IMG/VR virus record: IMGVR_UViG_3300029374_000315
Span: 17,327-81,326 of that record
Origin: a virus
DNA length: 64,000 nt
Strand: one strand, 5' to 3'
Part shown: positions 1 through 64,000 of the stretch, piece by piece
Layout: each line of letters opens with the position of its first letter
How positions within the stretch are numbered: position 1 is the first letter of the stretch
Made by a program: the position numbers and the translations under genes
Notes under the pieces: generated by a model
Database searches by the model: none
What the model saw: the letters and a program-made list of their open reading frames with translations, nothing else
What the model was told of the DNA's origin: nothing

Positions 1-1
1 C

Positions 2-364
2 GAAAACGGTGAAATCCAGAGTTACAACGAAGACGATAACACCTACAAAATTTATCTCGACGGCACTGGCGATGAAGTTGATGTCAGAGAGGATGATTTT
101 GAAGTCGAGCGTGACGACTTTCTTCCGATGTGGGGAACGATGTGGCAGTTCAGTGATTCGTGCGACAACTGGTGGCTTGAGAATCATCTTCAGGAAATGG
201 CAGATTGCGGATTCCGTATCTACGAACAGGAAGATTTTGAGTACGTTTTCGGTATTGATGGCTGTGGCTACGACTTTTTTGAAGCTCATTGGATTCCGCT
301 TTATGAAAAGCGTGGATTTCATTGGGACGATGAGACTGTAAAGGAGATGAAAGAAAATGCGTAA
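2..364 (+). CDS. hypothetical protein (5' partial; continues upstream of window)
   Basis: Open frame from window start to stop at 364; the downstream gene overlaps its stop (ATGA); acidic small protein. Confidence 0.5.
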   Translation, partial: ENGEIQSYNEDDNTYKIYLDGTGDEVDVREDDFEVERDDFLPMWGTMWQFSDSCDNWWLENHLQEMADCGFRIYEQEDFEYVFGIDGCGYDFFEAHWIPLYEKRGFHWDDETVKEMKENA

Positions 365-593
365 GTACACTCGGAAAGAACTGAAGAATATGGTTGCCCT
401 TGGAATGGCAGAAGATGTTACTCGTGCAAACAATGAGGATTATGAAAAGATTATCAAAAGAGAAGCTTATCTTTCTCAGGTCGGATATTCCTCTGGTGTT
501 TATGGTTGCAATGGAATGTTACTCAAAGGATACAAAACCGGAACATATTATGCCGTTACTTCCAGAACGTCAGCAATTTATATTTTTGGTTAA
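357..593 (+). CDS. hypothetical protein
   Basis: 78-aa ORF; start overlaps upstream stop; fits the + strand gene train. Confidence 0.5.
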   Translation: MRKYTRKELKNMVALGMAEDVTRANNEDYEKIIKREAYLSQVGYSSGVYGCNGMLLKGYKTGTYYAVTSRTSAIYIFG

Positions 594-596
594 GAG

Positions 597-845
597 GTGA
601 AAACTTTGATTATTGATTCCATTCTCGACCGCCGGGACGGAAGGCACTACAGTGCATACGACTTCTACCTTGAAATCAGAAAGTATGAACATCTGGGTGT
701 AGGTACTCACGGTGAAGATATTTCAATCGCTATGGATTATGGCGACAACAGAGATGTGCAGCGTGTTCTGTGTCAGTATATCCAGCGCAATGGATACCCG
801 GCAGACATTGAGGACTACATAAGAAGTCAAGTCTGGGTAGTGTGA
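597..845 (+). CDS. hypothetical protein
   Basis: GTG start with AAGAGG RBS; 82 aa. Confidence 0.45.
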   Translation: MKTLIIDSILDRRDGRHYSAYDFYLEIRKYEHLGVGTHGEDISIAMDYGDNRDVQRVLCQYIQRNGYPADIEDYIRSQVWVV

Positions 846-933
846 GAGGCAGATGCTAGGTGATTAGCGGTACTAGGGCAGACATAACCGCTACCAATGC
901 GAAAGCATAAAAATATTAAAAGGAGTGTTTGAC

Positions 934-1224
934 ATGAAGAAGTTTAATTCGACCTTAAATAAAGGGTTCAATATGACTTTTGCAAATGGTATTACTGCAA
1001 GCGTCCAGTGGGGAGCTGGGAATTATTGCGATAATCATTTTAGCAAAGACTTCTCTTTCTCAAAAGAAGCAAGTTCTAATACAGCAGAAGTGGCCGCATG
1101 GAATGAAAGCGGCGAATGGGTTACAAATAAGCTCTACGACACCTGGGATGATGTTGCTGGGTATCTTTCACCAAATGAAGTGTTACAGTTTTTGAATAAC
1201 TGTGCGAATTACAAAACGGCTTAA
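934..1224 (+). CDS. hypothetical protein
   Basis: ATG 8 nt after AAGGAG; 96 aa; follows a 90-bp gap containing the hairpin TAGCGGT..ACCGCTA. Confidence 0.55.
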   Translation: MKKFNSTLNKGFNMTFANGITASVQWGAGNYCDNHFSKDFSFSKEASSNTAEVAAWNESGEWVTNKLYDTWDDVAGYLSPNEVLQFLNNCANYKTA

Positions 1225-1253
1225 AATCATGCTTTTATCGGAGGTAAAAAAAT

Positions 1254-1469
1254 ATGTATTGCTTGTCTGCTTACAACAAGGACGACGACGATTATCGAGA
1301 TCTTTTTTGGACTTCAAAATTAGAAGAGTGCATTGAAATCGGATTGTCTCTTGTTCCTTGTCTCAGAAGAGATATTCTCAAAGATAAAGATGGTGCGTCT
1401 TATGATTGGTTTGAAATTTGGGATAATGACGAATTAAGAGTTAAAGTTATTGGTAGATGGAATTGTTAA
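1254..1469 (+). CDS. hypothetical protein
   Basis: RBS GGAGGT; 71 aa. Confidence 0.5.
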   Translation: MYCLSAYNKDDDDYRDLFWTSKLEECIEIGLSLVPCLRRDILKDKDGASYDWFEIWDNDELRVKVIGRWNC

Positions 1470-1492
1470 AGACTTGGTGTGAGGTGTGCAAA

Positions 1493-1651
1493 ATGTATAC
1501 AGTGAAAGATTTTTATGATGCCTATTGCTGGATGTATGGCGTAACAAAAGAAGAAGCAAAGAGAGTTTTTAGAGAAATTAGTGACGATAGTGTTTACGAA
1601 CTGATTTACGGTTACAAAAACCAAGTAAATCAGATATTTTACAATGATTGA
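1493..1651 (+). CDS. hypothetical protein
   Basis: Internal ATG of ORF 1457, preceded by GAGGTG. Confidence 0.45.
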   Translation: MYTVKDFYDAYCWMYGVTKEEAKRVFREISDDSVYELIYGYKNQVNQIFYND

Positions 1652-1661
1652 GGTGATAAAT

Positions 1662-1895
1662 ATGACCGAAAAAGATAAGCGTATTTTAAAATATGCGATT
1701 GACAATTTGATTGCAAGAGAAAACAACTTGTGCGAAGGATTTTGCAAAAACAATCCCGCACATAGAGCAGAACGTGAGCGTGATCGGGATTTGATTATCT
1801 TTGGTATTCGTGATGTTTTGTGTGAAGTTGAGCGTCTTGAAGAACAAGAGAAAGAGATGCTGAAGAAAGTCAAACATGAAGTGGTTCAGTTTTGA
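1662..1895 (+). CDS. hypothetical protein
   Basis: ATG after GAGGTG; charged, coiled-coil-like. Confidence 0.5.
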   Translation: MTEKDKRILKYAIDNLIARENNLCEGFCKNNPAHRAERERDRDLIIFGIRDVLCEVERLEEQEKEMLKKVKHEVVQF

Positions 1896-1910
1896 TTGGA
1901 GTGATAGAAA

Positions 1911-2057
1911 ATGGATACTAACATAAACCATCTTAACAGTAGAAAAGAATATATGGAGCTTGTTTGTCACAATTCTGATCCGTTTGATTTTTGGGAAGAA
2001 GTGCGAAAATTTCACAAGGAACGTGAGCAGGAGGAAAAAGAACATGACCAACACTGA
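1911..2057 (+). CDS. hypothetical small protein (48 aa)
   Basis: Not in ORF track (<60 aa); GGAGTG RBS 7 nt upstream; hand-translated with no internal stop. Confidence 0.35.
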   Translation: MDTNINHLNSRKEYMELVCHNSDPFDFWEEVRKFHKEREQEEKEHDQH

Positions 2058-2229
2058 AAAGAATATCGTTCTCGCAGCTCTTTCTTCTTATCGGCGCAAG
2101 CTGATGGATCAGAGCATTAGTTTTCTAAAAGCTGGCAATCACGAGGATGCAAAGCAGTCAACGATGGAAGCGGCCAACGTGAATGCGTTAGTGATTAAGT
2201 TTACAAGAGAAAAGGAGTTTGCAATATGA
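2044..2229 (+). CDS. hypothetical protein
   Basis: ATG after AGGAGG. Confidence 0.5.
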   Translation: MTNTEKNIVLAALSSYRRKLMDQSISFLKAGNHEDAKQSTMEAANVNALVIKFTREKEFAI

Positions 2230-2459
2230 CTAATCCCTGCCGTTACTGTGTGGCACCGGAGCGTTATCCTGGTTGCCACGACCATTGCGAAAAGCTGAAA
2301 GCTCATCGTGAAAGTGACGAGTATAAGAGATTGTGTGAATACAAAGAAAAGTATTTCAGAAACAATATGCCGAAAAATACGGTAGCAATCTATTATGATA
2401 TGCGTCGTAAGAAGCATAAAGGTTTACATATGATGGGCTATAAAGGAATGGGTGTTTAA
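2226..2459 (+). CDS. hypothetical Cys-rich protein
   Basis: CRYC...CHDHC motif; start overlaps upstream stop. Confidence 0.5.
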   Translation: MTNPCRYCVAPERYPGCHDHCEKLKAHRESDEYKRLCEYKEKYFRNNMPKNTVAIYYDMRRKKHKGLHMMGYKGMGV

Positions 2460-2460
2460 T

Positions 2461-2673
2461 ATGGACGAGAATGTTTTCAATAACATAATGAATTTTTTCG
2501 ATGAATGGGAAGACACGTTAAATCATAGTATCGACACTATCATTAAAATAACAAGTGGGAAACCTGAATTAAACAACTGTAAAGAAATAGTTCTTGATAA
2601 AATTACGGCGCAGAAAAAATTTCTCTGGGAGCTAGAAAAATCTTTCTATAATAGATTTCAAAAGAGCAAATGA
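2461..2673 (+). CDS. hypothetical protein
   Basis: ATG 2 nt after upstream stop. Confidence 0.45.
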   Translation: MDENVFNNIMNFFDEWEDTLNHSIDTIIKITSGKPELNNCKEIVLDKITAQKKFLWELEKSFYNRFQKSK

Positions 2674-2682
2674 GGTAATAAT

Positions 2683-3195
2683 ATGAGAGAATTTGAAGGC
2701 TTTATTTTTCCTAACGGAAGAATTGTAGCGATTCCTGAAGAGGAATATATGGCAGCTATCGAAGCAGGAAAAGAAATTCTTGTGTTTTGTGGTGGATGGG
2801 CTGGTGGATACGCTAGAGCGTTTGGTGCAGATAAGGAACAGGATATTTATGAGCCTAATAAAACTTGTTACATGACCTATTCGTATGATGTCATGGATAA
2901 GACCTTTACGCCAGAAGATATGAAGCGGTTCGCTAAAGTGATTGTCACAGATGGTATCCGTGTGTACATGAAAACAGGTGAGTCGGCCAGTGATTATTAT
3001 TCTGGAACATTCTGTGACTGTTGTACGAAAGACAGGCTCGAAGAACATTACCCTGACACTTGTAGCAACGATATCGAACAATACGATTTCAGTGATTGCC
3101 AGACAGTTGATTTTGATATGACGGTTCGTATGCTGGGTGCAGATGATAAAGATTATGAAGGTATGGTAAAGATGCTCAAGGGGATTTTGAGGTGA
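2683..3195 (+). CDS. hypothetical protein
   Basis: 170 aa; RBS GAGGTAA. Confidence 0.55.
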   Translation: MREFEGFIFPNGRIVAIPEEEYMAAIEAGKEILVFCGGWAGGYARAFGADKEQDIYEPNKTCYMTYSYDVMDKTFTPEDMKRFAKVIVTDGIRVYMKTGESASDYYSGTFCDCCTKDRLEEHYPDTCSNDIEQYDFSDCQTVDFDMTVRMLGADDKDYEGMVKMLKGILR

Positions 3196-3199
3196 TAAA

Positions 3200-3421
3200 A
3201 TGTGGGATTTAGTTGAAAATGAATATTCTAAAAAATATGGGATTGGGTGCGCAACCTTTTTTCGTGACAAACAATTAAAAACAGCAATAGTTATGTATAA
3301 ATATAATGGCCGTAGCGTTATGTTTTGCTATTCCGAGTACGATAATAAGATTCTATCTGACGGTGATAAAGACGAAATTGAGATGACAATCAAAAAGAAA
3401 CTCAACTTTTGGAAGGATTAA
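3200..3421 (+). CDS. hypothetical protein, MWDL paralog family member 1
   Basis: N-terminus MWDLVENEYSKKYGIG shared with the next two genes. Confidence 0.55.
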   Translation: MWDLVENEYSKKYGIGCATFFRDKQLKTAIVMYKYNGRSVMFCYSEYDNKILSDGDKDEIEMTIKKKLNFWKD

Positions 3422-3423
3422 CT

Positions 3424-3660
3424 ATGTGGGATTTAATGGGTAACAATTATTCAGAAGTATACGGTATTGGATATGCTTTACTGAATGGAATTTCAGCTGG
3501 ATTTTATGTGAGTGTCATGTACAAGGATCTTGGAGATGAAATTTACTTCTATTATCTTGATAATGCTCCTTACGGAGAACTCGATGATAATACCAAAAAT
3601 AAAATTGAAGATATTATCCGTGATGACCTTAACAAGCGTCATATTTTTGGGGAGGACTGA
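3424..3660 (+). CDS. hypothetical protein, MWDL paralog family member 2
   Basis: MWDLMGNNYSEVYGIG; paralog of 3200..3421. Confidence 0.55.
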   Translation: MWDLMGNNYSEVYGIGYALLNGISAGFYVSVMYKDLGDEIYFYYLDNAPYGELDDNTKNKIEDIIRDDLNKRHIFGED

Positions 3661-3662
3661 TC

Positions 3663-3911
3663 ATGTGGGATCTGAGGGAAGTTCACGCTTGTTTTGATGG
3701 TGAAGGCTGGGTTTGGAATGAATCTTTTCATCACAAGAATGTGTTCGTAGGAGAGAATGAAGATCCGAAAGAAATCTTTTGGCAGGAATGTCAGATGTTT
3801 TTTCTTCAGGATTATCTAAACAAGTGTGAAATCGTGGATGATGGCGATATTCTGGAACTTCAATTGAAAGGTTCTGGTGAGCCGGTTCTTGCTATGGTGA
3901 TTGCAGAGTAA
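3663..3911 (+). CDS. hypothetical protein, MWDL paralog family member 3 (divergent)
   Basis: MWDLREV... N-terminus; third tandem copy. Confidence 0.5.
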   Translation: MWDLREVHACFDGEGWVWNESFHHKNVFVGENEDPKEIFWQECQMFFLQDYLNKCEIVDDGDILELQLKGSGEPVLAMVIAE

Positions 3912-3924
3912 AGGAGAATGAGTT

Positions 3925-4245
3925 ATGAAAATTCACCCTAAATATATTGATGTTTTGGAATCGCTGGATTGGCGCGTATGTGACTATACAGGTGATGGCA
4001 GAGTTGAAATTGAAAATTATTCTCCAGCAGGAGAGGACTTAATCGTTTGTGTGGAGGTTGAAAATTTTCCTGAATCAGTTTATGAGTATGCCTGTGATTT
4101 TGATGCTGATGAGCACGCAGAGATGTGGGTGGGGCATCGTGGTAAAGGCGGTTGTCCTTCTAGTGTCAGAGAACTTATTGACGACGCTGATGCTATTAAA
4201 GAAATGTTGAAAGAATTAGCTAATAGACTTATGGAGGTGGAATAA
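3925..4245 (+). CDS. hypothetical protein
   Basis: 106 aa, acidic; RBS AGGAGAATGAG. Confidence 0.5.
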   Translation: MKIHPKYIDVLESLDWRVCDYTGDGRVEIENYSPAGEDLIVCVEVENFPESVYEYACDFDADEHAEMWVGHRGKGGCPSSVRELIDDADAIKEMLKELANRLMEVE

Positions 4246-4248
4246 ATT

Positions 4249-4521
4249 ATGACTCGTTTTTATCTTAATGCGGGTGCTCTTGGCTGTTGGATGCACCAGA
4301 ATAAAGCACAACACACTGGTGCTTATGTCGAAGGTGTTTTGGTTGATAGTTTTGTTGTTGAAACAAAGCGTGGTGTTGCAGCTATCTATGAACACGCTCT
4401 GAATGAGTGGACCAGTAACTATTATGTTGAGTTCACCGATTATAAGAACGGTTTTAAGAACGGAGAGGTCGATAAGATTTGGTCTGATTGGTACGCTTTT
4501 GAAGAAAAGGCTAGTGCATAA
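4249..4521 (+). CDS. hypothetical protein
   Basis: 90 aa; GGAGGTGG RBS. Confidence 0.5.
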   Translation: MTRFYLNAGALGCWMHQNKAQHTGAYVEGVLVDSFVVETKRGVAAIYEHALNEWTSNYYVEFTDYKNGFKNGEVDKIWSDWYAFEEKASA

Positions 4522-4528
4522 GAGGTGA

Positions 4529-4720
4529 ATGTCTATGAATGATGTTGAAAAGATTATCAATGCCTTGAAGGACGAATATTCTTATTGCCAAGATATTGCT
4601 TACACTGCACTAAAAGAAAGCGATGAAGAGAGAATGACATGGTATTATGGCAAAGCAAACGGAATTAAAAAGTCTATTGAAATAATCGAAAAAATGAAGA
4701 ATTACGGAATCATTTTGTAA
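4529..4720 (+). CDS. hypothetical protein
   Basis: 63 aa; GAGGTG RBS. Confidence 0.45.
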   Translation: MSMNDVEKIINALKDEYSYCQDIAYTALKESDEERMTWYYGKANGIKKSIEIIEKMKNYGIIL

Positions 4721-4736
4721 AAGGGAGATTTTAGAT

Positions 4737-5603
4737 ATGAAAAACCTGTATTGCTACGACAATGAAATCATAAAGTGGATCTACGGTGATAATCTGTATT
4801 GCTTGCATATCCAGCACGATGATGAAGCAGATAATAATCCTCGTTGGTGGGATGACCATGATTCCACAATGGCCTGTTTCCATTCTCGATACAATCTGGG
4901 TGATAAGATTGATGAAAAAACACCGGAAGAGTTTTGGAATGACCTGGTTTACAAGTATTGTTCTGATGAAGAAATTCTGGATGCACTTCTAAATATGAAG
5001 TTGGAAGATACTTGTGTTGTTGTCGATGAAAATTATATCGATGAAAAACGCTATGCAATCTGTGATATTGGAATTCTATCTGATAAAAAAGTTTCGGAAA
5101 ATCCGATGTGTGTTGGATTGAAATATAACGAAATCATTACATATGTTCGTGGAGATTTTTCTATTAAAGATTGTCAGATCCTTCTCGAAAAACATATTGC
5201 ATGGCTTCCACTCTGGTTACATGACCACTCTGGCTTGTCTATGGATTGCGACACACGGTTTAGAGGTTCATGGGACGATAGCAATGTTGGCTGGATTGTA
5301 ATCGCTATTACAGATGGTTCTGATGAGACCAAAAACGAAGCGGAACGAATCATGCGTGATGAAGTTGAGATTTACAGCGATTATCTTTCTGGTGAAAACT
5401 ACGGCTATACACTTTATCGAGAAGAACACGGAGAGTGGAAAGAAATCGATAGGGCATTTGGATTTATCGGTACTGATGTGTTTGAAAATGGTATTGCATA
5501 CAGCGCTGGATGTGGTCTCGAAACAGCATTAAAGGAAGATCGGTGTAATATCGGTGAAGCAGAGAAAGTTGTTACTGTTACTTATAACTTTGATAACATT
5601 TAA
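4737..5603 (+). CDS. hypothetical protein (288 aa)
   Basis: Long ORF with AAGGGAG RBS; no recognisable motif. Confidence 0.6.
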   Translation: MKNLYCYDNEIIKWIYGDNLYCLHIQHDDEADNNPRWWDDHDSTMACFHSRYNLGDKIDEKTPEEFWNDLVYKYCSDEEILDALLNMKLEDTCVVVDENYIDEKRYAICDIGILSDKKVSENPMCVGLKYNEIITYVRGDFSIKDCQILLEKHIAWLPLWLHDHSGLSMDCDTRFRGSWDDSNVGWIVIAITDGSDETKNEAERIMRDEVEIYSDYLSGENYGYTLYREEHGEWKEIDRAFGFIGTDVFENGIAYSAGCGLETALKEDRCNIGEAEKVVTVTYNFDNI

Positions 5604-5616
5604 GGAGGCATGGATC

Positions 5617-5922
5617 ATGAAGAAACTTACAGCGGAAGAGTTTGCCGAAAAGGTTATGGAGAACGGCACTGAAATTGATTACAGTGAATGTTCTTCTAAG
5701 GATCGCGGTTGCGAGGTCTGGGAAATCTATGCGCATATCAATGAAAATGGCGAAGTAGTCCATGGAAATGGAATCGGAATCGAAAGTATCTGGACGTACC
5801 TAGAACTTGAAAATGAAGAACAGAGCAAGGCGTTTATGAACGGTGAGCTGGATGATATGGAAAAGAAAGTTATTATTGATGATCTTTACCCTGAATATCT
5901 TAAAATTTTGGAAAACCTATAA
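5617..5922 (+). CDS. hypothetical protein
   Basis: Internal ATG of ORF 5554, after AGGAGG. Confidence 0.5.
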   Translation: MKKLTAEEFAEKVMENGTEIDYSECSSKDRGCEVWEIYAHINENGEVVHGNGIGIESIWTYLELENEEQSKAFMNGELDDMEKKVIIDDLYPEYLKILENL

Positions 5923-5944
5923 TAATTTTATTTTATGAGAGGAA

Positions 5945-6148
5945 ATGGATAAAAATATGATGGAAAAAATTAAACTTCTGAAGCGTGAGCTTTTTATGGA
6001 TGGATTTGATACAATTGAAAACTTTGTTGGTTATAAACTGAATGAAGACGAGGATGATGATGTTATTGAACGCCGAGTGGATATTGCAATCGATTCGATG
6101 TCGGAAGATGAGTTGAATATTTGGTTTGTAAAGTATAATATCGTTTAA
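5945..6148 (+). CDS. hypothetical protein
   Basis: 67 aa, acidic. Confidence 0.45.
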   Translation: MDKNMMEKIKLLKRELFMDGFDTIENFVGYKLNEDEDDDVIERRVDIAIDSMSEDELNIWFVKYNIV

Positions 6149-6186
6149 ATTTTCGGATGAAAATATTCTCAATGAGGTGTAAAAGC

Positions 6187-6357
6187 ATGAAGATGAATAT
6201 TGACATTGATATTGAACGTGTTGGAAAGGGTTTATTTAACGTCTATATCAGCGATAATGGAAATTCTGGTGCGGAATACAAAAATGTAAATTGTGATCAG
6301 ATCGGTGAGTATGTAGCAGATTTGATTGATTGTCTGGAAGAAAGTTATGAGGTTTAA
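6187..6357 (+). CDS. hypothetical protein
   Basis: ATG after GAGGTG (internal start of ORF 6157). Confidence 0.4.
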   Translation: MKMNIDIDIERVGKGLFNVYISDNGNSGAEYKNVNCDQIGEYVADLIDCLEESYEV

Positions 6358-6360
6358 AGT

Positions 6361-6696
6361 ATGAGTTACAACGGTGGGCCTTGTTGGTCATGCATTGAGA
6401 AGTCTTGTAAGAACTGTCCATGTGCTGTCGCAGAGTCTTTTGATAGCACATATCTTACTGCACAATGGATGTTAAAACTAAGAGAAAATAAAGATGATTG
6501 TGACAAATTTGTTGAACGTCTTTGGAAGGAGAACACTGATTTTGCATGGGTTGAAAACGAACGTGGAGAATTAGTTCTTGATCAGAAGTGGAGAGGCTTT
6601 CCCGTTGACAATTTCACACAGGATGAATGGTTTCATTGGGTAGATGAGTTCCATAGTAAAGGCGTTGGCTGGATTTACGAGAATGTGAGTGTGTAA
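6361..6696 (+). CDS. hypothetical Cys-rich protein
   Basis: CWSC...CKNCPC motif. Confidence 0.5.
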   Translation: MSYNGGPCWSCIEKSCKNCPCAVAESFDSTYLTAQWMLKLRENKDDCDKFVERLWKENTDFAWVENERGELVLDQKWRGFPVDNFTQDEWFHWVDEFHSKGVGWIYENVSV

Positions 6697-6709
6697 AAGG
6701 AAGAATATT

Positions 6710-6946
6710 ATGTGGTGCGTTATTGAGTGTAGTTGTGATGGTGAAATTTTTGAGCCTGATTTTTTCGATAGCAAAGAAGAAGCAGCAGAATTTATTAAGG
6801 ATGATGCAACTGAATGCTATAGAAATATTTGTGATCTGCCAGAAGCAAATATTAATATTAGAAATGATGGCCTATCTGCTTCTGTAAATACAGATGAATA
6901 CAGCTGGGTTTGGAAAGCGTTTGATATTTCTGACAAACTGATGTAA
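6710..6946 (+). CDS. hypothetical protein
   Basis: ATG after AAGGAAG. Confidence 0.45.
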   Translation: MWCVIECSCDGEIFEPDFFDSKEEAAEFIKDDATECYRNICDLPEANINIRNDGLSASVNTDEYSWVWKAFDISDKLM

Positions 6947-6961
6947 AAGGAGAGTTTTATT

Positions 6962-7147
6962 ATGGAATATGACACTCAAGCGATGGCCGAGGTCCTTTGT
7001 AAAACAGCAGACGTTGAATATAGCTCTGATTTGGAAAAATTGCTGTACCATTTAGATGTTCAAGCACAGAATCCTTACAATGCTGATTTTCGTCGTAATG
7101 GTCTTGCTATCATTGCTAAAGCGTGCGAGGAGCTGAGAGAAAAATAA
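6962..7147 (+). CDS. hypothetical protein
   Basis: 61 aa; AAGGAGAG RBS. Confidence 0.45.
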   Translation: MEYDTQAMAEVLCKTADVEYSSDLEKLLYHLDVQAQNPYNADFRRNGLAIIAKACEELREK

Positions 7148-7341
7148 TGTATTACCATCTTGAATACTCTGTCAGATACTTTATGTACGGTGATACATAT
7201 AGAGGGCATGAAGTCTATCCCACAAAAGAGCTACGTGATGCAGAACTTGACTGGATGAAAACGTGTTACAGCAAGCCGACAAAGCTTATCTATACAACAT
7301 ATGAAACCGAAACGCTTGGTGAAGATAAGATAATAATATAA
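7147..7341 (+). CDS. hypothetical protein
   Basis: ATG overlapping upstream stop (TAATG). Confidence 0.4.
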   Translation: MYYHLEYSVRYFMYGDTYRGHEVYPTKELRDAELDWMKTCYSKPTKLIYTTYETETLGEDKIII

Positions 7342-7354
7342 AGGAGAAAGACGA

Positions 7355-7615
7355 ATGATTAACGTTAATGAACATGATTTCAAAATCAAAATTCATAATG
7401 GTTGGTTGATTGCCACGGGGTCGGCAGACAAAGAATGCTATCCGGGTATGCTGATTTTTTACTCTAAAGACGGAAAGACATTTTCGTGGAACGATTTAAT
7501 TATGGTTATTGAGCAAGATGCAGTAAATGATAAGATTCAAACCGACCTGTATAAGAAAGGCTGCGAAGATTGTTGTCATGTTTTTGATTACGAGGATGGA
7601 GAATTGAGGGAGTGA
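7355..7615 (+). CDS. hypothetical protein
   Basis: 86 aa; AAGGAGAAAG RBS. Confidence 0.5.
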   Translation: MINVNEHDFKIKIHNGWLIATGSADKECYPGMLIFYSKDGKTFSWNDLIMVIEQDAVNDKIQTDLYKKGCEDCCHVFDYEDGELRE

Positions 7616-7620
7616 ATGTT

Positions 7621-7833
7621 ATGATGAAAAGTTTCTTCAATAAAAATTTCTTTAAATTTAAAACAAAGTCTGGGTACATTGTTATTTTGACTTCAATGGA
7701 TAAAAATGGGCACATGACTGCATTTGCATTTAACTCAGTCGATGGAAAAACCTTTCATCCGTGGGATTTGATTAAGGTTTTTGATAACGAGGACGAACGT
7801 ATGGCAGATTTTAATTATGACGACATGAGGTGA
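7621..7833 (+). CDS. hypothetical protein
   Basis: ATG after GAGGGAG. Confidence 0.45.
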   Translation: MMKSFFNKNFFKFKTKSGYIVILTSMDKNGHMTAFAFNSVDGKTFHPWDLIKVFDNEDERMADFNYDDMR

Positions 7834-7838
7834 GAGTT

Positions 7839-8156
7839 ATGACTACACATGAAATTGCAAGAGATTTTATTCGCAAGATGAACCCATGTAGATGGAATGG
7901 ACGTGGATACAAACCGGATACATTTAATGATAAAGATCAGATTAAATATCATGTAGATGGTCACTCCGAAATTGATGTGGATGTTTATTATGAATATGAT
8001 GCTGGCGATAATAGTTGGTGGCATTTTTGTGATGCACGTGATAATGCTTCTGGCGATAAAATTCTTGGTGTGTGTAATCCTAATGTTTGGTCTATTGATG
8101 CAATTGAAGAATCTGTTAAATATTTATTTAGCAAAATGAATATTGAAATTAAATAA
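7839..8156 (+). CDS. hypothetical protein
   Basis: ATG after GAGGTGAG. Confidence 0.5.
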   Translation: MTTHEIARDFIRKMNPCRWNGRGYKPDTFNDKDQIKYHVDGHSEIDVDVYYEYDAGDNSWWHFCDARDNASGDKILGVCNPNVWSIDAIEESVKYLFSKMNIEIK

Positions 8157-8174
8157 AATCGAGGTTTTAGAAAA

Positions 8175-8375
8175 ATGGAACGAACTATGAATGATAAACT
8201 TATGGAAGCAGCACAGGTTCTTATTGAAAATGGAATGAGTGCAGATGATGCGTATGTTGCTTTAAAGGCACAGTGCTATATCCTTTTGGACATTGAAATC
8301 GACGATTATCTCACAGATGAAGATTATGAAGAACTCGAAGAATACGAGCAACAATTGAATAAAAAGGGAATGTGA
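8175..8375 (+). CDS. hypothetical protein
   Basis: 66 aa, acidic. Confidence 0.45.
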   Translation: MERTMNDKLMEAAQVLIENGMSADDAYVALKAQCYILLDIEIDDYLTDEDYEELEEYEQQLNKKGM

Positions 8376-8599
8376 CTATGATTACGGTTGTTTATGACGA
8401 TACGATGTGTAATGGTCCTTACCGTGTAGAATATAAAACAATGGAAGATGCGGTAGAGTCTGTTAATAATGATTTTGAAAGTCTGATGAAAGAACTGCGA
8501 GATGAAGGCTATGAACCTGAATGGATTCGTGACGGCCATCATATGCTTGAGGTTTATGTTCCGAATACGTCTATTAACGCATGGTGGGATTTTGAGTAA
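8372..8599 (+). CDS. hypothetical protein
   Basis: 75 aa; overlaps upstream stop. Confidence 0.45.
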   Translation: MTMITVVYDDTMCNGPYRVEYKTMEDAVESVNNDFESLMKELRDEGYEPEWIRDGHHMLEVYVPNTSINAWWDFE

Positions 8600-8610
8600 G
8601 GAGAATTAAA

Positions 8611-8817
8611 ATGAATACTAACGAAATCAAAATGTTTGAGCAGAAGATGATTGACAGCGCATTTATTGACGCTGTTGATTATGATCCGAAGGTTGCTGCA
8701 CGAGCTGTTGGAGCACGTAGTATGAAAATGAATGGTGTGAGCTCCTTTAATGAATACATTAGCTACTTACAAACAATTACAGGCAATGCAAAGTTGTTCT
8801 GGAAGTATCAGTTTTGA
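8611..8817 (+). CDS. hypothetical protein
   Basis: 68 aa; AAGGAGAA RBS. Confidence 0.45.
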   Translation: MNTNEIKMFEQKMIDSAFIDAVDYDPKVAARAVGARSMKMNGVSSFNEYISYLQTITGNAKLFWKYQF

Positions 8818-8827
8818 GGTGACGATT

Positions 8828-9091
8828 ATGAGTGAATTTGAAAATCATGTTTTTGATGTTTGGAATCGCTTTGTAAGAAATATGCCTTGCTGTCCAGAAG
8901 ATGGTTGTGATCGTTGGTGTGATGGTGAGAATATTCTATGCAAAACATATGAAGATGCACAGAAAGTCGCTGATTATATTGATGAAAAGGCTGGACGAGC
9001 AATATCTGCTACCGGTTTTTATGATCCAGAAGAAGATAAGAGAATGGGATGTGTAGATAAGTATACTGGATGGTATTATGTCACAATCTGA
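8828..9091 (+). CDS. hypothetical Cys-rich protein
   Basis: ATG after GAGGTG; CCPEDGCDRWCDGE motif. Confidence 0.5.
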   Translation: MSEFENHVFDVWNRFVRNMPCCPEDGCDRWCDGENILCKTYEDAQKVADYIDEKAGRAISATGFYDPEEDKRMGCVDKYTGWYYVTI

Positions 9092-9130
9092 TAAAACAGT
9101 TCTTCTATGAAAAATCAGTAACAAAATAAC

Positions 9131-9144
9131 AACGTATATACGTT
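9131..9144. promoter_or_regulatory. perfect 14-bp palindrome AACGTATATACGTT, candidate operator upstream of the antirepressor gene
   Basis: Self-complementary 14-mer in an AT-rich 85-bp gap, ~30 bp before the RBS of the gene at 9175. Confidence 0.4.
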
Positions 9145-9174
9145 ATTAAATGAATGAAAAAGGAGTAAAACAAA

Positions 9175-10494
9175 ATGGCTACTAACAATCCTATGACCGT
9201 TATAACCTCTAAGCCCTTTGGTGCACTGAATGTGGATGTGTACCAGAATGATAAACATCAGTATTATATGACCCGTGAACAGATTGGGCGAGCACTGGAA
9301 TGTAAAGAACCTCGGAAATATATTGCAAAGATTCATGAGCGTAATGCAGACCGTCTTGACTCCTTATCAACTGTCGTCAATTTGACGACAGTTGAAGGTG
9401 GAATCACGAAAGAGCGTGAAATTATTTGTTACAGTTTGCGTGGTGTTATGGAAATCTGTCGTCTGTCTCGTCAGCCGAAGGCAGATGCGTTTATGGATTT
9501 CTGCTGGGATATTATGGAATCTCTGATGCGTGGTGATTCTGTTCTGGCTACTCCTAAAATGGATGCTGCATTGAGCAAGGAGTTTATTGATGTAAGACTT
9601 CACGCTCTGTTTGATAGTATGAAGAATCTTCAGAGTGAACTCGATTCCACCCGTAAAGATCTTAGTGAACAGATTGAGGAAGCTCGTGCTACTAGCAATG
9701 AAGCACTGAATGTGATTAGTAGCGTATCTCAGTGTGTCCATCAGATTAAGGACAAGCAGATGGATGATGCGATTCGTTCTACTAGAAACTTTACTCCTCG
9801 TAAGGATGTGGTGAGTGACTGGCGTAAGAAGATGTATGAACGTATCAATGTGATTGCGGAAATCAATGAGATGAAGGTTCAAGATGTGTTTCGTGATGTT
9901 TACGAATACATGAATAGTGTTTATACCTTCGTTATCGAGGAAGAGCGTAAAAAGTATTGCGCAAGAACTGGTCGTACTGGTTACATTCCTACGATTGATG
10001 TGGTCGAAGCAAGCACAATGTATAAGTCTATCTTTGGTGCTCTGGTTGAGGATCTGTATACCGAAGCGATCAATAAGAAGAAGGAAGAAGCTACTGAACG
10101 GAAAGCTTTGCCTGAAGCGAAAACTATTGAAGCAGCTCCTGAAGTGGCTGTCTGTGATGCTCCTGTGATTGAGGTGGAAGTTAATGAAGTTAAGTCTGAG
10201 CCGGTTGCGGAAGAAAAGCCCAAGAAACAGAGCGAAACGGCGAAGATTCTTATCCCGATTCTGTTACCTTTGGCAGAAAAGCTTAATGATAAGCCGCAAT
10301 ACAAGCACACTTACACTCTGATTTACGAACATATTGGTTATAAGAAGATGAATAATCTGTTTATTGCTTATGAAAAAGCTCACGGTAAAGCACCGAATCC
10401 GAAGACTAAGGTGTTTATTGAAAACGAAAAGAACCTCGCGTTGTTTAAGAAAGCCGTAAAGCAGCTGATGAAGGGGCAATTTGAAAAGAATTGA
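9175..10494 (+). CDS. phage antirepressor-like protein (Bro-N/KilA-N type N-terminal domain)
   Basis: N-terminal 110 aa resemble Bro-N domain proteins; long charged C-terminal region. Confidence 0.5.
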   Translation: MATNNPMTVITSKPFGALNVDVYQNDKHQYYMTREQIGRALECKEPRKYIAKIHERNADRLDSLSTVVNLTTVEGGITKEREIICYSLRGVMEICRLSRQPKADAFMDFCWDIMESLMRGDSVLATPKMDAALSKEFIDVRLHALFDSMKNLQSELDSTRKDLSEQIEEARATSNEALNVISSVSQCVHQIKDKQMDDAIRSTRNFTPRKDVVSDWRKKMYERINVIAEINEMKVQDVFRDVYEYMNSVYTFVIEEERKKYCARTGRTGYIPTIDVVEASTMYKSIFGALVEDLYTEAINKKKEEATERKALPEAKTIEAAPEVAVCDAPVIEVEVNEVKSEPVAEEKPKKQSETAKILIPILLPLAEKLNDKPQYKHTYTLIYEHIGYKKMNNLFIAYEKAHGKAPNPKTKVFIENEKNLALFKKAVKQLMKGQFEKN

Positions 10495-10754
10495 GGTACA
10501 TAAAAATGAAGGTTTATGTTTTGCACGAATGTATTGATTCTAGTGATTTTTACGCAGAAGATAATGTGATTATGGTCACAAAGGATAGAATCAAAGCAAT
10601 TGATAAAATGGTATTCCTGTTTAATGAAAGCAAGAATGATTTACAACCGGTGAGTGATGATGAAACATGGTGCGAAGCTGCGGAAGCATCTGTTGTTTGT
10701 AGTGGTGAAAATTATTATCGTCACCACTGGAAGATTGATGAATTTGAGGTATAA
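10491..10754 (+). CDS. hypothetical protein
   Basis: 87 aa; overlaps upstream stop. Confidence 0.45.
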   Translation: MRYIKMKVYVLHECIDSSDFYAEDNVIMVTKDRIKAIDKMVFLFNESKNDLQPVSDDETWCEAAEASVVCSGENYYRHHWKIDEFEV

Positions 10755-10758
10755 GAAC

Positions 10759-10983
10759 ATGATGAAATATGGAAATATAACATGCAAACGATGTGGTGTC
10801 ACGTGGTATGGGCCAAAGTGTGGAAAGCTTTATTGCGATAATTGCAGAAAGATTGTGGATAGAGAAAAGGATATTAGATGTAAAAATAAAAAGAAACATA
10901 AGCCGACATTTATTGAAATTGCAAAAATGGCAGATGCAGAAGGACTGTCCTATGGAAAGTATTGTTTAAAATATGGAATCTAA
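10759..10983 (+). CDS. zinc-ribbon protein
   Basis: CKRCG...CDNC motif; ATG after GAGGTA. Confidence 0.45.
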   Translation: MMKYGNITCKRCGVTWYGPKCGKLYCDNCRKIVDREKDIRCKNKKKHKPTFIEIAKMADAEGLSYGKYCLKYGI

Positions 10984-10996
10984 AGGAGACGCAAAT

Positions 10997-11842
10997 ATGA
11001 ACGCAGTACCTGAAAAGAACGAAAATAACGCAGTTGAGTTTAATCCGCCAAAGGTTGATCCTGCTCCCAAAGTGAAACATAACCAGGCGAAGAACTATAA
11101 TATCAAACGCAAGGAAGCTTGTAATGGAACGGTGCAGCCTATTAAAGATGTAGAGGATATTAAACGAATTTCGGAATATTTTTGGAATCGTGGGATGTAC
11201 CGTGATTGGTGTTTGTTTAATGTTGGTGTATGTACTGGTTTTCGTGCAAGCGATTTGCTTCGTTTTAAGGTTTCAGATGTTACAACGCAGAGGGTAAATG
11301 GAAAGTTGCAAGTAAATGCAAATGCAAAAATACGAATGAAGGAAAAAAAGACTGGAAAATACCGTATTGTTTTTCTTCCAGAATCTGCTTTGGAAGTGAT
11401 TTCTACTTATATCAATAAAGTTAAGCTCCATTATGACGATTGGCTTTTCCCGTCATGTAAAGGCAGCTCTCGCAATTCACTGAGGAGCACAGGTGGGACA
11501 TCAATTAGTAAAAAGACTGGAATTATGTATACACACGAGGCAAATCCAAAGGTAGCCGGGGAGCCGCTTGATGTGGATAGTTTTGGACGAATTATGAAAA
11601 AGGTTCAAAAGGATATGGCTCTTCCATATAATCTTGGAACACATAGTTGCCGTAAGACATTCGGCTATCAGTTTATGGTACAGCACCGTGATGATGTTAT
11701 GGCTCTGGCCTGGCTTCAGCACGCTTTGAATCATAGTAGTCAGGCAATCACTCTTCATTATATTGGTCTTGATTCAGAAGTGGATGAGAGATATTACTCT
11801 GGAATCAATTATGGTGTGAATACTCATAGTGAGAATTCTTGA
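10997..11842 (+). CDS. tyrosine site-specific recombinase (phage integrase/Xer family, minimal, no arm-binding domain)
   Basis: Catalytic residues in order: R in TGFRASDLL, K-hairpin, HSCRKTF (HxxR), ...LHYIG tyrosine. Confidence 0.8.
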   Translation: MNAVPEKNENNAVEFNPPKVDPAPKVKHNQAKNYNIKRKEACNGTVQPIKDVEDIKRISEYFWNRGMYRDWCLFNVGVCTGFRASDLLRFKVSDVTTQRVNGKLQVNANAKIRMKEKKTGKYRIVFLPESALEVISTYINKVKLHYDDWLFPSCKGSSRNSLRSTGGTSISKKTGIMYTHEANPKVAGEPLDVDSFGRIMKKVQKDMALPYNLGTHSCRKTFGYQFMVQHRDDVMALAWLQHALNHSSQAITLHYIGLDSEVDERYYSGINYGVNTHSENS

Positions 11843-11847
11843 GGTGT

Positions 11848-12531
11848 ATGATGGCTGATACTTATATTAAAATCTGGGATACTTACGAGAGCTACTTTGA
11901 ACCACTTAGTGCTGCTGAGGTGGGGCGTTTGGTACTGGCGATGATGAAATATAAATCGTCTGGAACGGAGCCTGAACTCAACGGAAATGAGCGGTATGTG
12001 TGGCCTGCTATAAAGAGAGATTTAATTAAAGATGCTGAATACATCGAAGGTAAGCGTATTTCTGGAAAAGCTGGTGGCGAAAGCAAACGCAAGCAAAGCG
12101 AAGCAAACGAAAGCAAAAGCAAGCTAGAAAAAGAAAAAGAGAAAGAAAAAGATAAGATATCGTCTTCGTCTTGTGATGGGACGACAACGACGAAACCTAT
12201 CGAGGATGTTTTCCGAGAGAATATCGGGAAGCTTGGTGCTACTGGTCAAAAAGCTTTGGCAGAATATGTTGAACGCATGGGCGATGAACTTGTACTTGCT
12301 GTGATTGGAAAATGTTCTGATCTCGGTGGTAGCACATGGGCTTATGTACGAAAAGCTTTGGATGAAGCGGAATCTCTTGGCTGCAAGACTGCTGATGATT
12401 ACCGCCGGGTTTGTCCGATAGGGAGTGGCCGTAATACAAGAGTGGATAGGCAAGTTCCTAGCGGAAACGACTGGTTAAAAAATGCAACAAAACGTCGTCC
12501 ATTGGTAAAAAGAGAGTTAGAAACGGCGTAA
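11848..12531 (+). CDS. DnaD-domain replication initiation/replisome organizer-like protein
   Basis: C-terminal DnaD-like segment (AEYVERMG...WAYVRKALDEAESLG); low-complexity KEKEKEK linker; N-terminal phage replisome-organizer-like region. Confidence 0.45.
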   Translation: MMADTYIKIWDTYESYFEPLSAAEVGRLVLAMMKYKSSGTEPELNGNERYVWPAIKRDLIKDAEYIEGKRISGKAGGESKRKQSEANESKSKLEKEKEKEKDKISSSSCDGTTTTKPIEDVFRENIGKLGATGQKALAEYVERMGDELVLAVIGKCSDLGGSTWAYVRKALDEAESLGCKTADDYRRVCPIGSGRNTRVDRQVPSGNDWLKNATKRRPLVKRELETA

Positions 12532-12544
12532 ATGGAGGTTTAAA

Positions 12545-12946
12545 ATGGGACTTTTATTTGGTTTGGGTTTGCTTGGTGCAGCGTTTGGTATTGATGCAGT
12601 GAAGCAAGCACCGTTTGATAGGGCGTATCGCCGTCTGGAAAATGAGTGGGGAACTTGCACATCAGAAGAGAGTAGACGGTGCGATGCTCTGAAATATGCC
12701 GTGCAGAACGGCTTGTGTTTCGAGGATGAGAAAAAGCCTGTGATTGAGTGGCAGAAGTTGAGAGATCTTCAGTGGAAGTATCAACTGGCTGGTATCTCTT
12801 GGCCGAGAGAATCTGCGATTCGAGATGTGTGCCGTCTGGCAGCTCGTGACCGTGGATTTGAGTACAAAGGATATCTTCGTAATACATTGACGTTTGGCTA
12901 TATCACTGATCCGAAAAACATTTGCAAGCTTGGTATTGTAGATTGA
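12545..12946 (+). CDS. hypothetical protein with N-terminal hydrophobic segment
   Basis: MGLLFGLGLLGAAFG signal/TM-like N-terminus. Confidence 0.5.
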   Translation: MGLLFGLGLLGAAFGIDAVKQAPFDRAYRRLENEWGTCTSEESRRCDALKYAVQNGLCFEDEKKPVIEWQKLRDLQWKYQLAGISWPRESAIRDVCRLAARDRGFEYKGYLRNTLTFGYITDPKNICKLGIVD

Positions 12947-12960
12947 GAGGAGACTTGAAA

Positions 12961-13266
12961 ATGAATAACACTCGTAGAAAAGCTATTAAGCAGACCATCG
13001 ACCGTTTTGATTCCATCCGTAAGAAGCTAGAAGAGCTTGTGTCGGAGATCGAAAGTGTAAAATCAGACGTTGAGGATATTCAGTGGGAAGAAGAAGAGTA
13101 TCGTGATAACATGCCGGAGAATCTGCAGGGAAGTGAGCGGTATGATAGAGCAGATGATGCTTGCACGAATCTGTCTGATGCTGTGGATACTCTGGATGAT
13201 ATGATTGGTGCTCTGGATCTTGATTTTTGTGACGTGACCACCTCTCTGGAGGAAGCAATGGAATGA
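12961..13266 (+). CDS. hypothetical protein
   Basis: Internal ATG after GAGAGGAG; acidic helical protein. Confidence 0.45.
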   Translation: MNNTRRKAIKQTIDRFDSIRKKLEELVSEIESVKSDVEDIQWEEEEYRDNMPENLQGSERYDRADDACTNLSDAVDTLDDMIGALDLDFCDVTTSLEEAME

Positions 13267-13451
13267 CTTTTATTTCAAATCCGTTGAAAAGAAGTGCTTG
13301 GGCTGTATTTTTGTACAGAGGTAAGCGAGTTGCTTCGTATATTTTACGAGAAAGCAAATTAGGAGATAGGGAGCTAATGGTAGAACGGCTGGCACGAATG
13401 TACATGACGGAGCCAGAAAACATTGTTGTAGATATTGAGTTTAGAGATTGA
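13263..13451 (+). CDS. hypothetical protein
   Basis: 62 aa; overlaps upstream stop. Confidence 0.4.
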   Translation: MTFISNPLKRSAWAVFLYRGKRVASYILRESKLGDRELMVERLARMYMTEPENIVVDIEFRD

Positions 13452-13557
13452 GGTGATAAAGAATGACTGCATTTATGATGTTTGTTTTGAATGTAGTACT
13501 GATAATAACAGTGAATAATAATCCGTTTGTGTTTTGATGAAAAAGGAGATTGGTCTT

Positions 13558-13767
13558 ATGAAAAAGTATGAAGTAGTTTGGACGGAACTTGAAGATGGGA
13601 GTCTTAGATGTAATGCGAACAACGATGGCTTTAGCGGAATGGAAATTTTATGTCTCCTTGAATTAAAAAGAGATGATGTGAAGGCACAGATGTATAACGA
13701 TACGAAGTTTACGAGAACTGTTCTTGACATGAATGGTATTCGAGAGAAAATTACCAATAAAACCTAA
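13558..13767 (+). CDS. hypothetical protein
   Basis: ATG after AAAGGAG. Confidence 0.45.
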   Translation: MKKYEVVWTELEDGSLRCNANNDGFSGMEILCLLELKRDDVKAQMYNDTKFTRTVLDMNGIREKITNKT

Positions 13768-13788
13768 ATTCTGTGGAGGGAAAACAAA

Positions 13789-14307
13789 ATGATTATTACT
13801 ATGTATCGAAGAAAATGGAAATTCTCGGTGATGAGCGCAGAAGACGCAGAAGACTTTATCCGACAGCCACATTTTGAACGGATTCGGTTTATCTCGATCA
13901 CTGAAGCTAATGGCCATCATATTGATTTCCATAAGTGTGAGGGCAATATTACTTTTCTACCGCTGAAGTTTGATGATTGCACTACTGATTTAGAAGGCAC
14001 CTGTATCACTGATATTCAAGCTAAGAATATTGTGAATTTTGTTCTCGATAACCATGAAGAAGATAAGACGGATTGGTTCTGTGTGAATTGTGGTGCTGGC
14101 GTATCAAGATCCGCAGCCGTGTGCGCTGCCGTTATGAGAATTCTGTGTAATGATGATATGCCGGTATTTACAAACAGCTACTTCTGCCCGAATATGACGG
14201 TGTACAGAGAGGTACTGAATGCTTGGGTTAACCGTCTGTCTGATGAAAATGAAAGTGTTTCGACTGAGATATGGAATACTGTAAATAAAGATATGGTAGA
14301 GGAGTAA
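13789..14307 (+). CDS. Cys-based phosphatase (dual-specificity/protein-tyrosine phosphatase-like, CX5R active site)
   Basis: WFCVNCGAGVSRSAAVCAAVM matches the HCxAGxxRS P-loop of DSP/PTP enzymes. Confidence 0.65.
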   Translation: MIITMYRRKWKFSVMSAEDAEDFIRQPHFERIRFISITEANGHHIDFHKCEGNITFLPLKFDDCTTDLEGTCITDIQAKNIVNFVLDNHEEDKTDWFCVNCGAGVSRSAAVCAAVMRILCNDDMPVFTNSYFCPNMTVYREVLNAWVNRLSDENESVSTEIWNTVNKDMVEE

Positions 14308-14310
14308 AAC

Positions 14311-14574
14311 ATGAAATACACAAAGCGTGAAATCATTAGCGCATATCGAATTCTCACGAAGAATATTCAACAGAATGATCTCGGCTGGCGTGGAAAAATG
14401 ATTTTAAGTGATGTACTTGATGACTATTTCAGCCGTATTGAGGGTGAAATAGTTGTTGTAGATCCAAAGTGTGGAAGTTTTCGTTGTCCAAAATGCAATA
14501 CGGTAATTACAAGTAGGTATGATCACTATTGCAGAGATTGTGGTCAGAAGTTTGATTGGAGAGAAACAAGATGA
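14311..14574 (+). CDS. zinc-ribbon protein
   Basis: CGSFRCPKC...CRDCG. Confidence 0.5.
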   Translation: MKYTKREIISAYRILTKNIQQNDLGWRGKMILSDVLDDYFSRIEGEIVVVDPKCGSFRCPKCNTVITSRYDHYCRDCGQKFDWRETR

Positions 14575-14810
14575 AGATTGATTTGACTCTCAATGAAGCA
14601 CGAGTTATCCAAGATGCGCTTGATGCGACGAGCCTGTACTGTTCTGGATGCTACATGGGTTACAAGAGTGGTGATGAGGATTTGTGTTTCAAACTTGATA
14701 AGGATGGGAATTATCGCTGTAAGCTGATGCGAGAAATTGATTCCATCAATGGCAAGATTGAGGATGCAATGGACAAGGGTGATAAAATCCGGGTTCTTGT
14801 GGATATTTAA
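14571..14810 (+). CDS. hypothetical Cys-containing protein
   Basis: ATG after GGAGAG; CSGC...C. Confidence 0.45.
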   Translation: MKIDLTLNEARVIQDALDATSLYCSGCYMGYKSGDEDLCFKLDKDGNYRCKLMREIDSINGKIEDAMDKGDKIRVLVDI

Positions 14811-14973
14811 CAAAATGATGTGTAGACCGATGATATAACTATTGATGACGTAGGATTATTAGTAAAATTTTGGAAAATAAAATTGTTGGATTGAAAATTA
14901 CATTCATGTGGTGTATGATTTAAGCAACCTCAGCACAAGATGTTTAAGCTAAAAGAAATGTGAGGTTAATATA

Positions 14974-15129
14974 ATGTGGATTATGATAATATCGTTTATT
15001 GCATTTTACTTTGTACTGCTTGTTCCTTTTGGGATTTTTGTAATGGGACTACTGAAAGTGACGTCTATTGCTGATGATCAGAGTGAGCGGCTGGAAATGG
15101 AACAGGGAAGGGATGGTCAAAATGTATGA
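14974..15129 (+). CDS. small hydrophobic membrane peptide (51 aa)
   Basis: Not in ORF track; GAGGT RBS 7 nt upstream; MWIMIISFIAFYFVLLVPFGIFVMGLL TM helix; sits in a 250-bp otherwise non-coding gap. Confidence 0.4.
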   Translation: MWIMIISFIAFYFVLLVPFGIFVMGLLKVTSIADDQSERLEMEQGRDGQNV

Positions 15130-15316
15130 TTTGAAATCGTGCCCATGTTGTGGTGGTCCAGCAACGCTTTTTAAATTGAGAGCGCAAGTCATATGTGATT
15201 ATTGTGGACTGAGAACAAAAGCGTATTATGATAATCTTGTTAATTGTGGAATGCCAGATAATAATATGCTTTTGGATGCAGTAAATGCTTGGAATAAACG
15301 AGTTGATAAAAGTTAA
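15122..15316 (+). CDS. zinc-ribbon protein
   Basis: CPCCGG...CDYCG; start overlaps the end of the mini-ORF. Confidence 0.45.
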   Translation: MYDLKSCPCCGGPATLFKLRAQVICDYCGLRTKAYYDNLVNCGMPDNNMLLDAVNAWNKRVDKS

Positions 15317-15331
15317 GTTCTAGGAGTGTAT

Positions 15332-15553
15332 ATGTGGATTAAAGTTGTTGATGAACCAATTCCAACTTATGGAATGAATGGTAAATCGTTTATGCTTAAT
15401 CTTTATTACAAGGACTACTTCGGGCATACTCTTGAAAGAAGTAGTGATCTTGTGATTGCAATTTGGGATAGTGTCTGCGAATGCTTTCGTGAGGTCGGAA
15501 CAAAGAAAGAAATTAACGACGATGATATTTCCGAGTGGTGGAAAGACATCTGA
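15332..15553 (+). CDS. hypothetical protein
   Basis: ATG after AGGAGTG. Confidence 0.45.
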   Translation: MWIKVVDEPIPTYGMNGKSFMLNLYYKDYFGHTLERSSDLVIAIWDSVCECFREVGTKKEINDDDISEWWKDI

Positions 15554-15586
15554 TAAAAGCTGAGATAAAAAAAGAGGTGAAATGCC

Positions 15587-15895
15587 ATGGGAAGAATTAT
15601 TGACGCAGATGCCTTTTATCAACAAGAATGGATTCGCTGTGGGATGTATGAACCAATGATTGGCGTTGATAAAGTGGATTCTAACAAGGAGACATTATAC
15701 AGAACCTTGCGAAGCCGATTAAATAAAGTCCCAGAGGTGGATGCAATCAAAGTTGTTCGCTGCAAGGATTGCGACCTTTGGAATACATGGGATAAGCAAG
15801 GAGAATCATGCAGCTGTGCTCATTTTACTCTTGATAATTCCAATGCTGTATATACCAAGCCAGAGGATTTTTGTAGTTATGCAGAAAAACGATAA
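15587..15895 (+). CDS. hypothetical Cys-containing protein
   Basis: 102 aa; GAGGTG RBS. Confidence 0.5.
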   Translation: MGRIIDADAFYQQEWIRCGMYEPMIGVDKVDSNKETLYRTLRSRLNKVPEVDAIKVVRCKDCDLWNTWDKQGESCSCAHFTLDNSNAVYTKPEDFCSYAEKR

Positions 15896-15922
15896 AAAGA
15901 TGAGATTTAGGAGGAATATGCA

Positions 15923-16111
15923 ATGTTTTGTACTGAAAAATCATGTGAGACTTGTGCAGATTGGAGCCGCGTTCATAACAAGTGTATGGATTCCTTTCAT
16001 CCAAATGTGAACACTGAAACAAAAGGCGATGGAGAGTGTCCTTACTATGAGCGAAGGAGAGAGGCAGTTTGCAATATTGCTTTTCCAAAATCGACGAGAG
16101 AAGAATATTGA
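15923..16111 (+). CDS. hypothetical Cys-rich protein
   Basis: AGGAGG RBS; CTEKSCETCADW...C. Confidence 0.5.
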   Translation: MFCTEKSCETCADWSRVHNKCMDSFHPNVNTETKGDGECPYYERRREAVCNIAFPKSTREEY

Positions 16112-16140
16112 TAGAAGTTGAAAACAAGGATGGATTTGCT

Positions 16141-16398
16141 ATGACTTACGGAGAAATGAACAACTATATCGCCCATGTTAGTGATAATGATTTGGTTGCG
16201 TTGTGCAAGAGCGTTTACGAGTTCAAGAATGGAAATGGAGTGTTGGAGCCAACTTCAACGCTCAAAATTCTTGCAGAAAACCTACAGTTTTCTGATGTGA
16301 GAGCGTTGGAATACACCATTACAGAAGAAGCGCATAAACGATACGAGCAGATTGTTTTACTTCTTATGAAAGATGCTCCGGCGCATTATTTGAAATGA
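16141..16398 (+). CDS. hypothetical protein
   Basis: Internal ATG of ORF 16069, after the upstream stop. Confidence 0.4.
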   Translation: MTYGEMNNYIAHVSDNDLVALCKSVYEFKNGNGVLEPTSTLKILAENLQFSDVRALEYTITEEAHKRYEQIVLLLMKDAPAHYLK

Positions 16399-16419
16399 TG
16401 AGATTTAAGGAGAATCATA

Positions 16420-16593
16420 ATGGGTAAGTATGTGAAGCGAGAAGATGTCTTGAAAAAGTTGAAAGATGTATCGAAATTGGCAGACGGAAAGTCTGGCAGA
16501 GCGGTGATTGCGTTACTTAGATCATCTTTGGAGGGCATTCCGTACATTGTGATTGAAGAAGAAATTAAGCACAACAATAGAACTAAGATTTAA
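16420..16593 (+). CDS. hypothetical small protein (57 aa)
   Basis: Not in ORF track; AAGGAGAA RBS; hand-translated. Confidence 0.4.
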   Translation: MGKYVKREDVLKKLKDVSKLADGKSGRAVIALLRSSLEGIPYIVIEEEIKHNNRTKI

Positions 16594-16607
16594 GGAGGAA
16601 ATATATC

Positions 16608-16805
16608 ATGAAAAAGTTTGTTGCTCTTTTTGAAGGTTGGAATGATAAGCATGACCATGAGTGTATGTGCTATGTTGTTGATGTAGATGATGACTTTGAA
16701 AGTATTTTGAGTGTTGAAGAACAGGCAGAGAGAATGGCTCGAAATGAATATCCTAATCTGAAAAATTTTGAAACGCTTTACATCAAAGAACTGCTTAATA
16801 GATAA
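16608..16805 (+). CDS. hypothetical protein
   Basis: AAGGAGGAAA RBS. Confidence 0.5.
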   Translation: MKKFVALFEGWNDKHDHECMCYVVDVDDDFESILSVEEQAERMARNEYPNLKNFETLYIKELLNR

Positions 16806-16833
16806 GAACTAAGATTTAATGGAGGAAAATATT

Positions 16834-17037
16834 ATGAGCGAAATAAATCATGAAGAGAACAAACATGAAGTGACTCGACTTGACGCAATTAGAAAGATAG
16901 ACATTATGGGGCTTGAAAAGTTTCTTGAGAACATTCAGAAGTATCCAGATCGTTATCCAAAGAATAAATTTGAATGGATTGTATGGTTACAGGAATCAGT
17001 TGAAGATAGAGTACATTTTGATAATAAGGTGTTTTAA
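16834..17037 (+). CDS. hypothetical protein
   Basis: ATG after GGAGGAAAA. Confidence 0.45.
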   Translation: MSEINHEENKHEVTRLDAIRKIDIMGLEKFLENIQKYPDRYPKNKFEWIVWLQESVEDRVHFDNKVF

Positions 17038-17038
17038 A

Positions 17039-17374
17039 ATGATTTATACTGTAACAATGATTGACTCGTTTAAGGATGAGCAGAATGCGAAATTTAGCTC
17101 GCCGGTATCAAATACCAAAGGTATCTATTGGATGCCAGATGATAGTTGGATTGCTGGGTACTTCACGGATTTGAAAGAAGCTATCCAGTCTGTGATTGAT
17201 AATGTGGCTGATGTCTTTGAACACTGCTACAACTATGCAGTTATTGAAGGGTACGAAGAAGGATTCTATCCTGTGGCCGAGCTGACGAAGTGGTTTAAGT
17301 ATGATGCCAAGAGCGACAAGGCATTTGAGATTGAACCGCCGTTGCATAATAATGTGCGTGGATATGCGTTTTAA
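17039..17374 (+). CDS. hypothetical protein
   Basis: Internal ATG of ORF 16913, right after upstream stop. Confidence 0.45.
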   Translation: MIYTVTMIDSFKDEQNAKFSSPVSNTKGIYWMPDDSWIAGYFTDLKEAIQSVIDNVADVFEHCYNYAVIEGYEEGFYPVAELTKWFKYDAKSDKAFEIEPPLHNNVRGYAF

Positions 17375-17391
17375 AGAAGGAGAATAAGACT

Positions 17392-17547
17392 ATGAGTAGT
17401 GTACTTATTGATAGGAACGCAGCTAAGAAGGTAGAATCCATCTTCGAGCATCCTGATAAGGTCTATTCGGTGTATTTGAAGGCTGGCGGAGATGTCATTT
17501 GGCTGCAAGGTGAAATTGAGCTGTATGAATTTTTGCGCAGCTTATAA
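17392..17547 (+). CDS. hypothetical small protein (51 aa)
   Basis: AAGGAGAA RBS; hand-translated. Confidence 0.4.
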   Translation: MSSVLIDRNAAKKVESIFEHPDKVYSVYLKAGGDVIWLQGEIELYEFLRSL

Positions 17548-17571
17548 AACCAATATTTTAGGAGTGATATT

Positions 17572-17751
17572 ATGAAAACTTTTGATGTTTTAAAAGTTGG
17601 ACAGACTATTATGGCCGAAGACGGGGACACAATGAAAGTTATTGATTATGATTTTTATGGGACAGGGCAGAATATCATGTGCTTCATGTCGGATCGTTGT
17701 GTATATCCATCAACTGAGTTTAATGCAGGCGATTGGGAGATTGAAAGTTGA
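17572..17751 (+). CDS. hypothetical small protein (59 aa)
   Basis: TAGGAGTG RBS; hand-translated. Confidence 0.4.
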   Translation: MKTFDVLKVGQTIMAEDGDTMKVIDYDFYGTGQNIMCFMSDRCVYPSTEFNAGDWEIES

Positions 17752-17778
17752 GAGGAGGTTTTATTTATCACTAATAAG

Positions 17779-18393
17779 TTGTTAACAAATCGTGAGCAAA
17801 GCGTTGCTATTGTGTGTATAATGTGCCTGCTGGCAGGGAATTTAGTAATAAAAGCGTTACCGAATACTGAAGTTGGAGGCACATATACATATTATAATGA
17901 TCAATCAGTTCATAATGTTACGCAGGCAACAAAAGAAGATGAGAACGATGAACCTACAATTTTTGTAAAGGAAATCGTTGAGACGAAGGTGGTGAACTTT
18001 AGCCAGGGTAAACATGAACTCACTGATGATGAGCGTGCTCTTGCAGAGCAGATTGTTGCTTGTGAAGCAGGTGCTGACAGTTTGGAAGGCCAGATGGCCG
18101 TTGCTCAATGTCTTTATGATTCCGCTGTACTTGATGGTCTAACCATCCAGCAGGTCTTTAAGAAGTATGGTTATAGTTCCTTATATAATAGGAAGGTTAC
18201 GGCAGAGAATGAGCTGGCTGTCTCTATGGTGTTTGACTATGGTGCTAAAATTTCAAACAAACCTATTCAATGGTTTGTAACCCCGACTGCAGCTCCCGGC
18301 AGTTGGCACGAGCGTGGAGCAACCTTTGCTGGACAATTTGGCGCACATAGGTTCTATTATGATTCGAAGTTGGTTGTGGATGATGCTGAGTGA
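17779..18393 (+). CDS. cell-wall hydrolase (SleB/CwlJ-like Hydrolase_2 domain) with N-terminal signal/anchor
   Basis: Hydrophobic N-terminus; C-terminal ERALAEQIVACEAG...QMAVAQCLYD...QFG..RFYY resembles SleB-type hydrolases; start codon (TTG) uncertain. Confidence 0.5.
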   Translation: MLTNREQSVAIVCIMCLLAGNLVIKALPNTEVGGTYTYYNDQSVHNVTQATKEDENDEPTIFVKEIVETKVVNFSQGKHELTDDERALAEQIVACEAGADSLEGQMAVAQCLYDSAVLDGLTIQQVFKKYGYSSLYNRKVTAENELAVSMVFDYGAKISNKPIQWFVTPTAAPGSWHERGATFAGQFGAHRFYYDSKLVVDDAE

Positions 18394-18447
18394 ATGGCAT
18401 CATCTAAAATTTTGATAAATAATACAACAAAAAGATGTGTAATATAT

Positions 18448-18476
18448 TGACTAAAACAAAAGGCTGTGTATAATAT
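18448..18476 (+). promoter_or_regulatory. sigma70-type promoter TTGACT-N17-TATAAT
   Basis: Exact hexamers with 17-bp spacer in a 90-bp intergenic gap before the gene at 18519. Confidence 0.6.
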
Positions 18477-18518
18477 ATCTTGAAAGTTGTTTGTGTGAGC
18501 GGAAGGCGGTTATTCTTG

Positions 18519-18845
18519 ATGAGCGATAGAAAGGTTTTGAAAGTTATACGGGTTGATGATTTTTTAAAGTACATAAGAAAAAAGCGAGTGTGGGTCTGCT
18601 TTGTTTGTAATGGTGTGGATATTCACATGATCTGCAAAAAGATTGACGACATTGGCGTAGAGACGGGTGGGATTGTTAATGGCGTGGGGTTCTTCGGAAA
18701 TGAGAGTCACATCGAGTTGCGACAAAAATGCCATGAAGTAAGGAGAATTGAACTTAGGTCTGGCTGTGCAGAGAAAGCGTATGAGATGATCTTCGATAAT
18801 ACCAGTGTGTTCGTATCAGAGAATCCTGAGTTGTACGGGCACTAA
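18519..18845 (+). CDS. hypothetical Cys/His-containing protein
   Basis: ATG after GGAAGGCGG, downstream of the promoter; 108 aa. Confidence 0.45.
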   Translation: MSDRKVLKVIRVDDFLKYIRKKRVWVCFVCNGVDIHMICKKIDDIGVETGGIVNGVGFFGNESHIELRQKCHEVRRIELRSGCAEKAYEMIFDNTSVFVSENPELYGH

Positions 18846-18864
18846 AAATATTTTCAAAAACCTC

Positions 18865-18893
18865 TTGACTTCTGTAATTGTATCCTGTATAAT
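18865..18893 (+). promoter_or_regulatory. sigma70-type promoter TTGACT-N17-TATAAT overlapping a reverse-orientation copy of the conserved 20-bp motif
   Basis: Exact -35/-10 with 17-bp spacer; -10 lies inside GTATCCTGTATAATGTAGCT. Confidence 0.65.
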
Positions 18894-18936
18894 GTAGCTA
18901 TGGAACGGAGCTACATCATTGTAGAGGAGAATGACT

Positions 18937-19356
18937 ATGGATAACAATATTGACCCAAAGGTCGGAGAGGTTTGGTTGGTTGATCTATCCAATGCGACAG
19001 GTCATCAGCAGCGCGGCATTCGACCGTTCGTTGTGACAAGTAACAACAAGCGTAACCTCTTCAGCCCAACAATCAAGGGGAATCCGTTATCTTCAAGAAC
19101 GTATAAGCGTTCTCCGGTTCATGTTCTACTCTCAAAGGAAGACTGTGAGTTCCTAGAGGTTGATAGTATCGTTCTCTGCGAAGAGACTGATACACTTAAC
19201 AAAGGACAGTTCATCAAGAAACTTGGTGTCTTGTCGGAGTGTCAGATGAATATGATCGCAATGGCAAGATGCAAGGATGAACCGTTTTTGCTCGCAGCGT
19301 TCCTGAGTGGCGTACAACATACTATAGATTTTCAGAATTTTGCCGCATTTGCTTGA
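18937..19356 (+). CDS. PemK/MazF-family endoribonuclease toxin-like protein
   Basis: GEVWLVDLSNATGHQQRGIRPFVVTS...NLFSPT...VHVLL...LEVDSIVLCEETDTLNKG closely parallels Kid/PemK and EndoA; GAGGAGA RBS. Confidence 0.8.
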   Translation: MDNNIDPKVGEVWLVDLSNATGHQQRGIRPFVVTSNNKRNLFSPTIKGNPLSSRTYKRSPVHVLLSKEDCEFLEVDSIVLCEETDTLNKGQFIKKLGVLSECQMNMIAMARCKDEPFLLAAFLSGVQHTIDFQNFAAFA

Positions 19357-19407
19357 TTTGTTCTCAGGTTTAATGGTACACTACATAATAAGAAGGAGTG
19401 TGCCACT

Positions 19408-20334
19408 ATGCTTACTGAAGAAAAAATCAAAGCTTTTGCCGAAAAGTATTCTGATAGAAGCGGTGAGTTTGTTATATCGACACTGCGTCACGTTATGGAC
19501 TATGAGGCTGAACATGGGTATGAGTTGTTTGACTTTACAAAAGATGATTTTGTAAAGATGTTTGCTAAATACAATTGGGTGAACTCAAGTCGGTCGTTCA
19601 GAAATGTAAAGTCGATAATTACAGGGTACATCAAAAGTGAGGATCGAGCGAGCATGTATGACTTAGCTGAATTCTCGGAAAGCGATGTGAGTTCAGACAA
19701 TATGTACGAGGACAAGTATTTTGCGTCAGTTGATGAGTTTGTTGATTTCTTGGATAAGTATGAAGAACCATATCAGATTCGTATGAATGTGATTGCTGCG
19801 CTGTACTGGATTGGCCTTACTTCTGAAGAAGTTTCTAATCTGACGATTAACGATGTTGACTTTGAATCACGTACTGTTTTGAATAAGACCGGTGTTGACG
19901 CGAGATTGATGAATATCATCAAGCAGTGTTATGAAATGAAACAATACGATGCTCCAAATATGGGTGGATACAGAACGTTTTATGTCATAAATGGTGATTA
20001 CATCCTTCGCAAAACAGAGGATAGAACTGGTGCAGACAGTGATTCAAGAATGTCTACAAACACAATTCATAGTTATTTCACGCGCTTGAATGATATTCTC
20101 GAAAGAAGATATCATTCAAAGGCTTTAGATCGAAGACATCTGACCAGAAACGGCGAGTATGTCAAGGTTTATAACTACTGTAAAACTCATCCAGAATTTA
20201 ATCTTGCAGAACTTAGTTTCGGAAATGGTAAAGATCCTCTTGCGGACATTATCGGAAGAAAGTGCAGCAAGGTTGCCTACATTAGTTTCCGGCAAGGATA
20301 CAAGGGCTGGATCGAATACTTCCACAAAAATTAA
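19408..20334 (+). CDS. hypothetical protein, possibly a divergent/inactive tyrosine-recombinase-like fold
   Basis: LTINDVDFESRTVLNKTGVDARLMNII resembles the start of integrase catalytic domains; RHRY tetrad not recoverable. Confidence 0.3.
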   Translation: MLTEEKIKAFAEKYSDRSGEFVISTLRHVMDYEAEHGYELFDFTKDDFVKMFAKYNWVNSSRSFRNVKSIITGYIKSEDRASMYDLAEFSESDVSSDNMYEDKYFASVDEFVDFLDKYEEPYQIRMNVIAALYWIGLTSEEVSNLTINDVDFESRTVLNKTGVDARLMNIIKQCYEMKQYDAPNMGGYRTFYVINGDYILRKTEDRTGADSDSRMSTNTIHSYFTRLNDILERRYHSKALDRRHLTRNGEYVKVYNYCKTHPEFNLAELSFGNGKDPLADIIGRKCSKVAYISFRQGYKGWIEYFHKN

Positions 20335-20339
20335 AAACA

Positions 20340-20362
20340 GGGGGCTTCGGCCCCTTGATTTT
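20340..20362 (+). terminator. rho-independent terminator (GGGGC-TTCG-GCCCC + T-run)
   Basis: 5-6 bp GC stem, UUCG tetraloop, then TTGATTTT. Confidence 0.7.
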
Positions 20363-20422
20363 AACATTGTAACTATATAACACAGGATACATAAAATACT
20401 ATTTGAATGGAGAATGATAACA

Positions 20423-22492
20423 ATGTCTGATTTCAAGAAATTTCGTGCACTGCTGCAAGACCACTTCAATGAGATGGTGAAGGGCGAAAACCCTCTGTTT
20501 ATCACCGATGCAGACGAGGATGAACTGTACAATCTGTATCTCGACAGCTTCCCGGCTGGCACGAATGAGTTGTTCCGTAAACGGCGCGAGTATGACTGTT
20601 CCTGCTGCCGCCGTTTCGTGAAGAATATCGGCAAGCTAGTAGCGTTTGATGATGGAAAAATGATTACTGTGTGGGATTTTGATGCAAAGTCTGTCAAGTA
20701 TCAGCCTGTTGTGGACGCCCTGGATGCTTATGTGAAGAGCCGCACTATTGTGAATCCGTACTTTGTCAGTCGCAATATGATTGGTTCTGGCGATATGTTC
20801 GGCACCGAGATGAACTACGAGTACGATGAAAATCACAAGGATGTGCATACTTGGGACCATTTCGCAGTCAAGATTCCGCAGCGTTTCATTGTGCGGCCTG
20901 ATGACGTTGCTACCAAGATGGCTCAGTGGCGTGATTCCGCAAACGTATATAAGCGTTCTCTGGAAGAACTGACCATGGATGCTGTTGATACTGTTCTGGA
21001 GCTGATTGCACAGAATAGTCTGTATCGTGGTAAGGAATTTGAAAACGTCGTCAAGGTATTCAAGACTAACAAAATCGAATACGACAATACTCCGACTGAG
21101 AACAAGGCCGCATATGTTTGGTTGGCACCGGCGTGGAGCGATATAGGACAGCTTCGTATCCGTAACACCGCTATCGGTACTTTGCTGGTAAATCTGAGTG
21201 AGGGTATGAACGTGGATGCAGCCGTTACTGCTTTCGAGAAAGTTGTTGCTCCTGCAAACTATAAGCGTCCCAAGGCGATTTTTACCAAGAAGATGTTGGA
21301 AGATGCAAAGAAGACTGTCACCGAACTTGGCTATATGAGCAGTCTGGGTCGTCGGTTCGCCACTCTGGATGATGTTACTATCAACAACATCATGTTCTGC
21401 AACCGTGATGCTGCCCCTCGTGTGATGGGCGCTGTGAATCCGTTTGAGGCAATGGCTAAGACTGTTGCGATTGATCCGAAGAAGTTTGGCCGTGCAGAAG
21501 AAATCGGTATCGATAAATTCATCAGGGATGTTCTTCCGACTGCGACTGGCTTAGAACTGTTCATGGAGAATCGTTTTGAGAAGAATATGATGTCTTTGAT
21601 TGCACCGCAGGATAAGAGTGCGCCGAGCATGTTCAAGTGGCCTAATGGTTTCAGTTGGGCGTATACAGGTAATATGGCAGACAGCGATATTCGCGAAAAC
21701 GTTAAGGCTGCTGGCGGCAAGATGGATGGTGTGTTGCGTTTCTCGATCCAGTGGAACGATGTGTCGGGTGAATGGGATGAAAACGATGAGGATGCTCATT
21801 GCATTGAACCTGATAAGAATCATATCTATTATGGCGATAAGTGGAATCCTCGTACTGATGGCCGCCTAGATGTTGATATCCGTTGTCCTAATCAGGGGAA
21901 AGCTGCGGTCGAGAATATCACCTGGCCTGACATCAAAAAGATGAAGGAGGGCGAGTACAGCTTCTATGTAAACTGCTACGCTAATCGTGGTGGTAAAACT
22001 GGTTTCCGTGCTGAAATCGAATTTGATGGCAACATCTACTCGTTTAACTATGATAAGCCGCTGCATCAGGGTCAGAATGTCGCCGTGGCAAAAGTCACGC
22101 TGAAGGATGGCAAATTCTCTATCAAGGAGCTGCTGCCCAGTTCTACTAGCACCCGCGAGATCTGGGGTGTAAATTCCAATCAGTTCGTGCCTGTGTCTGT
22201 TGTGATGTACTCTCCGAACTACTGGGATGAACAGACTGGTAATGGCAACCGTCACTACTTCTTCATGCTCAAGGATTGTGTTAACCCTGAAAAGCCCAAT
22301 GGCTTCTACAATGAATTCCTGAAGGCGGAACTGTTACAGCATAAGCGAGTATTTGAGGCTCTTGGTTCTCAGATGGCAGTTCAGTCGGTAGATGACCAGC
22401 TGTCCGGCGTTGGGTTCTCTGAGACGAAACATGATTCCTTTGTTGTCAAGGTTCAGGGCGCTACTGAGCGGGTTCTGAAAGTTGTTATTTAA
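20423..22492 (+). CDS. large hypothetical protein (690 aa)
   Basis: Long uninterrupted ORF; preferred ATG 9 nt after GGAGA; no recognisable catalytic motif. Confidence 0.6.
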   Translation: MSDFKKFRALLQDHFNEMVKGENPLFITDADEDELYNLYLDSFPAGTNELFRKRREYDCSCCRRFVKNIGKLVAFDDGKMITVWDFDAKSVKYQPVVDALDAYVKSRTIVNPYFVSRNMIGSGDMFGTEMNYEYDENHKDVHTWDHFAVKIPQRFIVRPDDVATKMAQWRDSANVYKRSLEELTMDAVDTVLELIAQNSLYRGKEFENVVKVFKTNKIEYDNTPTENKAAYVWLAPAWSDIGQLRIRNTAIGTLLVNLSEGMNVDAAVTAFEKVVAPANYKRPKAIFTKKMLEDAKKTVTELGYMSSLGRRFATLDDVTINNIMFCNRDAAPRVMGAVNPFEAMAKTVAIDPKKFGRAEEIGIDKFIRDVLPTATGLELFMENRFEKNMMSLIAPQDKSAPSMFKWPNGFSWAYTGNMADSDIRENVKAAGGKMDGVLRFSIQWNDVSGEWDENDEDAHCIEPDKNHIYYGDKWNPRTDGRLDVDIRCPNQGKAAVENITWPDIKKMKEGEYSFYVNCYANRGGKTGFRAEIEFDGNIYSFNYDKPLHQGQNVAVAKVTLKDGKFSIKELLPSSTSTREIWGVNSNQFVPVSVVMYSPNYWDEQTGNGNRHYFFMLKDCVNPEKPNGFYNEFLKAELLQHKRVFEALGSQMAVQSVDDQLSGVGFSETKHDSFVVKVQGATERVLKVVI

Positions 22493-22506
22493 GAGGAGAA
22501 ATTATT

Positions 22507-22890
22507 ATGGAAAAGAATCTGTTTGAAATTGCAACCCGTAATCGCTATCGCTTCAACTATAAGGGTATTATGACTGTTGAAGATCTGTGGGATCTGAGTG
22601 TCGAGGCACTAGATGCGATTTTTAAGACCCTGAATCGTCAGAAGAAGACCGCAGACGAAGACTCCTTGCTGGCTGTTAAGAGTGCCGAAGATACCGAACT
22701 GGCAAACAAGATTGAGCTGGTCAAGTATATCGTGTCTGTCAAGCTGGCTGAATCTGAGGCTCGTGTGGATGCAGCCGAGAAGAAGGCGCAGCGCGATAAG
22801 ATTATGAAGATTGTGGCAAAGAAGAAGGACAAGGAGCTGGAAGATATGGACGTAGACCAGCTGATGAAGAAGCTGGAAGAGTTGAACTAA
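22507..22890 (+). CDS. hypothetical coiled-coil protein
   Basis: 127 aa, K/E-rich helical; GAGGAGAAA RBS. Confidence 0.5.
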   Translation: MEKNLFEIATRNRYRFNYKGIMTVEDLWDLSVEALDAIFKTLNRQKKTADEDSLLAVKSAEDTELANKIELVKYIVSVKLAESEARVDAAEKKAQRDKIMKIVAKKKDKELEDMDVDQLMKKLEELN

Positions 22891-23000
22891 AATAGACATT
22901 TTATCGTGATTTTCGTTAGAATAATTAACGAAGTATCGTGATGTTTCTTCCTCCAAAAATGCTCTGCGCAGGGCTGACAGCCGGGAAAGACCGGCAATAT

Positions 23001-23085
23001 GGGGATATGGTGAAATTGGCAGCCACGCTTGATTCAAACTCAAGTGTCGAAAGACGTATCGGTTCAAATCCGATTATCCCTACCA
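23001..23085 (+). tRNA. tRNA-Leu (anticodon CAA)
   Basis: Cloverleaf drawn by hand: acceptor GGGGATA/TATCCCT, anticodon stem CTTGA/TCAAG with loop TTCAAAC, long variable arm, T-loop TTCAAAT, CCA encoded. Confidence 0.8.
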
Positions 23086-23282
23086 TGAAGATCAGTTGTT
23101 CTAGCTAGATCGGGGATTGGCCGTTCATTGGCAAACGACAAGCATCACACCGGTAAATGATGCCGAGCCCAATAGGAAGGGGAATAAGGTGCAAGCCGAG
23201 TAGCTGTCGGACGAATACCCTTCAGGTAGCCAGTAAACCGGAATGTAAAACAAATGTTGGCTGTTTCTGATCTTCTATATAA

Positions 23283-23365
23283 GCTACCGTGGTGGAATGG
23301 CAGACACCGGAGACTTAAAATCTCCTGTCGGAAACGACGTGCCCGTTCAAGTCGGGTCGGTAGCA
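23283..23365 (+). tRNA. tRNA-Leu (anticodon TAA)
   Basis: Acceptor GCTACCG/CGGTAGC, anticodon stem GGAGA/TCTCC with loop CTTAAAA, long variable arm, T-loop TTCAAGT. Confidence 0.8.
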
Positions 23366-23372
23366 TTGATAT

Positions 23373-23448
23373 CCGGGTGTAGCTCAGTTGGAAGAGCGCG
23401 TGCTTTGGGAGCATGAGGCCGCAGGATCGTGACCTGTCACTCGGACCA
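23373..23448 (+). tRNA. tRNA-Pro (anticodon TGG), atypical T-loop
   Basis: Acceptor CCGGGTG/CACTCGG, D-arm GCTCAGTTGGAAGAGC, anticodon loop TTTGGGA, CCA encoded; T-loop reads ATCGTGA (non-canonical). Confidence 0.55.
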
Positions 23449-23536
23449 GCCCGAAAGGGCATGTAGAATTTTTCATTCACATTATTCCCAGCTCTCTGGA
23501 AACGGAGCAGTGTGACGTAGTAAGCTGGGTATATGA

Positions 23537-23607
23537 TGCGCCATCGCCAAGCGGTAAGGCAGAGGACTTTGACTCCTCCATCACAGGTTCAACCCCTGTT
23601 GGCGCAA
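23537..23607 (+). tRNA. tRNA-Gln (anticodon TTG)
   Basis: Acceptor TGCGCCA/TGGCGCA (U1:A72, as in bacterial tRNA-Gln), anticodon loop CTTTGAC, T-arm ACAGG-TTCAACC-CCTGT. Confidence 0.75.
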
Positions 23608-23612
23608 TTTAT

Positions 23613-23694
23613 GCGGATATGGTGGAATGGCAGACACGCCAGACTTAGGATCTGGTGCTTCGGCGTGTGGGTTCGATGCCCACTATCCGCACCA
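23613..23694 (+). tRNA. tRNA-Leu (anticodon TAG)
   Basis: Acceptor GCGGATA/TATCCGC, anticodon stem CCAGA/TCTGG with loop CTTAGGA, long variable arm, T-loop TTCGATG, CCA encoded. Confidence 0.8.
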
Positions 23695-23801
23695 CGATCA
23701 TAGAATGGTTGCGTACCGTTTTGTTGATCTCCTTTGACTGCCACTATTATTCCCAGCTCGCCAGTGATGGTGCAGTAGTGCTTTGTAAGCTGGGTGATTA
23801 T

Positions 23802-23876
23802 GCAGCGGTCGTACAATGGTTAGTATATCAGCCTTCCAAGCTGAGGATGAGGTTTCGACTACCTTTCGCTGCTCCA
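23802..23876 (+). tRNA. tRNA-Gly (anticodon TCC)
   Basis: Acceptor GCAGCGG/TCGCTGC, anticodon stem TCAGC/GCTGA with loop CTTCCAA, T-arm GAGGT-TTCGACT-ACCTT, CCA encoded. Confidence 0.7.
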
Positions 23877-24063
23877 ATCTCGTATGGGTAGGATTTTTAG
23901 CGGTCAAATCCGGCTGCGCCTGTGCGAGATACCACCCCGAAAGGGGCGAGATATAGGAAATGTGCATCACTGTTATTCCTTCCTCGTCTATATGATATAG
24001 ATGCAATAGTGTTTATAAGGAAGGTTCCCAGTTGAATAGTTGCAGCTGTTTGACTGGTAATAT

Positions 24064-24140
24064 GGGATAGTAGCTCAGTTGGTCAGAGCTGGCGGCTCAT
24101 AACCGCTTGGTCGCGAGTTCAAATCTTGCCTGTCCCACCA
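24064..24140 (+). tRNA. tRNA-Met/Ile2 (anticodon CAT), elongator-type
   Basis: Acceptor GGGATAG/CTGTCCC, D-arm GCTCAGTTGGTCAGAGC, anticodon loop CTCATAA, T-loop TTCAAAT, CCA encoded. Confidence 0.8.
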
Positions 24141-24282
24141 GCCCAATAGGGTATACATAAAATCTGCTAGAATTTTTGTTTTATAAGCGATGAAATAATA
24201 TGACGTTGATACGTCTATTATTTTTTTGCTCATTTTCGGAGATTTAGCTATGTAACACAGGATACTAAAAGGAGGTGGTTTG

Positions 24283-25822
24283 GTGAAACATTATGGAAGT
24301 ATTTGCGAGATTGATGGTTCTAAGATTGAGCCTGTCTCGTGTATCACTGGTGGTTCACCTTGTTAGCCAAGACCTTTCTATTGCCGGTAAGCGGGCAGGT
24401 TTGGCTGGAGAACGGTCTGGTCTATTTATGGAAATGATTCGTGTGATAAAGGAAATGAGGGATGCCACCAATGGAGAATGTCCAAAATTTGCAATCTGGG
24501 AAAATGTTAGAGGAGCACTTTCCTCAAACAACGGAGAAGACTTCCGATGCGTCTTGGAAGAATTTGCACACATCGTCGAAGCAGACGCTACAATTCCTAA
24601 ACCTTCGGGAAAAGGCGGAAAATGGTCTAAATCCGGCGCAATTTCCGGTAATGGATGGTCTTTGGCATGGAGACTCTTCGATGCTCAATATTGGGGAGTG
24701 CCCCAACGTCGTCAAAGAATCGCGCTTGTCATGGATTTTAGAGGACAACGTGCCGCAGAAATACTATTTGAGCGCACGGGCGTGCAATGGAATCCTGACG
24801 AGAGCATCCCGACGTGGCAAAGCTTTGCCAGAATTACTGAAGAATGCACTGCTAAAGATGATCGAGTGGTGGGAGAAAAAAGCTTTTGTATTGTCGGAAA
24901 CATGATTGACAGAGAAACCAACATGAACGGGACTGGTGTAAAAGAAGATACTGCTTTTACTATAAACACTATTGACCGTAATGCTGTTGCCTACACTTTA
25001 AAGATTCGTTCAGGATGCGAAGGTGGTGGCAAAGGCGCACTGGTACAGACCGAGAAGAGTGCAACGCTTTCTACATTGCAAGATCAAACGCTAATCTGCT
25101 TGGCAGACAACACCTCTTTACATAATTTAAAACAAAAGATTTGTGTCTTGAATGATCAGGGCGGTAGTGTAATGAATGTTTCTTACGATATTGTAGGAAC
25201 AATAAGAGCACAAGAGCATGGTCATCAACCAATTGTATTTGAGAGCCATAGTCAAGATGCTCGATACACCCAGCAAGGTAATACAAGTCCGGCTTGTACG
25301 GCTCAATGGGGAACTGGTGGCAATAATATGCCGCTTGTTGCCGAAAAGAAAGCCTTTGCAATGCAACGCATTGGTGAATACAAGGAAAGTGAACAAGCTA
25401 GTACGATGAAATCTCGTGACTACAAGGATGCTACTGACTTGATTGCAGAGAAGGAAACGAAGAATCTGCAATGGATTGTTCGTCGCCTGACTCCTGTTGA
25501 GTGTGAACGGTTACAGGGTTTTCCTGATGGATGGACCGATATTGGCGAGTGGTTTGATGAGAATGGTAAAAAGCACAAACCTGCCGATTCTCCTCGTTAC
25601 AAAGCACTCGGTAATTCAATCGCTTTGCCTCAGTGGTATTGGATTTTCCAGAAAATGAAACCGTATATCGGTGAAAATCCTACGCTTGGCAGTCTTTTCG
25701 ATGGAATTGGTGGCTTTCCGCTTGTCTTTGAAAGTATGTATGGTGATGGTACTGCTATCTGGGGATCAGAGATTGAACCGTTCTGCGTTGCAGTAACGAA
25801 GAAGCATTTCCCAGAAGACTAA
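24283..25822 (+). CDS. DNA (cytosine-5)-methyltransferase, circularly permuted; N-terminal catalytic segment in a different frame (frameshift/pseudogene or recoding)
   Basis: Frame A (GTG 24283) encodes ...EIDGSKIEPVSCITGGSPC then TAG at 24364. Frame B (24293..25822) continues QDLSIAGKRAG (motif IV), ENV (VI), QRRQR (VIII), RLTPVECERLQGFPDGW (IX), KALGNSIA (X), and at the C-terminus LFDGIGG (I) and SEIEPF...HFPED (II/III). Confidence 0.8.
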
Positions 25823-25859
25823 ATCTCATAAAAGGCTAATTCAAATAAGAGGTGACACG

Positions 25860-26066
25860 ATGAACAGCAAAATTTCTATCAATGCAACCATCGGCCCCGG
25901 TTCTTTGAGTATTCCGGCAAGTCCTATCTTCCAAAAGGAAAAGAATACATATCTTTGTCCGTTTTGTGTGACGAAGCTGGAGAAGTCCGAGCGTGAATGT
26001 TCTGATTGTCATCGCAAGATGGATTGGAGTAGGTTCACTGAAAAGAAGGAGGAGGTGTTCACTTGA
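25860..26066 (+). CDS. zinc-ribbon protein
   Basis: CPFC...CSDCH. Confidence 0.5.
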   Translation: MNSKISINATIGPGSLSIPASPIFQKEKNTYLCPFCVTKLEKSERECSDCHRKMDWSRFTEKKEEVFT

Positions 26067-26341
26067 ATATAGATTTCTTCCGACGGCGCAAGACTCAGCT
26101 TGAAGATACGCTTCTTTTGAAAAATCAGGCCGTCGATATGCTTGATTATCTAAAGACGCACTGCATCAACAATGACCAGTATTGTGCCATTCGAGATTAC
26201 ATTGAAGAAGCTGCGAAGATCCTGGAGAGCGACCTCGAATACGCAAATAATAAGCTACAATCCGCATTCAAACCTAAGTATGGCCGGAACAACAGATTGA
26301 CTCGTGCTCAATCTAAGATGTTCCGTGATAGAGAATATTAA
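26063..26341 (+). CDS. hypothetical protein
   Basis: 92 aa; overlaps upstream stop. Confidence 0.5.
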   Translation: MNIDFFRRRKTQLEDTLLLKNQAVDMLDYLKTHCINNDQYCAIRDYIEEAAKILESDLEYANNKLQSAFKPKYGRNNRLTRAQSKMFRDREY

Positions 26342-26358
26342 AAATGGGGTGATGCCGT

Positions 26359-26571
26359 ATGAACACATGTAAGAAAATATGTAACTGGTGTGGTCGTGAA
26401 ATCAAGCCGATAGGTAGCGAGCAGGGAATCAGTTTTGAGCATCAATACTCTTATGGTAGCCAACTTGATGGTTCGCTTTTGAGTTTTGATTTGTGTCCTG
26501 AGTGTTCAGAACGGTTCCCAGTAGTGCTCGGCGCAATGTTTATACATAATCCATTAAAGGACGATTTCTAA
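26359..26571 (+). CDS. zinc-ribbon protein
   Basis: CNWCGRE...CPEC. Confidence 0.5.
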   Translation: MNTCKKICNWCGREIKPIGSEQGISFEHQYSYGSQLDGSLLSFDLCPECSERFPVVLGAMFIHNPLKDDF

Positions 26572-26719
26572 CGGCGGGTGCTGTATGAAATATAAGCCAT
26601 CAATAAACCAGACGGAGGATAACACATAAAATGAATAGTGCGTAAATTGATTTGAGACAGTGAAACAGGAAACATAAGTGATTACCAATAAAACAAAATT
26701 ACATAAAAGGAGACTTAAT

Positions 26720-27820
26720 ATGGCAGATAGAATTTTTAATCTTCCTCAGACCCGTGGTTCTTTTGAGATGGCTGGTAAGGTCACCGGCACCCAGCGTAGT
26801 AACTTCTACAACGAGAAGGAGACTAAGAGTGGTGCTATGCGCCGTGTCCTGAGCTTTGGCGTTCAGACCTCTAACGAAAACACTTTTTATGTTGATCTGG
26901 CTGGTATGCCTCGTGATAAGGTTTACTTCTTCCGCCGTGCCGATAAGGACAAGGGTATCGAGAAGGATAAGAAGGAAGTCGCTTGGAAGGATCGTCTGAC
27001 TTATGTTGCACCGGAAGGCTATGACATGATTGGTGTTAAGGTCGGTGTCACCAAGAAGACGAATGAGTCTGGTAAGGTCGTCAATGATAACAAGACTCTG
27101 ACCGACTTCGATGCAGCTAAGGAAATCTCCGAGAACCTGCATGACGGTGACAATGTGTATGTCCGTGGCAATATCGAGTACAGCACTTACAACGGTAAGC
27201 ACCAGATTCGCTTTGTTCCTACTCAGGTGTCTCTGAGTTCCAAGGAAATCGACTTCGATGCAGAGGGTTTCGAGGAGCTGGCTCTGTTTACTCAGACCGT
27301 TGTGTACACTGGTTGCCGCAAGAGCGATGAGGGCGATGAAGTAATTGTCGATGCCAAGATTGTGAATTACAACACCATCGAGGACGCTGAGTTCTTCATT
27401 GACTATAAAGCAAACGCTCAGAATAAGGTTCTGGCCGATTCTATTCGTAAGCGTCTGAAGCCTTATACTAGCTTCGAGTGTTTTGGTCCCATCGTCAATC
27501 AGCAGAAGGTTGATGAAGTTGAGACTGAGAATATCTGGGGCGGTCCCAACAAAATGAAGCGTCAGGGAACTCAGGCAGTTCGCAAGCTGTATATCGAGGG
27601 TGTTAATCCTGATTCCTTTGATCCGAATCCCGGCGACAAGGATGCAGAGCCCACTTACACTGAGGACAATATCTCCGAGGCACGGGCAAAGATTGCTGCC
27701 AACACTCAGGCTAAGAAGGACTTTGACGGCAAGGCTGCTGAGAACGACACTTCTTGGTGGGGTGGTTCTAATAAGTCTACTGTAACTCCTGAAGATGAGG
27801 AAGATATCAACTGGGGCTAA
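26720..27820 (+). CDS. putative ssDNA-binding protein-like (acidic C-terminal tail)
   Basis: ATG after AAGGAGA; position before the recombinase ATPase; C-terminal PEDEEDINWG acidic tail; fold not verifiable from sequence. Confidence 0.3.
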   Translation: MADRIFNLPQTRGSFEMAGKVTGTQRSNFYNEKETKSGAMRRVLSFGVQTSNENTFYVDLAGMPRDKVYFFRRADKDKGIEKDKKEVAWKDRLTYVAPEGYDMIGVKVGVTKKTNESGKVVNDNKTLTDFDAAKEISENLHDGDNVYVRGNIEYSTYNGKHQIRFVPTQVSLSSKEIDFDAEGFEELALFTQTVVYTGCRKSDEGDEVIVDAKIVNYNTIEDAEFFIDYKANAQNKVLADSIRKRLKPYTSFECFGPIVNQQKVDEVETENIWGGPNKMKRQGTQAVRKLYIEGVNPDSFDPNPGDKDAEPTYTEDNISEARAKIAANTQAKKDFDGKAAENDTSWWGGSNKSTVTPEDEEDINWG

Positions 27821-27891
27821 AAATTTTTTGCTTTTAACTAAGTAACACAGGATACCAATAAAAAAAAAGATTTAGAGAGGAATTTACATAT

Positions 27892-29052
27892 ATGGCTATT
27901 GTTTGTGATGCATCTGCTATTCGTAAGAAGCTTCGTATGCTTGTGTATGGCGAGCAGGGAACTGGTAAGTCTCGATTTGCTATGCAGTTCTGCTACATGA
28001 AGACTCCTGAAGGCCGTCCGTTCCGTGTTCTGTATCTGGATACTGAGTCTGGTTCTATCGACGATTATCGTGAGGAACTGATGGAGAATGGGCTCGATCC
28101 GATGAATCTCCGTATCGTTTACACTCAGTCTCTCGCAGAGGTACAGGATTTCATTCATACCGTCGCTGATAATGAGGACTTCGAAGATGAGGATGGTAAT
28201 GTTTGGCTTGACGCTGACGGTAAGCCTTTCCGTGCCGATGCTATCGTTGTTGACTCCGCAACTATTCTTAATCTGACTACGAAACAGGGCTTGACTAATT
28301 TCTCGCAGAAACGTGCAAAAGTTAAGGCTGCAGCACAGGGTTTGACCGGCGACGAGAAGTCTGTGAAGATCGAGGGTGCTGGTATGGAGTTGAAGGATTA
28401 TCAGCAGCTGAACTTTAAGGGTCAGTCCCTGATTCTGGATCTGAATGCAACTGGTGTGAGTTACATCGTCATTTGCCGTGAGAAGGATGAGACTGAAACC
28501 AAGCTGGTGAATGGTTCTTCTGTGAGCGTTTCTACTGGCCGCAAGATTCCTGATGGCTTCAAGGGTCAGGAGTACAATGTCGGCACCGAGTTCCGTATGT
28601 ATCATCCCGGCGATGATAAGTCTATCAATTTTGCTTATTTTGATAAGGATCGTACCGGTGTTCATAATGGCGGTGAGGTTGTAGAAGACCTGACTCTGCT
28701 TGAGTATCAGGAATATCTCGACCGTTCCGCAAAGAATCGTGAGGTCATTATCAAGAATGGTCTGAACGATGCAGTCAAGACGGAAATGAAGCTGCGTGCT
28801 CGTGAGCTTGGTCTTGACGACAATGATATCAGTGATGATGTTCCTGCAGAGAATACCTCCGAATCCAAGGAACCTTCTCTGGACGACATCAAGGCAAAGT
28901 TGAACGACCTGATTGCTTCTGCTTCTCCTGTGAAGAAGAGTGCCGCGCAGAAGGCTGTTAAGGCGGCTGGCCTGTCTACCGCATTCCGTTCTATGACTGA
29001 TATTGAGGAACTGAAGAAGGTTGCCGCAATCATGGAGAAGGAACTGGCTTAA
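27892..29052 (+). CDS. RecA-superfamily ATPase (phage recombination/Sak4-like or AAA_24-like)
   Basis: Walker A YGEQGTGKSRFA, Walker B-like VLYLDTES; motif copy F3 just upstream. Confidence 0.55.
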   Translation: MAIVCDASAIRKKLRMLVYGEQGTGKSRFAMQFCYMKTPEGRPFRVLYLDTESGSIDDYREELMENGLDPMNLRIVYTQSLAEVQDFIHTVADNEDFEDEDGNVWLDADGKPFRADAIVVDSATILNLTTKQGLTNFSQKRAKVKAAAQGLTGDEKSVKIEGAGMELKDYQQLNFKGQSLILDLNATGVSYIVICREKDETETKLVNGSSVSVSTGRKIPDGFKGQEYNVGTEFRMYHPGDDKSINFAYFDKDRTGVHNGGEVVEDLTLLEYQEYLDRSAKNREVIIKNGLNDAVKTEMKLRARELGLDDNDISDDVPAENTSESKEPSLDDIKAKLNDLIASASPVKKSAAQKAVKAAGLSTAFRSMTDIEELKKVAAIMEKELA

Positions 29053-29744
29053 TGGAACTTACCCGTAAATGCAAGATTTGCGGGAAGAACATTTTCATCG
29101 AGCGAGACCGTAGCACTTTCTTCTACGACAAGACCGGCTTTTGCCATAAGGATTGTTTTGTAGAGGAAAAGAAAAATCAAAAACGCCCTTGGACAGATGA
29201 CCTGCTGAGGGCATTTTTTGACAAAGTGAAAGAAACTACGGATAAAAAGGTCGATGATCTTCTTTCCAAAAAGAGGGAGCAAGACCACAATCGTGAGCTT
29301 GCACGTATTAAACAGGAAGAAAAAAAGATTCTTTTCGACCATATTCGAGATACATATGCCCCGGCGGTTGTTCCTAGCAGCTTCTACTCGAAACTTACAC
29401 AGTTAATTTCCGGTAATTATTACAAATATAGAGGTTCTATTCCTCCGCTAGAACTTTACGATATGTGGGTTCTAGCGAAACCCCGACTAGATAAGATAAT
29501 TGCCGAGAAAGAAGCAAAGGGCTGTGATATGAGCCAGCGATGGAATTATGACTTGGCTGTTTTGTTAGCTCAATATCCTAGTTATCTCGAACGAAAAGAA
29601 AGACTAGCTTCGATTCGCAGTGAAAGCGAAGACAAAGCGAAGGAAAATTTGACTGAAACGGTACTGAAACGGATGAAAACAGCACCGAAACAGAGTAAAA
29701 ACGAGAATGAAATTGATATAAATGCAATTCTCGATGAGATATAA
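29052..29744 (+). CDS. hypothetical protein with N-terminal zinc finger
   Basis: CKICGKN...CHKDC; basic/helical remainder. Confidence 0.5.
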   Translation: MELTRKCKICGKNIFIERDRSTFFYDKTGFCHKDCFVEEKKNQKRPWTDDLLRAFFDKVKETTDKKVDDLLSKKREQDHNRELARIKQEEKKILFDHIRDTYAPAVVPSSFYSKLTQLISGNYYKYRGSIPPLELYDMWVLAKPRLDKIIAEKEAKGCDMSQRWNYDLAVLLAQYPSYLERKERLASIRSESEDKAKENLTETVLKRMKTAPKQSKNENEIDINAILDEI

Positions 29745-29757
29745 AAGAGGTTGGTAA

Positions 29758-30975
29758 ATGGATAATACAGTTCACGATGCTCAAAGATTGAAGGAGCTTC
29801 GGGCGCTTCCTCTCGAGCGAAAGATTCGGATCACTCAAAACCGCATTCAAGAATGGTATATGCATTACGACGGTGGTGTGTATGTTAGCTTCTCTGGTGG
29901 TAAGGATTCTACTGTACTTGCTCATCTAACAAAGCAGTTGTTTCCAGATGTCCCACTTGTGTTTAGCAATACTGGTTTGGAATACTCGTCAATCCAGAAA
30001 TTTGCACGAGACGCAGATGCGGTTTTTGTTTATCCCAAGATGGGATTTAGTGATGTGGTCTCTACATATGGTTATCCTCTTATCTCTAAAGAAGTGGCAG
30101 AAGCGATTTACTACGCTAGACGAATCAGAAATAGCGGCGCAGCCACCATGAGAGAGAGAGAGAGAGTAAGAACAACTCTCAGGAAAAGACAGGAACTTCT
30201 GGGTTTAAGGACGAACTGTCCGGGAGGTGTCTTTAGCAACCCGTGGCTTTACGATGAAACAGGAGTCTTTCAGGGAAACAGACGGACGATTCTACTTGGT
30301 AATGAACCGGGAGCTGAAATGCAGACTGGAACAAAATCCATGTTCAATAAGGAAAAATGGTTGCCAGCAACACAAGAACTTCCGTTTGCAATTTCTCATT
30401 ACTGCTGTTCAGTTATGAAAAAAGGTCCGATGAAGAAGTACGCAAGGGCAACCAAGCGTAAACCTATTATTGGAACGTTGACTGATGAAAGTCGCGTTCG
30501 CAAGCAAGCTTGGATTCGACATGGGTGTAATGCTTTTGATAGCAAGTCTCCAACAAGTCAGCCTATGAGTTTTTGGACTGAGCAGGATGTGCTCACTTTC
30601 ATCAAACAGTCAGGAATTCAAATTGCGGATGTCTATGGCAATATTGTTCCTACGAGTGATAAACCGGATGCGCCATTGTGCTGTACTGGGTGTGATCGTA
30701 CCGGATGCACGTTTTGTGGGTTTGGAGCTCACAACAAGAACGATAATAGATTCCTGACACTTGCCGAACTTGACCCAAAGAAGTACGAGTATAGTATGAA
30801 CGGTGGTCAATGGGTAGACAATCCAAAATATGATGCTACTGCACCTGAGTATGACGGAGTTTGGAAAAACTGGAATCCGAAGAAAATTTGGGTGCCCAGC
30901 AAAGAAGGTCTTGGACTGAGAAAAGTTTTCGATATGTTTAATGAACTGTATCCAAACAACAAAATTCAATATTAA
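29758..30975 (+). CDS. phosphoadenosine-phosphosulfate (PAPS) reductase-family / PP-loop ATPase protein with C-terminal Cys cluster
   Basis: PP-loop SFSGGKDS; C-terminal CCTGCDRTGCTFCGFGAH; contains a (GA)8 tract at 30150-30166 encoding RERERV. Confidence 0.65.
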   Translation: MDNTVHDAQRLKELRALPLERKIRITQNRIQEWYMHYDGGVYVSFSGGKDSTVLAHLTKQLFPDVPLVFSNTGLEYSSIQKFARDADAVFVYPKMGFSDVVSTYGYPLISKEVAEAIYYARRIRNSGAATMRERERVRTTLRKRQELLGLRTNCPGGVFSNPWLYDETGVFQGNRRTILLGNEPGAEMQTGTKSMFNKEKWLPATQELPFAISHYCCSVMKKGPMKKYARATKRKPIIGTLTDESRVRKQAWIRHGCNAFDSKSPTSQPMSFWTEQDVLTFIKQSGIQIADVYGNIVPTSDKPDAPLCCTGCDRTGCTFCGFGAHNKNDNRFLTLAELDPKKYEYSMNGGQWVDNPKYDATAPEYDGVWKNWNPKKIWVPSKEGLGLRKVFDMFNELYPNNKIQY

Positions 30976-30998
30976 AAAATATAAAGGGAGGTGGATGA

Positions 30999-32522
30999 GT
31001 GGAACTCATTTCAAATATCCCGAACGAAATTCTATTTGTTGGCGCAATTTACAAGCATCCTGACTATTTGGTCGAGTATGGGCATTATGTCAAGAGCAAG
31101 TACGATTTTGCCGATGAAGCAACAAAATTTTTCTACGATGCAGCGTTGATTATTTACGAAACTCGGACTCAAGAATTTAATAAAACGTCTGTTTTAACGT
31201 TTATGGCTGAAGACGAGTCCAGATTGTCCCAATATAAGCGGCTGAAGGGCTGGTCAACCATTGAATACTACATGAGCCTTGCGAATGACGATGATATCAA
31301 GGGATACTTCAATATCCTGAAAAAATATTCGTTACTTCGTGAGTACCAGAGAAATGGATTTAACATTGAAGGAATCTTGAAGCATCGACAGTTTGAAATG
31401 TTTGGTGCTCAGGACATTTACAAATTGATTCGTGGCAAGGCCGACAAGATCAATACGGTCATCATCACAAACGATGATGCTGAGATTTTGAATAATGGTC
31501 TGCTGCCAATGGTTAATGAACGTCTGAGCGTTCCTGATATGGGCTTGCCGTTCCAGTATCCCATCATGAATGATTTGTTCCGAGGATTGAAATTGGGCAC
31601 TGTGATGTTCAATGGTATGCCATCTAACGCTGGTAAGACTAGATACATGATGGCGATTGTTGCCTACGTCACATTGGTTCAAAAGCAGAAAGCTCTTCTG
31701 CTGCTGAATGAGATGGATCTTGAATCCGTCCGGTATTGCTTGCTGGTCACTGCCATCAATAATCCTGAGTTTCAAGAGTTGCATGGTCATCGCTTTCACA
31801 AGGATGAACGAGAAATCACCCTTGGAATGTACCGGGATGCAAATGGAAACTTCATCTTCCGAAAGCAAAACGAAGACGGGGAATACATAGAAAGCATTGA
31901 TGAGTTCACAGCTCGCGTCTATGAGGAAAGCGAAGAGTATCGCAATGTGCTTGATGTTTGCCAGTGGATTGAGAGCGAATCACAAGGCTTGATTATCGCA
32001 AAAGATGTTTCTGCTGATTATAGTGACAAGTCCCTACGATTTGAAATCCAGAAGGCAGCTCTCACTCAGGGAGTTAAGTATGTGTTCTACGATACTCTAA
32101 AGAACGACATTGCTTCGATTGGTGAATGGGCAGCGTTCAAGGTCACGGCCACCGAGCTTGAAGAGATTGCGAAAAATTTGAAGATTTTTATCTATGGTAG
32201 TATCCAGTTGGCCGAAAATGCTCATGAGTATCTTCCTGATGAGCTGAATTCAAACAACATTGCTGAGTCAAAAATGATTAAGCATGTTGCTTGGACGATG
32301 GTTCTATTCAAGGAGATTCCAAAAGATAAGTTCGTAAAGTATCAATACATCTCTCATGACCCTGAGTGGGGCGGTGACTGTGCCCATCGGCTGAATCCAG
32401 ATAAGCGGTATTACGTTGGAAACATCGATAAAAACCGTTTTGGTGAGAAAAAGAAAATCATGTTTGAAGTGAATTTGAACCAGAATGTCTGGAAAGAGGT
32501 CGGTGTCTGCACCAGAAAGTAA
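30999..32522 (+). CDS. replicative DNA helicase (DnaB-like)
   Basis: GTG start after AAGGGAGGTGG; DnaB-like N-terminal domain; Walker A GMPSNAGKTRYM; 507 aa. Confidence 0.7.
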   Translation: MELISNIPNEILFVGAIYKHPDYLVEYGHYVKSKYDFADEATKFFYDAALIIYETRTQEFNKTSVLTFMAEDESRLSQYKRLKGWSTIEYYMSLANDDDIKGYFNILKKYSLLREYQRNGFNIEGILKHRQFEMFGAQDIYKLIRGKADKINTVIITNDDAEILNNGLLPMVNERLSVPDMGLPFQYPIMNDLFRGLKLGTVMFNGMPSNAGKTRYMMAIVAYVTLVQKQKALLLLNEMDLESVRYCLLVTAINNPEFQELHGHRFHKDEREITLGMYRDANGNFIFRKQNEDGEYIESIDEFTARVYEESEEYRNVLDVCQWIESESQGLIIAKDVSADYSDKSLRFEIQKAALTQGVKYVFYDTLKNDIASIGEWAAFKVTATELEEIAKNLKIFIYGSIQLAENAHEYLPDELNSNNIAESKMIKHVAWTMVLFKEIPKDKFVKYQYISHDPEWGGDCAHRLNPDKRYYVGNIDKNRFGEKKKIMFEVNLNQNVWKEVGVCTRK

Positions 32523-32531
32523 GGAACTACA

Positions 32532-33554
32532 ATGGTAAATATCGCAGATTTGAAAAATTACATTCTTGAAGAACAACAGATTGAGCCGATTCTGGAGGAA
32601 CTTGGGTGTCATCACATCAGTCACAAGACTGGTTATTACCAGTGTGCAAATCCAGATGGTGACAATAGAACGGCACTCTGTATCTACGAGAATGAAAATC
32701 TTACTGCGGTAGATTACACACGAGATATTGCCAATGGAAAGACCAGTTATGATTTGATTTCTGTCGTTCAGTTCTTTCTGGAACTGTCTTTTCCAAAAGC
32801 CATTAAGCAAATCTGCGAATGGGTTGGTCTTGACTACTATCACAACTTCGAGGAAGACCTTCCTAAAAGTATGTTGATTCTAAAAGAACTTATCGCCATG
32901 CAAAATGAAGGTGAAGAACACGAGGATGACCGTCCGATAGTCCCCATCTCCGAAGCCATCCTCGGTTATTACAAACCTTATGTGAACCAGATTTTTGCTG
33001 ACGATGGGATATCTTATGAGACGCAGCAGGAGTTTGAGATTGGCTTTGATGAACTGACAAATAGAATCACGATTCCAATCAGAGATGAAATTGGCACTCT
33101 GGTTGGTGTAAAGGGAAGATACTTTGGTAAACCGCCTGAAGGTGAATTAAAGTATCTGTATCTTGAGCCGTGTGCCAGAAACCGTATTCTGTATGGCCTG
33201 TATAAGACAGAGCCGTACATTAAGAATAAAGGTCTGGTATATGTGGGTGAAGCTGAAAAGTCTGTTATGCAGATGTGGAACATGGATGTCTGCAACTGCG
33301 TAGCGACTGGCGGTAAGAAGGTTTCACAGAATCAAATTGAAATTTTGACACGTCTTTGCGTTAATATTTGTTTCGTCTTTGATAAAGACGTTCAGCTTAG
33401 TGAGCTTATGGTTCTCGCCAATCGATTCGTCGATGGCGTAAGTGTGTATGCTGTAGTAGATGATAAAGGGATTCTGGATGAAAAGGAAGCCCCAACTGAT
33501 AATCCTGAAAAATTTAAAGCATTGATTGAGAATTGTGTTAGGAGAATTAAATGA
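32532..33554 (+). CDS. DNA primase (DnaG-like, Toprim domain)
   Basis: N-terminal Cys/His cluster; Toprim signature VYVGEAEKSV...FVFDKD. Confidence 0.65.
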   Translation: MVNIADLKNYILEEQQIEPILEELGCHHISHKTGYYQCANPDGDNRTALCIYENENLTAVDYTRDIANGKTSYDLISVVQFFLELSFPKAIKQICEWVGLDYYHNFEEDLPKSMLILKELIAMQNEGEEHEDDRPIVPISEAILGYYKPYVNQIFADDGISYETQQEFEIGFDELTNRITIPIRDEIGTLVGVKGRYFGKPPEGELKYLYLEPCARNRILYGLYKTEPYIKNKGLVYVGEAEKSVMQMWNMDVCNCVATGGKKVSQNQIEILTRLCVNICFVFDKDVQLSELMVLANRFVDGVSVYAVVDDKGILDEKEAPTDNPEKFKALIENCVRRIK

Positions 33555-35299
33555 ATGTAAAACTCTGGAAGGGGAGTAGGAACGACCTATCAGACCCGAT
33601 TGGAACGATTATGGAGAACAGAGGGGTTGAGGATTATAAGACCTACATGAACCTAGATGATTCTTGTCTGAATTCTCCGTGGGAACTGGACAACATGGAA
33701 GATGCTGTCCGGCTGTTGAACAAACATATCTGGAATAAGTCTATTATCTCTATCCTTGTAGACTGTGATGTGGATGGATTCACAAGTGCTTCAATGATGT
33801 TTCAGTATTTGAAGACGATTGGTTATTTTGGAAAAATTAATGTTCTGCATCATAGTGGCAAGGAGCATGGCCTCTCTAAAGAAATTGAGGTTCCACCTGA
33901 AACTACCTTGCTGATTATTCCTGACGCTGGTAGTAACGATGTTGAGCAGTGTAAGGAACTCCGCGAAAAGGGCATCGATATTCTGATTCTTGACCATCAC
34001 ATCTGCGACAGAGAGAATCTTTACGCAGTAATCGTCAACAACCAGAACGGTACATATCCTAATAAGGAATTGTCTGGCGCTGGCGTGATGTATAAGTTTC
34101 TTCAGGCTGTTGATGAATATAATTGGACTGATGTTGCAGACCGGTATCTTGATCTGGTGGCAGTCGGAAACATCGGTGACGTTATGGATATGCACTCGCA
34201 TGAGACAAAGCGCCTTTGCACGAAAGGTCTGGCACGAATTGTAAATCCGATGATTTGTGCCTTGGTTGAGGCGAATAGTTTCAATATCAAGGGTGATCCG
34301 ACTATCAATGATGTTCAGTTCTACATCGTTCCGATGATGAACGCACTGATTCGCGTTGGCTCATCCGAGCAAAAGAAGCGGATGTTCCGTGCGATGGTTG
34401 GAGAGGAACAGACCTTCCAGTATACTCCGACTCGTGGCAAGAATGCCGGTGTTACGATTGATGAGACTCTGGCGCAGCATGTAGCTCGTGAGTGTTCCTC
34501 TTGTAAGTATCAGCAAAACAAGACCAAGGACAAGGCTGTCGCAGAGCTTCAGGAACTGATTGAGAAGCACAGTGCAGACCAGAATAAGATTCTCTTCTGC
34601 AACTCTACTGGCATTCTTGATAACACTCTGACTGGTGTTGTGGCAATCAAGCTGGCTGAAATGTATGCAAAACCGTGCGTATTGCTTCGTACCTTCGCTG
34701 ACGAACCGGATTATTACGGTGGTTCAATGAGAAATCCTGACGGTTCTCCGATTGAAAGTTTAAAGGAGTTCTTGATGAGTACCGGAGATTTTGAGTCAGT
34801 TCTTGGTCATGATAATGCTGCTGGTGTGAAAATCAAGAAAGAAAATGTGCCAAAGGCGATTGCGGATTGCAATGAACTGCTTAAAGATGTCACGATGAGT
34901 AAGGCAATCGTAGTTGATTTTGATTTTGACTATAGTAAGCTGACCGTTGCATTGCCGAAGACCATGTACGAAATGCATAAAATCTGGGCACAGGGTATTT
35001 CCGAGCCGTATTTCTACATTAGAAATATTCCGTTAGCTCATAGTGGATGTGCTCCGATGGGCAAGAACGGTAATATGTGGAAGTATTCTGATGAAGAAAA
35101 AGGCATTGATTTTGTGTGTTTTAATGATAATGGACGACTGATTGATTGGATTGAAGATAGTTTCGAGGATGATGAAGTTGTTACTTTTTATGGAGACAAT
35201 TATGCAAAAATTATCAATGCTGTGTGTCGGTTGTCTTTAAATCAGTACGGGAATAAGGTTACGCCGCAAGCGCAGATTGTGGATTTTGAGGTGATTTGA
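33551..35299 (+). CDS. DHH-family phosphoesterase (RecJ-like ssDNA exonuclease)
   Basis: DHH motifs VDCDVDG, IPDAG, ILDHH; 582 aa. Confidence 0.7.
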   Translation: MNVKLWKGSRNDLSDPIGTIMENRGVEDYKTYMNLDDSCLNSPWELDNMEDAVRLLNKHIWNKSIISILVDCDVDGFTSASMMFQYLKTIGYFGKINVLHHSGKEHGLSKEIEVPPETTLLIIPDAGSNDVEQCKELREKGIDILILDHHICDRENLYAVIVNNQNGTYPNKELSGAGVMYKFLQAVDEYNWTDVADRYLDLVAVGNIGDVMDMHSHETKRLCTKGLARIVNPMICALVEANSFNIKGDPTINDVQFYIVPMMNALIRVGSSEQKKRMFRAMVGEEQTFQYTPTRGKNAGVTIDETLAQHVARECSSCKYQQNKTKDKAVAELQELIEKHSADQNKILFCNSTGILDNTLTGVVAIKLAEMYAKPCVLLRTFADEPDYYGGSMRNPDGSPIESLKEFLMSTGDFESVLGHDNAAGVKIKKENVPKAIADCNELLKDVTMSKAIVVDFDFDYSKLTVALPKTMYEMHKIWAQGISEPYFYIRNIPLAHSGCAPMGKNGNMWKYSDEEKGIDFVCFNDNGRLIDWIEDSFEDDEVVTFYGDNYAKIINAVCRLSLNQYGNKVTPQAQIVDFEVI

Positions 35300-35300
35300 T

Positions 35301-35648
35301 ATGGGAAATTGGAAACGTGCTATCGCCATCGACTTTGATGGCACTCTCTGTGAGAATAATTATCCTGATATCGGTGAACCAAACTGGAATGTCATTTATC
35401 AAGCAATTCAGGAACAGAAACACGGTGCTGGTCTGATTCTCTGGACTTGCCGTGAAGGGAAGCTCCTGTATGACGCAATTGAAGCTTGCTTCGATTGGGG
35501 TATTCAGTTTGATGCAATCAATGAGAGTCTTCCTGAGTGGAAAGAGCATTTTGGCACTGCTCCTAGAAAGGTTGGAGCTGATGAATATTGGGATGATAAG
35601 GCTAAGGTTGTAAAAAATGGAGAGTTGATTGACAATGCTGATGCCTGA
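35301..35648 (+). CDS. small HAD-superfamily phosphatase (nucleotidase-like)
   Basis: Motif I IAIDFDGTL; T in LILWTCREGK; DD in ADEYWDDKAK. Confidence 0.55.
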   Translation: MGNWKRAIAIDFDGTLCENNYPDIGEPNWNVIYQAIQEQKHGAGLILWTCREGKLLYDAIEACFDWGIQFDAINESLPEWKEHFGTAPRKVGADEYWDDKAKVVKNGELIDNADA

Positions 35649-35820
35649 ACAGTTTGAAGCAGACGTTAAAGAATTTATCGCAGAATGCAAAAGCCATCCA
35701 GTGATAGATTTGTCAAAAGATGATCCATGCGAAGGATGTCGCTTTGAGGACTTTTGCGATAGGTTTTATCCGGGCGATGGTAGCACATGGCATTGGCGAG
35801 TTTATGAGAGGGGTGAATGA
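35629..35820 (+). CDS. hypothetical protein
   Basis: 63 aa; overlaps neighbours. Confidence 0.4.
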   Translation: MTMLMPEQFEADVKEFIAECKSHPVIDLSKDDPCEGCRFEDFCDRFYPGDGSTWHWRVYERGE

Positions 35821-36579
35821 ATGGTTTACATTACAGGCGATATTCATGGTGATTACAATCGGTTTTTAGAATTGGAAAAGTTTTGCCATAAACACAATCT
35901 TGGAATGAATGACTGGATCGTCTGCCTTGGCGATGTCGGTTTGAACTACTACGGCAAGGATGACCCTCGTGAATGGAGTATCAAGACTATCGCCGCAGAT
36001 ATTCCTGCAAATCTGTTTTGTATTCATGGCAACCACGAGCGCCGCCCGTCTCGTAAGGATGGTTACAAACTAAGGAAGATTTGTGGTGATATTTGCGGAA
36101 GAGCGTGGTATGACCCGCAGTATCCAAACCAGTATTTTGCTATTGATGGTGAGGTTTATCAGATTCTTTCTGGCATAGAGATGTTGAATTGTCTTGTTTG
36201 TGGTGGAGCTTATTCTGTGGATAAGTATTATCGGTTGGAGTGTGGATATAATTGGTTTCCCGATGAACAGCCGAATGAAAAAATAAAAAAGAAAGTTGCG
36301 CAGCAGGTAAACGATAGTAATATCGATGTTGTGTTAAGTCACACTTGTCCGACACGCTACGTTCCTACAGAGTTGTTTCTTAGTTGTGTTGATCAAAGTA
36401 CTGTTGATAGTTCTACGGAAGAGTTTCTTGATGATATTCTTGATATTCTGGAAGAGACTCGTATTGGTAAGCCGTTTTGGTATTTTGGTCACTTTCATGG
36501 CAATAAATATACTGACGATTATGTGATGCTTTTTGATGACGTTATTAAATTTGGAGATAAGGTGAAGAGTGATGAGTGA
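35821..36579 (+). CDS. calcineurin-like metallophosphoesterase (Ser/Thr phosphatase family)
   Basis: GDIHG, GDVGLN, GNHE signature motifs. Confidence 0.8.
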   Translation: MVYITGDIHGDYNRFLELEKFCHKHNLGMNDWIVCLGDVGLNYYGKDDPREWSIKTIAADIPANLFCIHGNHERRPSRKDGYKLRKICGDICGRAWYDPQYPNQYFAIDGEVYQILSGIEMLNCLVCGGAYSVDKYYRLECGYNWFPDEQPNEKIKKKVAQQVNDSNIDVVLSHTCPTRYVPTELFLSCVDQSTVDSSTEEFLDDILDILEETRIGKPFWYFGHFHGNKYTDDYVMLFDDVIKFGDKVKSDE

Positions 36580-36817
36580 ATATCATGTGAGCTGTGGCAT
36601 GTTTGGTATTTACGCAGGAACTGTTAAAAAGAATGGAACTGAATGGAAGGATAAAACCTGTGTCACGGACGAAGCTATTGAGGCGGTTCGTGATTGGCTT
36701 CTTTCTGAAGCTCAATCGGATAACAGAACTTCTGGTGGATATGCATGGACAACAAAGGATGGTAAGACTGTGACTTTGAGAGTGTCTATTGAGGGTAAGG
36801 TGAATACGGATGATTAA
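36569..36817 (+). CDS. hypothetical protein
   Basis: 82 aa; overlaps neighbours. Confidence 0.45.
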   Translation: MMSEYHVSCGMFGIYAGTVKKNGTEWKDKTCVTDEAIEAVRDWLLSEAQSDNRTSGGYAWTTKDGKTVTLRVSIEGKVNTDD

Positions 36818-37133
36818 AAATAAAAATTTACGAGTGCTTGATTATATTGATGGCAAGGAAATCCTCATTCAGATGGGTGAGGAAGGTTCTGAGCTGTCGA
36901 AAGCTGCGATAAAGTTTTATCGTGCAATCGACATGAAGAACCCAACGCCTGTAAGCATTAACGAGGCTTATGAGAACCTCGTAGAAGAATTCGGTGATGT
37001 GCTGAACTGTATCTACGCATACTATGATGATGACGAAGATTGCATCTTGGCGTTTACATCGAAAGCGAATGAGATTGCTAACGAGAAGCGCAAGCGTTGG
37101 ATTAAGCGCCTGAAGGAACGCAATCAGTTTTAA
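36810..37133 (+). CDS. MazG-like nucleoside triphosphate pyrophosphohydrolase
   Basis: EEGSELSKA and EEFGDVL acidic helix motifs typical of small MazG domains. Confidence 0.6.
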   Translation: MIKNKNLRVLDYIDGKEILIQMGEEGSELSKAAIKFYRAIDMKNPTPVSINEAYENLVEEFGDVLNCIYAYYDDDEDCILAFTSKANEIANEKRKRWIKRLKERNQF

Positions 37134-37150
37134 TGGTGGAAGGAGAATAG

Positions 37151-40100
37151 ATGTCAGATAATTTTGTAAATCTTCATGTACATACAGCGCAGGGTTCGTT
37201 ACTTGACTCTATTCTTACCGTCAAGGAACTTGTAAACTTTGCCAAAGAAAACGGCCAGAAAGCAATCGCGGTTACAGACCACGGAAAAATGCACTCTTTT
37301 GTTGACCAAGTTAAGGCTTGCAAGGAAGCAGGCATTAAGCCAATCATCGGCTGTGAGGTCTACGAAGTAGATAATCAGAGCGAAAAAGCTGATACGAAAG
37401 ACTATAAACAACCTCGTTATCATCTTGTTCTGCTGGCAAAAAACGAGACCGGTTTGAAAAATCTGTTCAAGGTTGTTTCAAATGCTTGCGTTGATGGCAT
37501 GTATAAAAAGCCTCGAACTTCTTTAAACATCATTGAACAGAACGAGTGGGGTAAAGGTATCATCTGTCTTACGGCCTGTCAAGTTGGTCGAATGAGTAGA
37601 TTGCTTGTTGATGGGAACGAGACTGAGGCATGGCAGTTATGGAACAAACTGAAATGGATCTTTGATGACGTGTTTATGGAAGTTCAGTCTCATGATACGC
37701 CAGATCAGGCTGAAGCTAATGCCAAAATTGCAGCTTTTATCAAAAAGTACAATCTTCCGTATACCATTACAACCGATGCTCATATGCTTTCCAAGGAAGA
37801 TGTTGATGCACATTCAGTTTTTGTAGAAATTGGAGAAGGACGAGAAGTTGGAGAAAGTTATGTTGACTGCTATCTTCAGACCGAAGACGATGTGCTAAGA
37901 ACACTTTCAAAGCAGTTTGATGAAGACTTCATCCGAGAAGGTTGCTCAATGTCTGTGAAAATTGCAGATATGGTTGACGATATTGATATTGGCCTTGGCC
38001 AGCCAAACCAGATGCCAGAAGTAAAAATTGAAGGTAAATTTGATTCGCATCTGGATTACCTGCGTTACCTCGTTTATTCTACTTTTGATGAAAAATTCGG
38101 ATGGATGAGTAAAGAAGAACAGCAAACCAGGCGGGACAGAATTGAGATGGAGCTTGACGTTTTGGAATATGTTGACTACATCGACTATTTCATCATGCTG
38201 TATATGCTTTGTAAGGTGGCCGATGAACGAGGTATCCCTCGTGGCTATTCTCGTGGTTCTGGTGCAAACTGTCTATGTCTATTTATGCTAAACGTTACGC
38301 AGATTGATTCTGTTCGTTGGGATCTTGACTTCTCTCGTTTTGCAAATAAGGGTCGTAAGAGTCTCGCGGACTTCGACTTTGATATTAGCCGTCGTCGTCG
38401 CAAAGAACTTGTTTCTATTGCAGAAGAGCTTTTTGGAAAAGAGAGTGTAGCACCAATCGCAACTTTTAATTCTCTGTCTACCAAGGTTGCCATTAAGGAT
38501 ATTGGAAAGGTACTGAACGAAGATCCAGAAAGCCCATATTATATGCAGATTCCGTATGAATTGCGAAATGAAGTTGCTAAGTTGATTCCGACCGTGAAAA
38601 CATTGGATGATCTCGGAGAAGAAGTTGAGAAGGAAGTTCTATTGAAGGACATTCTTGGAAAGAGCGAGCAGCTTTCTAATGTGTATGATAAGTTCCCTCT
38701 ATGGTTTAAGTACGTTATGCGGCTTGAAGGTTTACCGAAAAGTATGGGTCGCCATGCTGCAGGAACTTTGATTACGCCTAAGCCTGTCATTGAATATTGT
38801 CCTCTCTGTATGGATAGAGAAGGAAATCAGATGTGTCAGCTTGAAATGCACAATGCAATGGACGACTTATCATTGGTCAAGATGGATTTTCTTGGTCTTG
38901 AAAATTTGGACACGATTGATGACACATTAAAGATGGCCGGTCTAACTTGGAAGGATGTTGACATCAACCATCTCGATCTAAACGATAAGGCGGTCTACGA
39001 CGCAGTTTATAAGTCTGGACACACAATTGGTATTTTTCAGATGGAGTCTGCTGAAGCTCGAAAGATGTGTGTTGAAGCAAAATGTGACAACGCCGAGGAT
39101 ATCATTGTTGTGAATGCAGCAAACCGCCCTGGCACTAAGGACAGCTTCCCGACGTATTGTTCCAATAAGCTTCATCCAGAGACTATCAAACTACTTCATC
39201 CTGACATCAAACAGCTTTTTGCCAAGACTCAGTACATTCTTCTTTATCAGGAACAGGCTCTGGCAGTATTTCGTTATGCAGGATTCCCTGAAACTGAGGT
39301 TGACAATGCTCGTCGTGCCATTGGTAAGAAAAAGAAAGATGTTATGGCATCCTTGGAGGTCCAGTTTAGAGATGGTCTTCACAAAAAAGGATGGAACGAT
39401 TATCAAATTTCTGAGATGTGGGCATTGATCTTGAAACAGGCTTCTTATTCCTTCAATCGGGGCCACGCAGTTGCTTATGGACTTCTTTCTTACCTAACAG
39501 CATACTTGAAGACTCATTATACTGAGTATTTCATGGCTGCGTGTATGATTACTAAAGAAGATGATTCTGGCAAAATGGGTGTGTTCATCAATGAATGTGA
39601 CCGTCTACATATTCGGGTCCTTCCTCCAAGTGTTAACAGGTCTGATATGGAATTTAAGGCCGATGCGGAGAAGCACACAATTTTGTTTGGCTTGAAGGCC
39701 ATTAAGGGAATGGGCGAGAGTGTCGCATCAGGGGTGATTGCAGACCGTCCATATTCTGGATTGGCAGACTTTGTTCAGAGAGCAAACGGTGGAAAGATTG
39801 GCACTTCAAACGTTGTCAAGTTGATTAAGGCTGGAGCTATTCCAACAAGGGACAAGAGAAAAATCTTAATCACTTTTGCAAATATGGTTTTTGAGAATGA
39901 GTATAAAGAGAAGGGTTTTCATGAGATGGCATCTCTTCCCAAAATCTCTGTTCTTAAAGACGAATATGGGATTGACACAAATTATATTAAAGATAAGCCT
40001 ACTAGACTTGTTTTATATAATAAGGCACGAAGGGTGCGCTGGGAGGCAGATGCGGAGAACCGTAAGAAGGAAAAAGACAAGAAACGAAAAGATTTCATGC

Positions 40101-40498
40101 AGGCGTTTGCTGAAAAGTATATGCAAGACGAGCACATGTGGGAATTTGAAACCCTTTCAATGTTCTTAACTAGCAATCCAATTAAGGATGCTTGTACCTA
40201 TATTGATGCTTGTCTTGATACTGTAGAGGATGGCGGTGAGGCAACTGCTATTTGTGTCATCGTAGACATTCAAAAAAAGAAGGATAAACGTGGCAACCAG
40301 TTTGCATACTTACATGTTTACACGACAGGTGGTATTGTTGAAATGATTTGTTGGGCTTCCCAATATGCACGATATTCCAATTTGATCTCAAAGGGTAGTG
40401 ATCTTGCAATTCTTTGTAAGAGAAAAGAGAATTCGTACATTGTTGAGAAGATGAAGCCTTACAAGCAGTGGTTGCAAGACAGAGAGATAAAGCAATGA
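37151..40498 (+). CDS. dnaE: DNA polymerase III alpha subunit (DnaE-type, PHP domain)
   Basis: N-terminal PHP motif NLHVHTAQGSLLDS...AVTDHG; 1115 aa. Confidence 0.85.
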   Translation: MSDNFVNLHVHTAQGSLLDSILTVKELVNFAKENGQKAIAVTDHGKMHSFVDQVKACKEAGIKPIIGCEVYEVDNQSEKADTKDYKQPRYHLVLLAKNETGLKNLFKVVSNACVDGMYKKPRTSLNIIEQNEWGKGIICLTACQVGRMSRLLVDGNETEAWQLWNKLKWIFDDVFMEVQSHDTPDQAEANAKIAAFIKKYNLPYTITTDAHMLSKEDVDAHSVFVEIGEGREVGESYVDCYLQTEDDVLRTLSKQFDEDFIREGCSMSVKIADMVDDIDIGLGQPNQMPEVKIEGKFDSHLDYLRYLVYSTFDEKFGWMSKEEQQTRRDRIEMELDVLEYVDYIDYFIMLYMLCKVADERGIPRGYSRGSGANCLCLFMLNVTQIDSVRWDLDFSRFANKGRKSLADFDFDISRRRRKELVSIAEELFGKESVAPIATFNSLSTKVAIKDIGKVLNEDPESPYYMQIPYELRNEVAKLIPTVKTLDDLGEEVEKEVLLKDILGKSEQLSNVYDKFPLWFKYVMRLEGLPKSMGRHAAGTLITPKPVIEYCPLCMDREGNQMCQLEMHNAMDDLSLVKMDFLGLENLDTIDDTLKMAGLTWKDVDINHLDLNDKAVYDAVYKSGHTIGIFQMESAEARKMCVEAKCDNAEDIIVVNAANRPGTKDSFPTYCSNKLHPETIKLLHPDIKQLFAKTQYILLYQEQALAVFRYAGFPETEVDNARRAIGKKKKDVMASLEVQFRDGLHKKGWNDYQISEMWALILKQASYSFNRGHAVAYGLLSYLTAYLKTHYTEYFMAACMITKEDDSGKMGVFINECDRLHIRVLPPSVNRSDMEFKADAEKHTILFGLKAIKGMGESVASGVIADRPYSGLADFVQRANGGKIGTSNVVKLIKAGAIPTRDKRKILITFANMVFENEYKEKGFHEMASLPKISVLKDEYGIDTNYIKDKPTRLVLYNKARRVRWEADAENRKKEKDKKRKDFMQAFAEKYMQDEHMWEFETLSMFLTSNPIKDACTYIDACLDTVEDGGEATAICVIVDIQKKKDKRGNQFAYLHVYTTGGIVEMICWASQYARYSNLISKGSDLAILCKRKENSYIVEKMKPYKQWLQDREIKQ

Positions 40499-40740
40499 AT
40501 GATGTTTTATATAATGGTGTTTTATATACTATTGACGGAGAGGTTCTTTGTGAATTTCCTGAGTTTAAAATTGATTGTTACAAAGATAAAACTGTAATTA
40601 AGATACATTGTACGAATTGTTGCGTCGTTAGAAAAGTTCAGAAGTGGAAGTTTGACTGCGCAGAACAATGCGAGCTTACCACAAAATGGTTTTATTGCAG
40701 AGTGTGCGGAGGACTGACAGAATTTAGATTAGGTGCATAA
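40495..40740 (+). CDS. Cys-rich small protein
   Basis: ATG overlapping dnaE stop (ATGA); CTNCC...CRVCG. Confidence 0.45.
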   Translation: MNDVLYNGVLYTIDGEVLCEFPEFKIDCYKDKTVIKIHCTNCCVVRKVQKWKFDCAEQCELTTKWFYCRVCGGLTEFRLGA

Positions 40741-40755
40741 TAAGAGGGTTATAAA

Positions 40756-43086
40756 GTGGCAGATAAGAAATTTAATGAAAATATGATCCGTTGCTACATT
40801 AGGATAAAACGAGTCTTTTATCCGAAAGATGGGAGGGAGGTGGAGCCCGGCGGCTTCGCCACTTTCTCTGCCGAGGTGGTAAAAATCAAGCAGGGGAATC
40901 CTGTTATGAGTCGATACAGCGACCTCCGGCTAAAGGGCAACGTTCCTAGTCTCGATATGAATAAAACTTATTCGTTCTGTGGTGAGTATGTTCATCATGA
41001 AAAATTTGGCGATCAGTACAAAATCATCTATATGAATGAGTTTCAAGAGATCACTGACCCGGAAGAACAAAAAAGCTTTCTCCGTTTTATCTTGACTGAC
41101 CATCAGTTTGAGATGCTTTACGAAGCATTCGACAATCCGTATGAAATTATCAAGAATGGTGATATCAAGTCTCTTTGTACTGTTAGCGGTATTACGGAAG
41201 GTCGAGCACAAAAGATCATTGACTCTTTTGAAAACAACGTTGATAACAGTGAAGCGTACACAAAACTGGTTGAATACGGTTTGACCCCCAGTGCTATTGA
41301 AAAGCTTGTTCGTCAGTATCACGGTGCAGACACTCTGGTAAGAAAGATTGAGGAGAATCCTTACGTCCTGATCGATGATGCGTATGGCATTGGCTGGAAA
41401 AAAGCTGACACTCTTGCTTTGAATATGGGTTTAAAGCGCAATTCGCAATTCAGAATCGAAGCTTACGTCATGCATTTTCTTGCCGCCCGTGCCGAAGAAG
41501 GTAACTCTATTATCCCAGCAAACCAGACAATCAATAGCTGTATTAAGGAACTTGATTTGAACGAGGGTGACCAAGAAGTCATCAAAAGGGCATTTTTCCA
41601 TCTGCATGATGTTCGTGAAACGCTTTGGTGGAGTGATGACCGTCAGGAATTTGCTTTAACTAGAGTGTGGAATCTTGAAGATGAAATCGCAAAGGAAATC
41701 AAGCGACTGGCGGATGCACCTGTTAAACCGATTGGTCGAAACATGGATGTAGCAATCAATGAAGCTGAGGGTGCGCTTGGCATCGAGTATACTGAAGAGC
41801 AGAGAGATGCTATTAAAAAGGTATGTTCTAGCAACGTCTGTATCTTAACAGGCTACGGCGGAACTGGTAAAAGTACCGTTGTCGCTGGTGTTCTAAAGGT
41901 TCTTCGTGGTAAGTCTTTCGCTCAGACTGCACTCTCTGGTCGTGCCGCAGCTCGTATGCAGGAGATTACTGGTCAGGATGGTAAGACCATCCATCGTCTT
42001 CTTGGTTATGATATTGAGAATGGTGGTTTCATTCATAAGAAGGACAATCCTCTTGAAGAAGATATTATCATTCTGGATGAGACATCTATGGTTGGAGCTC
42101 AGTTGTTCTATGACTTGATTCAGGCAATCGAGACCGGAAAGCGATTCATCATGATTGGCGATGACGGCCAGCTTGAGAGTATCGGTATGTGTAACATTTT
42201 CAAGGATATGCTTGCATCTAAGGTTGTTCCTGTGGCTCGTTTGACTAAGATCCATCGTCAGGCGGCTAAGTCTGCAATTATCACGGAGAGCATCAAGGTT
42301 CGTAACGCTACACAATTGGTGCCTTATGGCTGGGCTGGTAGTGAGATTCGTGGTGAACTTCGTGATTTGGAGCTTGATATCTATAAAGACACAAGTGAAT
42401 CATTCAACCACATCATCAATCAGTACCGTACCTTATATAATAAGGTGGGGAATGATAGTGCGAAGATTCAGATTGTACTTCCACAGAAGCTGCGTGGTAG
42501 TATCTGTACTTATGAAGTCAATAATGCTATTCAGGAAATTGTGAATCCGAGTCGTGGTCAAGCAGAAGCAAAGGTCACAATCTATGGTGATGGCAAGGAT
42601 AGAGTGTATACTCTGCGTGAGGGCGATCAGGTCATCATTAACAAGAATAACTATGAGCTTCACACATACAATCTCAAGACAAAGAAAAAGGAAGAGAAAT
42701 GTCCGGTGTTCAATGGAAACCGTGGCATTATCCGAAAGATTGAGAGTAGTTTTATCCTGGTTGATTTTGACCAGTGGGGAACGATATTTATTCCTCATTA
42801 TTTTGGTGGGAATAACATCTGGGCAACACTTGAACTCGCTTATGCTTTGAGTTGCCATAAACTGCAGGGCAGCGAAGCTCCGTATGTGATTGTCGGTATG
42901 GACAACTCTGCATACCTGATGTTAACGAGAGAATGGCTCTATACGGCCATCACTCGTGCCAAGAAGTATTGTGTGATTTGCGCTGAAACCCATGCTCTTG
43001 ATCGAGCAGTAAAGACTTCGAGAGTACCGTACAAGCGGACGTTCTTGAAGGAATTTTTACGGAAAGAATTTTCAGAAAAGCGTTGA
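40756..43086 (+). CDS. RecD2-like superfamily-1 DNA helicase
   Basis: Walker A TGYGGTGKST, Walker B IIILDETSMV, HhH-like SGITEGRAQKII; 776 aa. Confidence 0.8.
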   Translation: MADKKFNENMIRCYIRIKRVFYPKDGREVEPGGFATFSAEVVKIKQGNPVMSRYSDLRLKGNVPSLDMNKTYSFCGEYVHHEKFGDQYKIIYMNEFQEITDPEEQKSFLRFILTDHQFEMLYEAFDNPYEIIKNGDIKSLCTVSGITEGRAQKIIDSFENNVDNSEAYTKLVEYGLTPSAIEKLVRQYHGADTLVRKIEENPYVLIDDAYGIGWKKADTLALNMGLKRNSQFRIEAYVMHFLAARAEEGNSIIPANQTINSCIKELDLNEGDQEVIKRAFFHLHDVRETLWWSDDRQEFALTRVWNLEDEIAKEIKRLADAPVKPIGRNMDVAINEAEGALGIEYTEEQRDAIKKVCSSNVCILTGYGGTGKSTVVAGVLKVLRGKSFAQTALSGRAAARMQEITGQDGKTIHRLLGYDIENGGFIHKKDNPLEEDIIILDETSMVGAQLFYDLIQAIETGKRFIMIGDDGQLESIGMCNIFKDMLASKVVPVARLTKIHRQAAKSAIITESIKVRNATQLVPYGWAGSEIRGELRDLELDIYKDTSESFNHIINQYRTLYNKVGNDSAKIQIVLPQKLRGSICTYEVNNAIQEIVNPSRGQAEAKVTIYGDGKDRVYTLREGDQVIINKNNYELHTYNLKTKKKEEKCPVFNGNRGIIRKIESSFILVDFDQWGTIFIPHYFGGNNIWATLELAYALSCHKLQGSEAPYVIVGMDNSAYLMLTREWLYTAITRAKKYCVICAETHALDRAVKTSRVPYKRTFLKEFLRKEFSEKR

Positions 43087-43111
43087 CAATTATGTGCGTA
43101 TCCTGTATAAT
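43083..43111 (+). promoter_or_regulatory. sigma70-type promoter TTGACA-N17-TATAAT overlapping a reverse-orientation motif copy
   Basis: Exact consensus hexamers; -35 overlaps the recD-like stop codon; -10 inside GTATCCTGTATAATATAGCT. Confidence 0.65.
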
Positions 43112-43180
43112 ATAGCTATAAAAAGTCTCCATCCCGGAGGCTTAAAATTCTCTCTTTAGCTATATAATACAGGATACGAG

Positions 43181-43220
43181 AAAGAAATGGCTTGCTCGTA
43201 ATGACAAGCCTTTCTTTATT
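43181..43220 (+). terminator. hairpin/terminator-like structure (AAAGAAATGGCTTG-loop-CAAGCCTTTCTTT)
   Basis: 13-bp interrupted stem with 10-nt loop followed by ATT; lies between motif copies F4 and F5. Confidence 0.4.
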
Positions 43221-43259
43221 GGCTTTAACTATATAACACAGGATGCTCAAGGAGGTTTT

Positions 43260-44591
43260 ATGACAGATAAGGAGCTCATAGGTAAGCTCGATGCGATGGT
43301 AAAGGCATTGCAGCGCACGAAGAAAAAGACAGACAAGACCCGCATTTTGCTGGATGCGCGAAAGGATTTTGGGGCTGAAGCTGACGAGTTGATGGCCTTC
43401 TTCCGATTCTTGCTTGATCCGGCAATCATAACTGGACTGTCGGATGCAAAAATCAATAAACAGGTGAGTGCCAAGCCGGATATTGATATTCAGTATCTCA
43501 GTTGCGGATACCTTTATATTATGGCCGGTAGCCACAATACTGGATCGGACGTAGCAATTGCAACCATCCAGAATTATTTACATAAAAATCCTGAGCATGA
43601 AGAGTTTCTAAAGCGATTGTTCACTAAGAACCTGCCGATCGGAGTCGAGGCAGCTACCATCAATAAGGTGTACGGCGAAGAAATTATTCCTGTCTGGGAG
43701 GTTCAGCAGGGGTATCCGATTGATAAAGTAAAGCTGAAGGATGGCATTTGGTTCAGTTTGAGCCAGAAGATGAATGGAAATAGGGGCACCATGTATAAAG
43801 GCGAGCTCATCTCTCGGCAGGCTCAGAAGTTTAAAGGACTCGACCATATAAAGAATGACCTGCTTTCTCTATACGATGGAGACGCCTCAAGGCGAGATGC
43901 GTGGGTGTTTGATGGTGAGCTGATCTACAAGAACCCAGAAAGAATGTCGGACGGAGAGGCTTTTCGTTATGGCACTGGCCTACTTAATTCTGACAACAAG
44001 GACAAGACTGGAATCAAATTTGTGATTTTTGATGTGATTCCTGTTGTAGAGTTCGACCGTGGAAAGTGTACTATCCCATATAAAATTCGCCGTATTGGAT
44101 TAAATTGTCTTCGCGCAGAGATTACTCGCAAGCACCTTGAAAATATTGAGATTGTGCCGATGGTCTATGAGGGCACTGACCAGAGTGTGATTTCGAAGTG
44201 GCTTGATTATGCGGTTGAGAACGATTGGGAAGGTCTTATGTTGAACACGGACGTCCCTTATCGTCGGACTCGTCATAATGGTTGCCTGAAAGTCAAACGC
44301 TTCTACACTGTTGACTTGCGAATCACTGCGATTGAGGAAGGTCAGAACCGTCTGGCTGGTACGATGGGCGCTCTTGTTGTGGATTACAAGGGTAATGAGC
44401 TTCGTGTTGGTTCTGGTTTTGATGATACTACGAGAGCTGCTGTGTGGGCAAATCCTGATAATTACATCGGCAAGATTGTGGAAGTAAAATTCAAGGAAAA
44501 GAGCTGCGATAAGAAGACTGGCGCAGAATCCTTGCAGTTCCCGACTTTTGTGCGTTTCCGAAACGATAAGAATGAAGTAAGCTACGGTTAA
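43260..44591 (+). CDS. ATP-dependent DNA ligase (T7-type, adenylation + OB domains)
   Basis: Motif I KMNGNR (N in place of the usual D), III FDGELIY, IV EGLMLN, V CLKVKR; OB-domain GSGFDD..R...FPTFVRFRNDKN. Confidence 0.75.
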   Translation: MTDKELIGKLDAMVKALQRTKKKTDKTRILLDARKDFGAEADELMAFFRFLLDPAIITGLSDAKINKQVSAKPDIDIQYLSCGYLYIMAGSHNTGSDVAIATIQNYLHKNPEHEEFLKRLFTKNLPIGVEAATINKVYGEEIIPVWEVQQGYPIDKVKLKDGIWFSLSQKMNGNRGTMYKGELISRQAQKFKGLDHIKNDLLSLYDGDASRRDAWVFDGELIYKNPERMSDGEAFRYGTGLLNSDNKDKTGIKFVIFDVIPVVEFDRGKCTIPYKIRRIGLNCLRAEITRKHLENIEIVPMVYEGTDQSVISKWLDYAVENDWEGLMLNTDVPYRRTRHNGCLKVKRFYTVDLRITAIEEGQNRLAGTMGALVVDYKGNELRVGSGFDDTTRAAVWANPDNYIGKIVEVKFKEKSCDKKTGAESLQFPTFVRFRNDKNEVSYG

Positions 44592-44601
44592 GGAGAAAGC
44601 T

Positions 44602-44880
44602 ATGAATCTTTCCAAGAAGTCTATTAAGCATATTCTTCGGATTCTGGATAACAAATGTGTTGAGAATCCATCCAAAACCACAACAATTAGCTTTGGCGGT
44701 AATCGAATTCCAACTCGTGAATTCACGCCTAAGAACAAAGAAGCATATGGATGGTGGTCTATTGTTTACGTTCCATCCGAAGGTTACTTTTGGGGAATCA
44801 AGAATGAAATGTCTGAGGAGTTTGGGATGGATTTGGATATTCCAGATATCTGGTCTCCTGCACAGCTTGCTGATTTGTGA
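44602..44880 (+). CDS. hypothetical protein
   Basis: 92 aa; AAGGAGAAAG RBS. Confidence 0.5.
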   Translation: MNLSKKSIKHILRILDNKCVENPSKTTTISFGGNRIPTREFTPKNKEAYGWWSIVYVPSEGYFWGIKNEMSEEFGMDLDIPDIWSPAQLADL

Positions 44881-44890
44881 GGTGTTTAAA

Positions 44891-45103
44891 ATGCTACTTT
44901 TAACGCAAGACGGAGAAATTATAAATCTTGACCGTATGGCAATCATTGATACCGCAAGCCTTAATGTTTATGCAAGGCAGGGCATGGGTGAGCGTAGAAT
45001 TATCCTTGGTAGTTATGACTCTGAGAGTAGATGCTATGATGTTGTCGCACGTATTTTTGATTGCTATCGGAAAAATGAGAAAGCATACATAATGCCAAAA
45101 TGA
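44891..45103 (+). CDS. hypothetical protein
   Basis: ATG after GAGGTG (internal start of ORF 44657). Confidence 0.45.
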   Translation: MLLLTQDGEIINLDRMAIIDTASLNVYARQGMGERRIILGSYDSESRCYDVVARIFDCYRKNEKAYIMPK

Positions 45104-45155
45104 ATGATTTCAGAGAGCTAACCGTCTCGAAGAAAGCAAAACAGGAAGAAATCAT

Positions 45156-45494
45156 ATGAGAAACATGTCAAAGAAAACTCGTAAAAAGGTTATGCAGATC
45201 ATTAAGGCAAACTGCCATTCTGATAGTAAAGGGTATTGGTGGGAACCATATAAAAGTAGCCGTTTGTGGGAACCATATAAAAGTAGCCGAATGTCCGCAA
45301 TTTGGGAGTATATTATAACGGAAGATCGCTTTGGTTTTGGCGAGTTTGCGGCAGTATATGAGGATTTGGAGGAGAAATTTTCTCCATATTTCTATATTAA
45401 CATTGTGTCTCCTGCACAGCTAACAAATCCACGTCTTCCAATCAATGTAAACAAACAGATTGTAAAGAAATTGGAAGAAGGCGGTTTTATTTGA
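45156..45494 (+). CDS. hypothetical protein with internal 9-aa tandem duplication
   Basis: WEPYKSSRL/WEPYKSSRM encoded by two 27-bp tandem copies at 45240-45293. Confidence 0.5.
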   Translation: MRNMSKKTRKKVMQIIKANCHSDSKGYWWEPYKSSRLWEPYKSSRMSAIWEYIITEDRFGFGEFAAVYEDLEEKFSPYFYINIVSPAQLTNPRLPINVNKQIVKKLEEGGFI

Positions 45495-45730
45495 ATGACT
45501 TCCGAAAACTTGCCATTCCAAAACGTGAACGGCTTGAAGTTCAACTTGCGGATGGTACAGAAGAACACAATATATTGTACATAATTACATCTCTAGCCAC
45601 TATTAAAGGTGCTGAGATTTTTAAAAATTTTCGTTTGTATTCTGTAGGCTCCGCCGGGGAGCTCAACTTATTAGAGAAGCGAGACGGCGACCCCTACTTT
45701 GATAAGCTGAAAGGAACAGAATATGAGTAA
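45491..45730 (+). CDS. hypothetical protein
   Basis: 79 aa. Confidence 0.45.
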   Translation: MNDFRKLAIPKRERLEVQLADGTEEHNILYIITSLATIKGAEIFKNFRLYSVGSAGELNLLEKRDGDPYFDKLKGTEYE

Positions 45731-46070
45731 TTCGATGAATCGAGAAGACCGGCGCAGAGAGCAGCGTAAGGCACGAATCCTTGCCCGGCGAATCAAGAAG
45801 GCTGGTGGTCCCGACTTTCTGGCTGGAATGCCAGCAGAGGAATGGGAACCCAAGATTGGTGATGAGGTCACCATTAAGGTAAAGAGGATTCAGGGAAAGA
45901 AAGACTTCTTTAAGATGAGTCCTCAGTATCAGGATTTTATCAATAGCCTTGAAGATGGAAAGCCTTACAAGATTACCAGTACCGGCATGAAGGGTCAGGT
46001 CTACGGCATTGATGCACATTCTTACTTCCAGATTTGGAAGGGTGATATGGAACCCTACAAGGAGTCCTAA
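45723..46070 (+). CDS. hypothetical basic protein
   Basis: R/K-rich N-terminus; 115 aa. Confidence 0.5.
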   Translation: MSNSMNREDRRREQRKARILARRIKKAGGPDFLAGMPAEEWEPKIGDEVTIKVKRIQGKKDFFKMSPQYQDFINSLEDGKPYKITSTGMKGQVYGIDAHSYFQIWKGDMEPYKES

Positions 46071-46315
46071 TGAGGATGTACTTCAGGACGGACTATTATG
46101 CTGATGTTGGCATAGACGAAGTTGTTCGACTTCAAAGAGGAACTACATACGAAGTAGTTTCAGAAAATGAATTTTTTTATTTTATCGTAACTGATAATGA
46201 ATTATTCAGAAAAATGCTAAACATTGTCATGATTCCAAAAGAAGACCTTGAAGATGATGTATATGTCGTGACTGATAAGAGCGAAAAACTTGAGGAAGGA
46301 GGTGGGGTGATATGA
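46070..46315 (+). CDS. hypothetical protein
   Basis: 81 aa. Confidence 0.45.
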   Translation: MRMYFRTDYYADVGIDEVVRLQRGTTYEVVSENEFFYFIVTDNELFRKMLNIVMIPKEDLEDDVYVVTDKSEKLEEGGGVI

Positions 46316-46509
46316 TTGGTATTGACCATCGTGAGCAGGGTCGTAAGGAACGAGCCCTTGCAGAGTATTATAGAACCTTAGCTCGATATCCTGTCGAGTG
46401 TGGAGAGCCGATTACATATCAGTTGTCAGAAGAGCAGCTTAAACAGGTTCTCTGTGGAGAGGTTACTGTGGATGAGTTGATTGAAAGAGGTGAGGTAAGT
46501 GGCAGTTGA
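46312..46509 (+). CDS. hypothetical protein
   Basis: 65 aa. Confidence 0.4.
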   Translation: MIGIDHREQGRKERALAEYYRTLARYPVECGEPITYQLSEEQLKQVLCGEVTVDELIERGEVSGS

Positions 46510-46783
46510 CCAATACGGGAATTCATTTAGTGTTGGAGATTATGTGTTGATTACAGAGGTTCCATCTGGCCTCCCTTATTTTGCAATGATTTCGGTTGTA
46601 AGGGTCGAAAAAATCGAAAAGGATAATCATCAAAAAGATATAGTTTATTTCGAACGATGGTATCCGATTGAACAACGTGGAGAACTTATTTACCGGGAAG
46701 CAAATGATTGTGTTGTAACAACTGAACATAACTATCTTGTTTCACTAAAACGTAGAGATGAATGGGATAAAGAGGTGAGGTAA
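46499..46783 (+). CDS. hypothetical protein
   Basis: 94 aa. Confidence 0.45.
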   Translation: MAVDQYGNSFSVGDYVLITEVPSGLPYFAMISVVRVEKIEKDNHQKDIVYFERWYPIEQRGELIYREANDCVVTTEHNYLVSLKRRDEWDKEVR

Positions 46784-46948
46784 GTGAAAGATACGATTAA
46801 GATGTGGATCGCTTTCATTAAGATTTTTAAGGATTATCTTATTGCGGTCGGAATTATGATTGCGTTGTGGCTGTTGTCTTGCCTTGTCAAGTATGGGATC
46901 TCAGTATCCAACTTCCCAGATTGGTTTAAGTTTGCACTTCTAAAATAA
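46784..46948 (+). CDS. small membrane protein (54 aa)
   Basis: GTG after GAGGTGAGG; single TM helix LIAVGIMIALWLLSCLV; not in ORF track. Confidence 0.35.
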   Translation: MKDTIKMWIAFIKIFKDYLIAVGIMIALWLLSCLVKYGISVSNFPDWFKFALLK

Positions 46949-46959
46949 AGGAGGATTAA

Positions 46960-47184
46960 ATGGTAACCGATATTCTTAATAGAGAGATTCATGTTGGCGA
47001 CACAGTTCTTAGAGCTAGAACTCGAAATGGTCGCGGAGTTCTTTGGAGCATTCGTAAAGTTGTCTCAATTATGAACGTAATGATTAAAGTTCAAGACGGA
47101 AAGTACACAACGAATGTTGCACCAAGGAATTGCATCGTAATTGACGAGAGTGACATTCCTGAAAACTGGCAGGACGAATATTAA
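46960..47184 (+). CDS. hypothetical protein
   Basis: AAGGAGGA RBS; 74 aa. Confidence 0.5.
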   Translation: MVTDILNREIHVGDTVLRARTRNGRGVLWSIRKVVSIMNVMIKVQDGKYTTNVAPRNCIVIDESDIPENWQDEY

Positions 47185-47194
47185 GGAGAGTTGA

Positions 47195-47986
47195 ATGGTA
47201 GTTAAACTGATTACACATACTCCTGATCCTGAAAAAGTAGTAGCTGCCGCTGCAAAGCTGTGCTATTCCAATTCGAGTATTCAGGATTTGATGGATGGAC
47301 TGACCGATGAGAAGGTCGATGAGTTTCTGAATCGACTTTCTAGCCTTGGTCACGCCAGTCCTACTGAGCATGTGACTTTTACTTTTGGAATCGAAGGTGT
47401 GAGTCGTTCTTTGCTGGCACAGATCACCCGGCATCGCATTGCATCTTTCAGCGTACAGAGTCAGCGCTATGTGCGAATGAACAATGCGGAAATCGTGGTT
47501 CCTGATGTTATCGATGATGATAGCGAAGCACGAGAGGTATTTGAACAGGCGATTCAGACTGCTGAATATTCCTATAAACATCTGTGCCAGATTCTCGAAG
47601 ACAAGATTACTGAGGAATTGATGGTTGCCGATTCTCGCCTGACTGAGAAAAAGGCACGAGCAAAAGCATCAAAGATCGCAAATGAGAACGCGCGTGCTGT
47701 TCTTCCGAATGCTTGTTCTACTAAGATGATTGTTACAATGAACGCTCGTTCGTTGAATAATTTCTTTAACCTGCGTTGCTGCGAACGTGCACAGCCGGAA
47801 ATCAAAGAGCTTGCAACCGAGATGTTGAAGCTTGTCTATCCGATTGCTCCTCATCTATTTAAGTATGCTGGTCCAAATTGCTGTGGTAATGGTTGTACTG
47901 AAGGTATGATGTCTTGTGGTAAGTTCCACGAGATTCGTGATAAATACGACAAACTAAAACAGGAGGCTTTAAATGCAAACACTTGA
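47195..47986 (+). CDS. thyX: flavin-dependent thymidylate synthase
   Basis: ThyX signature RHRIASFSVQSQRY (RHRxxSxxxxSxR). Confidence 0.85.
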   Translation: MVVKLITHTPDPEKVVAAAAKLCYSNSSIQDLMDGLTDEKVDEFLNRLSSLGHASPTEHVTFTFGIEGVSRSLLAQITRHRIASFSVQSQRYVRMNNAEIVVPDVIDDDSEAREVFEQAIQTAEYSYKHLCQILEDKITEELMVADSRLTEKKARAKASKIANENARAVLPNACSTKMIVTMNARSLNNFFNLRCCERAQPEIKELATEMLKLVYPIAPHLFKYAGPNCCGNGCTEGMMSCGKFHEIRDKYDKLKQEALNANT

Positions 47987-48458
47987 CGAAATTAAGAAGA
48001 ACGTCGAGCACCCGTCTTATTACGGCGGTGCAGACAATCCCTATGAGGCTATCAAAGTGCTGCGAGAGTGGCAGTTAGACAAGGATGCTTATCTTTGGAA
48101 TGTTGGTAAGTATCTAAGCCGGGCAGGTAACAAAGATGGCAATTCTCAGCTTCAAGATTTGGCGAAGGCACGTTTTTATTTGGACCATAAAATCCGGCTT
48201 TTAGAGGAACAGCAGAAGGTTACTGAAAGTGTCGTAGATACGCTAAAGAAAGTTCCTAATGATGTTACTGATAAGTTAACTACGATGTCGGATTACGGAG
48301 ACGTATATATTCCTACTATTAGAAAGACAGTAAATGAATGCGTTCAGTATGTTCCTCGTCCTGATGATTCATTCAAAGAAAAGCTGGCAAAGGCAGAGCC
48401 GACGTGCAATATTGAGACTGCCGTGGTTCCTGATTATGCCGATGAGGTCAAGTTTTAA
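47973..48458 (+). CDS. DUF3310-like phage protein
   Basis: HPSYYGG..PYEAIKV...W..GKYLSRAG pattern typical of DUF3310 proteins. Confidence 0.4.
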   Translation: MQTLDEIKKNVEHPSYYGGADNPYEAIKVLREWQLDKDAYLWNVGKYLSRAGNKDGNSQLQDLAKARFYLDHKIRLLEEQQKVTESVVDTLKKVPNDVTDKLTTMSDYGDVYIPTIRKTVNECVQYVPRPDDSFKEKLAKAEPTCNIETAVVPDYADEVKF

Positions 48459-48544
48459 TGAGAAATGAAAACGATACATATTTAATTTTTGTTATATTTT
48501 TCTTCATTATAGTACCAGGACTTGCTTTGATGGCTTTTAGATGA
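48458..48544 (+). CDS. tiny hydrophobic peptide (28 aa)
   Basis: ATG overlapping upstream stop (TAATG); GAGGT RBS; YLIFVIFFFIIVPGLALMAF. Confidence 0.3.
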   Translation: MRNENDTYLIFVIFFFIIVPGLALMAFR

Positions 48545-48555
48545 GGTTTACATAA

Positions 48556-48651
48556 ATGAGAATGAGATACAACTGGGAAGAACCATATGCGGCATTTGCC
48601 CTGTTTGTTATAATGTTGTTTTTTGGCTTTGCCAAGTTTGTTTTAAAATAA
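48556..48651 (+). CDS. tiny hydrophobic peptide (31 aa)
   Basis: GAGGT RBS 9 nt upstream; AAFALFVIMLFFGFAKFVL TM segment. Confidence 0.3.
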   Translation: MRMRYNWEEPYAAFALFVIMLFFGFAKFVLK

Positions 48652-48666
48652 TCAAGGAGAAAATAC

Positions 48667-50190
48667 ATGAATATGATGTTTATTGCAGTTCCTGTCGTTG
48701 TTATCCTTTTGGTTGCCTTTGCATTTACTTGTTATAAGAAGGCTCCTCCGACTCAGGCAATCGTTGTGACCGGCTTTGGACTGTCTAAGCCGAAGGTTAT
48801 CTGTGGTCGTGGAGTGTTCGTCCTGCCTGTTATTCAGCGAGCTGATCGTCTGAATATGCGACTGCTCAAGATTGATGTCAAGACTCCTGAGACCGGTGTT
48901 AAGACTAAAGAGGGCGTTTCTTTGTGGTTGGACTCTGTTGTTACTGTTCAGGTTTACTCTGAAAACTCTACTGTAACTGATGAAGAAATCAAGAGTGCGG
49001 GCTGTGCAGATGCTAAAACCTATATCAGTGCCCGTCAGCAGGCTGCTATTTCTAACTTCCTTGGCATGAGTGAAGATGGTATCAACGAGAAGATTAACGA
49101 TGTCCTTCAGGGCAATCTGCGTGAGATTGTTTCCGAAATGACTGTCAACGACATTCTGACTAACCGTAAGCAGATGGCTATCTCTGTTGTTGAGAATGCT
49201 CGTCCTGATCTTGCAAAGATGGGTCTGGAGGTTGTTACCTTTAATGTTCAGGACATCAAGGATGCTATTGACGCTCAGGGTCATAATCACGGTGTCATCG
49301 AGGCAATTGGTGTTCAGCAGGAAGAACTGGTGAAGAAACAGGCTGAGATTGCCAAGGCAGAGGCAGCTCGTGATATTGCTCGCGCAAAGGCTGATACTGC
49401 CCGTGAAGCAAACGAGAAGGAAATTGAGTCCAAGACTGCTATCGCCCAGCGCAATAATGAGTATCTGCTGGCTCAGGCCGCTCTGAAGACTAAGGCTGAT
49501 AGGGCAAATGCTGATGCCGAGGCTGCTGGTCAGATTCAGATGAACCTTCGTGACAAGGAAATTAAGGAAGCTGAAGCCGATGCAGCTATTGCACAGCAGA
49601 AAAAGATGGTTGAATTGGCTGCTAAGGAAGCAGAAGTTCGCCAGCAGAAGCTGGATGCGGAAGTTCGTAAGCAGGCAGATGCCGATTTGTATAAGCGTCA
49701 GAAGGAAGCTGAAGCAAAGAAGTACGAAGCAGAGCGTTCTGCAGAATCTGCAAAGTTCGCCAAGGAACAGGAAGCAGAAGGCATCCGTATGGTTGGCATG
49801 GCAGAAGCTGAGGCCATCAAGCAGAAGGGTCTTGCTGAAGCAGAAGCTATGTTGAAGAAGGCTGAAGCTTACAAGCAGTACAATGGTGCGGCTATGGGTG
49901 AAATGATCATCAAGATTCTGCCTAACATCGCAGCTGAGGTTGCAAAGCCGCTGGCCTCCATCGATAAGGTTTCTATTATCGGCAGTAATGCAAATGGCGT
50001 TTCTGAGATTTCCGGTAATGTTCCGGCAGTAATGGCTCAGACCTTTGAGGCCGTTCGTGAAGCAACTGGCATCGATATGAAGGAAATTGTCCGTGCTAAC
50101 AGCTATGATGCAAAGGTTACTAAGAATGTGAATCTTGTGAGCGATTCTACGATTGTTTCTGAAAAGAACGATGCGCAGGATGCTGAGTAA
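48667..50190 (+). CDS. flotillin-like SPFH/band-7 domain protein
   Basis: N-terminal TM; SPFH core IVVTGFG...VLPVIQRADRLNMRLLKIDV; C-terminal EA-rich flotillin-type coiled coil. Confidence 0.8.
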   Translation: MNMMFIAVPVVVILLVAFAFTCYKKAPPTQAIVVTGFGLSKPKVICGRGVFVLPVIQRADRLNMRLLKIDVKTPETGVKTKEGVSLWLDSVVTVQVYSENSTVTDEEIKSAGCADAKTYISARQQAAISNFLGMSEDGINEKINDVLQGNLREIVSEMTVNDILTNRKQMAISVVENARPDLAKMGLEVVTFNVQDIKDAIDAQGHNHGVIEAIGVQQEELVKKQAEIAKAEAARDIARAKADTAREANEKEIESKTAIAQRNNEYLLAQAALKTKADRANADAEAAGQIQMNLRDKEIKEAEADAAIAQQKKMVELAAKEAEVRQQKLDAEVRKQADADLYKRQKEAEAKKYEAERSAESAKFAKEQEAEGIRMVGMAEAEAIKQKGLAEAEAMLKKAEAYKQYNGAAMGEMIIKILPNIAAEVAKPLASIDKVSIIGSNANGVSEISGNVPAVMAQTFEAVREATGIDMKEIVRANSYDAKVTKNVNLVSDSTIVSEKNDAQDAE

Positions 50191-50201
50191 GAGGTGATTA
50201 C

Positions 50202-53200
50202 ATGGAATATGTGATTAAACGCGATGGAACGAAAGTTCCTTTTGATAAAAGTAAGATTGTAAATGCAATCGAGAAGGCGATGAATGATTCCTCAGATCCT
50301 GTTGACCACAAGCTGAGTGATAGTATTGCATCGGAAATCGCAGCAATCGATTCTACTATGGATGTAGAAGCAATTCAGAATGCAGTTGAAAATCGCCTTA
50401 TGCAGAGTGGTTACTATGAGACAACTCGTTCTTATATGAACTATCGGTATCTGCATGGTATTGCTCGCAGCAACTACAAGGAGCTGATGGATGCGGTTGA
50501 AGAAAAACTTCTTGGCAAGAAGATTGATAATCAGAATGCCAATGTCGATGAAGCATCTTTTGGCGGTCGTATTGGCGAGATGAGCCGGGTGGTTTCCAAG
50601 CGATATGCTCTTGACTACTGTATGTCTAAGATGGCTCGTGAGAATCACGAGAACAATGAAATTTATATCCACGATCTCGATAGCTACGCAGTTGGTATGC
50701 ATAACTGCTACGATTCCGCTACAAAGTTTATTACTCAAACTGGTGTTAAGCGTTTTGGCGACTGTACCGATGGTCAAATTGTGTATGTTCTGGATAAGAA
50801 TGGCGAGTGGAGAAAAGCAACCGTTCATAAATATGGAAAGCAGAAAATGTATGAGTTGACTTTCAAAAGTAGCCTTACTACTAAAAAAGTCACATGTACT
50901 AGAAATCATCGTTGGGTTCTTGAAAATGGAGAGGTCACTGACAATATCAATATTGGAGATTCTTTGATTCTGACCACAAAAGTGCAAAATAAATATTCAT
51001 CCAATGATAGCTTGTGGTGTTTTGGTTTTGTTCTTGGAGATGGCGTTGACTTTTATATGAAGTCAAAGGATAAGAGCAGAATCACAAACAGCAGTATGCA
51101 GGTTCGTCTTTGTGGGCATAAAATTGAATATATCAATAAATTTTTGGATAATGGCTGGTCAAAAAGACAGACACACAAAAACGGAGATATCACATTGATT
51201 TCTCGTGGGAATGGTGCTTTTAAACAGGCGTTCTTGGATAATGAATTTTGGAAGATCATGTCATATGATGACCTGTGCAATATTTTTGAAGGTTACGTTC
51301 ATGCTGATGGACATTTTAGAGAAAATGGTTCAGTAATGCTGTCAACGTCTGATCCTCGAATGAAGCACTTTATTGAAGATGTGTCATCCGTTTGCGGCTA
51401 TTACATTTGGTCTGAAAATGAGAAATTTAATGACACAAATTTTAAGGATGGCAGAACCTTATACGAGTTTTATTTGGTAAAAGAGCAGTCTACGAAATGG
51501 ACTTTGCAAAGTATTGCGGCCAGCAGAGACGGCGATAATGGGTATAAAACTGCATGGTGTGTCGAGGAGCCCGTAACAAAAACGTTTATTCTTGATGGTT
51601 GTATGACTACAGGTAACTGTTTAAGTATCCCGTTTGATGACCTGCTTGCGAATGGTTTCAACACTCGCCAGACCGATGTTCGTCCTGCACAGTCCATCAG
51701 TACGGCATTCCAGCTTGTCGCAGTCATCTTCCAGATTCAAAGTCTTCAGCAGTTCGGCGGCGTGAGCGCAACACACCTAGACTGGACTATGGTTCCTTAT
51801 GTACGGAAGAGCTTTTCGAAGCATTTTAAAGATGGGATTAAATACATTAAGCCTGAAGATGACCCCAGCAGAGTACCCAAAGAATTATCTTTTAACGACC
51901 TAGAGGCTAATGATCCAAGGAATGCAAAAGTATATCAGTACGCAATGGATATGACCAAACGTGAGTTGAACCAAGCCGTTGAAGGCATGTACCATAATCT
52001 AAATACACTCCAATCACGTAGCGGAAATCAGCTTCCGTTCACGTCTATCAACTATGGCACATGTACGTTGCCTGAAGGCCGAATGGTTATCGAAGCATTG
52101 CTAAATGCTTCCATTAAGGGTATCGGCAAATTACATAGAACTAGCATTTTCCCTTGTGGTATTTTCCAGATGGCTAAGGGAATCAATCGTGCTCCCGGAG
52201 ACCCTAATTACGATATGTATCAGCTGGCACTGCGTTCCACTGCACAGCGTCTTTATCCTAATTATGCCAATGTCGATTGGAGCGGCAATGAAGGATACGA
52301 TAAAAATAATGTAAAAACGTATTTTTCGACGATGGGCTGTAGAACTGCAAATGGTTGGGATGTCAACGGCTTTGAGCAGTTGAAGGATGGCCGAGGGAAT
52401 ATCTGTCCTGTTACGATTATTCTTCCTACTCTTGCAATGGAAGCGAAGGAATATACCATTAAAAACGCTACTGGAGAAGACCTTGAAGGACAGACTGTAG
52501 CCAAGTTTATGTCCATTCTTGACCAGAAGTTGCATGAAGCAAAAGATATGCTGATTGAACGCTTCGAGTGGATTTGCTCTCAGTCTCCTGAGTCTGCAAA
52601 ATTCATGTGGGAGAATGGAACAATGGCCGGATATGACGGAAAAGATATTCGTTCCGCTCTGAAACATGGCACGTTGGCTGTTGGTTTGCTCGGCATGGCT
52701 GAAACTCTTCAGATTTTGATTGGAGAAGATCAAACTTGTGATAATGGCCTTGAGCTTGCAAAGAAAATTTGTCAGCTCTACAAAGATCGCTGCGACGAAT
52801 TCAAGCACAAGTATTCTCTAAATTTTGGCGTGTACTTTACGCCCGCAGAAAACCTTTGTTTTACTGCCATGCAGAGATTTAAGGCAAAATATGGTGATAT
52901 TAAAAACGTTTCAGACAAAGAGTTTTTCACTAACAGTGTCCATGTTCCGGTATGGCGAGAAGTGACACCGTTTGAAAAGATCGATATTGAGTCTCAGCTT
53001 GACGGATATTCAAGCGCAGGCTGCATCGCGTATGTAGAGCTCGACTCGACTGTAAAGAATAATCTCGGTGCGCTGGAAACAATTGTGAACTATGCAATGG
53101 ATCATGACATTCCGTATTTTGCAGTGAATGTTCCAAATGATACCTGTATGGAATGCGGTTATTGTGATGAGATTGGTGATACTTGCCCTGAGTGTGGAAG

Positions 53201-53324
53201 TCATAATATTCGGCGTCTTCGTCGTGTGACGGGCTATCTCACGGGCGATTACACTACAGCTTTCAATCTTGGTAAGCAGCAAGAAGTTGAGCTTCGTGTT
53301 AAGCACAATCGAGTGATTCATTAA
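50202..53324 (+). CDS. nrdD: anaerobic ribonucleoside-triphosphate reductase (class III, NrdD) containing an intein
   Basis: N-terminal ATP-cone; C-terminal Zn ribbon CMECGYC..CPECG and glycyl-radical motif RRVTGYLTGD; 285-aa insertion with Hint and LAGLIDADG blocks. Confidence 0.85.
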   Translation: MEYVIKRDGTKVPFDKSKIVNAIEKAMNDSSDPVDHKLSDSIASEIAAIDSTMDVEAIQNAVENRLMQSGYYETTRSYMNYRYLHGIARSNYKELMDAVEEKLLGKKIDNQNANVDEASFGGRIGEMSRVVSKRYALDYCMSKMARENHENNEIYIHDLDSYAVGMHNCYDSATKFITQTGVKRFGDCTDGQIVYVLDKNGEWRKATVHKYGKQKMYELTFKSSLTTKKVTCTRNHRWVLENGEVTDNINIGDSLILTTKVQNKYSSNDSLWCFGFVLGDGVDFYMKSKDKSRITNSSMQVRLCGHKIEYINKFLDNGWSKRQTHKNGDITLISRGNGAFKQAFLDNEFWKIMSYDDLCNIFEGYVHADGHFRENGSVMLSTSDPRMKHFIEDVSSVCGYYIWSENEKFNDTNFKDGRTLYEFYLVKEQSTKWTLQSIAASRDGDNGYKTAWCVEEPVTKTFILDGCMTTGNCLSIPFDDLLANGFNTRQTDVRPAQSISTAFQLVAVIFQIQSLQQFGGVSATHLDWTMVPYVRKSFSKHFKDGIKYIKPEDDPSRVPKELSFNDLEANDPRNAKVYQYAMDMTKRELNQAVEGMYHNLNTLQSRSGNQLPFTSINYGTCTLPEGRMVIEALLNASIKGIGKLHRTSIFPCGIFQMAKGINRAPGDPNYDMYQLALRSTAQRLYPNYANVDWSGNEGYDKNNVKTYFSTMGCRTANGWDVNGFEQLKDGRGNICPVTIILPTLAMEAKEYTIKNATGEDLEGQTVAKFMSILDQKLHEAKDMLIERFEWICSQSPESAKFMWENGTMAGYDGKDIRSALKHGTLAVGLLGMAETLQILIGEDQTCDNGLELAKKICQLYKDRCDEFKHKYSLNFGVYFTPAENLCFTAMQRFKAKYGDIKNVSDKEFFTNSVHVPVWREVTPFEKIDIESQLDGYSSAGCIAYVELDSTVKNNLGALETIVNYAMDHDIPYFAVNVPNDTCMECGYCDEIGDTCPECGSHNIRRLRRVTGYLTGDYTTAFNLGKQQEVELRVKHNRVIH
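50763..51617 (+). other. intein with LAGLIDADG homing-endonuclease domain inside nrdD
   Basis: Starts CTDGQIVYVLDKNG (block A), then TCTRNHRW (block B), LAGLIDADG-like LWCFGFVLGDGVDFY and IFEGYVHADGHF, ends ...FILDGCMTTGN followed by Cys+1. Confidence 0.75.
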
Positions 53325-53354
53325 CGTGTGAGTTGTGGGTTGGTGGGATTACAT

Positions 53355-53432
53355 ATGAAAGAAATTATTGTTTTCTTTGTGATTGTATGGGTTATCGCCT
53401 ATTACATTTTAAAAGATAACTACAAAGATTGA
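53355..53432 (+). CDS. tiny hydrophobic peptide (25 aa)
   Basis: GGTGGGA RBS; MKEIIVFFVIVWVIAYYIL; not in ORF track. Confidence 0.3.
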   Translation: MKEIIVFFVIVWVIAYYILKDNYKD

Positions 53433-53442
53433 GGAGATATTT

Positions 53443-54294
53443 ATGAAGAAATTTATGGCAATTTTTGTTGCATTCCTCGTTGCGGTTGGCGCAGTGCTTT
53501 GTACCGAGCGAGTACATACTGGTTATGTTGGTGTTGTTTATTCCGCAAAGGGTGTCGAGCAGCAAACTATTTCTCAGGGCTGGCATTTTATGAGCCCTCT
53601 GAAGCATGTGTCTGAGTTCCCGATTACTCAGCAGCGAGTAGTCTTTTCTAATGCTCCGTCCGATTATGGCGCAAAGGAACACGCAGATTGGCACATTGAT
53701 GCTCCTGCTAATGGCGGTACGATTGCAATCAACCTGACTGTCAATTATAACTTCCTGCCGGAGCATGTTGTTGAACTGTACACCAAGTTTGGTGGTATGG
53801 ACGGTGAGAGCCTGATGGAGAGCAAGATCCAGAACGATATTATTGCTTACGTCAAGGAAGTTACTCCTCAGTTCAGTGTCATGCAGATTTATTCTGATGA
53901 TCGCGCAGGTGTTAATACTGCAATCACCAACTATTTGAATGAGAGGCTGACCGCAGAGTATGGAATCAATGTCTCTTCCGCACTGATTGTTGACGCACAG
54001 CCTGATGATACCCTGATGCAGAAGATTCGTGCCAAGGAGCAGGCAAAGCAGGATGCAGAGATTGCAGAGCTGAATAAGCAGACCGCTCTGGCTCAGGCAG
54101 AGACTGATAAAGTTAAGGCACAGACGGAAGCTGACGTTAAGATGATCGAAGCACAGGCCGAGGCTGATGCAAACAAGGTACTCTCGGAGTCTATTACTCC
54201 TGAACTGATTCAGATGAAGGAAGCAGAAGCTCGTCTGAAGCATGGTTGGGTCACCGTTCAGGGTGCAGATACAGTCGTCACCAAGGGTGAGTAA
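53443..54294 (+). CDS. SPFH/band-7 (prohibitin/HflK-like) membrane protein
   Basis: N-terminal TM; SPFH core GYVGVVYSAKG...GWHFMSPL; C-terminal coiled coil. Confidence 0.7.
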   Translation: MKKFMAIFVAFLVAVGAVLCTERVHTGYVGVVYSAKGVEQQTISQGWHFMSPLKHVSEFPITQQRVVFSNAPSDYGAKEHADWHIDAPANGGTIAINLTVNYNFLPEHVVELYTKFGGMDGESLMESKIQNDIIAYVKEVTPQFSVMQIYSDDRAGVNTAITNYLNERLTAEYGINVSSALIVDAQPDDTLMQKIRAKEQAKQDAEIAELNKQTALAQAETDKVKAQTEADVKMIEAQAEADANKVLSESITPELIQMKEAEARLKHGWVTVQGADTVVTKGE

Positions 54295-54308
54295 ATGAGG
54301 CTTTAAAA

Positions 54309-54479
54309 ATGAAAATTTTCGCAAATATCTTAGGATTTATTTTATCCTGGTTTATCACAGTCCTTATTCTCTACGGTGTTTGGAAAATGCTTGGGCCAAA
54401 TTTTAGACTGTGGGTTGCAAGTGGAGTCTGGTTAGTTCTACTTGTGTTTGGAGGTTTTAAAACTAACAAGAGTCAATAA
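54309..54479 (+). CDS. small two-TM membrane protein (56 aa)
   Basis: ANILGFILSWFITVLILYGVW...ASGVWLVLLVFGG; hand-translated. Confidence 0.35.
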   Translation: MKIFANILGFILSWFITVLILYGVWKMLGPNFRLWVASGVWLVLLVFGGFKTNKSQ

Positions 54480-54659
54480 ATAAACAAGCAGGGTGGGTGT
54501 GGTGGCATAAAAACATGGATGTGAAACGTATACGTCAGTTGATTCTCGAAATCATTCGAGCCATACAACAAGCGAACAATATTAGTCAAAATGAAATGGA
54601 AGATATTATTTCTGATGTTGAGTTTGATTTTTATAACGGTCGATAAAGAAAGGAGTCTT

Positions 54660-54836
54660 ATGGATTATTGGTCTGTTGAAGTAATGTACTACGATGATGG
54701 GCATCAGGAACTCAATACATATATGGTCAAAGCACAAGATCAGAATGATGCTATGAACAAGGCACATCATCGCTTTGAAAAATCTCATCCCGGTATGAGT
54801 TGTATGGTCCAGAACACAGAAAAGGTAGGTGGTTAA
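54660..54836 (+). CDS. hypothetical protein
   Basis: ATG after AAAGGAG (internal start of ORF 54591). Confidence 0.4.
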   Translation: MDYWSVEVMYYDDGHQELNTYMVKAQDQNDAMNKAHHRFEKSHPGMSCMVQNTEKVGG

Positions 54837-54837
54837 G

Positions 54838-55056
54838 ATGGAAGACGAAAATATCGTTTATGAAAACATCAATCCTGAAGATGACAACGAAAGATATTTT
54901 CTGACTCCTTGGGGTTGTCTTTGCTGTGCATTTGGAGATTTTGGCTTAAAACCTCCAGAAATCTCTGGAAAGATGGCTGATGCTCTCATGGATGATTTCT
55001 TTGAGATTATGGAAGCAACGGGTATTTTAGAGAAGAAGGGAAACGATGATTGTTAA
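54838..55056 (+). CDS. hypothetical protein
   Basis: ATG after AGGTGG. Confidence 0.4.
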   Translation: MEDENIVYENINPEDDNERYFLTPWGCLCCAFGDFGLKPPEISGKMADALMDDFFEIMEATGILEKKGNDDC

Positions 55057-55201
55057 ATTCTTAAAACATCTTCTCCGTTGGTTTCTTCCAGAGTGCAGTA
55101 GATGTGGCGGTGTTATGCTTTACGATAACACTCATAGCTTGCATGATAAATGGCACTTTGTATGTGATACATGTGGCCGTGAAAAGTGGGGTGCTTTATG
55201 A
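55046..55201 (+). CDS. zinc-ribbon protein (51 aa)
   Basis: CSRCGG...CDTCG; hand-translated; not in ORF track. Confidence 0.35.
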   Translation: MIVKFLKHLLRWFLPECSRCGGVMLYDNTHSLHDKWHFVCDTCGREKWGAL

Positions 55202-55467
55202 ATGTTGAATCAAAATGTTACTTCGATATTGGCCCCCTATTTAACCCATCATATAAGGAAGTGCTCATTATTGAAACCGATAACTGGGCGTCTTGTGAGA
55301 TTGTAAACGAAAATACTCATTATGAAGTGGAGAGCACAATAAGATACGAATACCGCAATAATGAGCAGCTTGAAATAAAACATCTTGAAGCAAAGAAGAT
55401 AAATGGAATTCCGTTGAAGAATCTTTGGATGGAAATGTATTCCAGAGAAGAATGGAGACTGTTATGA
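55198..55467 (+). CDS. hypothetical protein
   Basis: ATG overlapping upstream stop. Confidence 0.4.
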   Translation: MNVESKCYFDIGPLFNPSYKEVLIIETDNWASCEIVNENTHYEVESTIRYEYRNNEQLEIKHLEAKKINGIPLKNLWMEMYSREEWRLL

Positions 55468-55685
55468 ATTATGGTCAAACCTGTGTATACGGTGTAAGTC
55501 TATCATACATTATGGCTAACGGAAAACGCAATTTCTCATATTATGAGATTCCTGCTGACAGTGAGTATGAAGCAATCCAATATGTGCGCGGCCAATGGCA
55601 CCGGGAGCATCTATTTGCTCCTTACGAGCCAGATGTAAGCGCTCGACTTTTGTACACTAACTATTGGAGCTGTTTGAAGGCTTGA
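55464..55685 (+). CDS. hypothetical protein
   Basis: ATG after GGAGA. Confidence 0.4.
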   Translation: MNYGQTCVYGVSLSYIMANGKRNFSYYEIPADSEYEAIQYVRGQWHREHLFAPYEPDVSARLLYTNYWSCLKA

Positions 55686-55713
55686 TAAAAGTGCCGTTTT
55701 GTGAGGTAAATAT

Positions 55714-56172
55714 ATGAAGAAATGGACAAAAGACCTTCTTGAAGCTAATGGATACGAGCTGAGAAACGCATACATTAAAAATGTATCTTTTGGAATAGAA
55801 GATTACGGATTTCTTTCTCTTACACTCACTTTAGAAGGTGATGGATGGGGAGTAAATTACACAGGTCCTTCCATCGGTAGAAAATACTACATCAACGAAG
55901 AGTCTATTAAAGATGGAAATGCTGCAAATTTTGAAGGTTATGAAGACGGAGCTGAAGCTATCGTAAGGATTTTAGATGTTGTTGATTGTTCTAAACTTGA
56001 ATCACTTAAAGGAAAATACATCCGTGCAGCTATCGAAAGAGGAGAACCTGTGAAAATCATCGGTAACATCATCAAAGATCAGTGGTTTGATTACGGTTCG
56101 TTCTTCGATGATATGAAAAACAACACTGCCGATGATAAGGGTACTGAGGTAATATGGAGAAAAAATACGTAA
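55714..56172 (+). CDS. hypothetical protein
   Basis: 152 aa; GAGGTAAATAT RBS. Confidence 0.55.
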   Translation: MKKWTKDLLEANGYELRNAYIKNVSFGIEDYGFLSLTLTLEGDGWGVNYTGPSIGRKYYINEESIKDGNAANFEGYEDGAEAIVRILDVVDCSKLESLKGKYIRAAIERGEPVKIIGNIIKDQWFDYGSFFDDMKNNTADDKGTEVIWRKNT

Positions 56173-56408
56173 AAATTTTCAAATGCCGTGGATGCGATCG
56201 CAATATCATTAAAAATGATGTTGATTTATCTGCTGTTGAGGAATGGAGTCTTTCCGAAATGTTTAAAGATGGTTATGAATACGCTGAAGTGTCTGGCGGT
56301 TCTAGGCTTTCTGGACAGAATAAATTCCTGCTCCACAGGTGTGATCCAGAGAAACTTTGTATTTGTGATTTCATTGGATGGAAAGAAATTGAGGCTAAAA
56401 ATGATTAA
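56154..56408 (+). CDS. hypothetical Cys-containing protein
   Basis: CRGCDRN...C. Confidence 0.45.
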   Translation: MEKKYVKIFKCRGCDRNIIKNDVDLSAVEEWSLSEMFKDGYEYAEVSGGSRLSGQNKFLLHRCDPEKLCICDFIGWKEIEAKND

Positions 56409-56733
56409 CAATCCTTTTGCAGAAGATGGCATCATTTCCTGCCAGTGCTGTGACAGTGGTGAATATCTCTTTAATGAAGATGGTAACCGTAATGGTTACT
56501 GTGGTAACTGCGGAGCTAGAATCGACTGGCCGGAAGATAAAGACGGTTGGAAGAATACAAATACTGACCTGCCGAAATATGGAGTGCTGTGCAAGATTAA
56601 ATATAAAGATGGTCGAGAGGATACGGCTGTTTTAAGTTCTTGTGTTGGATGGCATACTGAAGGCGTACTTAATACTCTTAAAGAGCCGGATTATTGGCGA
56701 TACATGATTGAGGAAGAGAAGAATGGGGCTTAA
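56401..56733 (+). CDS. zinc-ribbon protein
   Basis: CQCCDSG...CGNCG; internal start of ORF 56188. Confidence 0.45.
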   Translation: MINNPFAEDGIISCQCCDSGEYLFNEDGNRNGYCGNCGARIDWPEDKDGWKNTNTDLPKYGVLCKIKYKDGREDTAVLSSCVGWHTEGVLNTLKEPDYWRYMIEEEKNGA

Positions 56734-56951
56734 AGAACACAAAACCGGATGCGCTTTCTAAAATAATTGGTTCTATCGTATTAGTGACATCCCTATGGTG
56801 TATGACAAAGATACGCACGTTATGTATTACTTATTCAGTAAATACTTCGGAAATCAAGGCTACGGCTATATGTCTCCTTATTATAATGAGCACGGTCAGA
56901 TGTGCTATTACGTTGATGGTCAGATTATTCCTGTCGAGGAGGTGCTAATCG

Positions 56952-57152
56952 ATGCTGACTGAGATTGCTTGGCTTATGACCAAGGCTTATATTATTTTGA
57001 TTTTCACCGCAGCAACAATTCGCTCTGAGCAGATTCTGTATGATGCCTCTACATATATTTTTCGAGGTGATAAGAAAAATGGAATGTATGGCTGCATTGC
57101 GCTGAATATTTTTATCATCGTATGTGCAAGTATGTGGATGAGGTTTATTTAA
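56952..57152 (+). CDS. small membrane protein (two TM segments)
   Basis: AWLMTKAYIILIFTAA and CIALNIFIIVCASMWM hydrophobic helices. Confidence 0.4.
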   Translation: MLTEIAWLMTKAYIILIFTAATIRSEQILYDASTYIFRGDKKNGMYGCIALNIFIIVCASMWMRFI

Positions 57153-57153
57153 G

Positions 57154-57822
57154 ATGGGATATTTTGAAGATTATAGCTGGTGTGAACCAGAGGCAGAGTC
57201 TCAGGCTGACCAAATTGTATCTAGTGCAATTGAGCAACTAAAAAATCTTGTTTCTGATAGCGCTAAGACTACCATGAAAGAATATCAAGACTTGGAAACG
57301 AGAAAAATTAAACTTCAGCGTGAAGTCAATGAGCTTGAATACAAAAAACATAAGTCCGAAGAAGAACTTAAAGACCAGATTGCTTTATATAAGCGAATGG
57401 ACGAACATGATTTGCCAAAAGGCTTTGTAAATAAAATCGTTGGTGCGTTGATTGGTGATTTCAAAATTGGAGACGATGCTTGGACAATAGAAGCTAAGTA
57501 TAAGAGTTACGAGTGTCCATTATGTCATGGGAAAGGAGTTGTCTCTACAAAAATCAATGGAAGCATAGACCGTGATATTAAATGTCCTGAATGTAACGGA
57601 TATAAAAGAGTCTCAAATCTTTCCTACTATGCACAAAAAAGAAAGATTGCAAGATTTGATATAAGGCTTAATTTTAATAATCTTAACCAAATGTGGGTAG
57701 CCGACGAAGATCACATTATTTTTTGCGACGGAGATTATAACAGGTATGCAAATGGCCTTTATAAAACTGAGCAGGAAGCAATCGATGCAGCTGCTAAGAA
57801 GAACGCAGAGGTGAGTAAGTGA
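57154..57822 (+). CDS. hypothetical protein with CxxC..CxxC zinc ribbon and coiled coil
   Basis: CPLCHG...CPECNG; 222 aa. Confidence 0.55.
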   Translation: MGYFEDYSWCEPEAESQADQIVSSAIEQLKNLVSDSAKTTMKEYQDLETRKIKLQREVNELEYKKHKSEEELKDQIALYKRMDEHDLPKGFVNKIVGALIGDFKIGDDAWTIEAKYKSYECPLCHGKGVVSTKINGSIDRDIKCPECNGYKRVSNLSYYAQKRKIARFDIRLNFNNLNQMWVADEDHIIFCDGDYNRYANGLYKTEQEAIDAAAKKNAEVSK

Positions 57823-58373
57823 ATTACGCTAAAATTATTCCATGTGATATAGCAAATGGCGAAGGGGTGCGCGTCACATTGTTCGTACAGGGTTGTGACC
57901 ATCACTGCCACGGCTGTCAGAATCCTGCTACATGGGACCCGAATGGCGGTCAGCCATTCACGGATGAAACGCTTGATAAAATTGTAGATTTACTTCGACC
58001 TGATTATATTCAGGGGCTTACGCTTACTGGTGGAGATCCACTATATCCAGAGAACAGGGAAATGATTTGCAAAATTCTAATAAGAGTCAGACACGAGTTT
58101 GAAGGAAGCAAAGACATTTGGATGTGGACAGGATATACATGGGAAGAATTGATTCAACAGGCGGCAGAAGAATTGAAATATCAAACTATTCCGACAACGG
58201 TAACAATTATTCGAAACATAAACGTGCTAGTCGATGGTCCATATATCGAATCTAAACGAGATATCTCTTTGCCGTACATGGGGAGTTCCAATCAACGTGT
58301 AATCGGCTGTAATAAGAGTTTTGCTTTACGAAGACCAGTCCTTTGGTGGACTCCAGAAGAGAAAGGAAAATAA
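57819..58373 (+). CDS. nrdG: anaerobic ribonucleoside-triphosphate reductase activating protein (radical SAM)
   Basis: FVQGCDHHCHGCQNP matches NrdG CxxxCxxC cluster; GLTLTGGDP. Confidence 0.8.
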   Translation: MNYAKIIPCDIANGEGVRVTLFVQGCDHHCHGCQNPATWDPNGGQPFTDETLDKIVDLLRPDYIQGLTLTGGDPLYPENREMICKILIRVRHEFEGSKDIWMWTGYTWEELIQQAAEELKYQTIPTTVTIIRNINVLVDGPYIESKRDISLPYMGSSNQRVIGCNKSFALRRPVLWWTPEEKGK

Positions 58374-58374
58374 T

Positions 58375-58905
58375 ATGGATTTAGGAAATTACGAAAAGTT
58401 CCCGGATTGCGATTCTTTTACTACTATTTACCATCCAAACATTAAAATCAATAAACTGCACGAAGATGCTCATCTGCCGACTTATGGTTCTAAAAATGCT
58501 GCTTGCGCAGACCTTTATGCCTATATCGGTTTTGATGACGCAACGATGGTAAACAAGAATGGTGATCGCTGCATTATGATTCAGCCACATGAGACCGTTA
58601 AGGTACATACTGGTTTACGGATGGCTCCGCCGGAAGGTTGGTATGTCGCTATCTATGCTCGCAGCGGTTTGGCAACTAAGTTGGGACTTGCTCCTGCAAA
58701 CAAAACTGGCATTTGCGATCAGGATTACCGTGGAGAGTATATTGTAGCACTACATAATCATTCTAATATCCCTCAAATGATTACTCACGGTGACCGCATT
58801 GCTCAGATGGCGGTTGTTCCGTTCTGGCAGGCTGATTTTGAAGAAGTTTCCGAATTGGACGAAACTGAGCGTGGAGCCGGAGGGTTTGGGAGTTCTGGAA
58901 AGTGA
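58375..58905 (+). CDS. dut: dUTP diphosphatase
   Basis: dUTPase motifs YARSGLA, GICDQDYRGEY, GDRIAQ, ERGAGGFGSSG. Confidence 0.85.
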   Translation: MDLGNYEKFPDCDSFTTIYHPNIKINKLHEDAHLPTYGSKNAACADLYAYIGFDDATMVNKNGDRCIMIQPHETVKVHTGLRMAPPEGWYVAIYARSGLATKLGLAPANKTGICDQDYRGEYIVALHNHSNIPQMITHGDRIAQMAVVPFWQADFEEVSELDETERGAGGFGSSGK

Positions 58906-58912
58906 GGATACT

Positions 58913-59236
58913 ATGAAAGTATTTCACAAAGAATGTGATGGGAATACGGTTGGTTTTGCCTGTGTTGTTGATGGGGAGAATTTTATCGAAAAACGGTTTT
59001 CCTCGGAAAAAGAGACTTTAATGTATTGTATGGCATTGGAAGACCTTGGATATAAAGAAGTAGACGCGATTTTTCTATGTGCGTGGAACAAAGAAAAGTT
59101 GGCAAGAGAAGATCTTGAGAAAATTTGTAATGAGCGTGAAAGCTTTCAGAAAAGATTATTCTGTGCAACGCAAAAATTTTCAGAAGCTAGTAATGAGTTC
59201 GAGAAACATAAAGAAAGATATAATATCACAGAGTAA
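58913..59236 (+). CDS. hypothetical protein
   Basis: ATG after GTGAGGA. Confidence 0.45.
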   Translation: MKVFHKECDGNTVGFACVVDGENFIEKRFSSEKETLMYCMALEDLGYKEVDAIFLCAWNKEKLAREDLEKICNERESFQKRLFCATQKFSEASNEFEKHKERYNITE

Positions 59237-59249
59237 AGGAGAAATAATT

Positions 59250-59576
59250 ATGGCTAAGTATTTTTATGTTTATCACGTTAACGATGGCACCACTGATTGC
59301 ATCGTAAAGATGTTCAACACTGACTCTGTTGTCAACGGCAAAAGGGGTACTTATATCGCTGAGAAAAAGGTTGCATCCAGTGATCTGCAGGGCTTTACCA
59401 GTGGTATCAAGGCGGCAGGTTTTCAGCTGAATCAGGAACTCGCAAATGCTGATACTGCCGAACAGGAAGCAAAACGAATTCTGGCAGCTAAGATAGCCGA
59501 TTATCATGCCGCACGCGACGCATATACTGAGGCTGCCGATAATCTGAAAAAGGTAAACGCCAAGTTTGGTATCTGA
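59250..59576 (+). CDS. hypothetical protein
   Basis: ATG after AAAGGAGAAA. Confidence 0.5.
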   Translation: MAKYFYVYHVNDGTTDCIVKMFNTDSVVNGKRGTYIAEKKVASSDLQGFTSGIKAAGFQLNQELANADTAEQEAKRILAAKIADYHAARDAYTEAADNLKKVNAKFGI

Positions 59577-59612
59577 TACATAATCGCAGTGGTGGGTGGG
59601 AGGAATAAATAT

Positions 59613-59858
59613 ATGAAACGGAATGTTACAATAAATCAGACTCAAATTTGTAATTGCGATAACTGTACTCAAATTGGAATCATTCACAATGATGAAGCAT
59701 ATGTCATGCAAACAAGTTCTCCGAAAAGAGAAGGCCCAGCGGAATTTACATGCAGTATGCCTGAACAGAAACATTATTTAAAAAACATCCTTTACAAGAT
59801 TATAGAAAAACTAAATAGTCTTATTGGATGGACTATAGATGCGTTTAACGATATTTGA
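59613..59858 (+). CDS. hypothetical Cys-containing protein
   Basis: ATG after GGGAGGAA; CNCDNC. Confidence 0.45.
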   Translation: MKRNVTINQTQICNCDNCTQIGIIHNDEAYVMQTSSPKREGPAEFTCSMPEQKHYLKNILYKIIEKLNSLIGWTIDAFNDI

Positions 59859-59871
59859 TTAAGGAGGTTGT

Positions 59872-60090
59872 ATGAAAGCACATATTCAAGAAGAAAAGAA
59901 AACAGCTACATTAGAACTTGGCAAAGGAACGCTGTATCAAAATAAAGACGGCAAAATTTACAAGGTTTGCGACACAGAAGAATACAACAAGACGTATACT
60001 GACGATGAGATTATCAAGGTTGCTCTATCAGAAGAAAATATGATTCATGCGACGAACTTTTTTAACACACAGTTTGTATTTGCAGATTGA
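59872..60090 (+). CDS. hypothetical protein
   Basis: AAGGAGG RBS. Confidence 0.5.
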   Translation: MKAHIQEEKKTATLELGKGTLYQNKDGKIYKVCDTEEYNKTYTDDEIIKVALSEENMIHATNFFNTQFVFAD

Positions 60091-60101
60091 GGTGAAATGC
60101 T

Positions 60102-60335
60102 ATGATTATGGTTGTTCAACACAAAGGGACTCCAAAGAAAAAGAGATACGCTGCAAAATTTTCGTGCCAATGCGGATGTATATTTTGGGCTGATGACAAA
60201 GATATTAAACTTCCGAGTTATTCCGTTATACGAGAATACGCACCAGGCGTAAAACTGGCAAAATGTCCAGAATGCGGAGAACAAGTCGTTTCTTGTTTTC
60301 CAGCAGTTCCAAGAGAAAAGATTTTTGTGGATTGA
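60102..60335 (+). CDS. zinc-ribbon protein, paralog A
   Basis: CQCGCIFWADD...CPECGEQ. Confidence 0.5.
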   Translation: MIMVVQHKGTPKKKRYAAKFSCQCGCIFWADDKDIKLPSYSVIREYAPGVKLAKCPECGEQVVSCFPAVPREKIFVD

Positions 60336-60343
60336 GGTGCACG

Positions 60344-60643
60344 ATGGCTGTACGAATTGAAGTTCATGGTAAAGAAAGAGAAAAAATAAAATACTCAGTA
60401 GAGTTTAGATGCTCTAGCTGCGGTTGTGAGTTTTGGGTGGATGCAGATTCTCTCGGAGAGTTCAAGCCAGCCAATTATTGTGATTTAAAGTATAACTGCC
60501 CTGAATGTGGTTCTAGTTCTTATCCGGTTGATATTATGGAGAACAGCCGTATCTTTAGTGAGCACAAGTTGGAACCTGTGTTTTGGCAGATTATCGAATC
60601 TCCGTTTCATCGGTATTGCAGAATTTGCGATAAAGAAAAATAA
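60344..60643 (+). CDS. zinc-ribbon protein, paralog B
   Basis: CSSCGCEFWVDAD...CPECGSS; same architecture as 60102..60335. Confidence 0.5.
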   Translation: MAVRIEVHGKEREKIKYSVEFRCSSCGCEFWVDADSLGEFKPANYCDLKYNCPECGSSSYPVDIMENSRIFSEHKLEPVFWQIIESPFHRYCRICDKEK

Positions 60644-60712
60644 TATGCCAAAGCAAGCTTAATTTCAAGAATGTATGTTTTAAGAACTAGACTTTTATAA
60701 GGTGGTAAGAGT

Positions 60713-61204
60713 TTGACTAAGCAAATAGGCTATTATAAATCTGACTGGTACATTATGGGCATCGACGGAAAATATAACAACGCCTGTATCTCACATACAG
60801 AATCGCAGCTTCGATATACAGCTCCAAGGTCGCCAGAATGGACCATCAATGGATTGAGTTTTACTTACCTTAGAGAACATGGATTTGAAGATTATCCTGA
60901 ACTCTATGGTATTGTATTCTATGATATGGAGTGGTGGCGACGAAAACGCTATCCGGGTGACTTTTATGTAGAGATACCAATTTGCGATTTGTGTGCAGAT
61001 GCCTTTCATTTAAAATGGTGTTGTAAGGAATTTCGTGTACATCAGTGGTCTAACTTGAGGAAAGAAACAAAGTGGGTGAAAGGTAGAAGTAACTACACTA
61101 TTTGTGAGCTCGCCCATAAATTACCACATGAAGAGTTTGTTGAGTATTTGAAAGACAACGACATCTATATTGTAAATGAAAGTGGTGTTGAACTTGGATG
61201 GTAA
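60713..61204 (+). CDS. hypothetical Cys-containing protein
   Basis: 163 aa. Confidence 0.5.
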   Translation: MTKQIGYYKSDWYIMGIDGKYNNACISHTESQLRYTAPRSPEWTINGLSFTYLREHGFEDYPELYGIVFYDMEWWRRKRYPGDFYVEIPICDLCADAFHLKWCCKEFRVHQWSNLRKETKWVKGRSNYTICELAHKLPHEEFVEYLKDNDIYIVNESGVELGW

Positions 61205-61601
61205 TAACGAAAAACTCACTCTTGGAGAAAAGATCTTGCTTTTGACAGTCGGTGTGTTCATTACTTTTATTGTTGGATATTTTGTATGGGCGATTGGCGA
61301 CGGTATCTATCGTCATTATAATCCGATTGAGTGGACTGCCATTATTGAAGAACTGGAACCGGGCATCTACGGATATACATCTACTATGGTATCTAATGTT
61401 CCAGCAGAAAATTACGAGATGCTTACGGTTCTTTGCAATGGCACTTATATGAATATCAAAGGACATGTAAAAGTTGTATATGATAGCAACGCTCCATATA
61501 TCGAATATAAGTCAACCAATACTGTTAATGCTGACTCTGTAATAATTCATGTTCAAAAAGGACAGATAAAAAATAATGGAGTTAGTACAGTAACGAGGTG
61601 A
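61176..61601 (+). CDS. membrane-anchored hypothetical protein (start uncertain, possibly TTG ~61236)
   Basis: TM helix ILLLTVGVFITFIVGYFVWAIG; frame overlaps the end of the upstream gene. Confidence 0.4.
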   Translation: MKVVLNLDGNNEKLTLGEKILLLTVGVFITFIVGYFVWAIGDGIYRHYNPIEWTAIIEELEPGIYGYTSTMVSNVPAENYEMLTVLCNGTYMNIKGHVKVVYDSNAPYIEYKSTNTVNADSVIIHVQKGQIKNNGVSTVTR

Positions 61602-61804
61602 TTCTTATGAAAGAATTAGGGTTTTATAAAGACCAAACAGAATATTACAAAAGATCAATCGAATATCTACTGCACCATTATACTGATAGCTGTGGCATGT
61701 GTACGGCTAATTTAGATTGCAGTGAATGCGTTGTGAATGATTTTATCAATCAGCTACGAAATATTCTGTATAGTAGCAGCGAATATAAAGGAGAACATCG
61801 ATGA
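61598..61804 (+). CDS. hypothetical Cys-containing protein
   Basis: 68 aa. Confidence 0.45.
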   Translation: MILMKELGFYKDQTEYYKRSIEYLLHHYTDSCGMCTANLDCSECVVNDFINQLRNILYSSSEYKGEHR

Positions 61805-62199
61805 AAGAACTTGGATATTATATTATCTCTGCTGACTTATGTGGCATTGCTCCATACCGTAGAGAAATCTTTTATAAAAAAACTTTGCTACAATACGTTG
61901 AGAAGAATTCGATTGAAGAATATTCAGTAAAATTTTATAACAGAGATGGAGCTGGACGGCCAAGTTGGATAGGGGAGACAATTAAAAATCATTTTTATGT
62001 TACTATCCCGAATGTCGGTGGGCACTCTGAGACGGTAAAAATTAAAAGAAATAGTGACAGTTATATCGAACTGAAGAAACAATTTCGATACGTCTCTCCG
62101 AATAAAGTATCTACTGCGGAAATTATGCACGACTTATCTTTTGAGGAATTTTTAGAACTTGCACGAGATATGGGTTGCGATATCACTAAACGACCTTGA
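61801..62199 (+). CDS. hypothetical protein
   Basis: 132 aa. Confidence 0.5.
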   Translation: MKELGYYIISADLCGIAPYRREIFYKKTLLQYVEKNSIEEYSVKFYNRDGAGRPSWIGETIKNHFYVTIPNVGGHSETVKIKRNSDSYIELKKQFRYVSPNKVSTAEIMHDLSFEEFLELARDMGCDITKRP

Positions 62200-62231
62200 T
62201 AAAACTTGGATTTTAAAGAAAGGAGAGTTCG

Positions 62232-63164
62232 ATGCTTGTAAAAGATTACGGCGGTGAAATCGATTGGAATATCGGCGCGTTTTGCGGCCATGATGAAATG
62301 ATGTTTGATATTGACAAAGCTTGTAAAATGGCTTGTGAGAAAAATGGCATCAGATATGTGTTTGGCAGCATTTCCACAGTCTTGCAGGGTGGTCGTATCC
62401 CTCAGCAAAATCTTCCTGTGTCAGAAGTCTTATCCAGAGCAGATAAGTATAATGAACTTGGTCTTGGAGTTCGCCTGACATTCTCAAGTCCGTTTGTTAC
62501 ACGCGGCGATCTCGTTGATGAAACTTCAAATATTATGTTGCGGCACCTCGATCATAATAATCAGAATGGTCTTATAAACCGTAACGGCGTTATTGTTATG
62601 TCCGATTTACTTGCTGATTATATTCGCTACATGTATCCCAATCTTGAGCTGATTTCTTCGCAAGTAAAACCGTCTGTCGAAGTCGGTCTTGGGAATGATT
62701 CTGCTGAATATTATAACCGTCTGCTTGACCGTTTTGATATTGTCGTTGTGAATCCATTTAAGATCCATGACGAGCAGTTTATTAAAAACCTGCATGACCA
62801 TGATCGAGTAGAATTTATTGTCAATCACCGGTGTCTGCCGAATTGTCCCATGGCTGGCCGTCACTATCAGCTGAACACAAAGCTGGGTCAGGCTATTGTC
62901 AATGGTGATGATATTACGGAGCTGCAAAATCAGTTGGCGATAGTATATAACTATTGCGGCTCTACTCGAAATAGCAATCCTCTTCTGGGTACATCTATGA
63001 ATGAAGATGAAATAAAAATGTTGGTTTCACAGGGGTTTAAGCATTTTAAAATCGAAGGCCGCGAAAATAATATCATCTCGTTTGTGCGTGACCTTGGTGA
63101 TTATGTTTTTAATCACGAGATATTCGAGAGAGTCATTCATGCCATTACCGGTATGATGCTGTAA
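62232..63164 (+). CDS. hypothetical protein (310 aa; weak resemblance of EFIVNHRCLPNCPMAG to the peptidase-U32-family Cys signature)
   Basis: AAGGAGAG RBS; long ORF; motif match tentative. Confidence 0.5.
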   Translation: MLVKDYGGEIDWNIGAFCGHDEMMFDIDKACKMACEKNGIRYVFGSISTVLQGGRIPQQNLPVSEVLSRADKYNELGLGVRLTFSSPFVTRGDLVDETSNIMLRHLDHNNQNGLINRNGVIVMSDLLADYIRYMYPNLELISSQVKPSVEVGLGNDSAEYYNRLLDRFDIVVVNPFKIHDEQFIKNLHDHDRVEFIVNHRCLPNCPMAGRHYQLNTKLGQAIVNGDDITELQNQLAIVYNYCGSTRNSNPLLGTSMNEDEIKMLVSQGFKHFKIEGRENNIISFVRDLGDYVFNHEIFERVIHAITGMML

Positions 63165-63175
63165 GGAGGTTCACA

Positions 63176-64000
63176 ATGATTATTGATTGCAAATCTATTG
63201 CACAAGATATCAAAAATAAAATCAAGAATATTATCGCAGAAGCTAACGATGCTCCTGTTTTATATATTTATCAAGTAGGGGATAACCCTGCATCCAACGC
63301 TTACATTCGCGGCAAGCTGCGTGACTGTGAAGAGGTTGGAATCGAAGCAGAACTTATCAAATTACCAGAAGAGATAACCGAAGATGGTTTGAAAGATAAA
63401 ATACAAGAAGATTATAATTATGAAAACGCAGATGGTATTATCGTCCAGCTTCCACTGCCAAAACATATCGATCCTAAGAATATCATTATTCCAGACGAAC
63501 TTGACGTTGATGGTTTTAATTCTACATCCAAATTTCAGCCATGTACTCCGCTTGGCGTTATGAAGATTTTTGATTCCATCGGGTACGATCTGGATAGCAA
63601 AAATGTGCTTGTGTGTGGTCAATCTGATATCGTAGGTCGTCCGCTGGTCGATATGCTGATCGGGAGACACTGTAATGTGATCTCTGTTAATAGTACAGGG
63701 AGCTACATGAAGAATACTGCTTACGTTACAAAACTAGCAAATGTTGTCATCTCTGCGGTTGGAAAACGCAATTTTATTTCTCATATAGATCTATTCAACA
63801 CAGACGTCTGCATTGACGTTGGTATTAACTACGACGAGAATGGCAAGCAACATGGAGACTGCGCTGATGAGGTTTACAACATGAAAGATATTATGGTGAC
63901 CCCTCGTATCGGAGGTGTCGACCTTATGACCAGGGCGATGCTCTTATATAATGTGTGCGTGTCACGATACGGGTCGGAGAAGATGGAGGAGATTCTATGA
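63176..64000 (+). CDS. folD: bifunctional 5,10-methylene-tetrahydrofolate dehydrogenase/methenyl-THF cyclohydrolase
   Basis: FolD signatures GIIVQLPLPKH, LDVDGF, PCTPLG, GQSDIVGRP; stop at window end. Confidence 0.85.
   Translation: MIIDCKSIAQDIKNKIKNIIAEANDAPVLYIYQVGDNPASNAYIRGKLRDCEEVGIEAELIKLPEEITEDGLKDKIQEDYNYENADGIIVQLPLPKHIDPKNIIIPDELDVDGFNSTSKFQPCTPLGVMKIFDSIGYDLDSKNVLVCGQSDIVGRPLVDMLIGRHCNVISVNSTGSYMKNTAYVTKLANVVISAVGKRNFISHIDLFNTDVCIDVGINYDENGKQHGDCADEVYNMKDIMVTPRIGGVDLMTRAMLLYNVCVSRYGSEKMEEIL

Follow-up and report, generated by a model that had tools for sequence, protein, structure and literature searches.

The window analyzed here, a 64,000-nucleotide stretch of viral DNA, is the early/replication arm of a large temperate phage (roughly 100-150 kb), in which the DNA-precursor enzymes form a conserved set, loosely scattered through a co-directional early array with small unknown ORFs between them (Table 1). 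The genes are real, the set is conserved, and its FolD is divergent and in this copy carries a private change that may well be damaging; the finding is mostly ordinary. The analysis shows what the genes encode, their motifs, fold and synteny, the purifying selection on FolD and its position in the prophage. All five named enzymes (ThyX, NrdD, NrdG, dUTPase and FolD) lie on the + strand, and the sequence-only reading had identified them correctly, each being supported by Pfam and all but FolD by NCBIfam. That reading had also described a self-contained module, in one block, with FolD next to ThyX. The two genes are instead separated by 15.2 kb and ~27 predicted ORFs, including two SPFH/flotillin genes and many small unknowns. 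The genes thus make up one block only loosely, as members of a single co-directional early array, and are not a compact grouping. Nor is the set self-contained: neither GlyA nor Fhs is encoded within the window, and CH2-THF regeneration therefore still needs host enzymes.

Table 1. Features of the window, numbered from its first nucleotide.
Feature	Position	Strand	Length	Evidence
Upstream accessory hydrolases, inside replication module	35301-37133	+		Pfam, PHROG
HAD-like protein	35301-35648	+		DxDGT motif, PHROG
Metallophosphoesterase	35821-36579	+		Metallophos E 2e-12
Weak MazG-like protein	36810-37133	+		PHROG 4856, E 1e-6
ThyX, flavin-dependent thymidylate synthase	47195-47986	+	263 aa	PF02511, TIGR02170, PHROG 85
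DUF3310 protein	47973-48458	+	161 aa	PF11753, PHROG 236
Flotillin-like SPFH membrane protein, variable accessory gene	48667-50190	+	507 aa	Band_7, Flot
NrdD, class III (anaerobic) ribonucleoside-triphosphate reductase, N-terminal ATP-cone	50202-53324	+	1040 aa precursor, 736 aa after splicing	PF13597, TIGR02487
Intein in NrdD, in-frame, LAGLIDADG homing-endonuclease domain	50706-51617	+	304 aa	BLASTP break, motifs
SPFH/Band 7 membrane protein	53443-54294	+	283 aa	Band_7, PHROG 200
NrdG, radical-SAM activase of NrdD	57819-58373	+	184 aa	Fer4_12, TIGR02491
Trimeric dUTPase	58375-58905	+	176 aa from ATG at 58375	PF00692, TIGR00576, PHROG 135
orf310, TIM-barrel protein, distant 'peptidase U32' family relative	62232-63164	+		AF2 fold, weak PF01136
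FolD-like methylene-THF dehydrogenase/methenyl-THF cyclohydrolase, short-linker type	63176-64000	+	274 aa + stop, complete	PF00763, PF02882, PHROG 7320
A, against G in the L012 copy; yields Gly249Asp within GGVG(L/P)MT motif	63921	+		nucleotide comparison

Identification of the DNA-precursor enzymes

The sequence-only reading had named PF02511 as the profile to check for ThyX, and the window protein matched it over its full length (E 9e-69), along with TIGR02170 (192.5 bits, cut-off 87.9) and PHROG 85; the motif RHRxxSxxxxSxR begins at residue 79, where the residues are RHRIASFSVQSQR. The start of the next gene overlaps the ThyX stop by 14 nt. Its product, the DUF3310 protein, matched PF11753 (37 bits, cut-off 24) and PHROG 236, labelled 'nucleotide kinase' (E 9e-22), and aligned with the C-terminal 70 aa of T7 gp1.7 at 39% identity (pairwise E 1e-5). 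As far as sequence similarity indicates, it is possibly a T7 gp1.7-like nucleotide (dTMP/dGMP) kinase. A MazG identity for this ORF was ruled out by the same two family assignments.

NrdD was recognized by PF13597 (E 2e-142), by ATP-cone and Gly_radical domains and by TIGR02487 (460 bits, cut-off 326), and its C-terminus carries CxxC...CxxC and the RVTGY glycyl-radical motif. The intein occupies residues 169-472 of the precursor, and the BLASTP alignment with the intein-less NrdD of a relative (L002) breaks exactly between MHN and C. This element begins with Cys, ends in GN followed by Cys+1, and contains the motifs GFVLGDG and GYVHADG; its LAGLIDADG_3 Pfam match is weak (E 0.089). NrdG matched Fer4_12 (E 3e-48) and TIGR02491 (176.7 bits, cut-off 126.1), its CxxxCxxC cluster motif reading CDHHCHGC. 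The dUTPase, whose true start is probably the ATG listed in Table 1, matched PF00692 (E 2e-20), TIGR00576 (134 bits, cut-off 102.6) and PHROG 135 (E 3e-56), and the five trimeric-dUTPase motifs were spotted by eye.

In T4 td/frd/nrd/dut-type sets, phage-borne RNR, thymidylate synthase and a dUTP-removing enzyme raise dNTP supply, and class III RNR genes occur in phages of anaerobes; the distribution of RNR in phages is reportedly the subject of a review (PMC3653736). The window phage likewise has its own version of each, but all are anaerobic or flavin-dependent (NrdDG, ThyX), DHFR is missing, unknown ORFs separate the genes across a span of 17 kb, and the phage is temperate. SPbeta-like phages of Firmicutes are large and temperate, encode a Pol III alpha-type polymerase themselves and have RNR genes into which inteins or introns are inserted. 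The contig of another short-linker FolD (P0128) carries YonD/YonG-type SPbeta proteins. The window phage has no close cultured relative, the best Pol III alpha match being Clostridium phage Amboise at 47% identity.

Several accessory genes lie in the same array. The flotillin-like protein (Band_7 E 8e-20, Flot E 5e-8) is absent from relatives L002 and L004, in which the DUF3310 gene immediately precedes NrdD; its presence in 1/87 related loci is uninformative, as these loci reach 10 kb upstream of FolD and the gene lies 13-14.5 kb upstream. The second SPFH gene (Band_7 E 6e-23; PHROG 200 E 3e-54) is within reach and occurs in 19/87 loci. The sequence-only reading had also counted three upstream genes with the set; their PHROG matches comprise 1649, 24386/1238 and 4856. 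Among these the metallophosphoesterase stands, the HAD-like protein is identified by motif and PHROG only (Pfam Hydrolase E 0.015, below cut-off), and the MazG-like protein, which matched nothing in Pfam or NCBIfam, has a weak PHROG match as its sole basis.

A divergent short-linker FolD

Both FolD domains proposed for checking, PF00763 (98 bits) and PF02882 (119 bits), scored above cut-off, and PHROG 7320 was matched at E 4e-59, whereas none of the NCBIfam FolD models reached its cut-off (best 188 bits; cut-offs 333 or more). The AF2 model (pLDDT 92) superimposes on FolD/MTHFD structures with TM 0.82-0.90. Loss of the NADP-binding and catalytic Lys/Asp motifs had been named as the observation that would overturn the assignment; both are present. 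The protein keeps the catalytic Tyr/Lys (YxxxK), Gln and Asp and the GxSxxVGxP dinucleotide motif (Y43, K47, Q91, D112 and G148-P156). Among 120 close homologs, 107-120 retain YxxxK, QLPLP, DVDG, PCTP and GxSxxVGRP, as do 117-121 of 122 diverse representatives. At the 2'-phosphate-binding region the sequence is GQS...NSTG, in a loop modelled at pLDDT 65. With dN/dS at ~0.12 (21 pairs), the gene is under purifying selection. The enzyme has most likely retained the NAD(P)(H)-dependent interconversion of CH2-THF, methenyl-THF and 10-formyl-THF.

Canonical bacterial FolDs (E. coli 1B0A/5O28; C. jejuni 3P2O) share the two-domain fold (TM 0.82-0.89), both Pfam domains, YxxxK, the QLPLP Gln, the DVDG Asp, PCTP and the GxSxxVGRP loop, but identity to these and other solved FolDs is only ~35%. 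The linker from DVDGF to PCTP counts 8 residues in the window's family and 17 in canonical FolD, and the signature PGGVGPMT[VI] of the latter is replaced by IGGVGLMTR in the family and IGGVDLMTR in the window copy. By its sequence, the window FolD is thus a divergent 'short-linker' subtype of the FolD family. The informative sampled genomic contexts of this subtype were all phage or prophage, and it is apparently phage-borne; canonical FolD is found in pur or housekeeping contexts.

The claim that FolD is uncommon in phages agrees with its presence in 54 of 50,697 deposited phage genome records, but its novelty was overstated. PHROG 7320 already exists, FolD is annotated in Enterococcus phages EF1/EF5/VRE9/H1, in Lak megaphages and in Fusobacterium phage FNU1 (FNU1 paper and phage records), and K01491 reportedly ranks in the top 50 of gut-virus AMGs by frequency (PMC11938785). 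Like the window's FolD, these annotated proteins accompany thymidylate synthase, as in EF1, where ThyA, DHFR and FolD lie within 5 kb. The copies retrieved for comparison are nonetheless only 32-38% identical to the window protein, and they come from virulent or mega-sized phages with ThyA and DHFR, whereas the window phage uses ThyX. The EF1, WO and LR745206 copies, to which linker typing was limited, have long linkers (17-20 residues) and PGGVGP[ML]T, unlike the window FolD; Lak-B6 and MT835478 have PGGVGPMT.

The substitution at position 63921 is the sole nucleotide difference from the L012 copy throughout the gene. The resulting G249D change falls in the motif matching the PROSITE signature PGGVGPMT, which presumably lines the cofactor/folate cleft. 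Asp at this residue occurs in none of the 87 related loci and none of 118 motif-bearing homologs, and 119 of the 122 diverse representatives have Gly in this column. This private change may impair the window's copy, leaving it weakened or inactive. It is accordingly a serious possibility, if one we would not bet on, that this FolD was recently inactivated or is decaying, or that the base call is wrong, and that the set here works without FolD. Truncated orf310-FolD fusion variants (P0123, P0348), which mark the locus as subject to rearrangement, point the same way. Against inactivation, the ORF is intact, full-length and otherwise unchanged, and AF2 confidence in this part of the model is high, although such predictions are insensitive to point mutations; one missense substitution by itself is not enough to call the gene inactivated.

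Genomic context of FolD

Downstream of FolD, relatives carry Xis (HTH_17/Tn916-Xis), integrase and, beyond it, host genes; on contigs of 100-110 kb, integrase comes next and lysis and tail genes follow. The IMG/VR contigs measure 100-150 kb, and their trimmed end lies 1-2.5 kb from FolD. A prophage junction was located inside a Faecalibacterium MAG contig. GC content is 39-41% in phage DNA and 58% in the host flank. The host is probably Faecalibacterium, a GC-rich, strictly anaerobic gut Firmicute; the anaerobic host that had been proposed is well supported by the O2-sensitive glycyl-radical RNR, the faecal sources and this junction. Seven phage tRNA genes were found (three Leu and one each of Gln, Pro, Gly and Met).

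Genes for lysogenic conversion often lie next to xis and int, and FolD, beyond which the phage has only xis and int before the host junction, occupies a site typical of such cargo. A moron-like gene, expressed from the prophage to boost host one-carbon metabolism or serve as its backup, outside the lytic dNTP program, would also fit its conservation: FolD is 80-95% identical in amino acids across the phage group and ThyX/NrdD ~25-38%, which suggests a cassette whose retention does not depend on the replication genes. What directly precedes FolD varies as well, being orf310, orf132 or a 158-aa ORF. In the window it is orf310, an accessory gene (30/87 loci) with nothing above cut-off in Pfam, PHROG or NCBIfam; a weak PF01136 match (E 0.077) at a KIEGR motif, three homologs with precomputed PF01136 assignments and an AF2 model (pLDDT 95) whose best PDB fold match is U32 Mk0906 (5d88, E 1e-7) indicate a distant relation to the U32 family. 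However, FolD is co-oriented and tightly packed with the early array (11-37 nt gaps), and a scan for a dedicated promoter or upstream terminator gave nothing convincing, match counts equalling the shuffled expectation. The gaps of 32 nt before orf310 and 11 nt before FolD, with no terminator-like site from 61710 to the FolD gene, favor co-transcription with early genes. Short-linker FolD also sits mid-cluster among lytic nucleotide-metabolism genes in other lineages, and we consider a lysogenic-conversion role improbable.

A survey of related phages bore out the proposed association in part. Among 87 related loci, sampled only to 10 kb upstream of FolD, NrdG and Dut were present within that distance in 86, with order and strand preserved, NrdD in 49 and ThyX in 27. 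The 86/87 figure mostly reflects shared ancestry. Linkage of NrdG/Dut to FolD nevertheless exceeds chance, independent support coming from other short-linker lineages with different gene orders, in which FolD adjoins NrdD/NrdG with or without ThyA/ThyX. One reads ThyX ... GK/NT5C-FolD-NrdD-NrdG-formate/nitrite transporter (L096), and four read FolD-ThyA-GK/NT5C-NrdD-NrdG (L144, L154, L171 and L182), with Dut next in each except L154, which is truncated. On the other hand, a search of the 10 kb around FolD revealed no Nrd gene for 13 of the 19 short-linker clusters, and L109-type FolD neighbors are a UvrD helicase, an aminotransferase, a macro-domain protein and a methylase. Given these contexts and the 15 kb to ThyX, the link of FolD to dTMP synthesis is recurrent, not obligatory.

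Proposed role in DNA-precursor supply

Enzymatic activity, expression timing and flux direction are inferred. The sequence-only reading had FolD regenerating CH2-THF for dTMP; this direction was asserted there, and flux could equally run towards 10-formyl-THF for purines. ThyX-released THF can be recharged from serine by host GlyA without FolD, and FolD is therefore not strictly required for the thymidylate cycle. It could mainly serve purine synthesis, formylation and NADPH supply, running oxidatively from CH2-THF to 10-formyl-THF and competing with ThyX. A cellular long-linker relative (P0151) terminates a purC-F-M-N-H-D operon, the usual bacterial FolD context, thymidylate synthase is missing from the 10 kb around many short-linker phage FolDs, and an AT-rich phage needs extra dATP. 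The oxidative direction, moreover, yields NADPH, which ThyX consumes. Yet purine-biosynthesis genes are absent beside the sampled phage FolDs, whose recurrent neighbors are ThyA/ThyX, dUTPase, NrdDG and a nucleotide kinase/5'-nucleotidase fusion, and the formate/nitrite transporter homolog of the L096 cluster fits flux from formate to CH2-THF at least equally. We regard a mainly purine-directed role as unlikely, though less so than the lysogenic-conversion role.

We lean towards a large AT-rich temperate phage of an anaerobic gut Firmicute whose distal early array carries dNTP enzymes together with a FolD that balances folate. Further points against a place for FolD in the dNTP program are its site beside xis/int, where lysogenic-conversion genes are common as well, and the divergence of its family, whose linker is 9 residues short and whose signature differs from the canonical PGGVGPMT. 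Under the favored reading, NrdD, activated by NrdG, would reduce NTPs to dNTPs without oxygen, dUTPase would convert dUTP to dUMP, and ThyX would turn dUMP into dTMP with CH2-THF and NADPH, releasing THF. The DUF3310 protein, apparently translationally coupled to ThyX, may then phosphorylate dTMP. FolD could either draw formate-derived 10-formyl-THF (made by host Fhs) towards CH2-THF or oxidize serine-derived CH2-THF to NADPH and 10-formyl-THF for purines. In both cases it would keep the one-carbon-folate pool equilibrated in lytic replication, as the AT-rich phage DNA is duplicated inside a GC-rich host.

Enzymes of nucleotide and folate metabolism in the window

All sizeable ORFs in the 64 kb window lie on the + strand, and the GC skew remains above zero along its whole length. 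The five enzymes named by the sequence-only reading, namely, ThyX, NrdD, NrdG, dUTPase, and FolD, were all borne out by profile searches (see table). ThyX exceeds the cut-off for the Thy1 domain and presents the RHRxxSxxxxSxR motif (RHRIASFSVQSQR from residue 79), NrdD carries RVTGY and the four-Cys ribbon CMECGY...CPECG, and NrdG displays the radical-SAM CxxxCxxC motif as CDHHCHGC. All five dUTPase motifs were found (AACADL, ARSG, GICDQDYRG, RIAQ, and RGAGGFGSSG), with the ATG at 58375 as the best start, and the FolD ORF is complete, encoding 274 aa and ending with a stop codon formed by the final three bases of the window.

Window coordinates of the features discussed and the evidence for each
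Feature	Position	Strand	Evidence
MazG candidate	36810-37133		weak matches only: PHROG 4856 (E 1e-6), PHROG 2245 (E 6e-5)
Seven tRNA genes	23001-24140		Leu-CAA, Leu-TAA, Pro-TGG, Gln-TTG, Leu-TAG, Gly-TCC, Met-CAT
ThyX	47195-47986	+	PF02511 E 9e-69, 231 bits; TIGR02170 192.5 bits vs cut-off 87.9
DUF3310 protein	47973-48458	+	start overlaps ThyX stop codon by 14 nt; PHROG 236 E 9e-22
Flotillin-like SPFH protein, 507 aa	48667-50190		
NrdD	50202-53324	+	PF13597 E 2e-142, ATP-cone and glycyl-radical domain; TIGR02487 460 bits vs 326
NrdD intein, 304 aa (NrdD aa 169-472)	50706-51617		BLASTP and motif positions
Band 7 SPFH protein, 283 aa	53443-54294		
NrdG	57819-58373	+	TIGR02491 177 bits vs cut-off 126
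Trimeric dUTPase	58375-58905	+	TIGR00576 134 bits vs cut-off 102.6
orf310	62232-63164		
FolD	63176-64000	+	PF00763 98.2 bits vs 32.8; PF02882 118.6 bits vs 27; PHROG 7320 E 4e-59

The ORF that follows ThyX was considered as a candidate for the MazG of the earlier reading and was ruled out, being a DUF3310 protein. It has a domain in common with the C-terminal part of T7 gp1.7, a nucleotide kinase (39% identical across 70 aa, pairwise E 1e-5), and this similarity makes it a candidate dTMP/dGMP kinase that may be coupled to ThyX. Three upstream hydrolases had also been counted with the nucleotide genes. The metallophosphoesterase is solid and the HAD-like phosphatase plausible, whereas the MazG candidate gave no match in Pfam and NCBIfam profile searches. 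All three belong to a replication module with RecJ, a Pol III alpha-type polymerase, a RecD/Dda-like helicase, and a DNA ligase.

An in-frame intein is inserted in NrdD at MHN|C; it carries two LAGLIDADG motifs, begins with Cys, ends with Gly-Asn (Gly, not His, being penultimate), and is followed by Cys at +1. A continuous catalytic NrdD polypeptide would depend on its splicing. In relatives, NrdD is intein-less (709 aa), 1002 aa long, or split (546 + 532 aa), and in the distant phage contig L096 it is split by an HNH gene, which marks NrdD as a hotspot for selfish elements.

Immediately upstream of FolD, orf310 belongs to an uncharacterised family of ~310-aa proteins found in gut contigs and present in 30 of 87 loci of the FolD family; profile searches returned no family assignment for it. 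Its AF2 model (pLDDT 95) is a TIM barrel, for which only one PDB entry, the U32 'peptidase' Mk0906, matched strongly (E 1e-7). C201, C205, and a KIEGR motif are invariant in the family, and the nearly invariant Cys49 is replaced by Thr in the window. An MTHFR-like folate enzyme was considered and rejected, as the MTHFR matches were of the generic TIM-barrel kind (TM 0.40/0.24) and the U32 protein ranked first. Two proteins, P0123 and P0348 (243 aa), contain an orf310 fragment (95% and 87% identical, respectively, over about a quarter of orf310), joined to the C-terminal 167 FolD residues in P0123 and to a PF02882 FolD C-terminal domain in P0348. Both are variants of the orf310-FolD junction in which a deletion has fused the two genes, and they occur in some assemblies.

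Spacing and expression of the gene set

FolD had been described as lying next to ThyX. The two genes are separated by 15.2 kb and ~27 predicted ORFs, so that they do not form a compact operon; the interval includes the DUF3310 protein, two SPFH-type proteins, and a run of small ORFs without family assignment. The SPFH-family membrane proteins flank NrdD on both sides and are unusual company for nucleotide-metabolism genes. The flotillin-like gene appears to be accessory, since the relatives L002 and L004 (chromosomal contigs of 303 and 496 kb) have none before NrdD.

Spacing is tighter at the 3' end of the window, with gaps of only 32 and 11 nt upstream of orf310 and FolD, respectively, and no terminator-like site was found in a scan between 61710 and FolD. 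Promoter- and terminator-like sites were no more numerous than in shuffled sequence, and the scan speaks neither for nor against a separate FolD promoter. Such close packing behind the genes upstream suggests that FolD is co-transcribed with them early in the lytic cycle, comparable to lambdoid phages, in which xis and int are found at the end of an early operon. Alternatively, FolD may have a role in lysogenic conversion, a reading that its position beside xis and int also fits.

Two further features were observed upstream. The first 19 kb (1-19000) are densely packed with ~60 small + strand ORFs (50-120 aa) and, with 36-39% GC and a GC skew of 0.25-0.32, are compositionally unlike the replication module that follows (41-48% GC). 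The cluster of seven tRNA genes fits an AT-rich phage (~40% GC) offsetting the codon usage of a ~58% GC host.

The window FolD has a predicted FolD fold and a private substitution

The window protein is ~35% identical to solved FolDs. An alignment with E. coli FolD and 120 diverse representatives showed retention of the NADP-binding and Lys/Asp motifs, whose loss would have spoken against the earlier reading: Y43/K47, Q91, and D112 align with Y50/K54 (YxxxK), Q98 (QLPLP), and D121 (DVDG) of E. coli FolD, and these catalytic residues are retained in 107-120 of 120 close homologs. PCTP is present, the dinucleotide-binding loop GxSxxVGxP reads GQSDIVGRP (residues 148-156), and Ser173 aligns with the usual serine of CHS(K/R)T. 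Since Gln rather than Arg follows the first Gly of the loop, preference for NADP or NAD is ambiguous from sequence. The AF2 model, built from a 64-sequence alignment, is confident (pLDDT 92.1, pTM 0.91), and its best 50 PDB matches in Foldseek are all FolD or MTHFD1/2 (TM 0.81-0.90). Furthermore, a median dN/dS of 0.12, calculated for the window gene against 21 relatives of equal length, indicates that the family is maintained as protein. The protein is a predicted bifunctional methylene-THF dehydrogenase/methenyl-THF cyclohydrolase.

The window copy has IGGVDLMT in its C-terminal signature, at a place where PRIGGVGLMT stands in 117 of the 120 closest homologs and PRIGGVGLTT in one. Relative to the FolD gene of L012, an IMG/VR contig, this is the single nucleotide difference (63921, A versus G) and changes Gly249 to Asp. 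Gly occupies this position in all 87 related loci and in 119 of 122 diverse sequences, and the GGVG motif presumably lines the cofactor/folate cleft. Asp at position 249 is likely harmful, and the window copy may be defective; the change is either a real allele or a base-calling error.

A short-linker FolD subtype found in phage contexts

Compared with canonical FolD, the window type has a shortened segment between DVDGF and PCTP (8 versus 17 residues), a different C-terminal signature ((P/I)GGVGL(M/L)TR versus PGGVGPMT(V/I)), and a total length smaller by ~10-15 residues. The C-terminal FolD signature of PROSITE (THF_DHG_CYH_2, P-G-G-V-G-P-[MF]-T) is not matched by the family sequence IGGVGLMT or by IGGVDLMT in the window. 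Likewise, no NCBIfam FolD cut-off was reached (best 188 bits versus 333-559 for the 30 FolD models matched); since these models are lineage-specific, the missed cut-offs reflect divergence and not exclusion from the superfamily. The short linker was found in 87, and Leu at the Pro position in 85, of the 122 closest representatives with lengths of 240-300 aa, which came from 50%-identity clusters of a set of 1.84 billion proteins; GGVGL[LM]TR is common to most of the short-linker clade.

In a motif-based scan, 394 IMG/VR contigs proved to encode relatives. Short-linker contexts that were retrieved and informative all look like phage or prophage: cell-wall hydrolase-FolD-unknown ORF-Xis-integrase (P0125), contig L096 (P0127), YonD/YonG SPbeta-type genes (P0128), small ORFs with SSB (P0145), and small ORFs with DUF3310 (P0150). 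The contexts of P0138, P0134, P0160, and P0163 are contigs of 1-2 kb and uninformative. P0151, a relative with the long linker, is cellular and closes a purC-F-M-N-H-D operon. As for FolDs fetched from deposited phages, a long linker with PGGVGP[ML]T occurs in those of EF1, a Wolbachia WO record, and LR745206 (an uncultured phage of 635 kb), those of Lak-B6 and MT835478 carry PGGVGPMT with a linker not typable with the pattern used, and that of MT835745 is short-linker, as in the window. On these sequences and this small sample, we hypothesize that short-linker FolD is a phage-restricted clade. Our literature search found no description of a short-linker phage FolD or of its restriction to phages; its coverage was incomplete, and this is not evidence of novelty.

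Gene neighbourhoods of related and distant FolDs

The gene set was surveyed in the 10 kb upstream of FolD at 87 loci encoding a window-type enzyme. NrdG and Dut were present with conserved strand and order at 86 loci, NrdD was within reach at 49, and ThyX at 27. Because the 87 loci represent one phage family, the NrdG/Dut synteny mainly reflects stable inheritance. Median identities to the window proteins were 84% for FolD, 82% for Dut, and 70% for NrdG; detected copies of NrdD and ThyX were far less similar, at ~29% and 32%, respectively. From these sequences, the family is evidently mosaic, the reductase and thymidylate synthase having been exchanged and FolD and the integration end conserved.

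A functional link is independently supported by more remote FolDs of this subtype (37-47% identity), found in other gene orders. In L096, the order is ThyX ... guanylate-kinase/NT5C fusion-FolD-NrdD (HNH-split)-NrdG-formate/nitrite transporter homolog, which hints at a formate-centred anaerobic dNTP module. The transporter homolog (Form_Nir_trans; L096 10558-11160, logan SRR28199064_4304) directly follows NrdG. In four other loci (L144, L154, L171, and L182), FolD is followed at once by ThyA, GK/NT5C, NrdD, and NrdG, so that, unlike in the window, FolD and thymidylate synthase are adjacent; Dut comes next after NrdG in all but the truncated L154. Four more groups (L105/L106, L129/L130, L132/L134, and L146) have NrdD and NrdG within a few kb of FolD. 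When the sampled FolDs were clustered at 70% identity, NrdD/G was found within 10 kb in 6 of 19 clusters and a thymidylate synthase was detectable in 3. An example of another kind is the L109 type, in which FolD lies among a UvrD helicase, a class-V aminotransferase, an HNH endonuclease, a macro-domain protein, and a methylase fragment. With no NrdD/G detected within 10 kb in the other clusters, the association with dNTP genes is a recurring and not an obligatory one.

A temperate phage family of the human gut

Relatives of the window FolD number in the hundreds in human-gut assemblies, with 84-95% identity among the 120 matches listed. At least 145 IMG/VR contigs carry a window-type FolD; most are 100-150 kb long, with FolD 1-2.5 kb from a trimmed end. 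Downstream of FolD, locus L001 has a Tn916-Xis/HTH_17 excisionase and a tyrosine integrase, then ABC-transporter and other cellular genes, and contigs of 104-109 kb continue with xis, int, an AcrVA2-like gene, and then opposite-strand lysis and tail genes. By these contexts, the element is a temperate phage. In the chromosomal contigs L002 and L004, the 40% GC FolD arm gives way after ~11.3 kb, without an integrase, to holin, endolysin, and tail genes of ~61% GC that are encoded on the other strand; either a neighbouring resident prophage is present or the phage is a compositional chimera.

Phage DNA has 39-41% GC and the host flanks of L001 and L006 58%, L006 being a contig in a MAG named 'uncultured Faecalibacterium sp.' With one MAG junction and the GC of the flanks as its basis, assignment of the host to Faecalibacterium is not firm. 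A scan of genome contigs for relatives returned two loci only, one of them a 3.6 kb Bacteroidales-binned contig judged uninformative. L001 and L006 have no host flank sequence in common, and no shared attachment site could be defined from them. Megablast of a 16.8 kb region against deposited phages gave two short faecal metagenome fragments only and no annotated relative, and for the Pol III alpha the best match (47% identity) was from Clostridium phage Amboise. No close cultured relative exists.

Discussion

Nucleotide-precursor enzymes encoded by phages are textbook knowledge. A tblastn search detected FolD itself in 54 of 50,697 deposited phage records; the enzyme has its own PHROG family (7320) and is annotated in Enterococcus phages, with ThyA and DHFR within 5 kb. 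FolD is listed for Fusobacterium phage FNU1 (PMC6591296), and K01491 (FolD), with ThyX and ThyA, is reported to be one of the top 50 auxiliary metabolic genes by frequency in gut viral OTUs (PMC11938785). The general concept of a phage that combines FolD with thymidylate synthase and RNR has therefore been documented before. Our gene-set observation is real, looser than first stated, and of low novelty; it adds a well-documented example and no new principle.

In class III RNR, NrdG activates NrdD and dNTPs are made anaerobically, the E. coli and T4 enzymes using formate as reductant. ThyX methylates dUMP to dTMP, taking the carbon from CH2-THF and the reducing power from NADPH, and releases THF, so that no DHFR is needed. 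In the proposed pathway, NrdD/NrdG would supply dNTPs without oxygen, Dut would convert dUTP to dUMP, ThyX would convert dUMP to dTMP, and the DUF3310 protein might convert dTMP to dTDP. FolD would share the co-substrate pools of ThyX, CH2-THF and NADP(H). Running reductively, it would convert 10-formyl-THF, made from formate by the host Fhs, to CH2-THF; running oxidatively, it would convert serine-derived CH2-THF to 10-formyl-THF for purines and generate NADPH. A phage genome of ~60% A+T replicating in a host of ~42% A+T would offer a rationale for raising dTTP and dATP, whose supply is plausibly limiting for an AT-rich phage in a GC-rich host. ThyA/ThyX, Dut, and the formate-transporter homolog of L096 as neighbours modestly favour thymidylate supply. 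The earlier proposal that FolD provides CH2-THF for thymidylate synthesis is reasonable in outline, with a flux direction not decidable from sequence and a window copy that is possibly defective.

Two points are worth keeping. The window belongs to a family of ~100-150 kb AT-rich prophages that is very widespread, probably in a GC-rich lineage of key gut commensals. Its FolD is of a divergent short-linker subtype, carried only by phages in the sampled contexts and often tied to anaerobic dNTP genes, and the phage-type clade is a moderately interesting sub-question. We tentatively propose, at somewhat less than even probability, that short-linker FolD (8- versus 17-residue interdomain linker, GGVGL[LM]TR, ~260-280 aa) is a distinct, largely phage-restricted clade that diversified in phages of anaerobic Firmicutes and was repeatedly recruited beside class III RNR and thymidylate synthase, with a formate transporter as a further neighbour in one of the lineages sampled. 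If the proposal is true and kinetics or cofactor use are altered, for example biased toward moving formate-derived carbon to thymidylate, this would represent a virus-specific rewiring of the folate cycle and not a borrowed host gene. A biochemically distinct subtype would also open a way to study how, in anaerobes, viruses direct one-carbon flux among formate, thymidylate, and purines.

Follow-up and report, generated by a model that had tools for sequence, protein, structure and literature searches.

Why should a phage carry two SPFH genes, one flotillin-like and one prohibitin-like, on either side of an anaerobic ribonucleotide reductase gene, and do the tiny hydrophobic reading frames beside them belong to these genes? 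We addressed this in a window of 64,000 nucleotides (the whole stretch of DNA that was analysed), which makes up the module for replication and nucleotide metabolism in a ~130-kb temperate phage, with genes for DnaB, a Pol III alpha-like polymerase, RecJ, ExoV, a ligase and a methyltransferase. Relatives, equipped with an integrase and Xis, are found as prophages in contigs of 2.76-3.06 Mb, of which one bears the label F. prausnitzii; as these related prophages are integrated in such chromosomes, the host is of the Faecalibacterium type. The region had no match among GenBank phages when compared by megablast, and we regard this phage as one without a close cultured relative.

All of the open reading frames (ORFs) listed in an earlier note on this DNA were recovered where it had placed them:

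p28, 48458..48544, plus strand: optional micro-gene, 28 aa, single transmembrane (TM) segment
p31, 48556..48651, plus strand: micro-gene resident in a cassette slot, 29-31 aa, single TM segment
flot, 48667..50190, plus strand: flotillin of 507 aa, a minority accessory cassette
nrdD, 50202..53324, plus strand: anaerobic ribonucleotide reductase of 1040 aa, between both cassettes
p25, 53355..53432, plus strand: single-pass membrane micro-protein of 25 aa, MKEIIVFFVIVWVIAYYILKDNYKD, partner of band7
band7, 53443..54294, plus strand: prohibitin/HflK-like SPFH protein of 283 aa, phrog_200
p56, 54309..54479, plus strand: small membrane gene 3' of band7, 56 aa, two TM segments

Every ORF from p28 to p56 has a GAGG/GGAG-type Shine-Dalgarno sequence 7-10 nt upstream, and jointly they fill the intergenic gaps of the coding strand. 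The replication operon that contains the cassettes is co-directional and, with gaps of 10-30 nt, tightly packed. A scan for promoter-like and terminator-like sites around them gave counts at or below the shuffled expectation, so that separate transcription units for the cassettes are unsupported, and an Rfam scan of the region found no RNA family. The nrdD product matches Pfam NRDD (1.9e-142), ATP-cone and Gly_radical and contains a 304-aa intein (aa 169-472, nt 50706-51617), an insert with Cys first, Asn last and Cys directly after it; nrdD of the related locus L020 is uninterrupted at the junction of GMHNC and LSIPFDD.

Conservation of the micro-ORFs in relatives, on which the earlier note had staked its reading, was borne out: the frames stay open, changes are mostly synonymous or conservative, dN/dS is low and pN lies below pS. 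By these sequence measures they are conserved coding genes, beyond chance ORFs. Of the four ORFs that directly adjoin the SPFH genes, three are small TM ORFs, whereas among ~142 further ORFs predicted in the window just 3 are (Fisher p=1.5e-4). None of p25, p28, p31 and p56 had a Pfam match at E<=0.01, holin families included. The absence of an NfeD partner also held, since NfeD (PF01957) was not detected by a Pfam scan that covered the micro-ORFs together with the window's other ORFs that bear TM segments, and partners of 25-31 aa are too short for an OB fold.

Both SPFH assignments withstood profile searches with Pfam Band_7 and Flot, phrog_200 and PHB1. The band7 protein matches Pfam Band_7 at 6.3e-23 (82.2 bits, cut-off 23.6) and phrog_200 at 2.6e-54, with homologues in 502 phage records. 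Searching the PDB with the single band7 sequence (phmmer) returned nothing and a family profile was needed; built from 10 phage homologues, this profile matched PHB1 at 5.8e-24 (profile positions 14-263 of 281), PHB2 at 3e-22 and HflK at 1.5e-12, and erlin, stomatin and QmcA also match; these PDB matches settle the fold of band7. Its layout comprises an N-terminal TM anchor, an SPFH domain and a coiled coil, and the C-terminal motif EAEARLKHGWV is conserved. All topologies given here were read from the positive-inside rule alone; as the N-terminal flank of the anchor is K-rich, the bulk of band7 is predicted to lie outside the membrane.

The flot protein matches Pfam Band_7 at 8.4e-20 (72 bits, cut-off 23.6) and the PF15975 Flot domain at 4.6e-8 (33.6 bits, cut-off 27), aligns with human flotillin-1 (PDB 9l3g) over residues 27-489 at 1.5e-48, and is laid out as an N-terminal hydrophobic anchor, an SPFH domain and an EA-rich coiled coil/Flot domain; judged by these matches, it is a full-length, bona fide member of the flotillin family. 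From its flank charges it is predicted to face the cytoplasm, a pattern opposite to that of band7. With human Flot1/Flot2, which form a 44-mer cage, and with bacterial FloT it shares the Flot/EA-repeat region and an anchor with basic residues after it; it differs from them in being phage-borne, a minority cassette and below the FloT equivalog cut-off (NCBIfam NF058507, 4.5e-76, 256.8 bits against 700).

The two SPFH genes had been proposed to act as a coordinated pair flanking nrdD, and this did not hold. In a census of 65 related loci seeded with a neutral marker, band7 occurred in 52, flot in 6 and the two together in just 1 (related contigs being counted as independent). Hence flot and band7 are independent accessory cassettes on either side of nrdD. 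An HflK/HflC-like hetero-pair of flot and band7 was ruled out by this co-occurrence together with their opposite predicted topology; the window holds one prohibitin-like gene only, the other SPFH gene being the flotillin.

A different association emerged between band7 and p25, which form a genuine two-gene unit, gained and lost together. At all 80 of 80 loci p25 sits at a constant offset, 88 nt 5' of band7; its end lies 10 nt from the band7 start and its stop codon falls within the band7 Shine-Dalgarno sequence (GAT TGA GGAG), and p25 is probably translationally coupled to band7. The pairing of SPFH proteins with micro-peptides envisaged in the earlier note thus stands for band7, since p25 is present in 52/52 band7 loci and 0/13 band7-less loci of the neutral-marker census, but falls for flot with p28 and p31. 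Neither a stop nor a frameshift occurs in p25 across the 80 loci, divergent alleles retain the TM segment and a YY(I/L)(L/I)(K/E)(D/N)N(Y/F)K motif, and the substitution pattern (pN 0.14 vs pS 0.77) indicates purifying selection. Gene callers overlook this small partner: p25 is missing from public gene calls in the assemblies examined. A prohibitin-like SPFH protein with a tiny membrane protein is a concrete two-gene unit open to experiment.

The remaining small membrane genes, p28, p31 and p56, are separate genes belonging to insertion slots and are not SPFH partners. The ATG of p28 overlaps the stop of a DUF3310 gene (TAATG), and its slot holds a micro-ORF in ~8/95 related loci, mostly with LemA as the next gene, in three allelic forms: two related ones (MRNENDTY... 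and MKNENNTY..., 68% identity) and an unrelated 32-aa form (MRKNDDWNY...). The dN/dS of p28 is ~0.25 (NG86), and its occurrence in flot-less relatives ruled it out as a flotillin partner. For p31, in which the ATG at 48562 (MRYNWEEP...) is probably the conserved start, the ribosome-binding site (RBS) and first codons are common to LemA, the slot occupant in most relatives. It lies 5' of flot in all intact flot loci except one (L002), where LemA and a 268-aa gene stand instead. A 30-aa allele (p30; 45-52% identical to p31, dN/dS between the two ~0.24) is found directly 5' of nrdD in flot-less loci, and flotillins of 74-78% identity that lie in other contexts lack any p28- or p31-type peptide upstream; on these two counts p31 was rejected as a flotillin partner. 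The p56 product matches phrog_36365 (6.2e-5). Its gene directly adjoins band7 in many relatives, is ~290 nt further off in others, and is swapped for 33-38% identical alleles elsewhere, including in band7-less loci; it is thus not tied to band7. A weak hairpin lies within p31; the p30 allele is without it.

In most phage lineages sampled, prohibitin-like SPFH genes adjoin a gene for a small single-pass membrane protein. Across 14 diverse annotated phage loci, small TM proteins made up 10/26 adjacent coding sequences against 2/81 non-adjacent ones (p=7e-6), and two unannotated gut phages showed the same arrangement. An independent IMG/VR sample had a small TM ORF immediately 5' of the SPFH gene in 7/9 clusters, at gaps of -38 to +12 nt (enrichment 7/18 vs 5/133, p=6e-5). 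Defined as a single-pass TM gene of <=110 aa on the same strand, abutting or overlapping a phrog_200 SPFH gene, such pairs include p25-band7 and occur in Staphylococcus K (MbpV–MbpS), Bacillus, Enterococcus and halovirus lineages; the enterobacterial phages Privateer and TacPo2 have no adjacent small TM gene. Partners are kept where the SPFH proteins are just 63-78% identical (partners of 44-102 aa in other phages). Partners of different lineages have no common Pfam or PHROG family, and their likeness consists of architecture and, in some, a YY..K-type juxtamembrane pattern, the peptides being too short for statistics. As they share architecture without demonstrable sequence homology, the pairing could be convergent, or membrane genes may tend to cluster, which could account for part of it. 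The SPFH N-terminal flanks carry +2 to +4 charges and no acidic residues in 11/13 lineages, and the partner proteins have K/R after the TM segment. Because p25 is almost tail-less, with 6 residues and almost nothing extramembrane, it may not functionally match these longer partners. The novelty claimed in the earlier note applies to the pair, in that we found no paper describing an SPFH protein and micro-peptide as a module, but not to phage SPFH proteins themselves, which are known from >500 phage records and in papers since 2006.

We compared the unit with known systems. The Kayvirus pair MbpV-MbpS likewise joins an SPFH protein of ~260-290 aa to a small N-terminal-TM protein encoded upstream, abutting or overlapping its start, and the phage K SPFH protein aligns over 92% of band7 at ~26% identity; in contrast to p25, with 25 aa and in a nucleotide-metabolism region, MbpV has 102 aa, ends in a long charged tail and is located in the lysis region. 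The MbpV-MbpS adjacency has been mentioned in passing (PMC7150955). Like PHB1/PHB2 and HflK/HflC, band7 has a TM anchor, SPFH domain and coiled coil, and its predicted N-in/bulk-out topology matches theirs; those systems have two paralogous subunits, whereas band7 is single, phage-encoded and partnered by a micro-peptide. HflK/HflC and prohibitin cages enclose FtsH-type AAA proteases. Cellular SPFH-NfeD operons (B. subtilis yuaF-floT, E. coli qmcA-ybbJ, archaeal stomatin-NfeD) likewise combine an SPFH gene with an adjacent membrane-protein gene, co-transcribed and often with overlapping or coupled translation, but the phage partner is wholly without an OB-fold domain. For viral SPFH scaffolds, it may be usual to have a partner other than NfeD.

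On balance, we favour an explanation with two independent membrane-scaffold cassettes, a band7 cage with p25 as a co-inserted micro-protein and a flotillin that works alone. The p25 and band7 genes would be expressed alongside early/middle lytic genes. By homology with prohibitin and HflK/C, band7 would assemble, on the outer face of the cytoplasmic membrane, into an oligomeric ring or cage anchored by its N-terminal TM helices, themselves arranged as a ring, while p25 would insert antiparallel (N-out/C-in), joining or sitting inside the TM ring, as a minimal substitute for NfeD, the membrane partner in cellular SPFH operons. We infer that p25 would contact the cage physically and that the unit would benefit the phage. 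The cage would enclose a membrane patch or a membrane client, the most likely one being, by analogy with family precedent, the host FtsH protease. The same pair is also found in lytic phages, where no lysogeny decision is made, and this counts against the FtsH link.

A wider version of this explanation is possible, and we put it forward tentatively: the unit may be a widespread phage-specific two-component cage in which the micro-protein replaces NfeD and which captures a host machine, for example FtsH, and so controls the infection programme. Such a cage would extend over Firmicutes phages, haloarchaeal viruses and some proteobacterial phages, with p25 as its minimal natural form, and SPFH scaffolds could then go on both membrane faces, though the rarity of genomes with both suggests partial redundancy.

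Two other functions, both raised in the earlier note, appear unlikely, and about equally so. Prophage-expressed cassettes might change the host membrane and block phage DNA entry or otherwise help the lysogen (lysogenic conversion or superinfection exclusion), in line with a temperate phage whose integrase- and Xis-bearing relatives are chromosomally integrated, with the variable, moron-like presence of both cassettes, and with Vi01-like phages, in which the SPFH gene adjoins an annotated superinfection-exclusion gene. However, the cassettes lie within the packed replication operon with no excess of promoter or terminator signals, and the strictly lytic phages K, Bacillus SPO1-like and PBS1 carry the same pair. 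PADLOC defence models matched none of flot, band7 and p56, and a defence-system reading was dropped on this empty scan. Alternatively, the single-pass protein might be a holin- or antiholin-like effector that the SPFH cage corrals, or the cage might aid export of lysis enzymes and so set lysis timing. This has already been suggested for Kayvirus MbpS and MbpV, the latter described as holin-like; the phage K pair lies between endolysin and the Tgl transglycosylase, endolysin genes occur within ~1 kb in A3Wally and Privateer, and in the partners a charged tail comes after the TM segment. In the window and most sampled lineages, however, the pair sits among RNR, ThyA/ThyX, DNA polymerase and gyrase genes, no partner scanned gave a significant Pfam match, holin or other, and the short p25 tail fits such an effector poorly.

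Least probable is that the micro-ORFs are non-functional spacers, translated or not, in the form of coupling leaders or recombination leftovers such as the LemA 5' end, leaving the SPFH genes as single-gene morons: p31 and p30 do share the RBS and five codons (MRYNW) with LemA, as fits a recombination junction, one p31 copy (L012) is frameshifted, and p25 evolves faster than band7 (71% vs 96% identity in one lineage), but length (exactly or nearly so), hydrophobicity and motifs persist in divergent alleles, whose pN is far lower than their pS, p25 is intact at all its loci, and partners in other phages are conserved despite SPFH divergence.

In the explanation that we favour, the flotillin would act alone, probably reorganising the membrane from its inner face. 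A bacterial chromosomal flotillin ~77% identical to flot also stands alone, and a 3-TM protein encoded 5' of the csAssE-Sib flotillin had no Pfam match despite its apparently NfeD-like architecture. In a human-gut phage of very high abundance, a host-like flotillin is documented here as a mobile cassette that a minority of genomes carry. One related element carries an operon of LemA, a 254-aa gene, a 120-aa gene and a flotillin, with the flotillin last.

The two SPFH genes on either side of nrdD lie within a run of seven nearly abutting open reading frames (ORFs) on one strand, each of which is preceded by a GAGG/GGAG-type ribosome-binding site. A six-frame ORF list recovered, at the same positions, all of the elements that an earlier note on this DNA had named:

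48458–48544, + strand: p28, small transmembrane (TM) protein of 28 aa
48556–48651, + strand: p31, small TM protein of 31 aa
48667–50190, + strand: flot, flotillin gene, 507 aa (Pfam Band_7 and Flot)
50202–53324, + strand: nrdD
53355–53432, + strand: p25, small TM protein of 25 aa
53443–54294, + strand: band7, prohibitin/HflK-like SPFH gene, 283 aa (Pfam Band_7, phrog_200)
54309–54479, + strand: p56, small TM protein of 56 aa

The stop of the upstream DUF3310 gene overlaps the p28 start (TAATG), and the GAGGAG preceding band7 contains the p25 stop codon; translational coupling of p25 and band7 is probable. Both SPFH assignments made in the note were borne out by profile searches. The flot protein matched Pfam Band_7 (8.4e-20) and Flot (4.6e-8), aligned end to end with human flotillin-1 (1.5e-48), whose structure has been solved as a 44-mer cage, and matched NCBIfam FloT at 4.5e-76, yet under that model's equivalog cut-off. 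The band7 protein matched Pfam Band_7 (6.3e-23) and belongs to the phage SPFH family phrog_200 (2.6e-54), and a band7-family profile made from ten phage homologues matched prohibitin-1/2 at 6e-24 over nearly the whole length, followed by weaker matches to erlins, HflK, stomatin and QmcA.

Small TM ORFs are scarce in the window (~6 of roughly 150 predicted + strand ORFs), and three of them are immediate neighbours of an SPFH gene (p = 1.5e-4). At all 80 band7 loci examined, p25 sits at an offset of 88 nt 5' of band7 and is never broken by a frameshift or stop; its 29 distinct alleles differ mostly by synonymous or conservative changes (pN 0.14 vs pS 0.77, Nei-Gojobori counts). Two diverged alleles, MREIVIFFLIVWAISYYILKDNFK and MLFIKQWIILFLVITVVVYYIIENKF, retain both the TM segment and the YY(I/L)(L/I)(K/E)(D/N)N(Y/F)K end, and divergent alleles of p28 and of p31 gave a dN/dS of ~0.25. 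Because of these open frames, conservative changes and substitution ratios, p25, p28 and p31 behave, at the sequence level, as coding genes. The p25 interval and that of p30, a 30-aa allele of p31, are left empty in public gene calls on related contigs.

For a census we then chose as seed the adjacent DUF3310 gene, a marker neutral as to both SPFH cassettes; it yielded 65 loci that each span the whole region. Band7 with p25 was present in 52/65 loci, flot in 6/65, both band7 and flot in 1/65 and neither in 8/65. All 52 band7 loci carried p25, compared to 0/13 loci without band7; p25 and band7 come and go as one, forming a two-gene cassette. The association between flot and band7 was negative (odds ratio 0.03, p = 8e-4), which is only suggestive given the close kinship of many contigs, and band7 was absent from 11/17 complete loci in a flot-seeded sample. 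Taken from the census and this sample, flot and band7 are independent accessory cassettes, and their co-occurrence in the window is a rare combination, not a coordinated pair, with flot an unusual, probably redundant second scaffold. The proposal that both SPFH genes and their micro-peptides form one module around nrdD is accordingly only partly supported; its pairing of peptide with SPFH gene stands for p25 and band7 but not for p31, since the p31-type peptide p30 is also found without flot. Divergent p56 alleles likewise occur 3' of nrdD in loci without band7.

The slot between the DUF3310 gene and nrdD, in which flot resides, has alternative contents. Most genomes carry a LemA-family gene (PF04011, 1e-33) with a two-TM protein of phrog_3886, the commonest content 5' of nrdD (L020 2379–3660; L002 4707–7521), while some carry a 30-aa peptide alone (MRYNWEYPLV...) with nrdD directly after, and others p31 and flot; in one locus (L002), LemA, a 268-aa protein and flot occur together. 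As the ribosome-binding site and first codons (GAGGTTTACATA..ATGAGATACAACTGG, MRYNW.xP) are common to p31, p30 and LemA, with divergence thereafter, p31 is best read as a slot resident akin to the LemA N-terminal anchor. Two further peptides, p28 and a 32-aa TM peptide unrelated to it, occur as optional mini-inserts in ~8/95 loci, with LemA as the next gene in most such loci. A conserved ~35-nt junction (GAGGTTTACATA..ATGAGATACAACTGG, window 48535–48580; also in L001, L020, L021 and L002) precedes every alternative cassette, be it LemA, p30 or p31, and is recreated by the end of the optional p28 mini-cassette; it looks like a recombination or module-exchange boundary.

The nearest flotillins outside the phage lineage are 74–78% identical to flot. 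One of these (P0208) is flanked by genes for glycoside hydrolases, a MatE transporter, a rhamnosidase and MFS transporters, as expected of an ordinary bacterial chromosome, and stands alone, with neither NfeD nor an upstream micro-ORF found at the locus; others are on elements of mobile appearance. These settings suggest that flot is a host-like flotillin exchanged fairly recently, in a direction that we infer. On one such mobile-looking contig, which lies outside the phage lineage (L108 3158–6560), LemA heads an operon that continues with genes for a 254-aa protein and a 120-aa TM protein and closes with a flotillin, an arrangement that may point to a functional connection of LemA with flotillin. 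This flotillin falls into one cluster (≥90% identity) with a flotillin named in Clostridium sp. TM06-18. In the crAss-like phage csAssE-Sib, the flotillin is preceded by a 164-aa protein (L123 2399–2893) that combines three TM segments with a C-terminal domain rich in beta structure, a predicted short-NfeD-like architecture, for which a Pfam scan gave no NfeD match.

Searching phage records with tblastn, we found the prohibitin-like protein in 502, among them records for Staphylococcus, Bacillus, Enterococcus and Streptococcus phages and for haloarchaeal viruses, and flotillin in 10 only. We inspected SPFH neighbourhoods at 16 loci from different lineages. A small TM protein is encoded immediately upstream of the SPFH gene in phage K (MbpV, 102 aa), Sextaecvirus S-CoN_Ph16 (91 aa), Sundance (51 aa), BigBertha (44 aa), PBS1 (50 aa), Clostridium phage Amboise (59 aa), phiST1 (58 aa), Roseobacter phage DSS3P8 (77 aa) and two unannotated gut phages (68 and 54 aa), and immediately downstream in Enterococcus phage ECP3 (49 aa) and Halovirus HRTV-5 (44 aa). 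In Thrax1, an unannotated 27-aa ORF upstream is a candidate; in A3Wally, it is the SPFH protein that bears additional TM segments at its N-terminus; and no small TM protein was found beside the SPFH gene in the enterobacterial phages Privateer and TacPo2. Counting annotated CDS only, 10/26 SPFH-adjacent genes encode small TM proteins compared to 2/81 non-adjacent genes (p = 7e-6). An independent IMG/VR sample, for which SPFH proteins of Bacillus and Brevibacillus phages served as seeds, formed nine clusters at 80% identity; a small TM ORF lies immediately upstream in 7/9 clusters, with gaps of -38 to +12 nt (enrichment 7/18 vs 5/133, p = 6e-5). The partner is kept as a protein where the SPFH proteins are just 63–78% identical, and p25 is the shortest partner among the lineages sampled. 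The arrangement resembles the SPFH-NfeD operon, with a minimal single-pass protein replacing NfeD. In most lineages, the pair adjoins genes of nucleotide metabolism or replication (RNR, ThyA/ThyX, DHFR, DNA polymerase, gyrase) rather than lysis genes, Kayvirus being the exception; the prohibitin-like gene has such neighbours in many unrelated phages (L099–L107, L115, L116, L131), repeating the thyX and nrdD setting of the window.

The window itself represents a large phage's module for replication and nucleotide metabolism, encoding a DnaB-like helicase, a Pol III alpha-like polymerase, RecJ, exonuclease V, ligase, methyltransferase, ThyX and NrdD; seven clustered tRNA genes (Leu x3, Pro, Gln, Gly, Met) lie at 23001–24140 in its higher-GC stretch. 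Hundreds of human-gut contigs of ~130 kb encode near-identical band7 proteins, which are also found inside bacterial contigs of 2.76–3.06 Mb, one labelled Faecalibacterium prausnitzii. Because it is integrated in chromosomes and carries an excisionase and integrase at the end of the element, the phage is temperate, as well as ~130 kb long and very abundant, with Faecalibacterium probably the host; no close cultured relative was found. At one end, the phage lineage has FolD together with a Tn916-type Xis and a tyrosine integrase (L119 19437–20852); L120 shows it integrated in a 2.76-Mb chromosomal contig, and radical-SAM (NrdG-like) and dUTPase genes lie downstream of band7.

Flank charges point to the membrane orientation of the pair. 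Since their N-flanks are K/R-rich across lineages, the prohibitin-like SPFH proteins are predicted to be N-in with the bulk outside, the orientation of prohibitin and HflK/C, and the partners, which start directly with a TM segment followed by K/R, would be N-out/C-in. Flot has the opposite charge pattern to the prohibitin-like proteins, with none before the TM segment and K/R after it, placing its bulk putatively in the cytoplasm. The assemblies solved for prohibitin, HflK/C, erlin, stomatin, QmcA and flotillin all consist of oligomeric rings or cages abutting a membrane; on this basis, the prohibitin-like protein would assemble into a cage at the membrane's outer face, the antiparallel TM helix of the micro-protein would lie in or within its anchor ring, and the cage would delimit a membrane patch or a client. 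The client most typical of the SPFH family is an FtsH-type protease, and, by analogy, capture of FtsH would bear on how stable the membrane proteins of phage and host are and, where the phage is temperate, on the lysis-lysogeny decision. Alternatively, the pair could serve superinfection exclusion or lysogenic conversion, or could control lysis timing; the cassette sits mid-operon among early/middle genes, and a signal scan found no excess of promoter or terminator signals for it. That the micro-ORFs are non-functional leader ORFs fits poorly with the coding behaviour of p25, p28 and p31.

Phage SPFH proteins have been listed since 2006 in T4-like phages (PMC1524935) and also in Vi01-like phages (PMC3220722), and Kayvirus MbpS has been discussed by authors who pointed out its neighbour MbpV and suggested involvement in Sec-dependent export of Tgl (PMC7150955); the role of phage SPFH proteins was still described as unclear in a 2026 paper (PMC13239085). 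Our literature search, of incomplete coverage, found no paper on an SPFH and small TM protein as a conserved phage module, nor on phage flotillins. Taken singly, the genes carry ordinary annotations; what offers a useful new handle on a long-unexplained phage gene class is the conserved micro-protein partner, which gene callers largely miss.

Lastly, nrdD is interrupted by a 304-aa intein-like insert (NrdD aa 169–472, window 50706–51617), with Cys at its start, Asn at its end and Cys as the next residue, and with LAGLIDADG-like motifs visible by eye (FGFVLGDG, EGYVHADG); Pfam did not flag it, and the GMHNC|LSIPFDD junction is uninterrupted in relatives such as L020. In L034, L050, L052 and L066 (about 2590–5880 in each), nrdD is interrupted at a different place by an insert with a ~246-aa ORF; this has the look of another site of mobile insertion, either an intein or a homing-endonuclease intron. 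In relatives, alternative alleles of nrdD, only ~25% identical (window 50202–53324 vs L021 3683–5878), and of thyX, ~34% identical (window 47195–47986 vs L020 1195–1911), occupy the same positions, which indicates that whole genes have been replaced in a phage population that is syntenic otherwise. Loci with the ~25%-identical nrdD allele carry a 110-aa ORF (MDTTQQILERDW...) without family assignment between nrdD and p25 (L019 5544–5876 and many other loci), which the window lacks.

Follow-up and report, generated by a model that had tools for sequence, protein, structure and literature searches.

A phage-borne LAGLIDADG-type intein directly before the predicted catalytic cysteine of a class III ribonucleotide reductase, combining class 1 residues with a Trp-Cys-Thr triplet

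The window analyzed here is a 64,000-nt stretch of a viral genome (IMG/VR record IMGVR_UViG_3300029374_000315, positions 17,327 to 81,326). It carries a long nrdD reading frame (Table 1) matched by the Pfam models ATP-cone (4.4e-23), NRDD (1.9e-142, in two stretches) and Gly_radical (1.2e-07), and by the NCBIfam model TIGR02487 NrdD (460 bits). Further downstream lies an nrdG-like gene that matches PHROG 626 at 1.3e-56 ('anaerobic ribonucleotide reductase small subunit'); for locus L022, which is 100% identical, the gene table lists Fer4_12 and Radical_SAM of Pfam. The NRDD barrel, the glycyl-radical domain, the cysteine of the reductive half-reaction and the nrdG partner identify the product as NrdD of a class III ribonucleotide reductase (RNR). 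A megablast search of 50,697 phage records with nrdD gave no match. The nrdD of relatives has two additional interruptions that are absent from the window, where the intein described below is present. Interruptions of about 1.1 kb in relatives' nrdD putatively represent an intron or a split gene; Rfam, at the gathering threshold and at E ≤ 1, found no group I intron in them.

Table 1. Features of the nrdD locus, in window coordinates; a slash marks the intein insertion site.
Feature	Position	Strand	Details
nrdD ORF	50202..53324, stop codon included	+	1040-aa precursor (ORF list); ATP-cone, NRDD barrel, glycyl-radical domain, intein-interrupted
N-extein	50202..50705	+	aa 1-168, C-terminal end HDLDSYAVGMHN; alignments to 8p23/9d3x and T4 NrdD, intein-free alleles
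Upstream haplotype arm	50267..50705	+	34 window-private substitutions, all synonymous
Intein	50706..51617	+	304 aa, Cys1...Asn304; Hint splicing domain with inserted LAGLIDADG endonuclease domain
Block A	50706..50744	+	CYDSATKFITQTG; Cys1 nucleophile (translation)
Block B	50880..50921	+	TKKVTCTRNHRWVL; Thr65 (B:7), His68 (B:10), Trp70 (B:12)
LAGLIDADG homing-endonuclease domain	50991..51389	+	intein aa 96-228, approximately
LAGLIDADG motif 1	51009-51053	+	SLWCFGFVLGDGVDF; Asp112
LAGLIDADG motif 2	51264-51317	+	YDDLCNIFEGYVHADGHF; Asp201
Block F	51549..51596	+	TAWCVEEPVTKTFILD; Cys285 (F:4, 51558-51560), Lys292 (F:13, 51579-51581), Phe294 (F:15)
Block G	51597..51617	+	GCMTTGN; Thr302 (G:5), Gly303 (G:6, penultimate), Asn304 (G:7)
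Cys+1, first C-extein residue	51618..51620	+	equivalent to T4 NrdD Cys79, E. coli Cys175, T. maritima Cys125
Downstream haplotype arm	51618..51674	+	5 window-private synonymous substitutions, at +2, +5, +11, +41 and +56
C-extein	51618..53324, stop codon included	+	aa 473-1040
Window flanks, joined			...CATAAC/TGTTTAAGTATCCCG...
Intein-free site in empty alleles			GGTATGCACAAT/TGCTTGAGTATTCCG
nrdG-like activating enzyme	57819..58373	+	radical SAM, functional partner of NrdD (PHROG 626 and Pfam)

The intein starts at Cys169 of the ORF, and its exact removal joins N168 to C473 (...AVGMHN/CLSIPFDD...) and restores a contiguous, conserved NrdD. Aligned to the solved NrdD structures 8p23 and 9d3x, the spliced product shows no gap across the junction, and the match to 8p23 covers the whole spliced product (2.2e-117). 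At least 120 database entries have exactly its length of 736 aa and 99-100% identity to it. When positions 50706-51617 are removed, 2211 nt remain, which is the length of eight natural intein-free alleles that differ from the spliced product by 1-3 aa and no gap. The GC content of the intein is 0.375, that of the flanking extein parts 0.417 and 0.435. In an alignment to 1h78, the junction falls at N78/C79 of T4 NrdD, and Cys79 of the T4 enzyme is the cysteine of the reductive half-reaction (PMC4493059). Judged from this alignment, the intein splits the NrdD active site directly before the catalytic cysteine.

A preliminary description of the locus had recognized a LAGLIDADG-type intein in the catalytic subunit of a class III RNR and had correctly located its right end at 51617 (...TTGN followed by Cys+1 in the translation), but it placed the start at 50763, 57 nt (19 aa) downstream of the true start, and gave a size of about 285 aa. 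The intein would then extend from Cys188 to Asn472, with CTDGQIVYVLDKNG as block A and the exteins joined as ...RFGD/CLSIPFDD.... Although a beta-strand-like stretch does follow Cys188, the Pfam NRDD match breaks into two stretches with this junction (67.7 bits), whereas it runs as a single stretch with N168/C473 (79.1 bits). In addition, the 19 residues CYDSATKFITQTGVKRFGD would be left without a counterpart in any intein-free NrdD, the inteins of all relatives align from Cys169 onward, and Cys188 is intein residue 20, a position at which relatives have F, C, L or N. The natural intein-free alleles rule this junction out, and we give it virtually no chance of being right.

The insert carries the junction residues of an intein, namely Cys1, T65-x-x-H68 in block B, the C-terminal N304 and a cysteine at +1. 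Block positions are numbered according to PMC5222942 and PMC3196547. Alignments A1, A2 and A3 show no variation at C1, T6 and G13 of block A, and in block B, where CTRNHRW had been noted before and lies at 50895-50915, T65, H68 and W70 are invariant in the family alignments. Trp70 falls on W65, an engineered residue in the gp41-1 variant 6riz, and HMMER alignments pair the family Cys285 with D107C in 6riz and with the Asp at F:4 in the DnaE and DnaB mini-inteins. The penultimate His (G:6), typical but not obligatory in inteins, is replaced by Gly303. The previously proposed LAGLIDADG-like motifs GFVLGDGVDF and VHADGHF are likewise present, at 51024-51053 and 51297-51317. The acidic residues of these motifs, D112 and D201, do not vary among the relatives and terminate two LAGLIDADG helices in an alpha-beta-beta-alpha-beta-beta-alpha pair fold, which is the arrangement of a monomeric two-motif endonuclease.

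The preliminary description would have abandoned the intein if profile searches revealed no Hint fold. In fact, no Hint or intein model of Pfam matched the insert at E ≤ 10 (the best match was LAGLIDADG_3 at 0.074), NCBIfam returned nothing but a spurious GroES match, and PHROGs gave no match. On the other hand, the AlphaFold2 model has a pLDDT of 92.8 and fold-level searches identify the Hint fold unambiguously, so the profile-search test was too strict. The lack of a match to curated Hint and intein profiles could also suggest an accessory domain of another kind that stays in the mature NrdD. This we consider next to impossible: the fold is Hint plus LAGLIDADG with high confidence, the junction residues Cys1, Asn and Cys+1 are conserved, and the insert cuts the active site just before the catalytic Cys. 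Moreover, the insert is present or absent at 99-100% extein identity, and unrelated RNR backbones carry the same element at a site of the same kind. A chance occurrence of the intein motifs was rejected as well. Therefore, we conclude that the insertion in nrdD is a genuine, in-frame LAGLIDADG-type intein.

The intein belongs to a family of 873 representatives of 50%-identity clusters (E ≤ 1e-3). The most similar other intein is 77% identical to that of the window, and we found no donor allele that has precisely this intein in a different backbone. Nine residues, C1, T65, H68, W70, C285, T302, G303, N304 and C+1, are invariant in all 94 distinct members compared, down to about 25-30% identity. 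As the ends of these 94 sequences were located by a regular expression requiring 'GN', the unbiased evidence for the TGN/C terminus comes from two other sets: TGN/C terminates every complete relative delimited by tblastn, and all nine residues are nearly invariant in a pattern-free phmmer sample. In the latter, G:6 is Gly in 116 of 126 domains, and about half of the non-Gly calls are truncated or stand-alone sequences, so that Gly is found in roughly 95% of the intact members. The penultimate Gly was thus correctly noted before, but it is the norm of the family and not an odd variant of this copy. Position F:13 is less uniform, being His in 74 members, Lys in 9 members from different hosts, and another residue in 11. 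Altogether, the family combines the class 1 set (Cys1, Thr B:7, His B:10 and Cys+1) with the Trp-Cys-Thr triplet of class 3 and a near-fixed Gly at G:6. It is phage-borne, RNR-hosted and unrecognized by the curated Pfam, NCBIfam and PHROG models.

The intein-containing allele was found in eight contigs, while a single intein-free allele accounts for 852 blocks of the collection. When the window was compared with the eight intein-free alleles, 39 of its 41 private substitutions fell between -439 and +56 nt of the insertion site, and all 39 were synonymous (binomial P = 2e-23, both arms). From its sequence pattern, this block is an intein-linked haplotype of the type left by homing. The endonuclease would cut intein-free nrdD alleles during co-infection, and repair would then copy the intein and flanking donor sequence into the cut allele; the window allele would thereby have gained the intein together with the surrounding synonymous differences. 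Homing cleavage by the intein endonuclease is indirectly suggested by the presence/absence polymorphism and the linked synonymous block. Part of the upstream arm could be due to ordinary recombination, since the left flank of the window is a mosaic with 82-96% identity to the genomes with the intein-free allele; genomes with a different nrdD type share the initial 82 nt of the gene.

Taken together, we assign a probability of about 85% to the reading that a bifunctional mobile intein, composed of a Hint domain and a two-motif LAGLIDADG domain, is inserted between Asn168 and Cys473 of a phage NrdD, and that it both splices and homes. After translation, the intein would excise itself and ...GMHN would be joined to CLSIPFDD..., giving an NrdD of 736 aa, the same as the product of the common intein-free allele. 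Splicing and the choice of the initiating nucleophile are deduced from sequence, and chemically the canonical class 1 route is the most probable. Here, Cys1, prepared by Thr65 and His68, would undergo an N-S acyl shift, followed by trans-thioesterification onto Cys+1, cyclization of Asn304 without a penultimate His, and a final S-N shift. Cys285 would occupy, with Trp70 and Thr302, the coordinating position that is held by Asp in ordinary inteins, and it may also act as a nucleophile. In coherence with this route, Cys1, Thr B:7, His B:10 and a +1 nucleophile are all present. The residues that usually assist in class 1, Asp F:4, His F:13 and His G:6, are replaced by Cys285, Lys292 and Gly303.

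The window copy therefore has neither of the two histidines that usually assist Asn cyclization, with Gly at G:6 as in the family as a whole and Lys at F:13 where 74 of the 94 members have His. This, together with the rarity of the intein-containing allele (eight contigs against hundreds for the intein-free alleles), could indicate a decaying, splicing-defective intein that inactivates nrdD and is tolerated because the host RNR supplies dNTPs. NrdD may be dispensable under such conditions, so a poorly splicing copy could persist. However, the ORF is intact, all nucleophiles and the acidic residues of the endonuclease are retained, nrdG is kept, and Lys at F:13 recurs in 9 of the 94 members. 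Furthermore, the 39 extein substitutions linked to the intein are all synonymous, which argues for ongoing selection on NrdD. Efficient splicing without these histidines also has precedents. In the Bethlehem RDF intein, which has a natural penultimate Gly, the change of this Gly to His caused accumulation of the precursor (PMC5050341), and the AceL NrdHF intein, which has no His at F:13 or at G:6, nevertheless splices within minutes (PMC7891396). We therefore regard decay of the window copy as improbable.

Whether Cys1 alone initiates splicing is a separate matter. In a class 3 route, used alone or additionally, Cys285 would attack the N-terminal scissile bond, forming a branched thioester at block F from which the N-extein would pass to Cys+1, and Cys1 would be dispensable or auxiliary. 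The triplet that defines class 3 (PMC2807308 and PMC3196547) is complete and invariant in the family as W70 (B:12), C285 (F:4) and T302 (G:5), and independent HMMER alignments with 6riz, a DnaE intein and the Ssp DnaB intein all place C285 at F:4. Among the triplet inteins of InBase, 34 of 37 have no N-terminal nucleophile, while three have Ser1 or Cys1 (PMC2807308). Among PDB sequences, the family profile matches the W/C-engineered variant of gp41-1 best, with an E-value of 0.0012 compared to 0.29 for the wild type; no class 3 intein was found by this profile. Tori and Perler (2011) reportedly examined inteins that carry the triplet in addition to Ser1 or Cys1. Class 3 is, however, also characterized by the absence of a nucleophile at position 1, and Cys1 is present in the window and in every intact relative. 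Thr B:7 is invariant too; in class 1 inteins this residue 'spring-loads' the nucleophile at position 1, and in class 3 it is generally missing (PMC6195587). In addition, the class 1 gp41-1 intein did not gain class 3 splicing when W and C were grafted onto it (PMC7664689), indicating that the triplet alone does not set the mechanism. Use of the class 3 route thus appears unlikely, although clearly less so than decay of the intein. Somewhat more speculatively, the family could be a mixed class 1/class 3 one with Cys285 as a second functional nucleophile, and possibly Cys1, Cys285 and Cys+1 redox-gate splicing. If so, the oxygen-sensitive NrdD would mature solely under reducing, anoxic conditions.

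In the deposited genomes of Morganella MP1, Klebsiella FBKp34 and Vibrio V6Aob, which carry inteins of this family, the gene is annotated just as an over-long NrdD. With the corrected boundaries and the family alignment, curators could remove the intein, which is relevant wherever RNR serves as a viral marker gene. Alleles with and without the intein occur in one phage lineage and yield an identical mature enzyme, and in the sharply bounded synonymous block at the insertion, gene conversion linked to an intein has left an exceptionally clean trace in natural populations of gut phages. For class 3 inteins, two origins have been put forward: descent from a phage intein of class 1 (cited in PMC3196547) and convergence of the fold (PMC7664689). 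A widespread natural family with both Cys1 and the Trp-Cys-Thr triplet makes this question directly testable.

Among known inteins with an endonuclease, PI-PfuI of the Pyrococcus furiosus RNR intein (1dq3) and PI-SceI of yeast VMA1 share 12-17% sequence identity with the window intein. The latter is about 125-150 residues shorter, shows no obvious extra DNA-recognition region, has Cys at F:4 and Gly at G:6, and resides in a class III instead of a class II RNR. The only solved inteins reached by the family sequence profile were gp41-1 (6qaz), a cyanophage-like class 1 mini-intein, and its W/C variant 6riz. For this search the mini-intein profile A2 was used, as the whole-family profile A1 matched NrdD and ATP-cone proteins alone among the PDB sequences because extein columns dominated it. 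Gp41-1 resembles the window intein in Cys1, Thr G:5 and a phage-like origin, but differs in its natural Phe B:12 and Asp F:4 and in having no endonuclease domain, and its W/C variant did not splice productively (PMC7664689).

The class 3 inteins, such as mycobacteriophage Bethlehem DnaB, Msm/Mch DnaB-1, Bvi IcmO and AceL NrdHF, share Trp B:12, Cys F:4 and Thr G:5 with the window intein. The numbering is nearly identical as well, with His68/Trp70 in the window intein, His65/Trp67 in the class 3 DnaB inteins and Ser65/His68 in AceL NrdHF. It has been proposed that class 3 inteins originated in phages. AceL NrdHF is additionally similar in lacking His at G:6 and F:13 and in its RNR-related host protein, and Bvi IcmO in its Cys+1. 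In contrast, class 3 inteins are defined by the missing N-terminal nucleophile (a set of 1701 members was defined by the absent N-terminal Cys, PMC7891396) and are generally without Thr B:7, while the window family keeps both without exception. Its hosts are RNRs, whereas class 3 inteins reside in P-loop helicases or terminases, and profile searches against PDB sequences detected no sequence-level affinity between the two.

A further intein for comparison is the RDF (gp51) intein of mycobacteriophage Bethlehem, a phage intein of class 1 that contains a LAGLIDADG domain and naturally has Gly as its penultimate residue. This likeness is one of description, not of sequence; the host protein is a different one, and no Trp-Cys-Thr triplet has been reported for it. 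Phage inteins often have Gly, Lys or Ser in place of the penultimate His (PMC5050341). Interruptions of phage nrdD have also been described before, including introns and endonuclease insertions in Jug phages and other phages. Putative nrdD inteins were reported in Clostridium phages c-st and D-1873 (PMC3653736); as c-st is not among the seven phage records that match the window intein, its intein probably represents a different family or site. Gut jumbo phages commonly have a fragmented nrdD (PMC12880540), and among the RNR genes of phages, nrdD, interrupted in the window as well, is the one that is split most often. The window intein thus adds a member to a known kind of element, while the large family to which it belongs was previously unannotated.

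The nrdD reading frame was assigned to a class III RNR catalytic subunit by its Pfam domains: ATP-cone (E-value of 4.4e-23), NRDD (1.9e-142) and Gly_radical. The NRDD match is split in two, its later part starting at residue 469 with profile position 54, and the NCBIfam model TIGR02487 (NrdD) agrees, with 460 bits in two stretches. A preliminary description had placed an intein at 50763-51617. That segment is in frame and translates into the peptide quoted there, and the motifs CTRNHRW, GFVLGDGVDF, VHADGHF and TTGN/C were all found where reported. The proposed start is off by 19 residues, the true left edge being 50706. From upstream of the earlier start the frame reads ...HDLDSYAVGMHN-CYDSATKFITQTGVKRFGD-CTDGQ..., and the true block A is CYDSATKFITQTG. 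The features are listed in the table.

Coordinates of nrdD, its intein, neighbouring features and the nrdD interruptions of two relatives
Feature	Position	Strand	Basis or remark
nrdD ORF, 1040 aa	window 50202-53324	+	ORF list, Pfam, NCBIfam
Intein, 304 aa	window 50706-51617		
+1 Cys codon	window 51618-51620		
NrdG, radical-SAM activase	window 57819-58373		
Band_7/flotillin-like SPFH-family protein, 507 aa	window 48667-50190		upstream of nrdD
Band_7 SPFH-family protein, 283 aa	window 53443-54294		downstream of nrdD
Array of six tRNA genes	window 23001-24137	+	Rfam RF00005, 53-66 bits
nrdD interruptions, relative L007	7585-8687 and 9309-9488		
nrdD interruption, relative L009	7552-8712		

Joining the exteins at RFGD/CLS, as first proposed, leaves the Pfam NRDD match split in two stretches (67.7 bits). 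With N168/C473 as the junction (...GMHN/CLSIPFDD...), the match becomes a single unbroken stretch of 79.1 bits, and the product aligns over its full length with the Prevotella copri NrdD structure 8p23 (2.2e-117) with no gap at the junction, as it does with 9d3x. The expected seamless fit to intein-free NrdD was thus obtained, gap-free, for N168/C473 and not for RFGD/CLS. Relatives of the insert were found in 7 phage records and 16 metagenomic proteins; all seven phage matches and 14 of the 16 proteins cover the redefined residues 1-304, the other two being fragments, and six relatives carry the insert at the same location (...N/C(F/Y/L)xxxT(K/R)F(I/V)T...TGN/C...). The deciding evidence for the corrected boundary comes from natural intein-free alleles and proteins. 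The predicted spliced product has 736 aa; at least 120 proteins retrieved with it have exactly this length and 99-100% identity, several of them differing by a single residue. Removal of the intein leaves 2211 nt, the very length of eight intein-free alleles from different samples, which differ from the intein-deleted gene by 1-3 amino acids and no indel. The earlier boundary is excluded by the split NRDD match, by the alignment of relatives from residue 1 and by these alleles.

Searched against Pfam, the insert matched LAGLIDADG_3 alone (E-value of 0.074); NCBIfam and PHROGs gave no relevant match, and a family profile including extein columns matched no intein among PDB sequences. Since neither the curated profiles nor the family profile recognised the insert, its structure was predicted from a 15-sequence alignment. 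The model has a mean pLDDT of 92.8 and a pTM of 0.88 and lacks low-confidence segments. Foldseek matched it in the PDB to PI-PfuI (5e-12), PI-SceI (2.6e-10) and PI-TkoII, followed by many I-DmoI entries (about 3e-5) and the Ssp DnaB and DnaE mini-inteins. By its predicted structure, the insert is an intein fold with a homing endonuclease. Two LAGLIDADG helices in the model (101-112 and 187-201) terminate at Asp112 and Asp201, both invariant among relatives. A reading of the insert as a non-intein domain was excluded.

Further relatives were gathered from INPHARED phages, a 5.8-billion-protein collection, IMG/VR (212 confirmed loci, 80 retained) and GTDB genomes (14 loci), and in every complete one the insert delimited by tblastn begins with Cys and ends with TGN followed by Cys. 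Among 94 distinct inteins of 274-323 aa, obtained with fishing patterns that contained the motifs of blocks B and F and an end-finding expression that demanded 'GN', Cys at A:1, Cys at F:4, Phe at F:15 and T-G-N-C at G:5-G:7 and +1 were present in 94/94, and Thr at B:7, His at B:10 and Trp at B:12 in 93/93. When 1.84 billion cluster representatives were searched with phmmer, without motif patterns, 873 matches were obtained at E ≤ 1e-3 and 360 at ≤ 1e-10. Cys1, Cys F:4 and Cys+1 occur in all of the approximately 120 intact members of the best 150 matches; G:6 is Gly in about 95% of them (otherwise Ser in two members and His, Met or Arg in one each), and the terminal Asn is replaced by Asp in one. 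The penultimate Gly, previously described as an uncommon variant, is therefore the norm of this family. Position F:13 is Lys in the window copy and His in 74 of 94 relatives; as nine relatives from different hosts also have Lys, this residue reflects natural variation rather than a lesion unique to the window copy. Four stand-alone proteins of about 305-313 aa (P0155, P0179, P0184 and P0266) are homologous to the whole intein (E-values of 1e-22 to 3e-50) and have no exteins, Tyr, Gly, Ser or Ala at position 1, no TGN/C and, in two of them, Thr or Asn at F:4 instead of Cys. By analogy with yeast HO, they look like free-standing endonuclease genes of intein descent.

Block numbering follows the intein literature, where characterised class 3 inteins have His65 at B:10, Trp67 at B:12 and Cys118-124 at F:4 (PMC5222942). 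Cys285 was assigned to F:4 by alignment of the family mini-intein profile to three references, not by spacing alone: the family Cys lies opposite D107C of the engineered gp41-1 variant 6riz and opposite the F:4 Asp of a DnaE intein (...VYDIGVESDHNF...) and of the Ssp DnaB intein (...VFDLTVPGPHNF...), and the family Trp lies opposite F65W of 6riz. Owing to these two engineered residues, 6riz scored an E-value of 0.0012 against 0.29 for wild-type gp41-1. The alignments and the residue counts together place in the family the Trp-Cys-Thr triplet, the defining feature of class 3 inteins (PMC2807308; PMC3196547). The catalytic signature is a hybrid, since the family also keeps Cys1 and Thr B:7, the class 1 'spring-loading' residue generally absent from class 3 inteins (PMC6195587). 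In the InBase survey, 34 of 37 inteins with the triplet lacked an N-terminal nucleophile and three had Ser1 or Cys1 (PMC2807308), so having both is uncommon, though with precedent. The invariant triplet could point to a class 3-like or dual route via Cys285; we regard this as rather unlikely, given the absolute conservation of Cys1 and Thr B:7 and the finding that Trp and Cys grafted onto a class 1 intein do not by themselves produce class 3 chemistry (PMC7664689). For the same reasons, the class 1 route from Cys1 is the more likely one, judging from the conserved residues. The histidines at F:13 and G:6 are dispensable for splicing by precedent, since the Bethlehem RDF intein has a natural penultimate Gly whose G316H replacement leads to precursor accumulation (PMC5050341), and the AceL NrdHF class 3 intein splices within minutes with no His at either position (PMC7891396). 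The constant C1/TxxHxW/WC/TGN/C+1 signature is a lead for mechanistic work and not a demonstrated new mechanism.

Alignment to T4 NrdD (1h78) puts the last N-extein residue at Asn78 and the first C-extein residue at Cys79, the conserved cysteine of the reductive half-reaction (Cys175 in E. coli, Cys125 in T. maritima; PMC4493059). The +1 nucleophile of the intein is therefore a catalytic cysteine of its host, and the active site of an unspliced precursor cannot be intact.

A 243-kb metagenomic scaffold contains the window sequence at 100% identity, the exact 1040-aa protein occurs in 8 contigs, and the intein-free allele P0026 is listed in 852 collection blocks. The intein-deleted window nrdD was compared with the eight intein-free alleles, which among themselves show 0-5 differences over 504 N-extein positions. 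The window gene differs from all eight at 41 positions, every one synonymous (41/41). Thirty-nine of these fall between -439 and +56 nt relative to the insertion site, a segment spanning 495 of the 2211 nt (binomial P = 2e-23), and five within -4 to +11 of the junction, which reads CAT AAC/TGT TTA AGT ATC CCG with the intein and CAC AAT/TGC TTG AGT ATT CCG at the empty site. Beyond +56, the next 2.9 kb are 98.3-98.5% identical to intein-free genomes. The GC content is 0.375 in the intein vs 0.417 and 0.435 in the extein flanks. This substitution pattern is most simply read as arrival of the intein through homing, or site-initiated recombination, from a donor with the same NrdD protein and diverged DNA; flanking donor DNA would have been carried along asymmetrically. 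Left of nrdD these genomes are mosaic (82-96% identity), and the first 82 nt of nrdD are common to genomes with a quite different 733-aa nrdD, so routine exchange of modules may account for the distal part of the upstream arm. No donor allele was found in the 5.8-billion-protein collection, where the closest other intein is 77% identical. That the window copy is decaying and no longer splices seems improbable, as its ORF is intact, all catalytic residues are kept, none of the intein-linked extein changes alters an amino acid and nrdG is retained. We thus consider it roughly 85% probable that the intein, with its boundaries corrected, is competent to splice and was recently mobile.

Otherwise syntenic genomes (loci L017, L019 and L021, compared with window 50202-50283) carry two very different nrdD types, of 736 aa (that of the window) and 733 aa, whose nucleotide identity in 60-nt segments is about 35-65%. 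One type gives way to the other about 82 nt into the gene, past the shared MEYVIKRDGTKVPFDK(S/N)KIVNAIEKAM, so the 5' end of nrdD is a recombination joint for whole-gene swaps. In the closest intein-bearing relatives, nrdD is also broken exactly past ...QSLQQFG and resumes at GVSATHLDW about 1.1 kb on, the interruption encoding an HNH_3/NUMOD4 protein. A second break in L007 lies at ...STMG/CRTANGW, at a conserved Cys that we take to be the thiyl-radical Cys of NrdD. These interruptions may be introns or split genes; Rfam detected no group I intron there, and the window has neither of them (matching positions: 51758/51759, QQFG/GVSATH, and the TMG/CRTANGW motif). Most related genomes have a LemA-domain gene and a 258-aa ORF in the slot of the upstream Band_7/flotillin-like gene. 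Compared with L012-L015, the replication and nucleotide-metabolism region (window 38847-62131) is strongly mosaic, with blocks of 66%-99.9% identity; it encodes a DnaE-type DNA polymerase III alpha subunit, a RecD-like helicase, DNA ligase, ThyX, a DUF3310 protein, NrdD, NrdG and a dCTP deaminase/dUTPase. Among these relatives, a GIY-YIG/NUMOD3 endonuclease gene is inserted immediately upstream of nrdG in L015, and L014 has an IS110-family transposase.

Of the roughly 2,500 phage records that match NrdD over the junction region, only 7 contain the intein family, which is nevertheless abundant in metagenomes. Several divergent NrdD types host it, and so do monomeric B12-dependent class II RNRs, at an ...N/C... 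site (L094, L095, L100, L101, L119, L120 and L078; intein match at 1501 to about 2430 in each of the first six). Pfam found RNR_Alpha, RNR-II_ins_dom and Ribonuc_red_lgC in the spliced flanks of L094, L095 and L120, the other loci being assigned to class II by flank motifs only. From these comparisons, one intein lineage appears to occupy a comparable Asn/Cys site in two RNR classes. Without its family intein, the L078 gene has further intein-like insertions (CLAPETM...VAHN/C and NPC/FTGDTM...). The contigs with nrdD are about 40 kb to 667 kb long. The closest cultured-phage NrdD, that of Thomasclavelia phage TR-TP1 (PQ571309.1, 65132-65506), is intein-free and 79% identical over the 126-aa junction region, which weakly hints at a gut Erysipelotrichales-type host for the window phage.

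The family appears uncurated, being missed by Pfam, NCBIfam and PHROGs and unannotated in the deposited genomes carrying it. Vibrio phage V6Aob, Klebsiella phage FBKp34, Morganella phage MP1 and Vibrio phage PVo5 (L002-L005) are isolates with the intein in nrdD; the first three genes are annotated as an over-long 'anaerobic ribonucleotide reductase' and that of PVo5 as 'hypothetical protein', with no intein feature in these four nrdD records. The boundary correction is useful; each single feature of the window intein has precedent. Inteins are well documented in phage RNR genes, and putative cases have been reported for the nrdD genes of Clostridium phages c-st and D-1873 (PMC3653736); moreover, nrdD is often fragmented in gut jumbo phages (PMC12880540), so this kind of element is already known.
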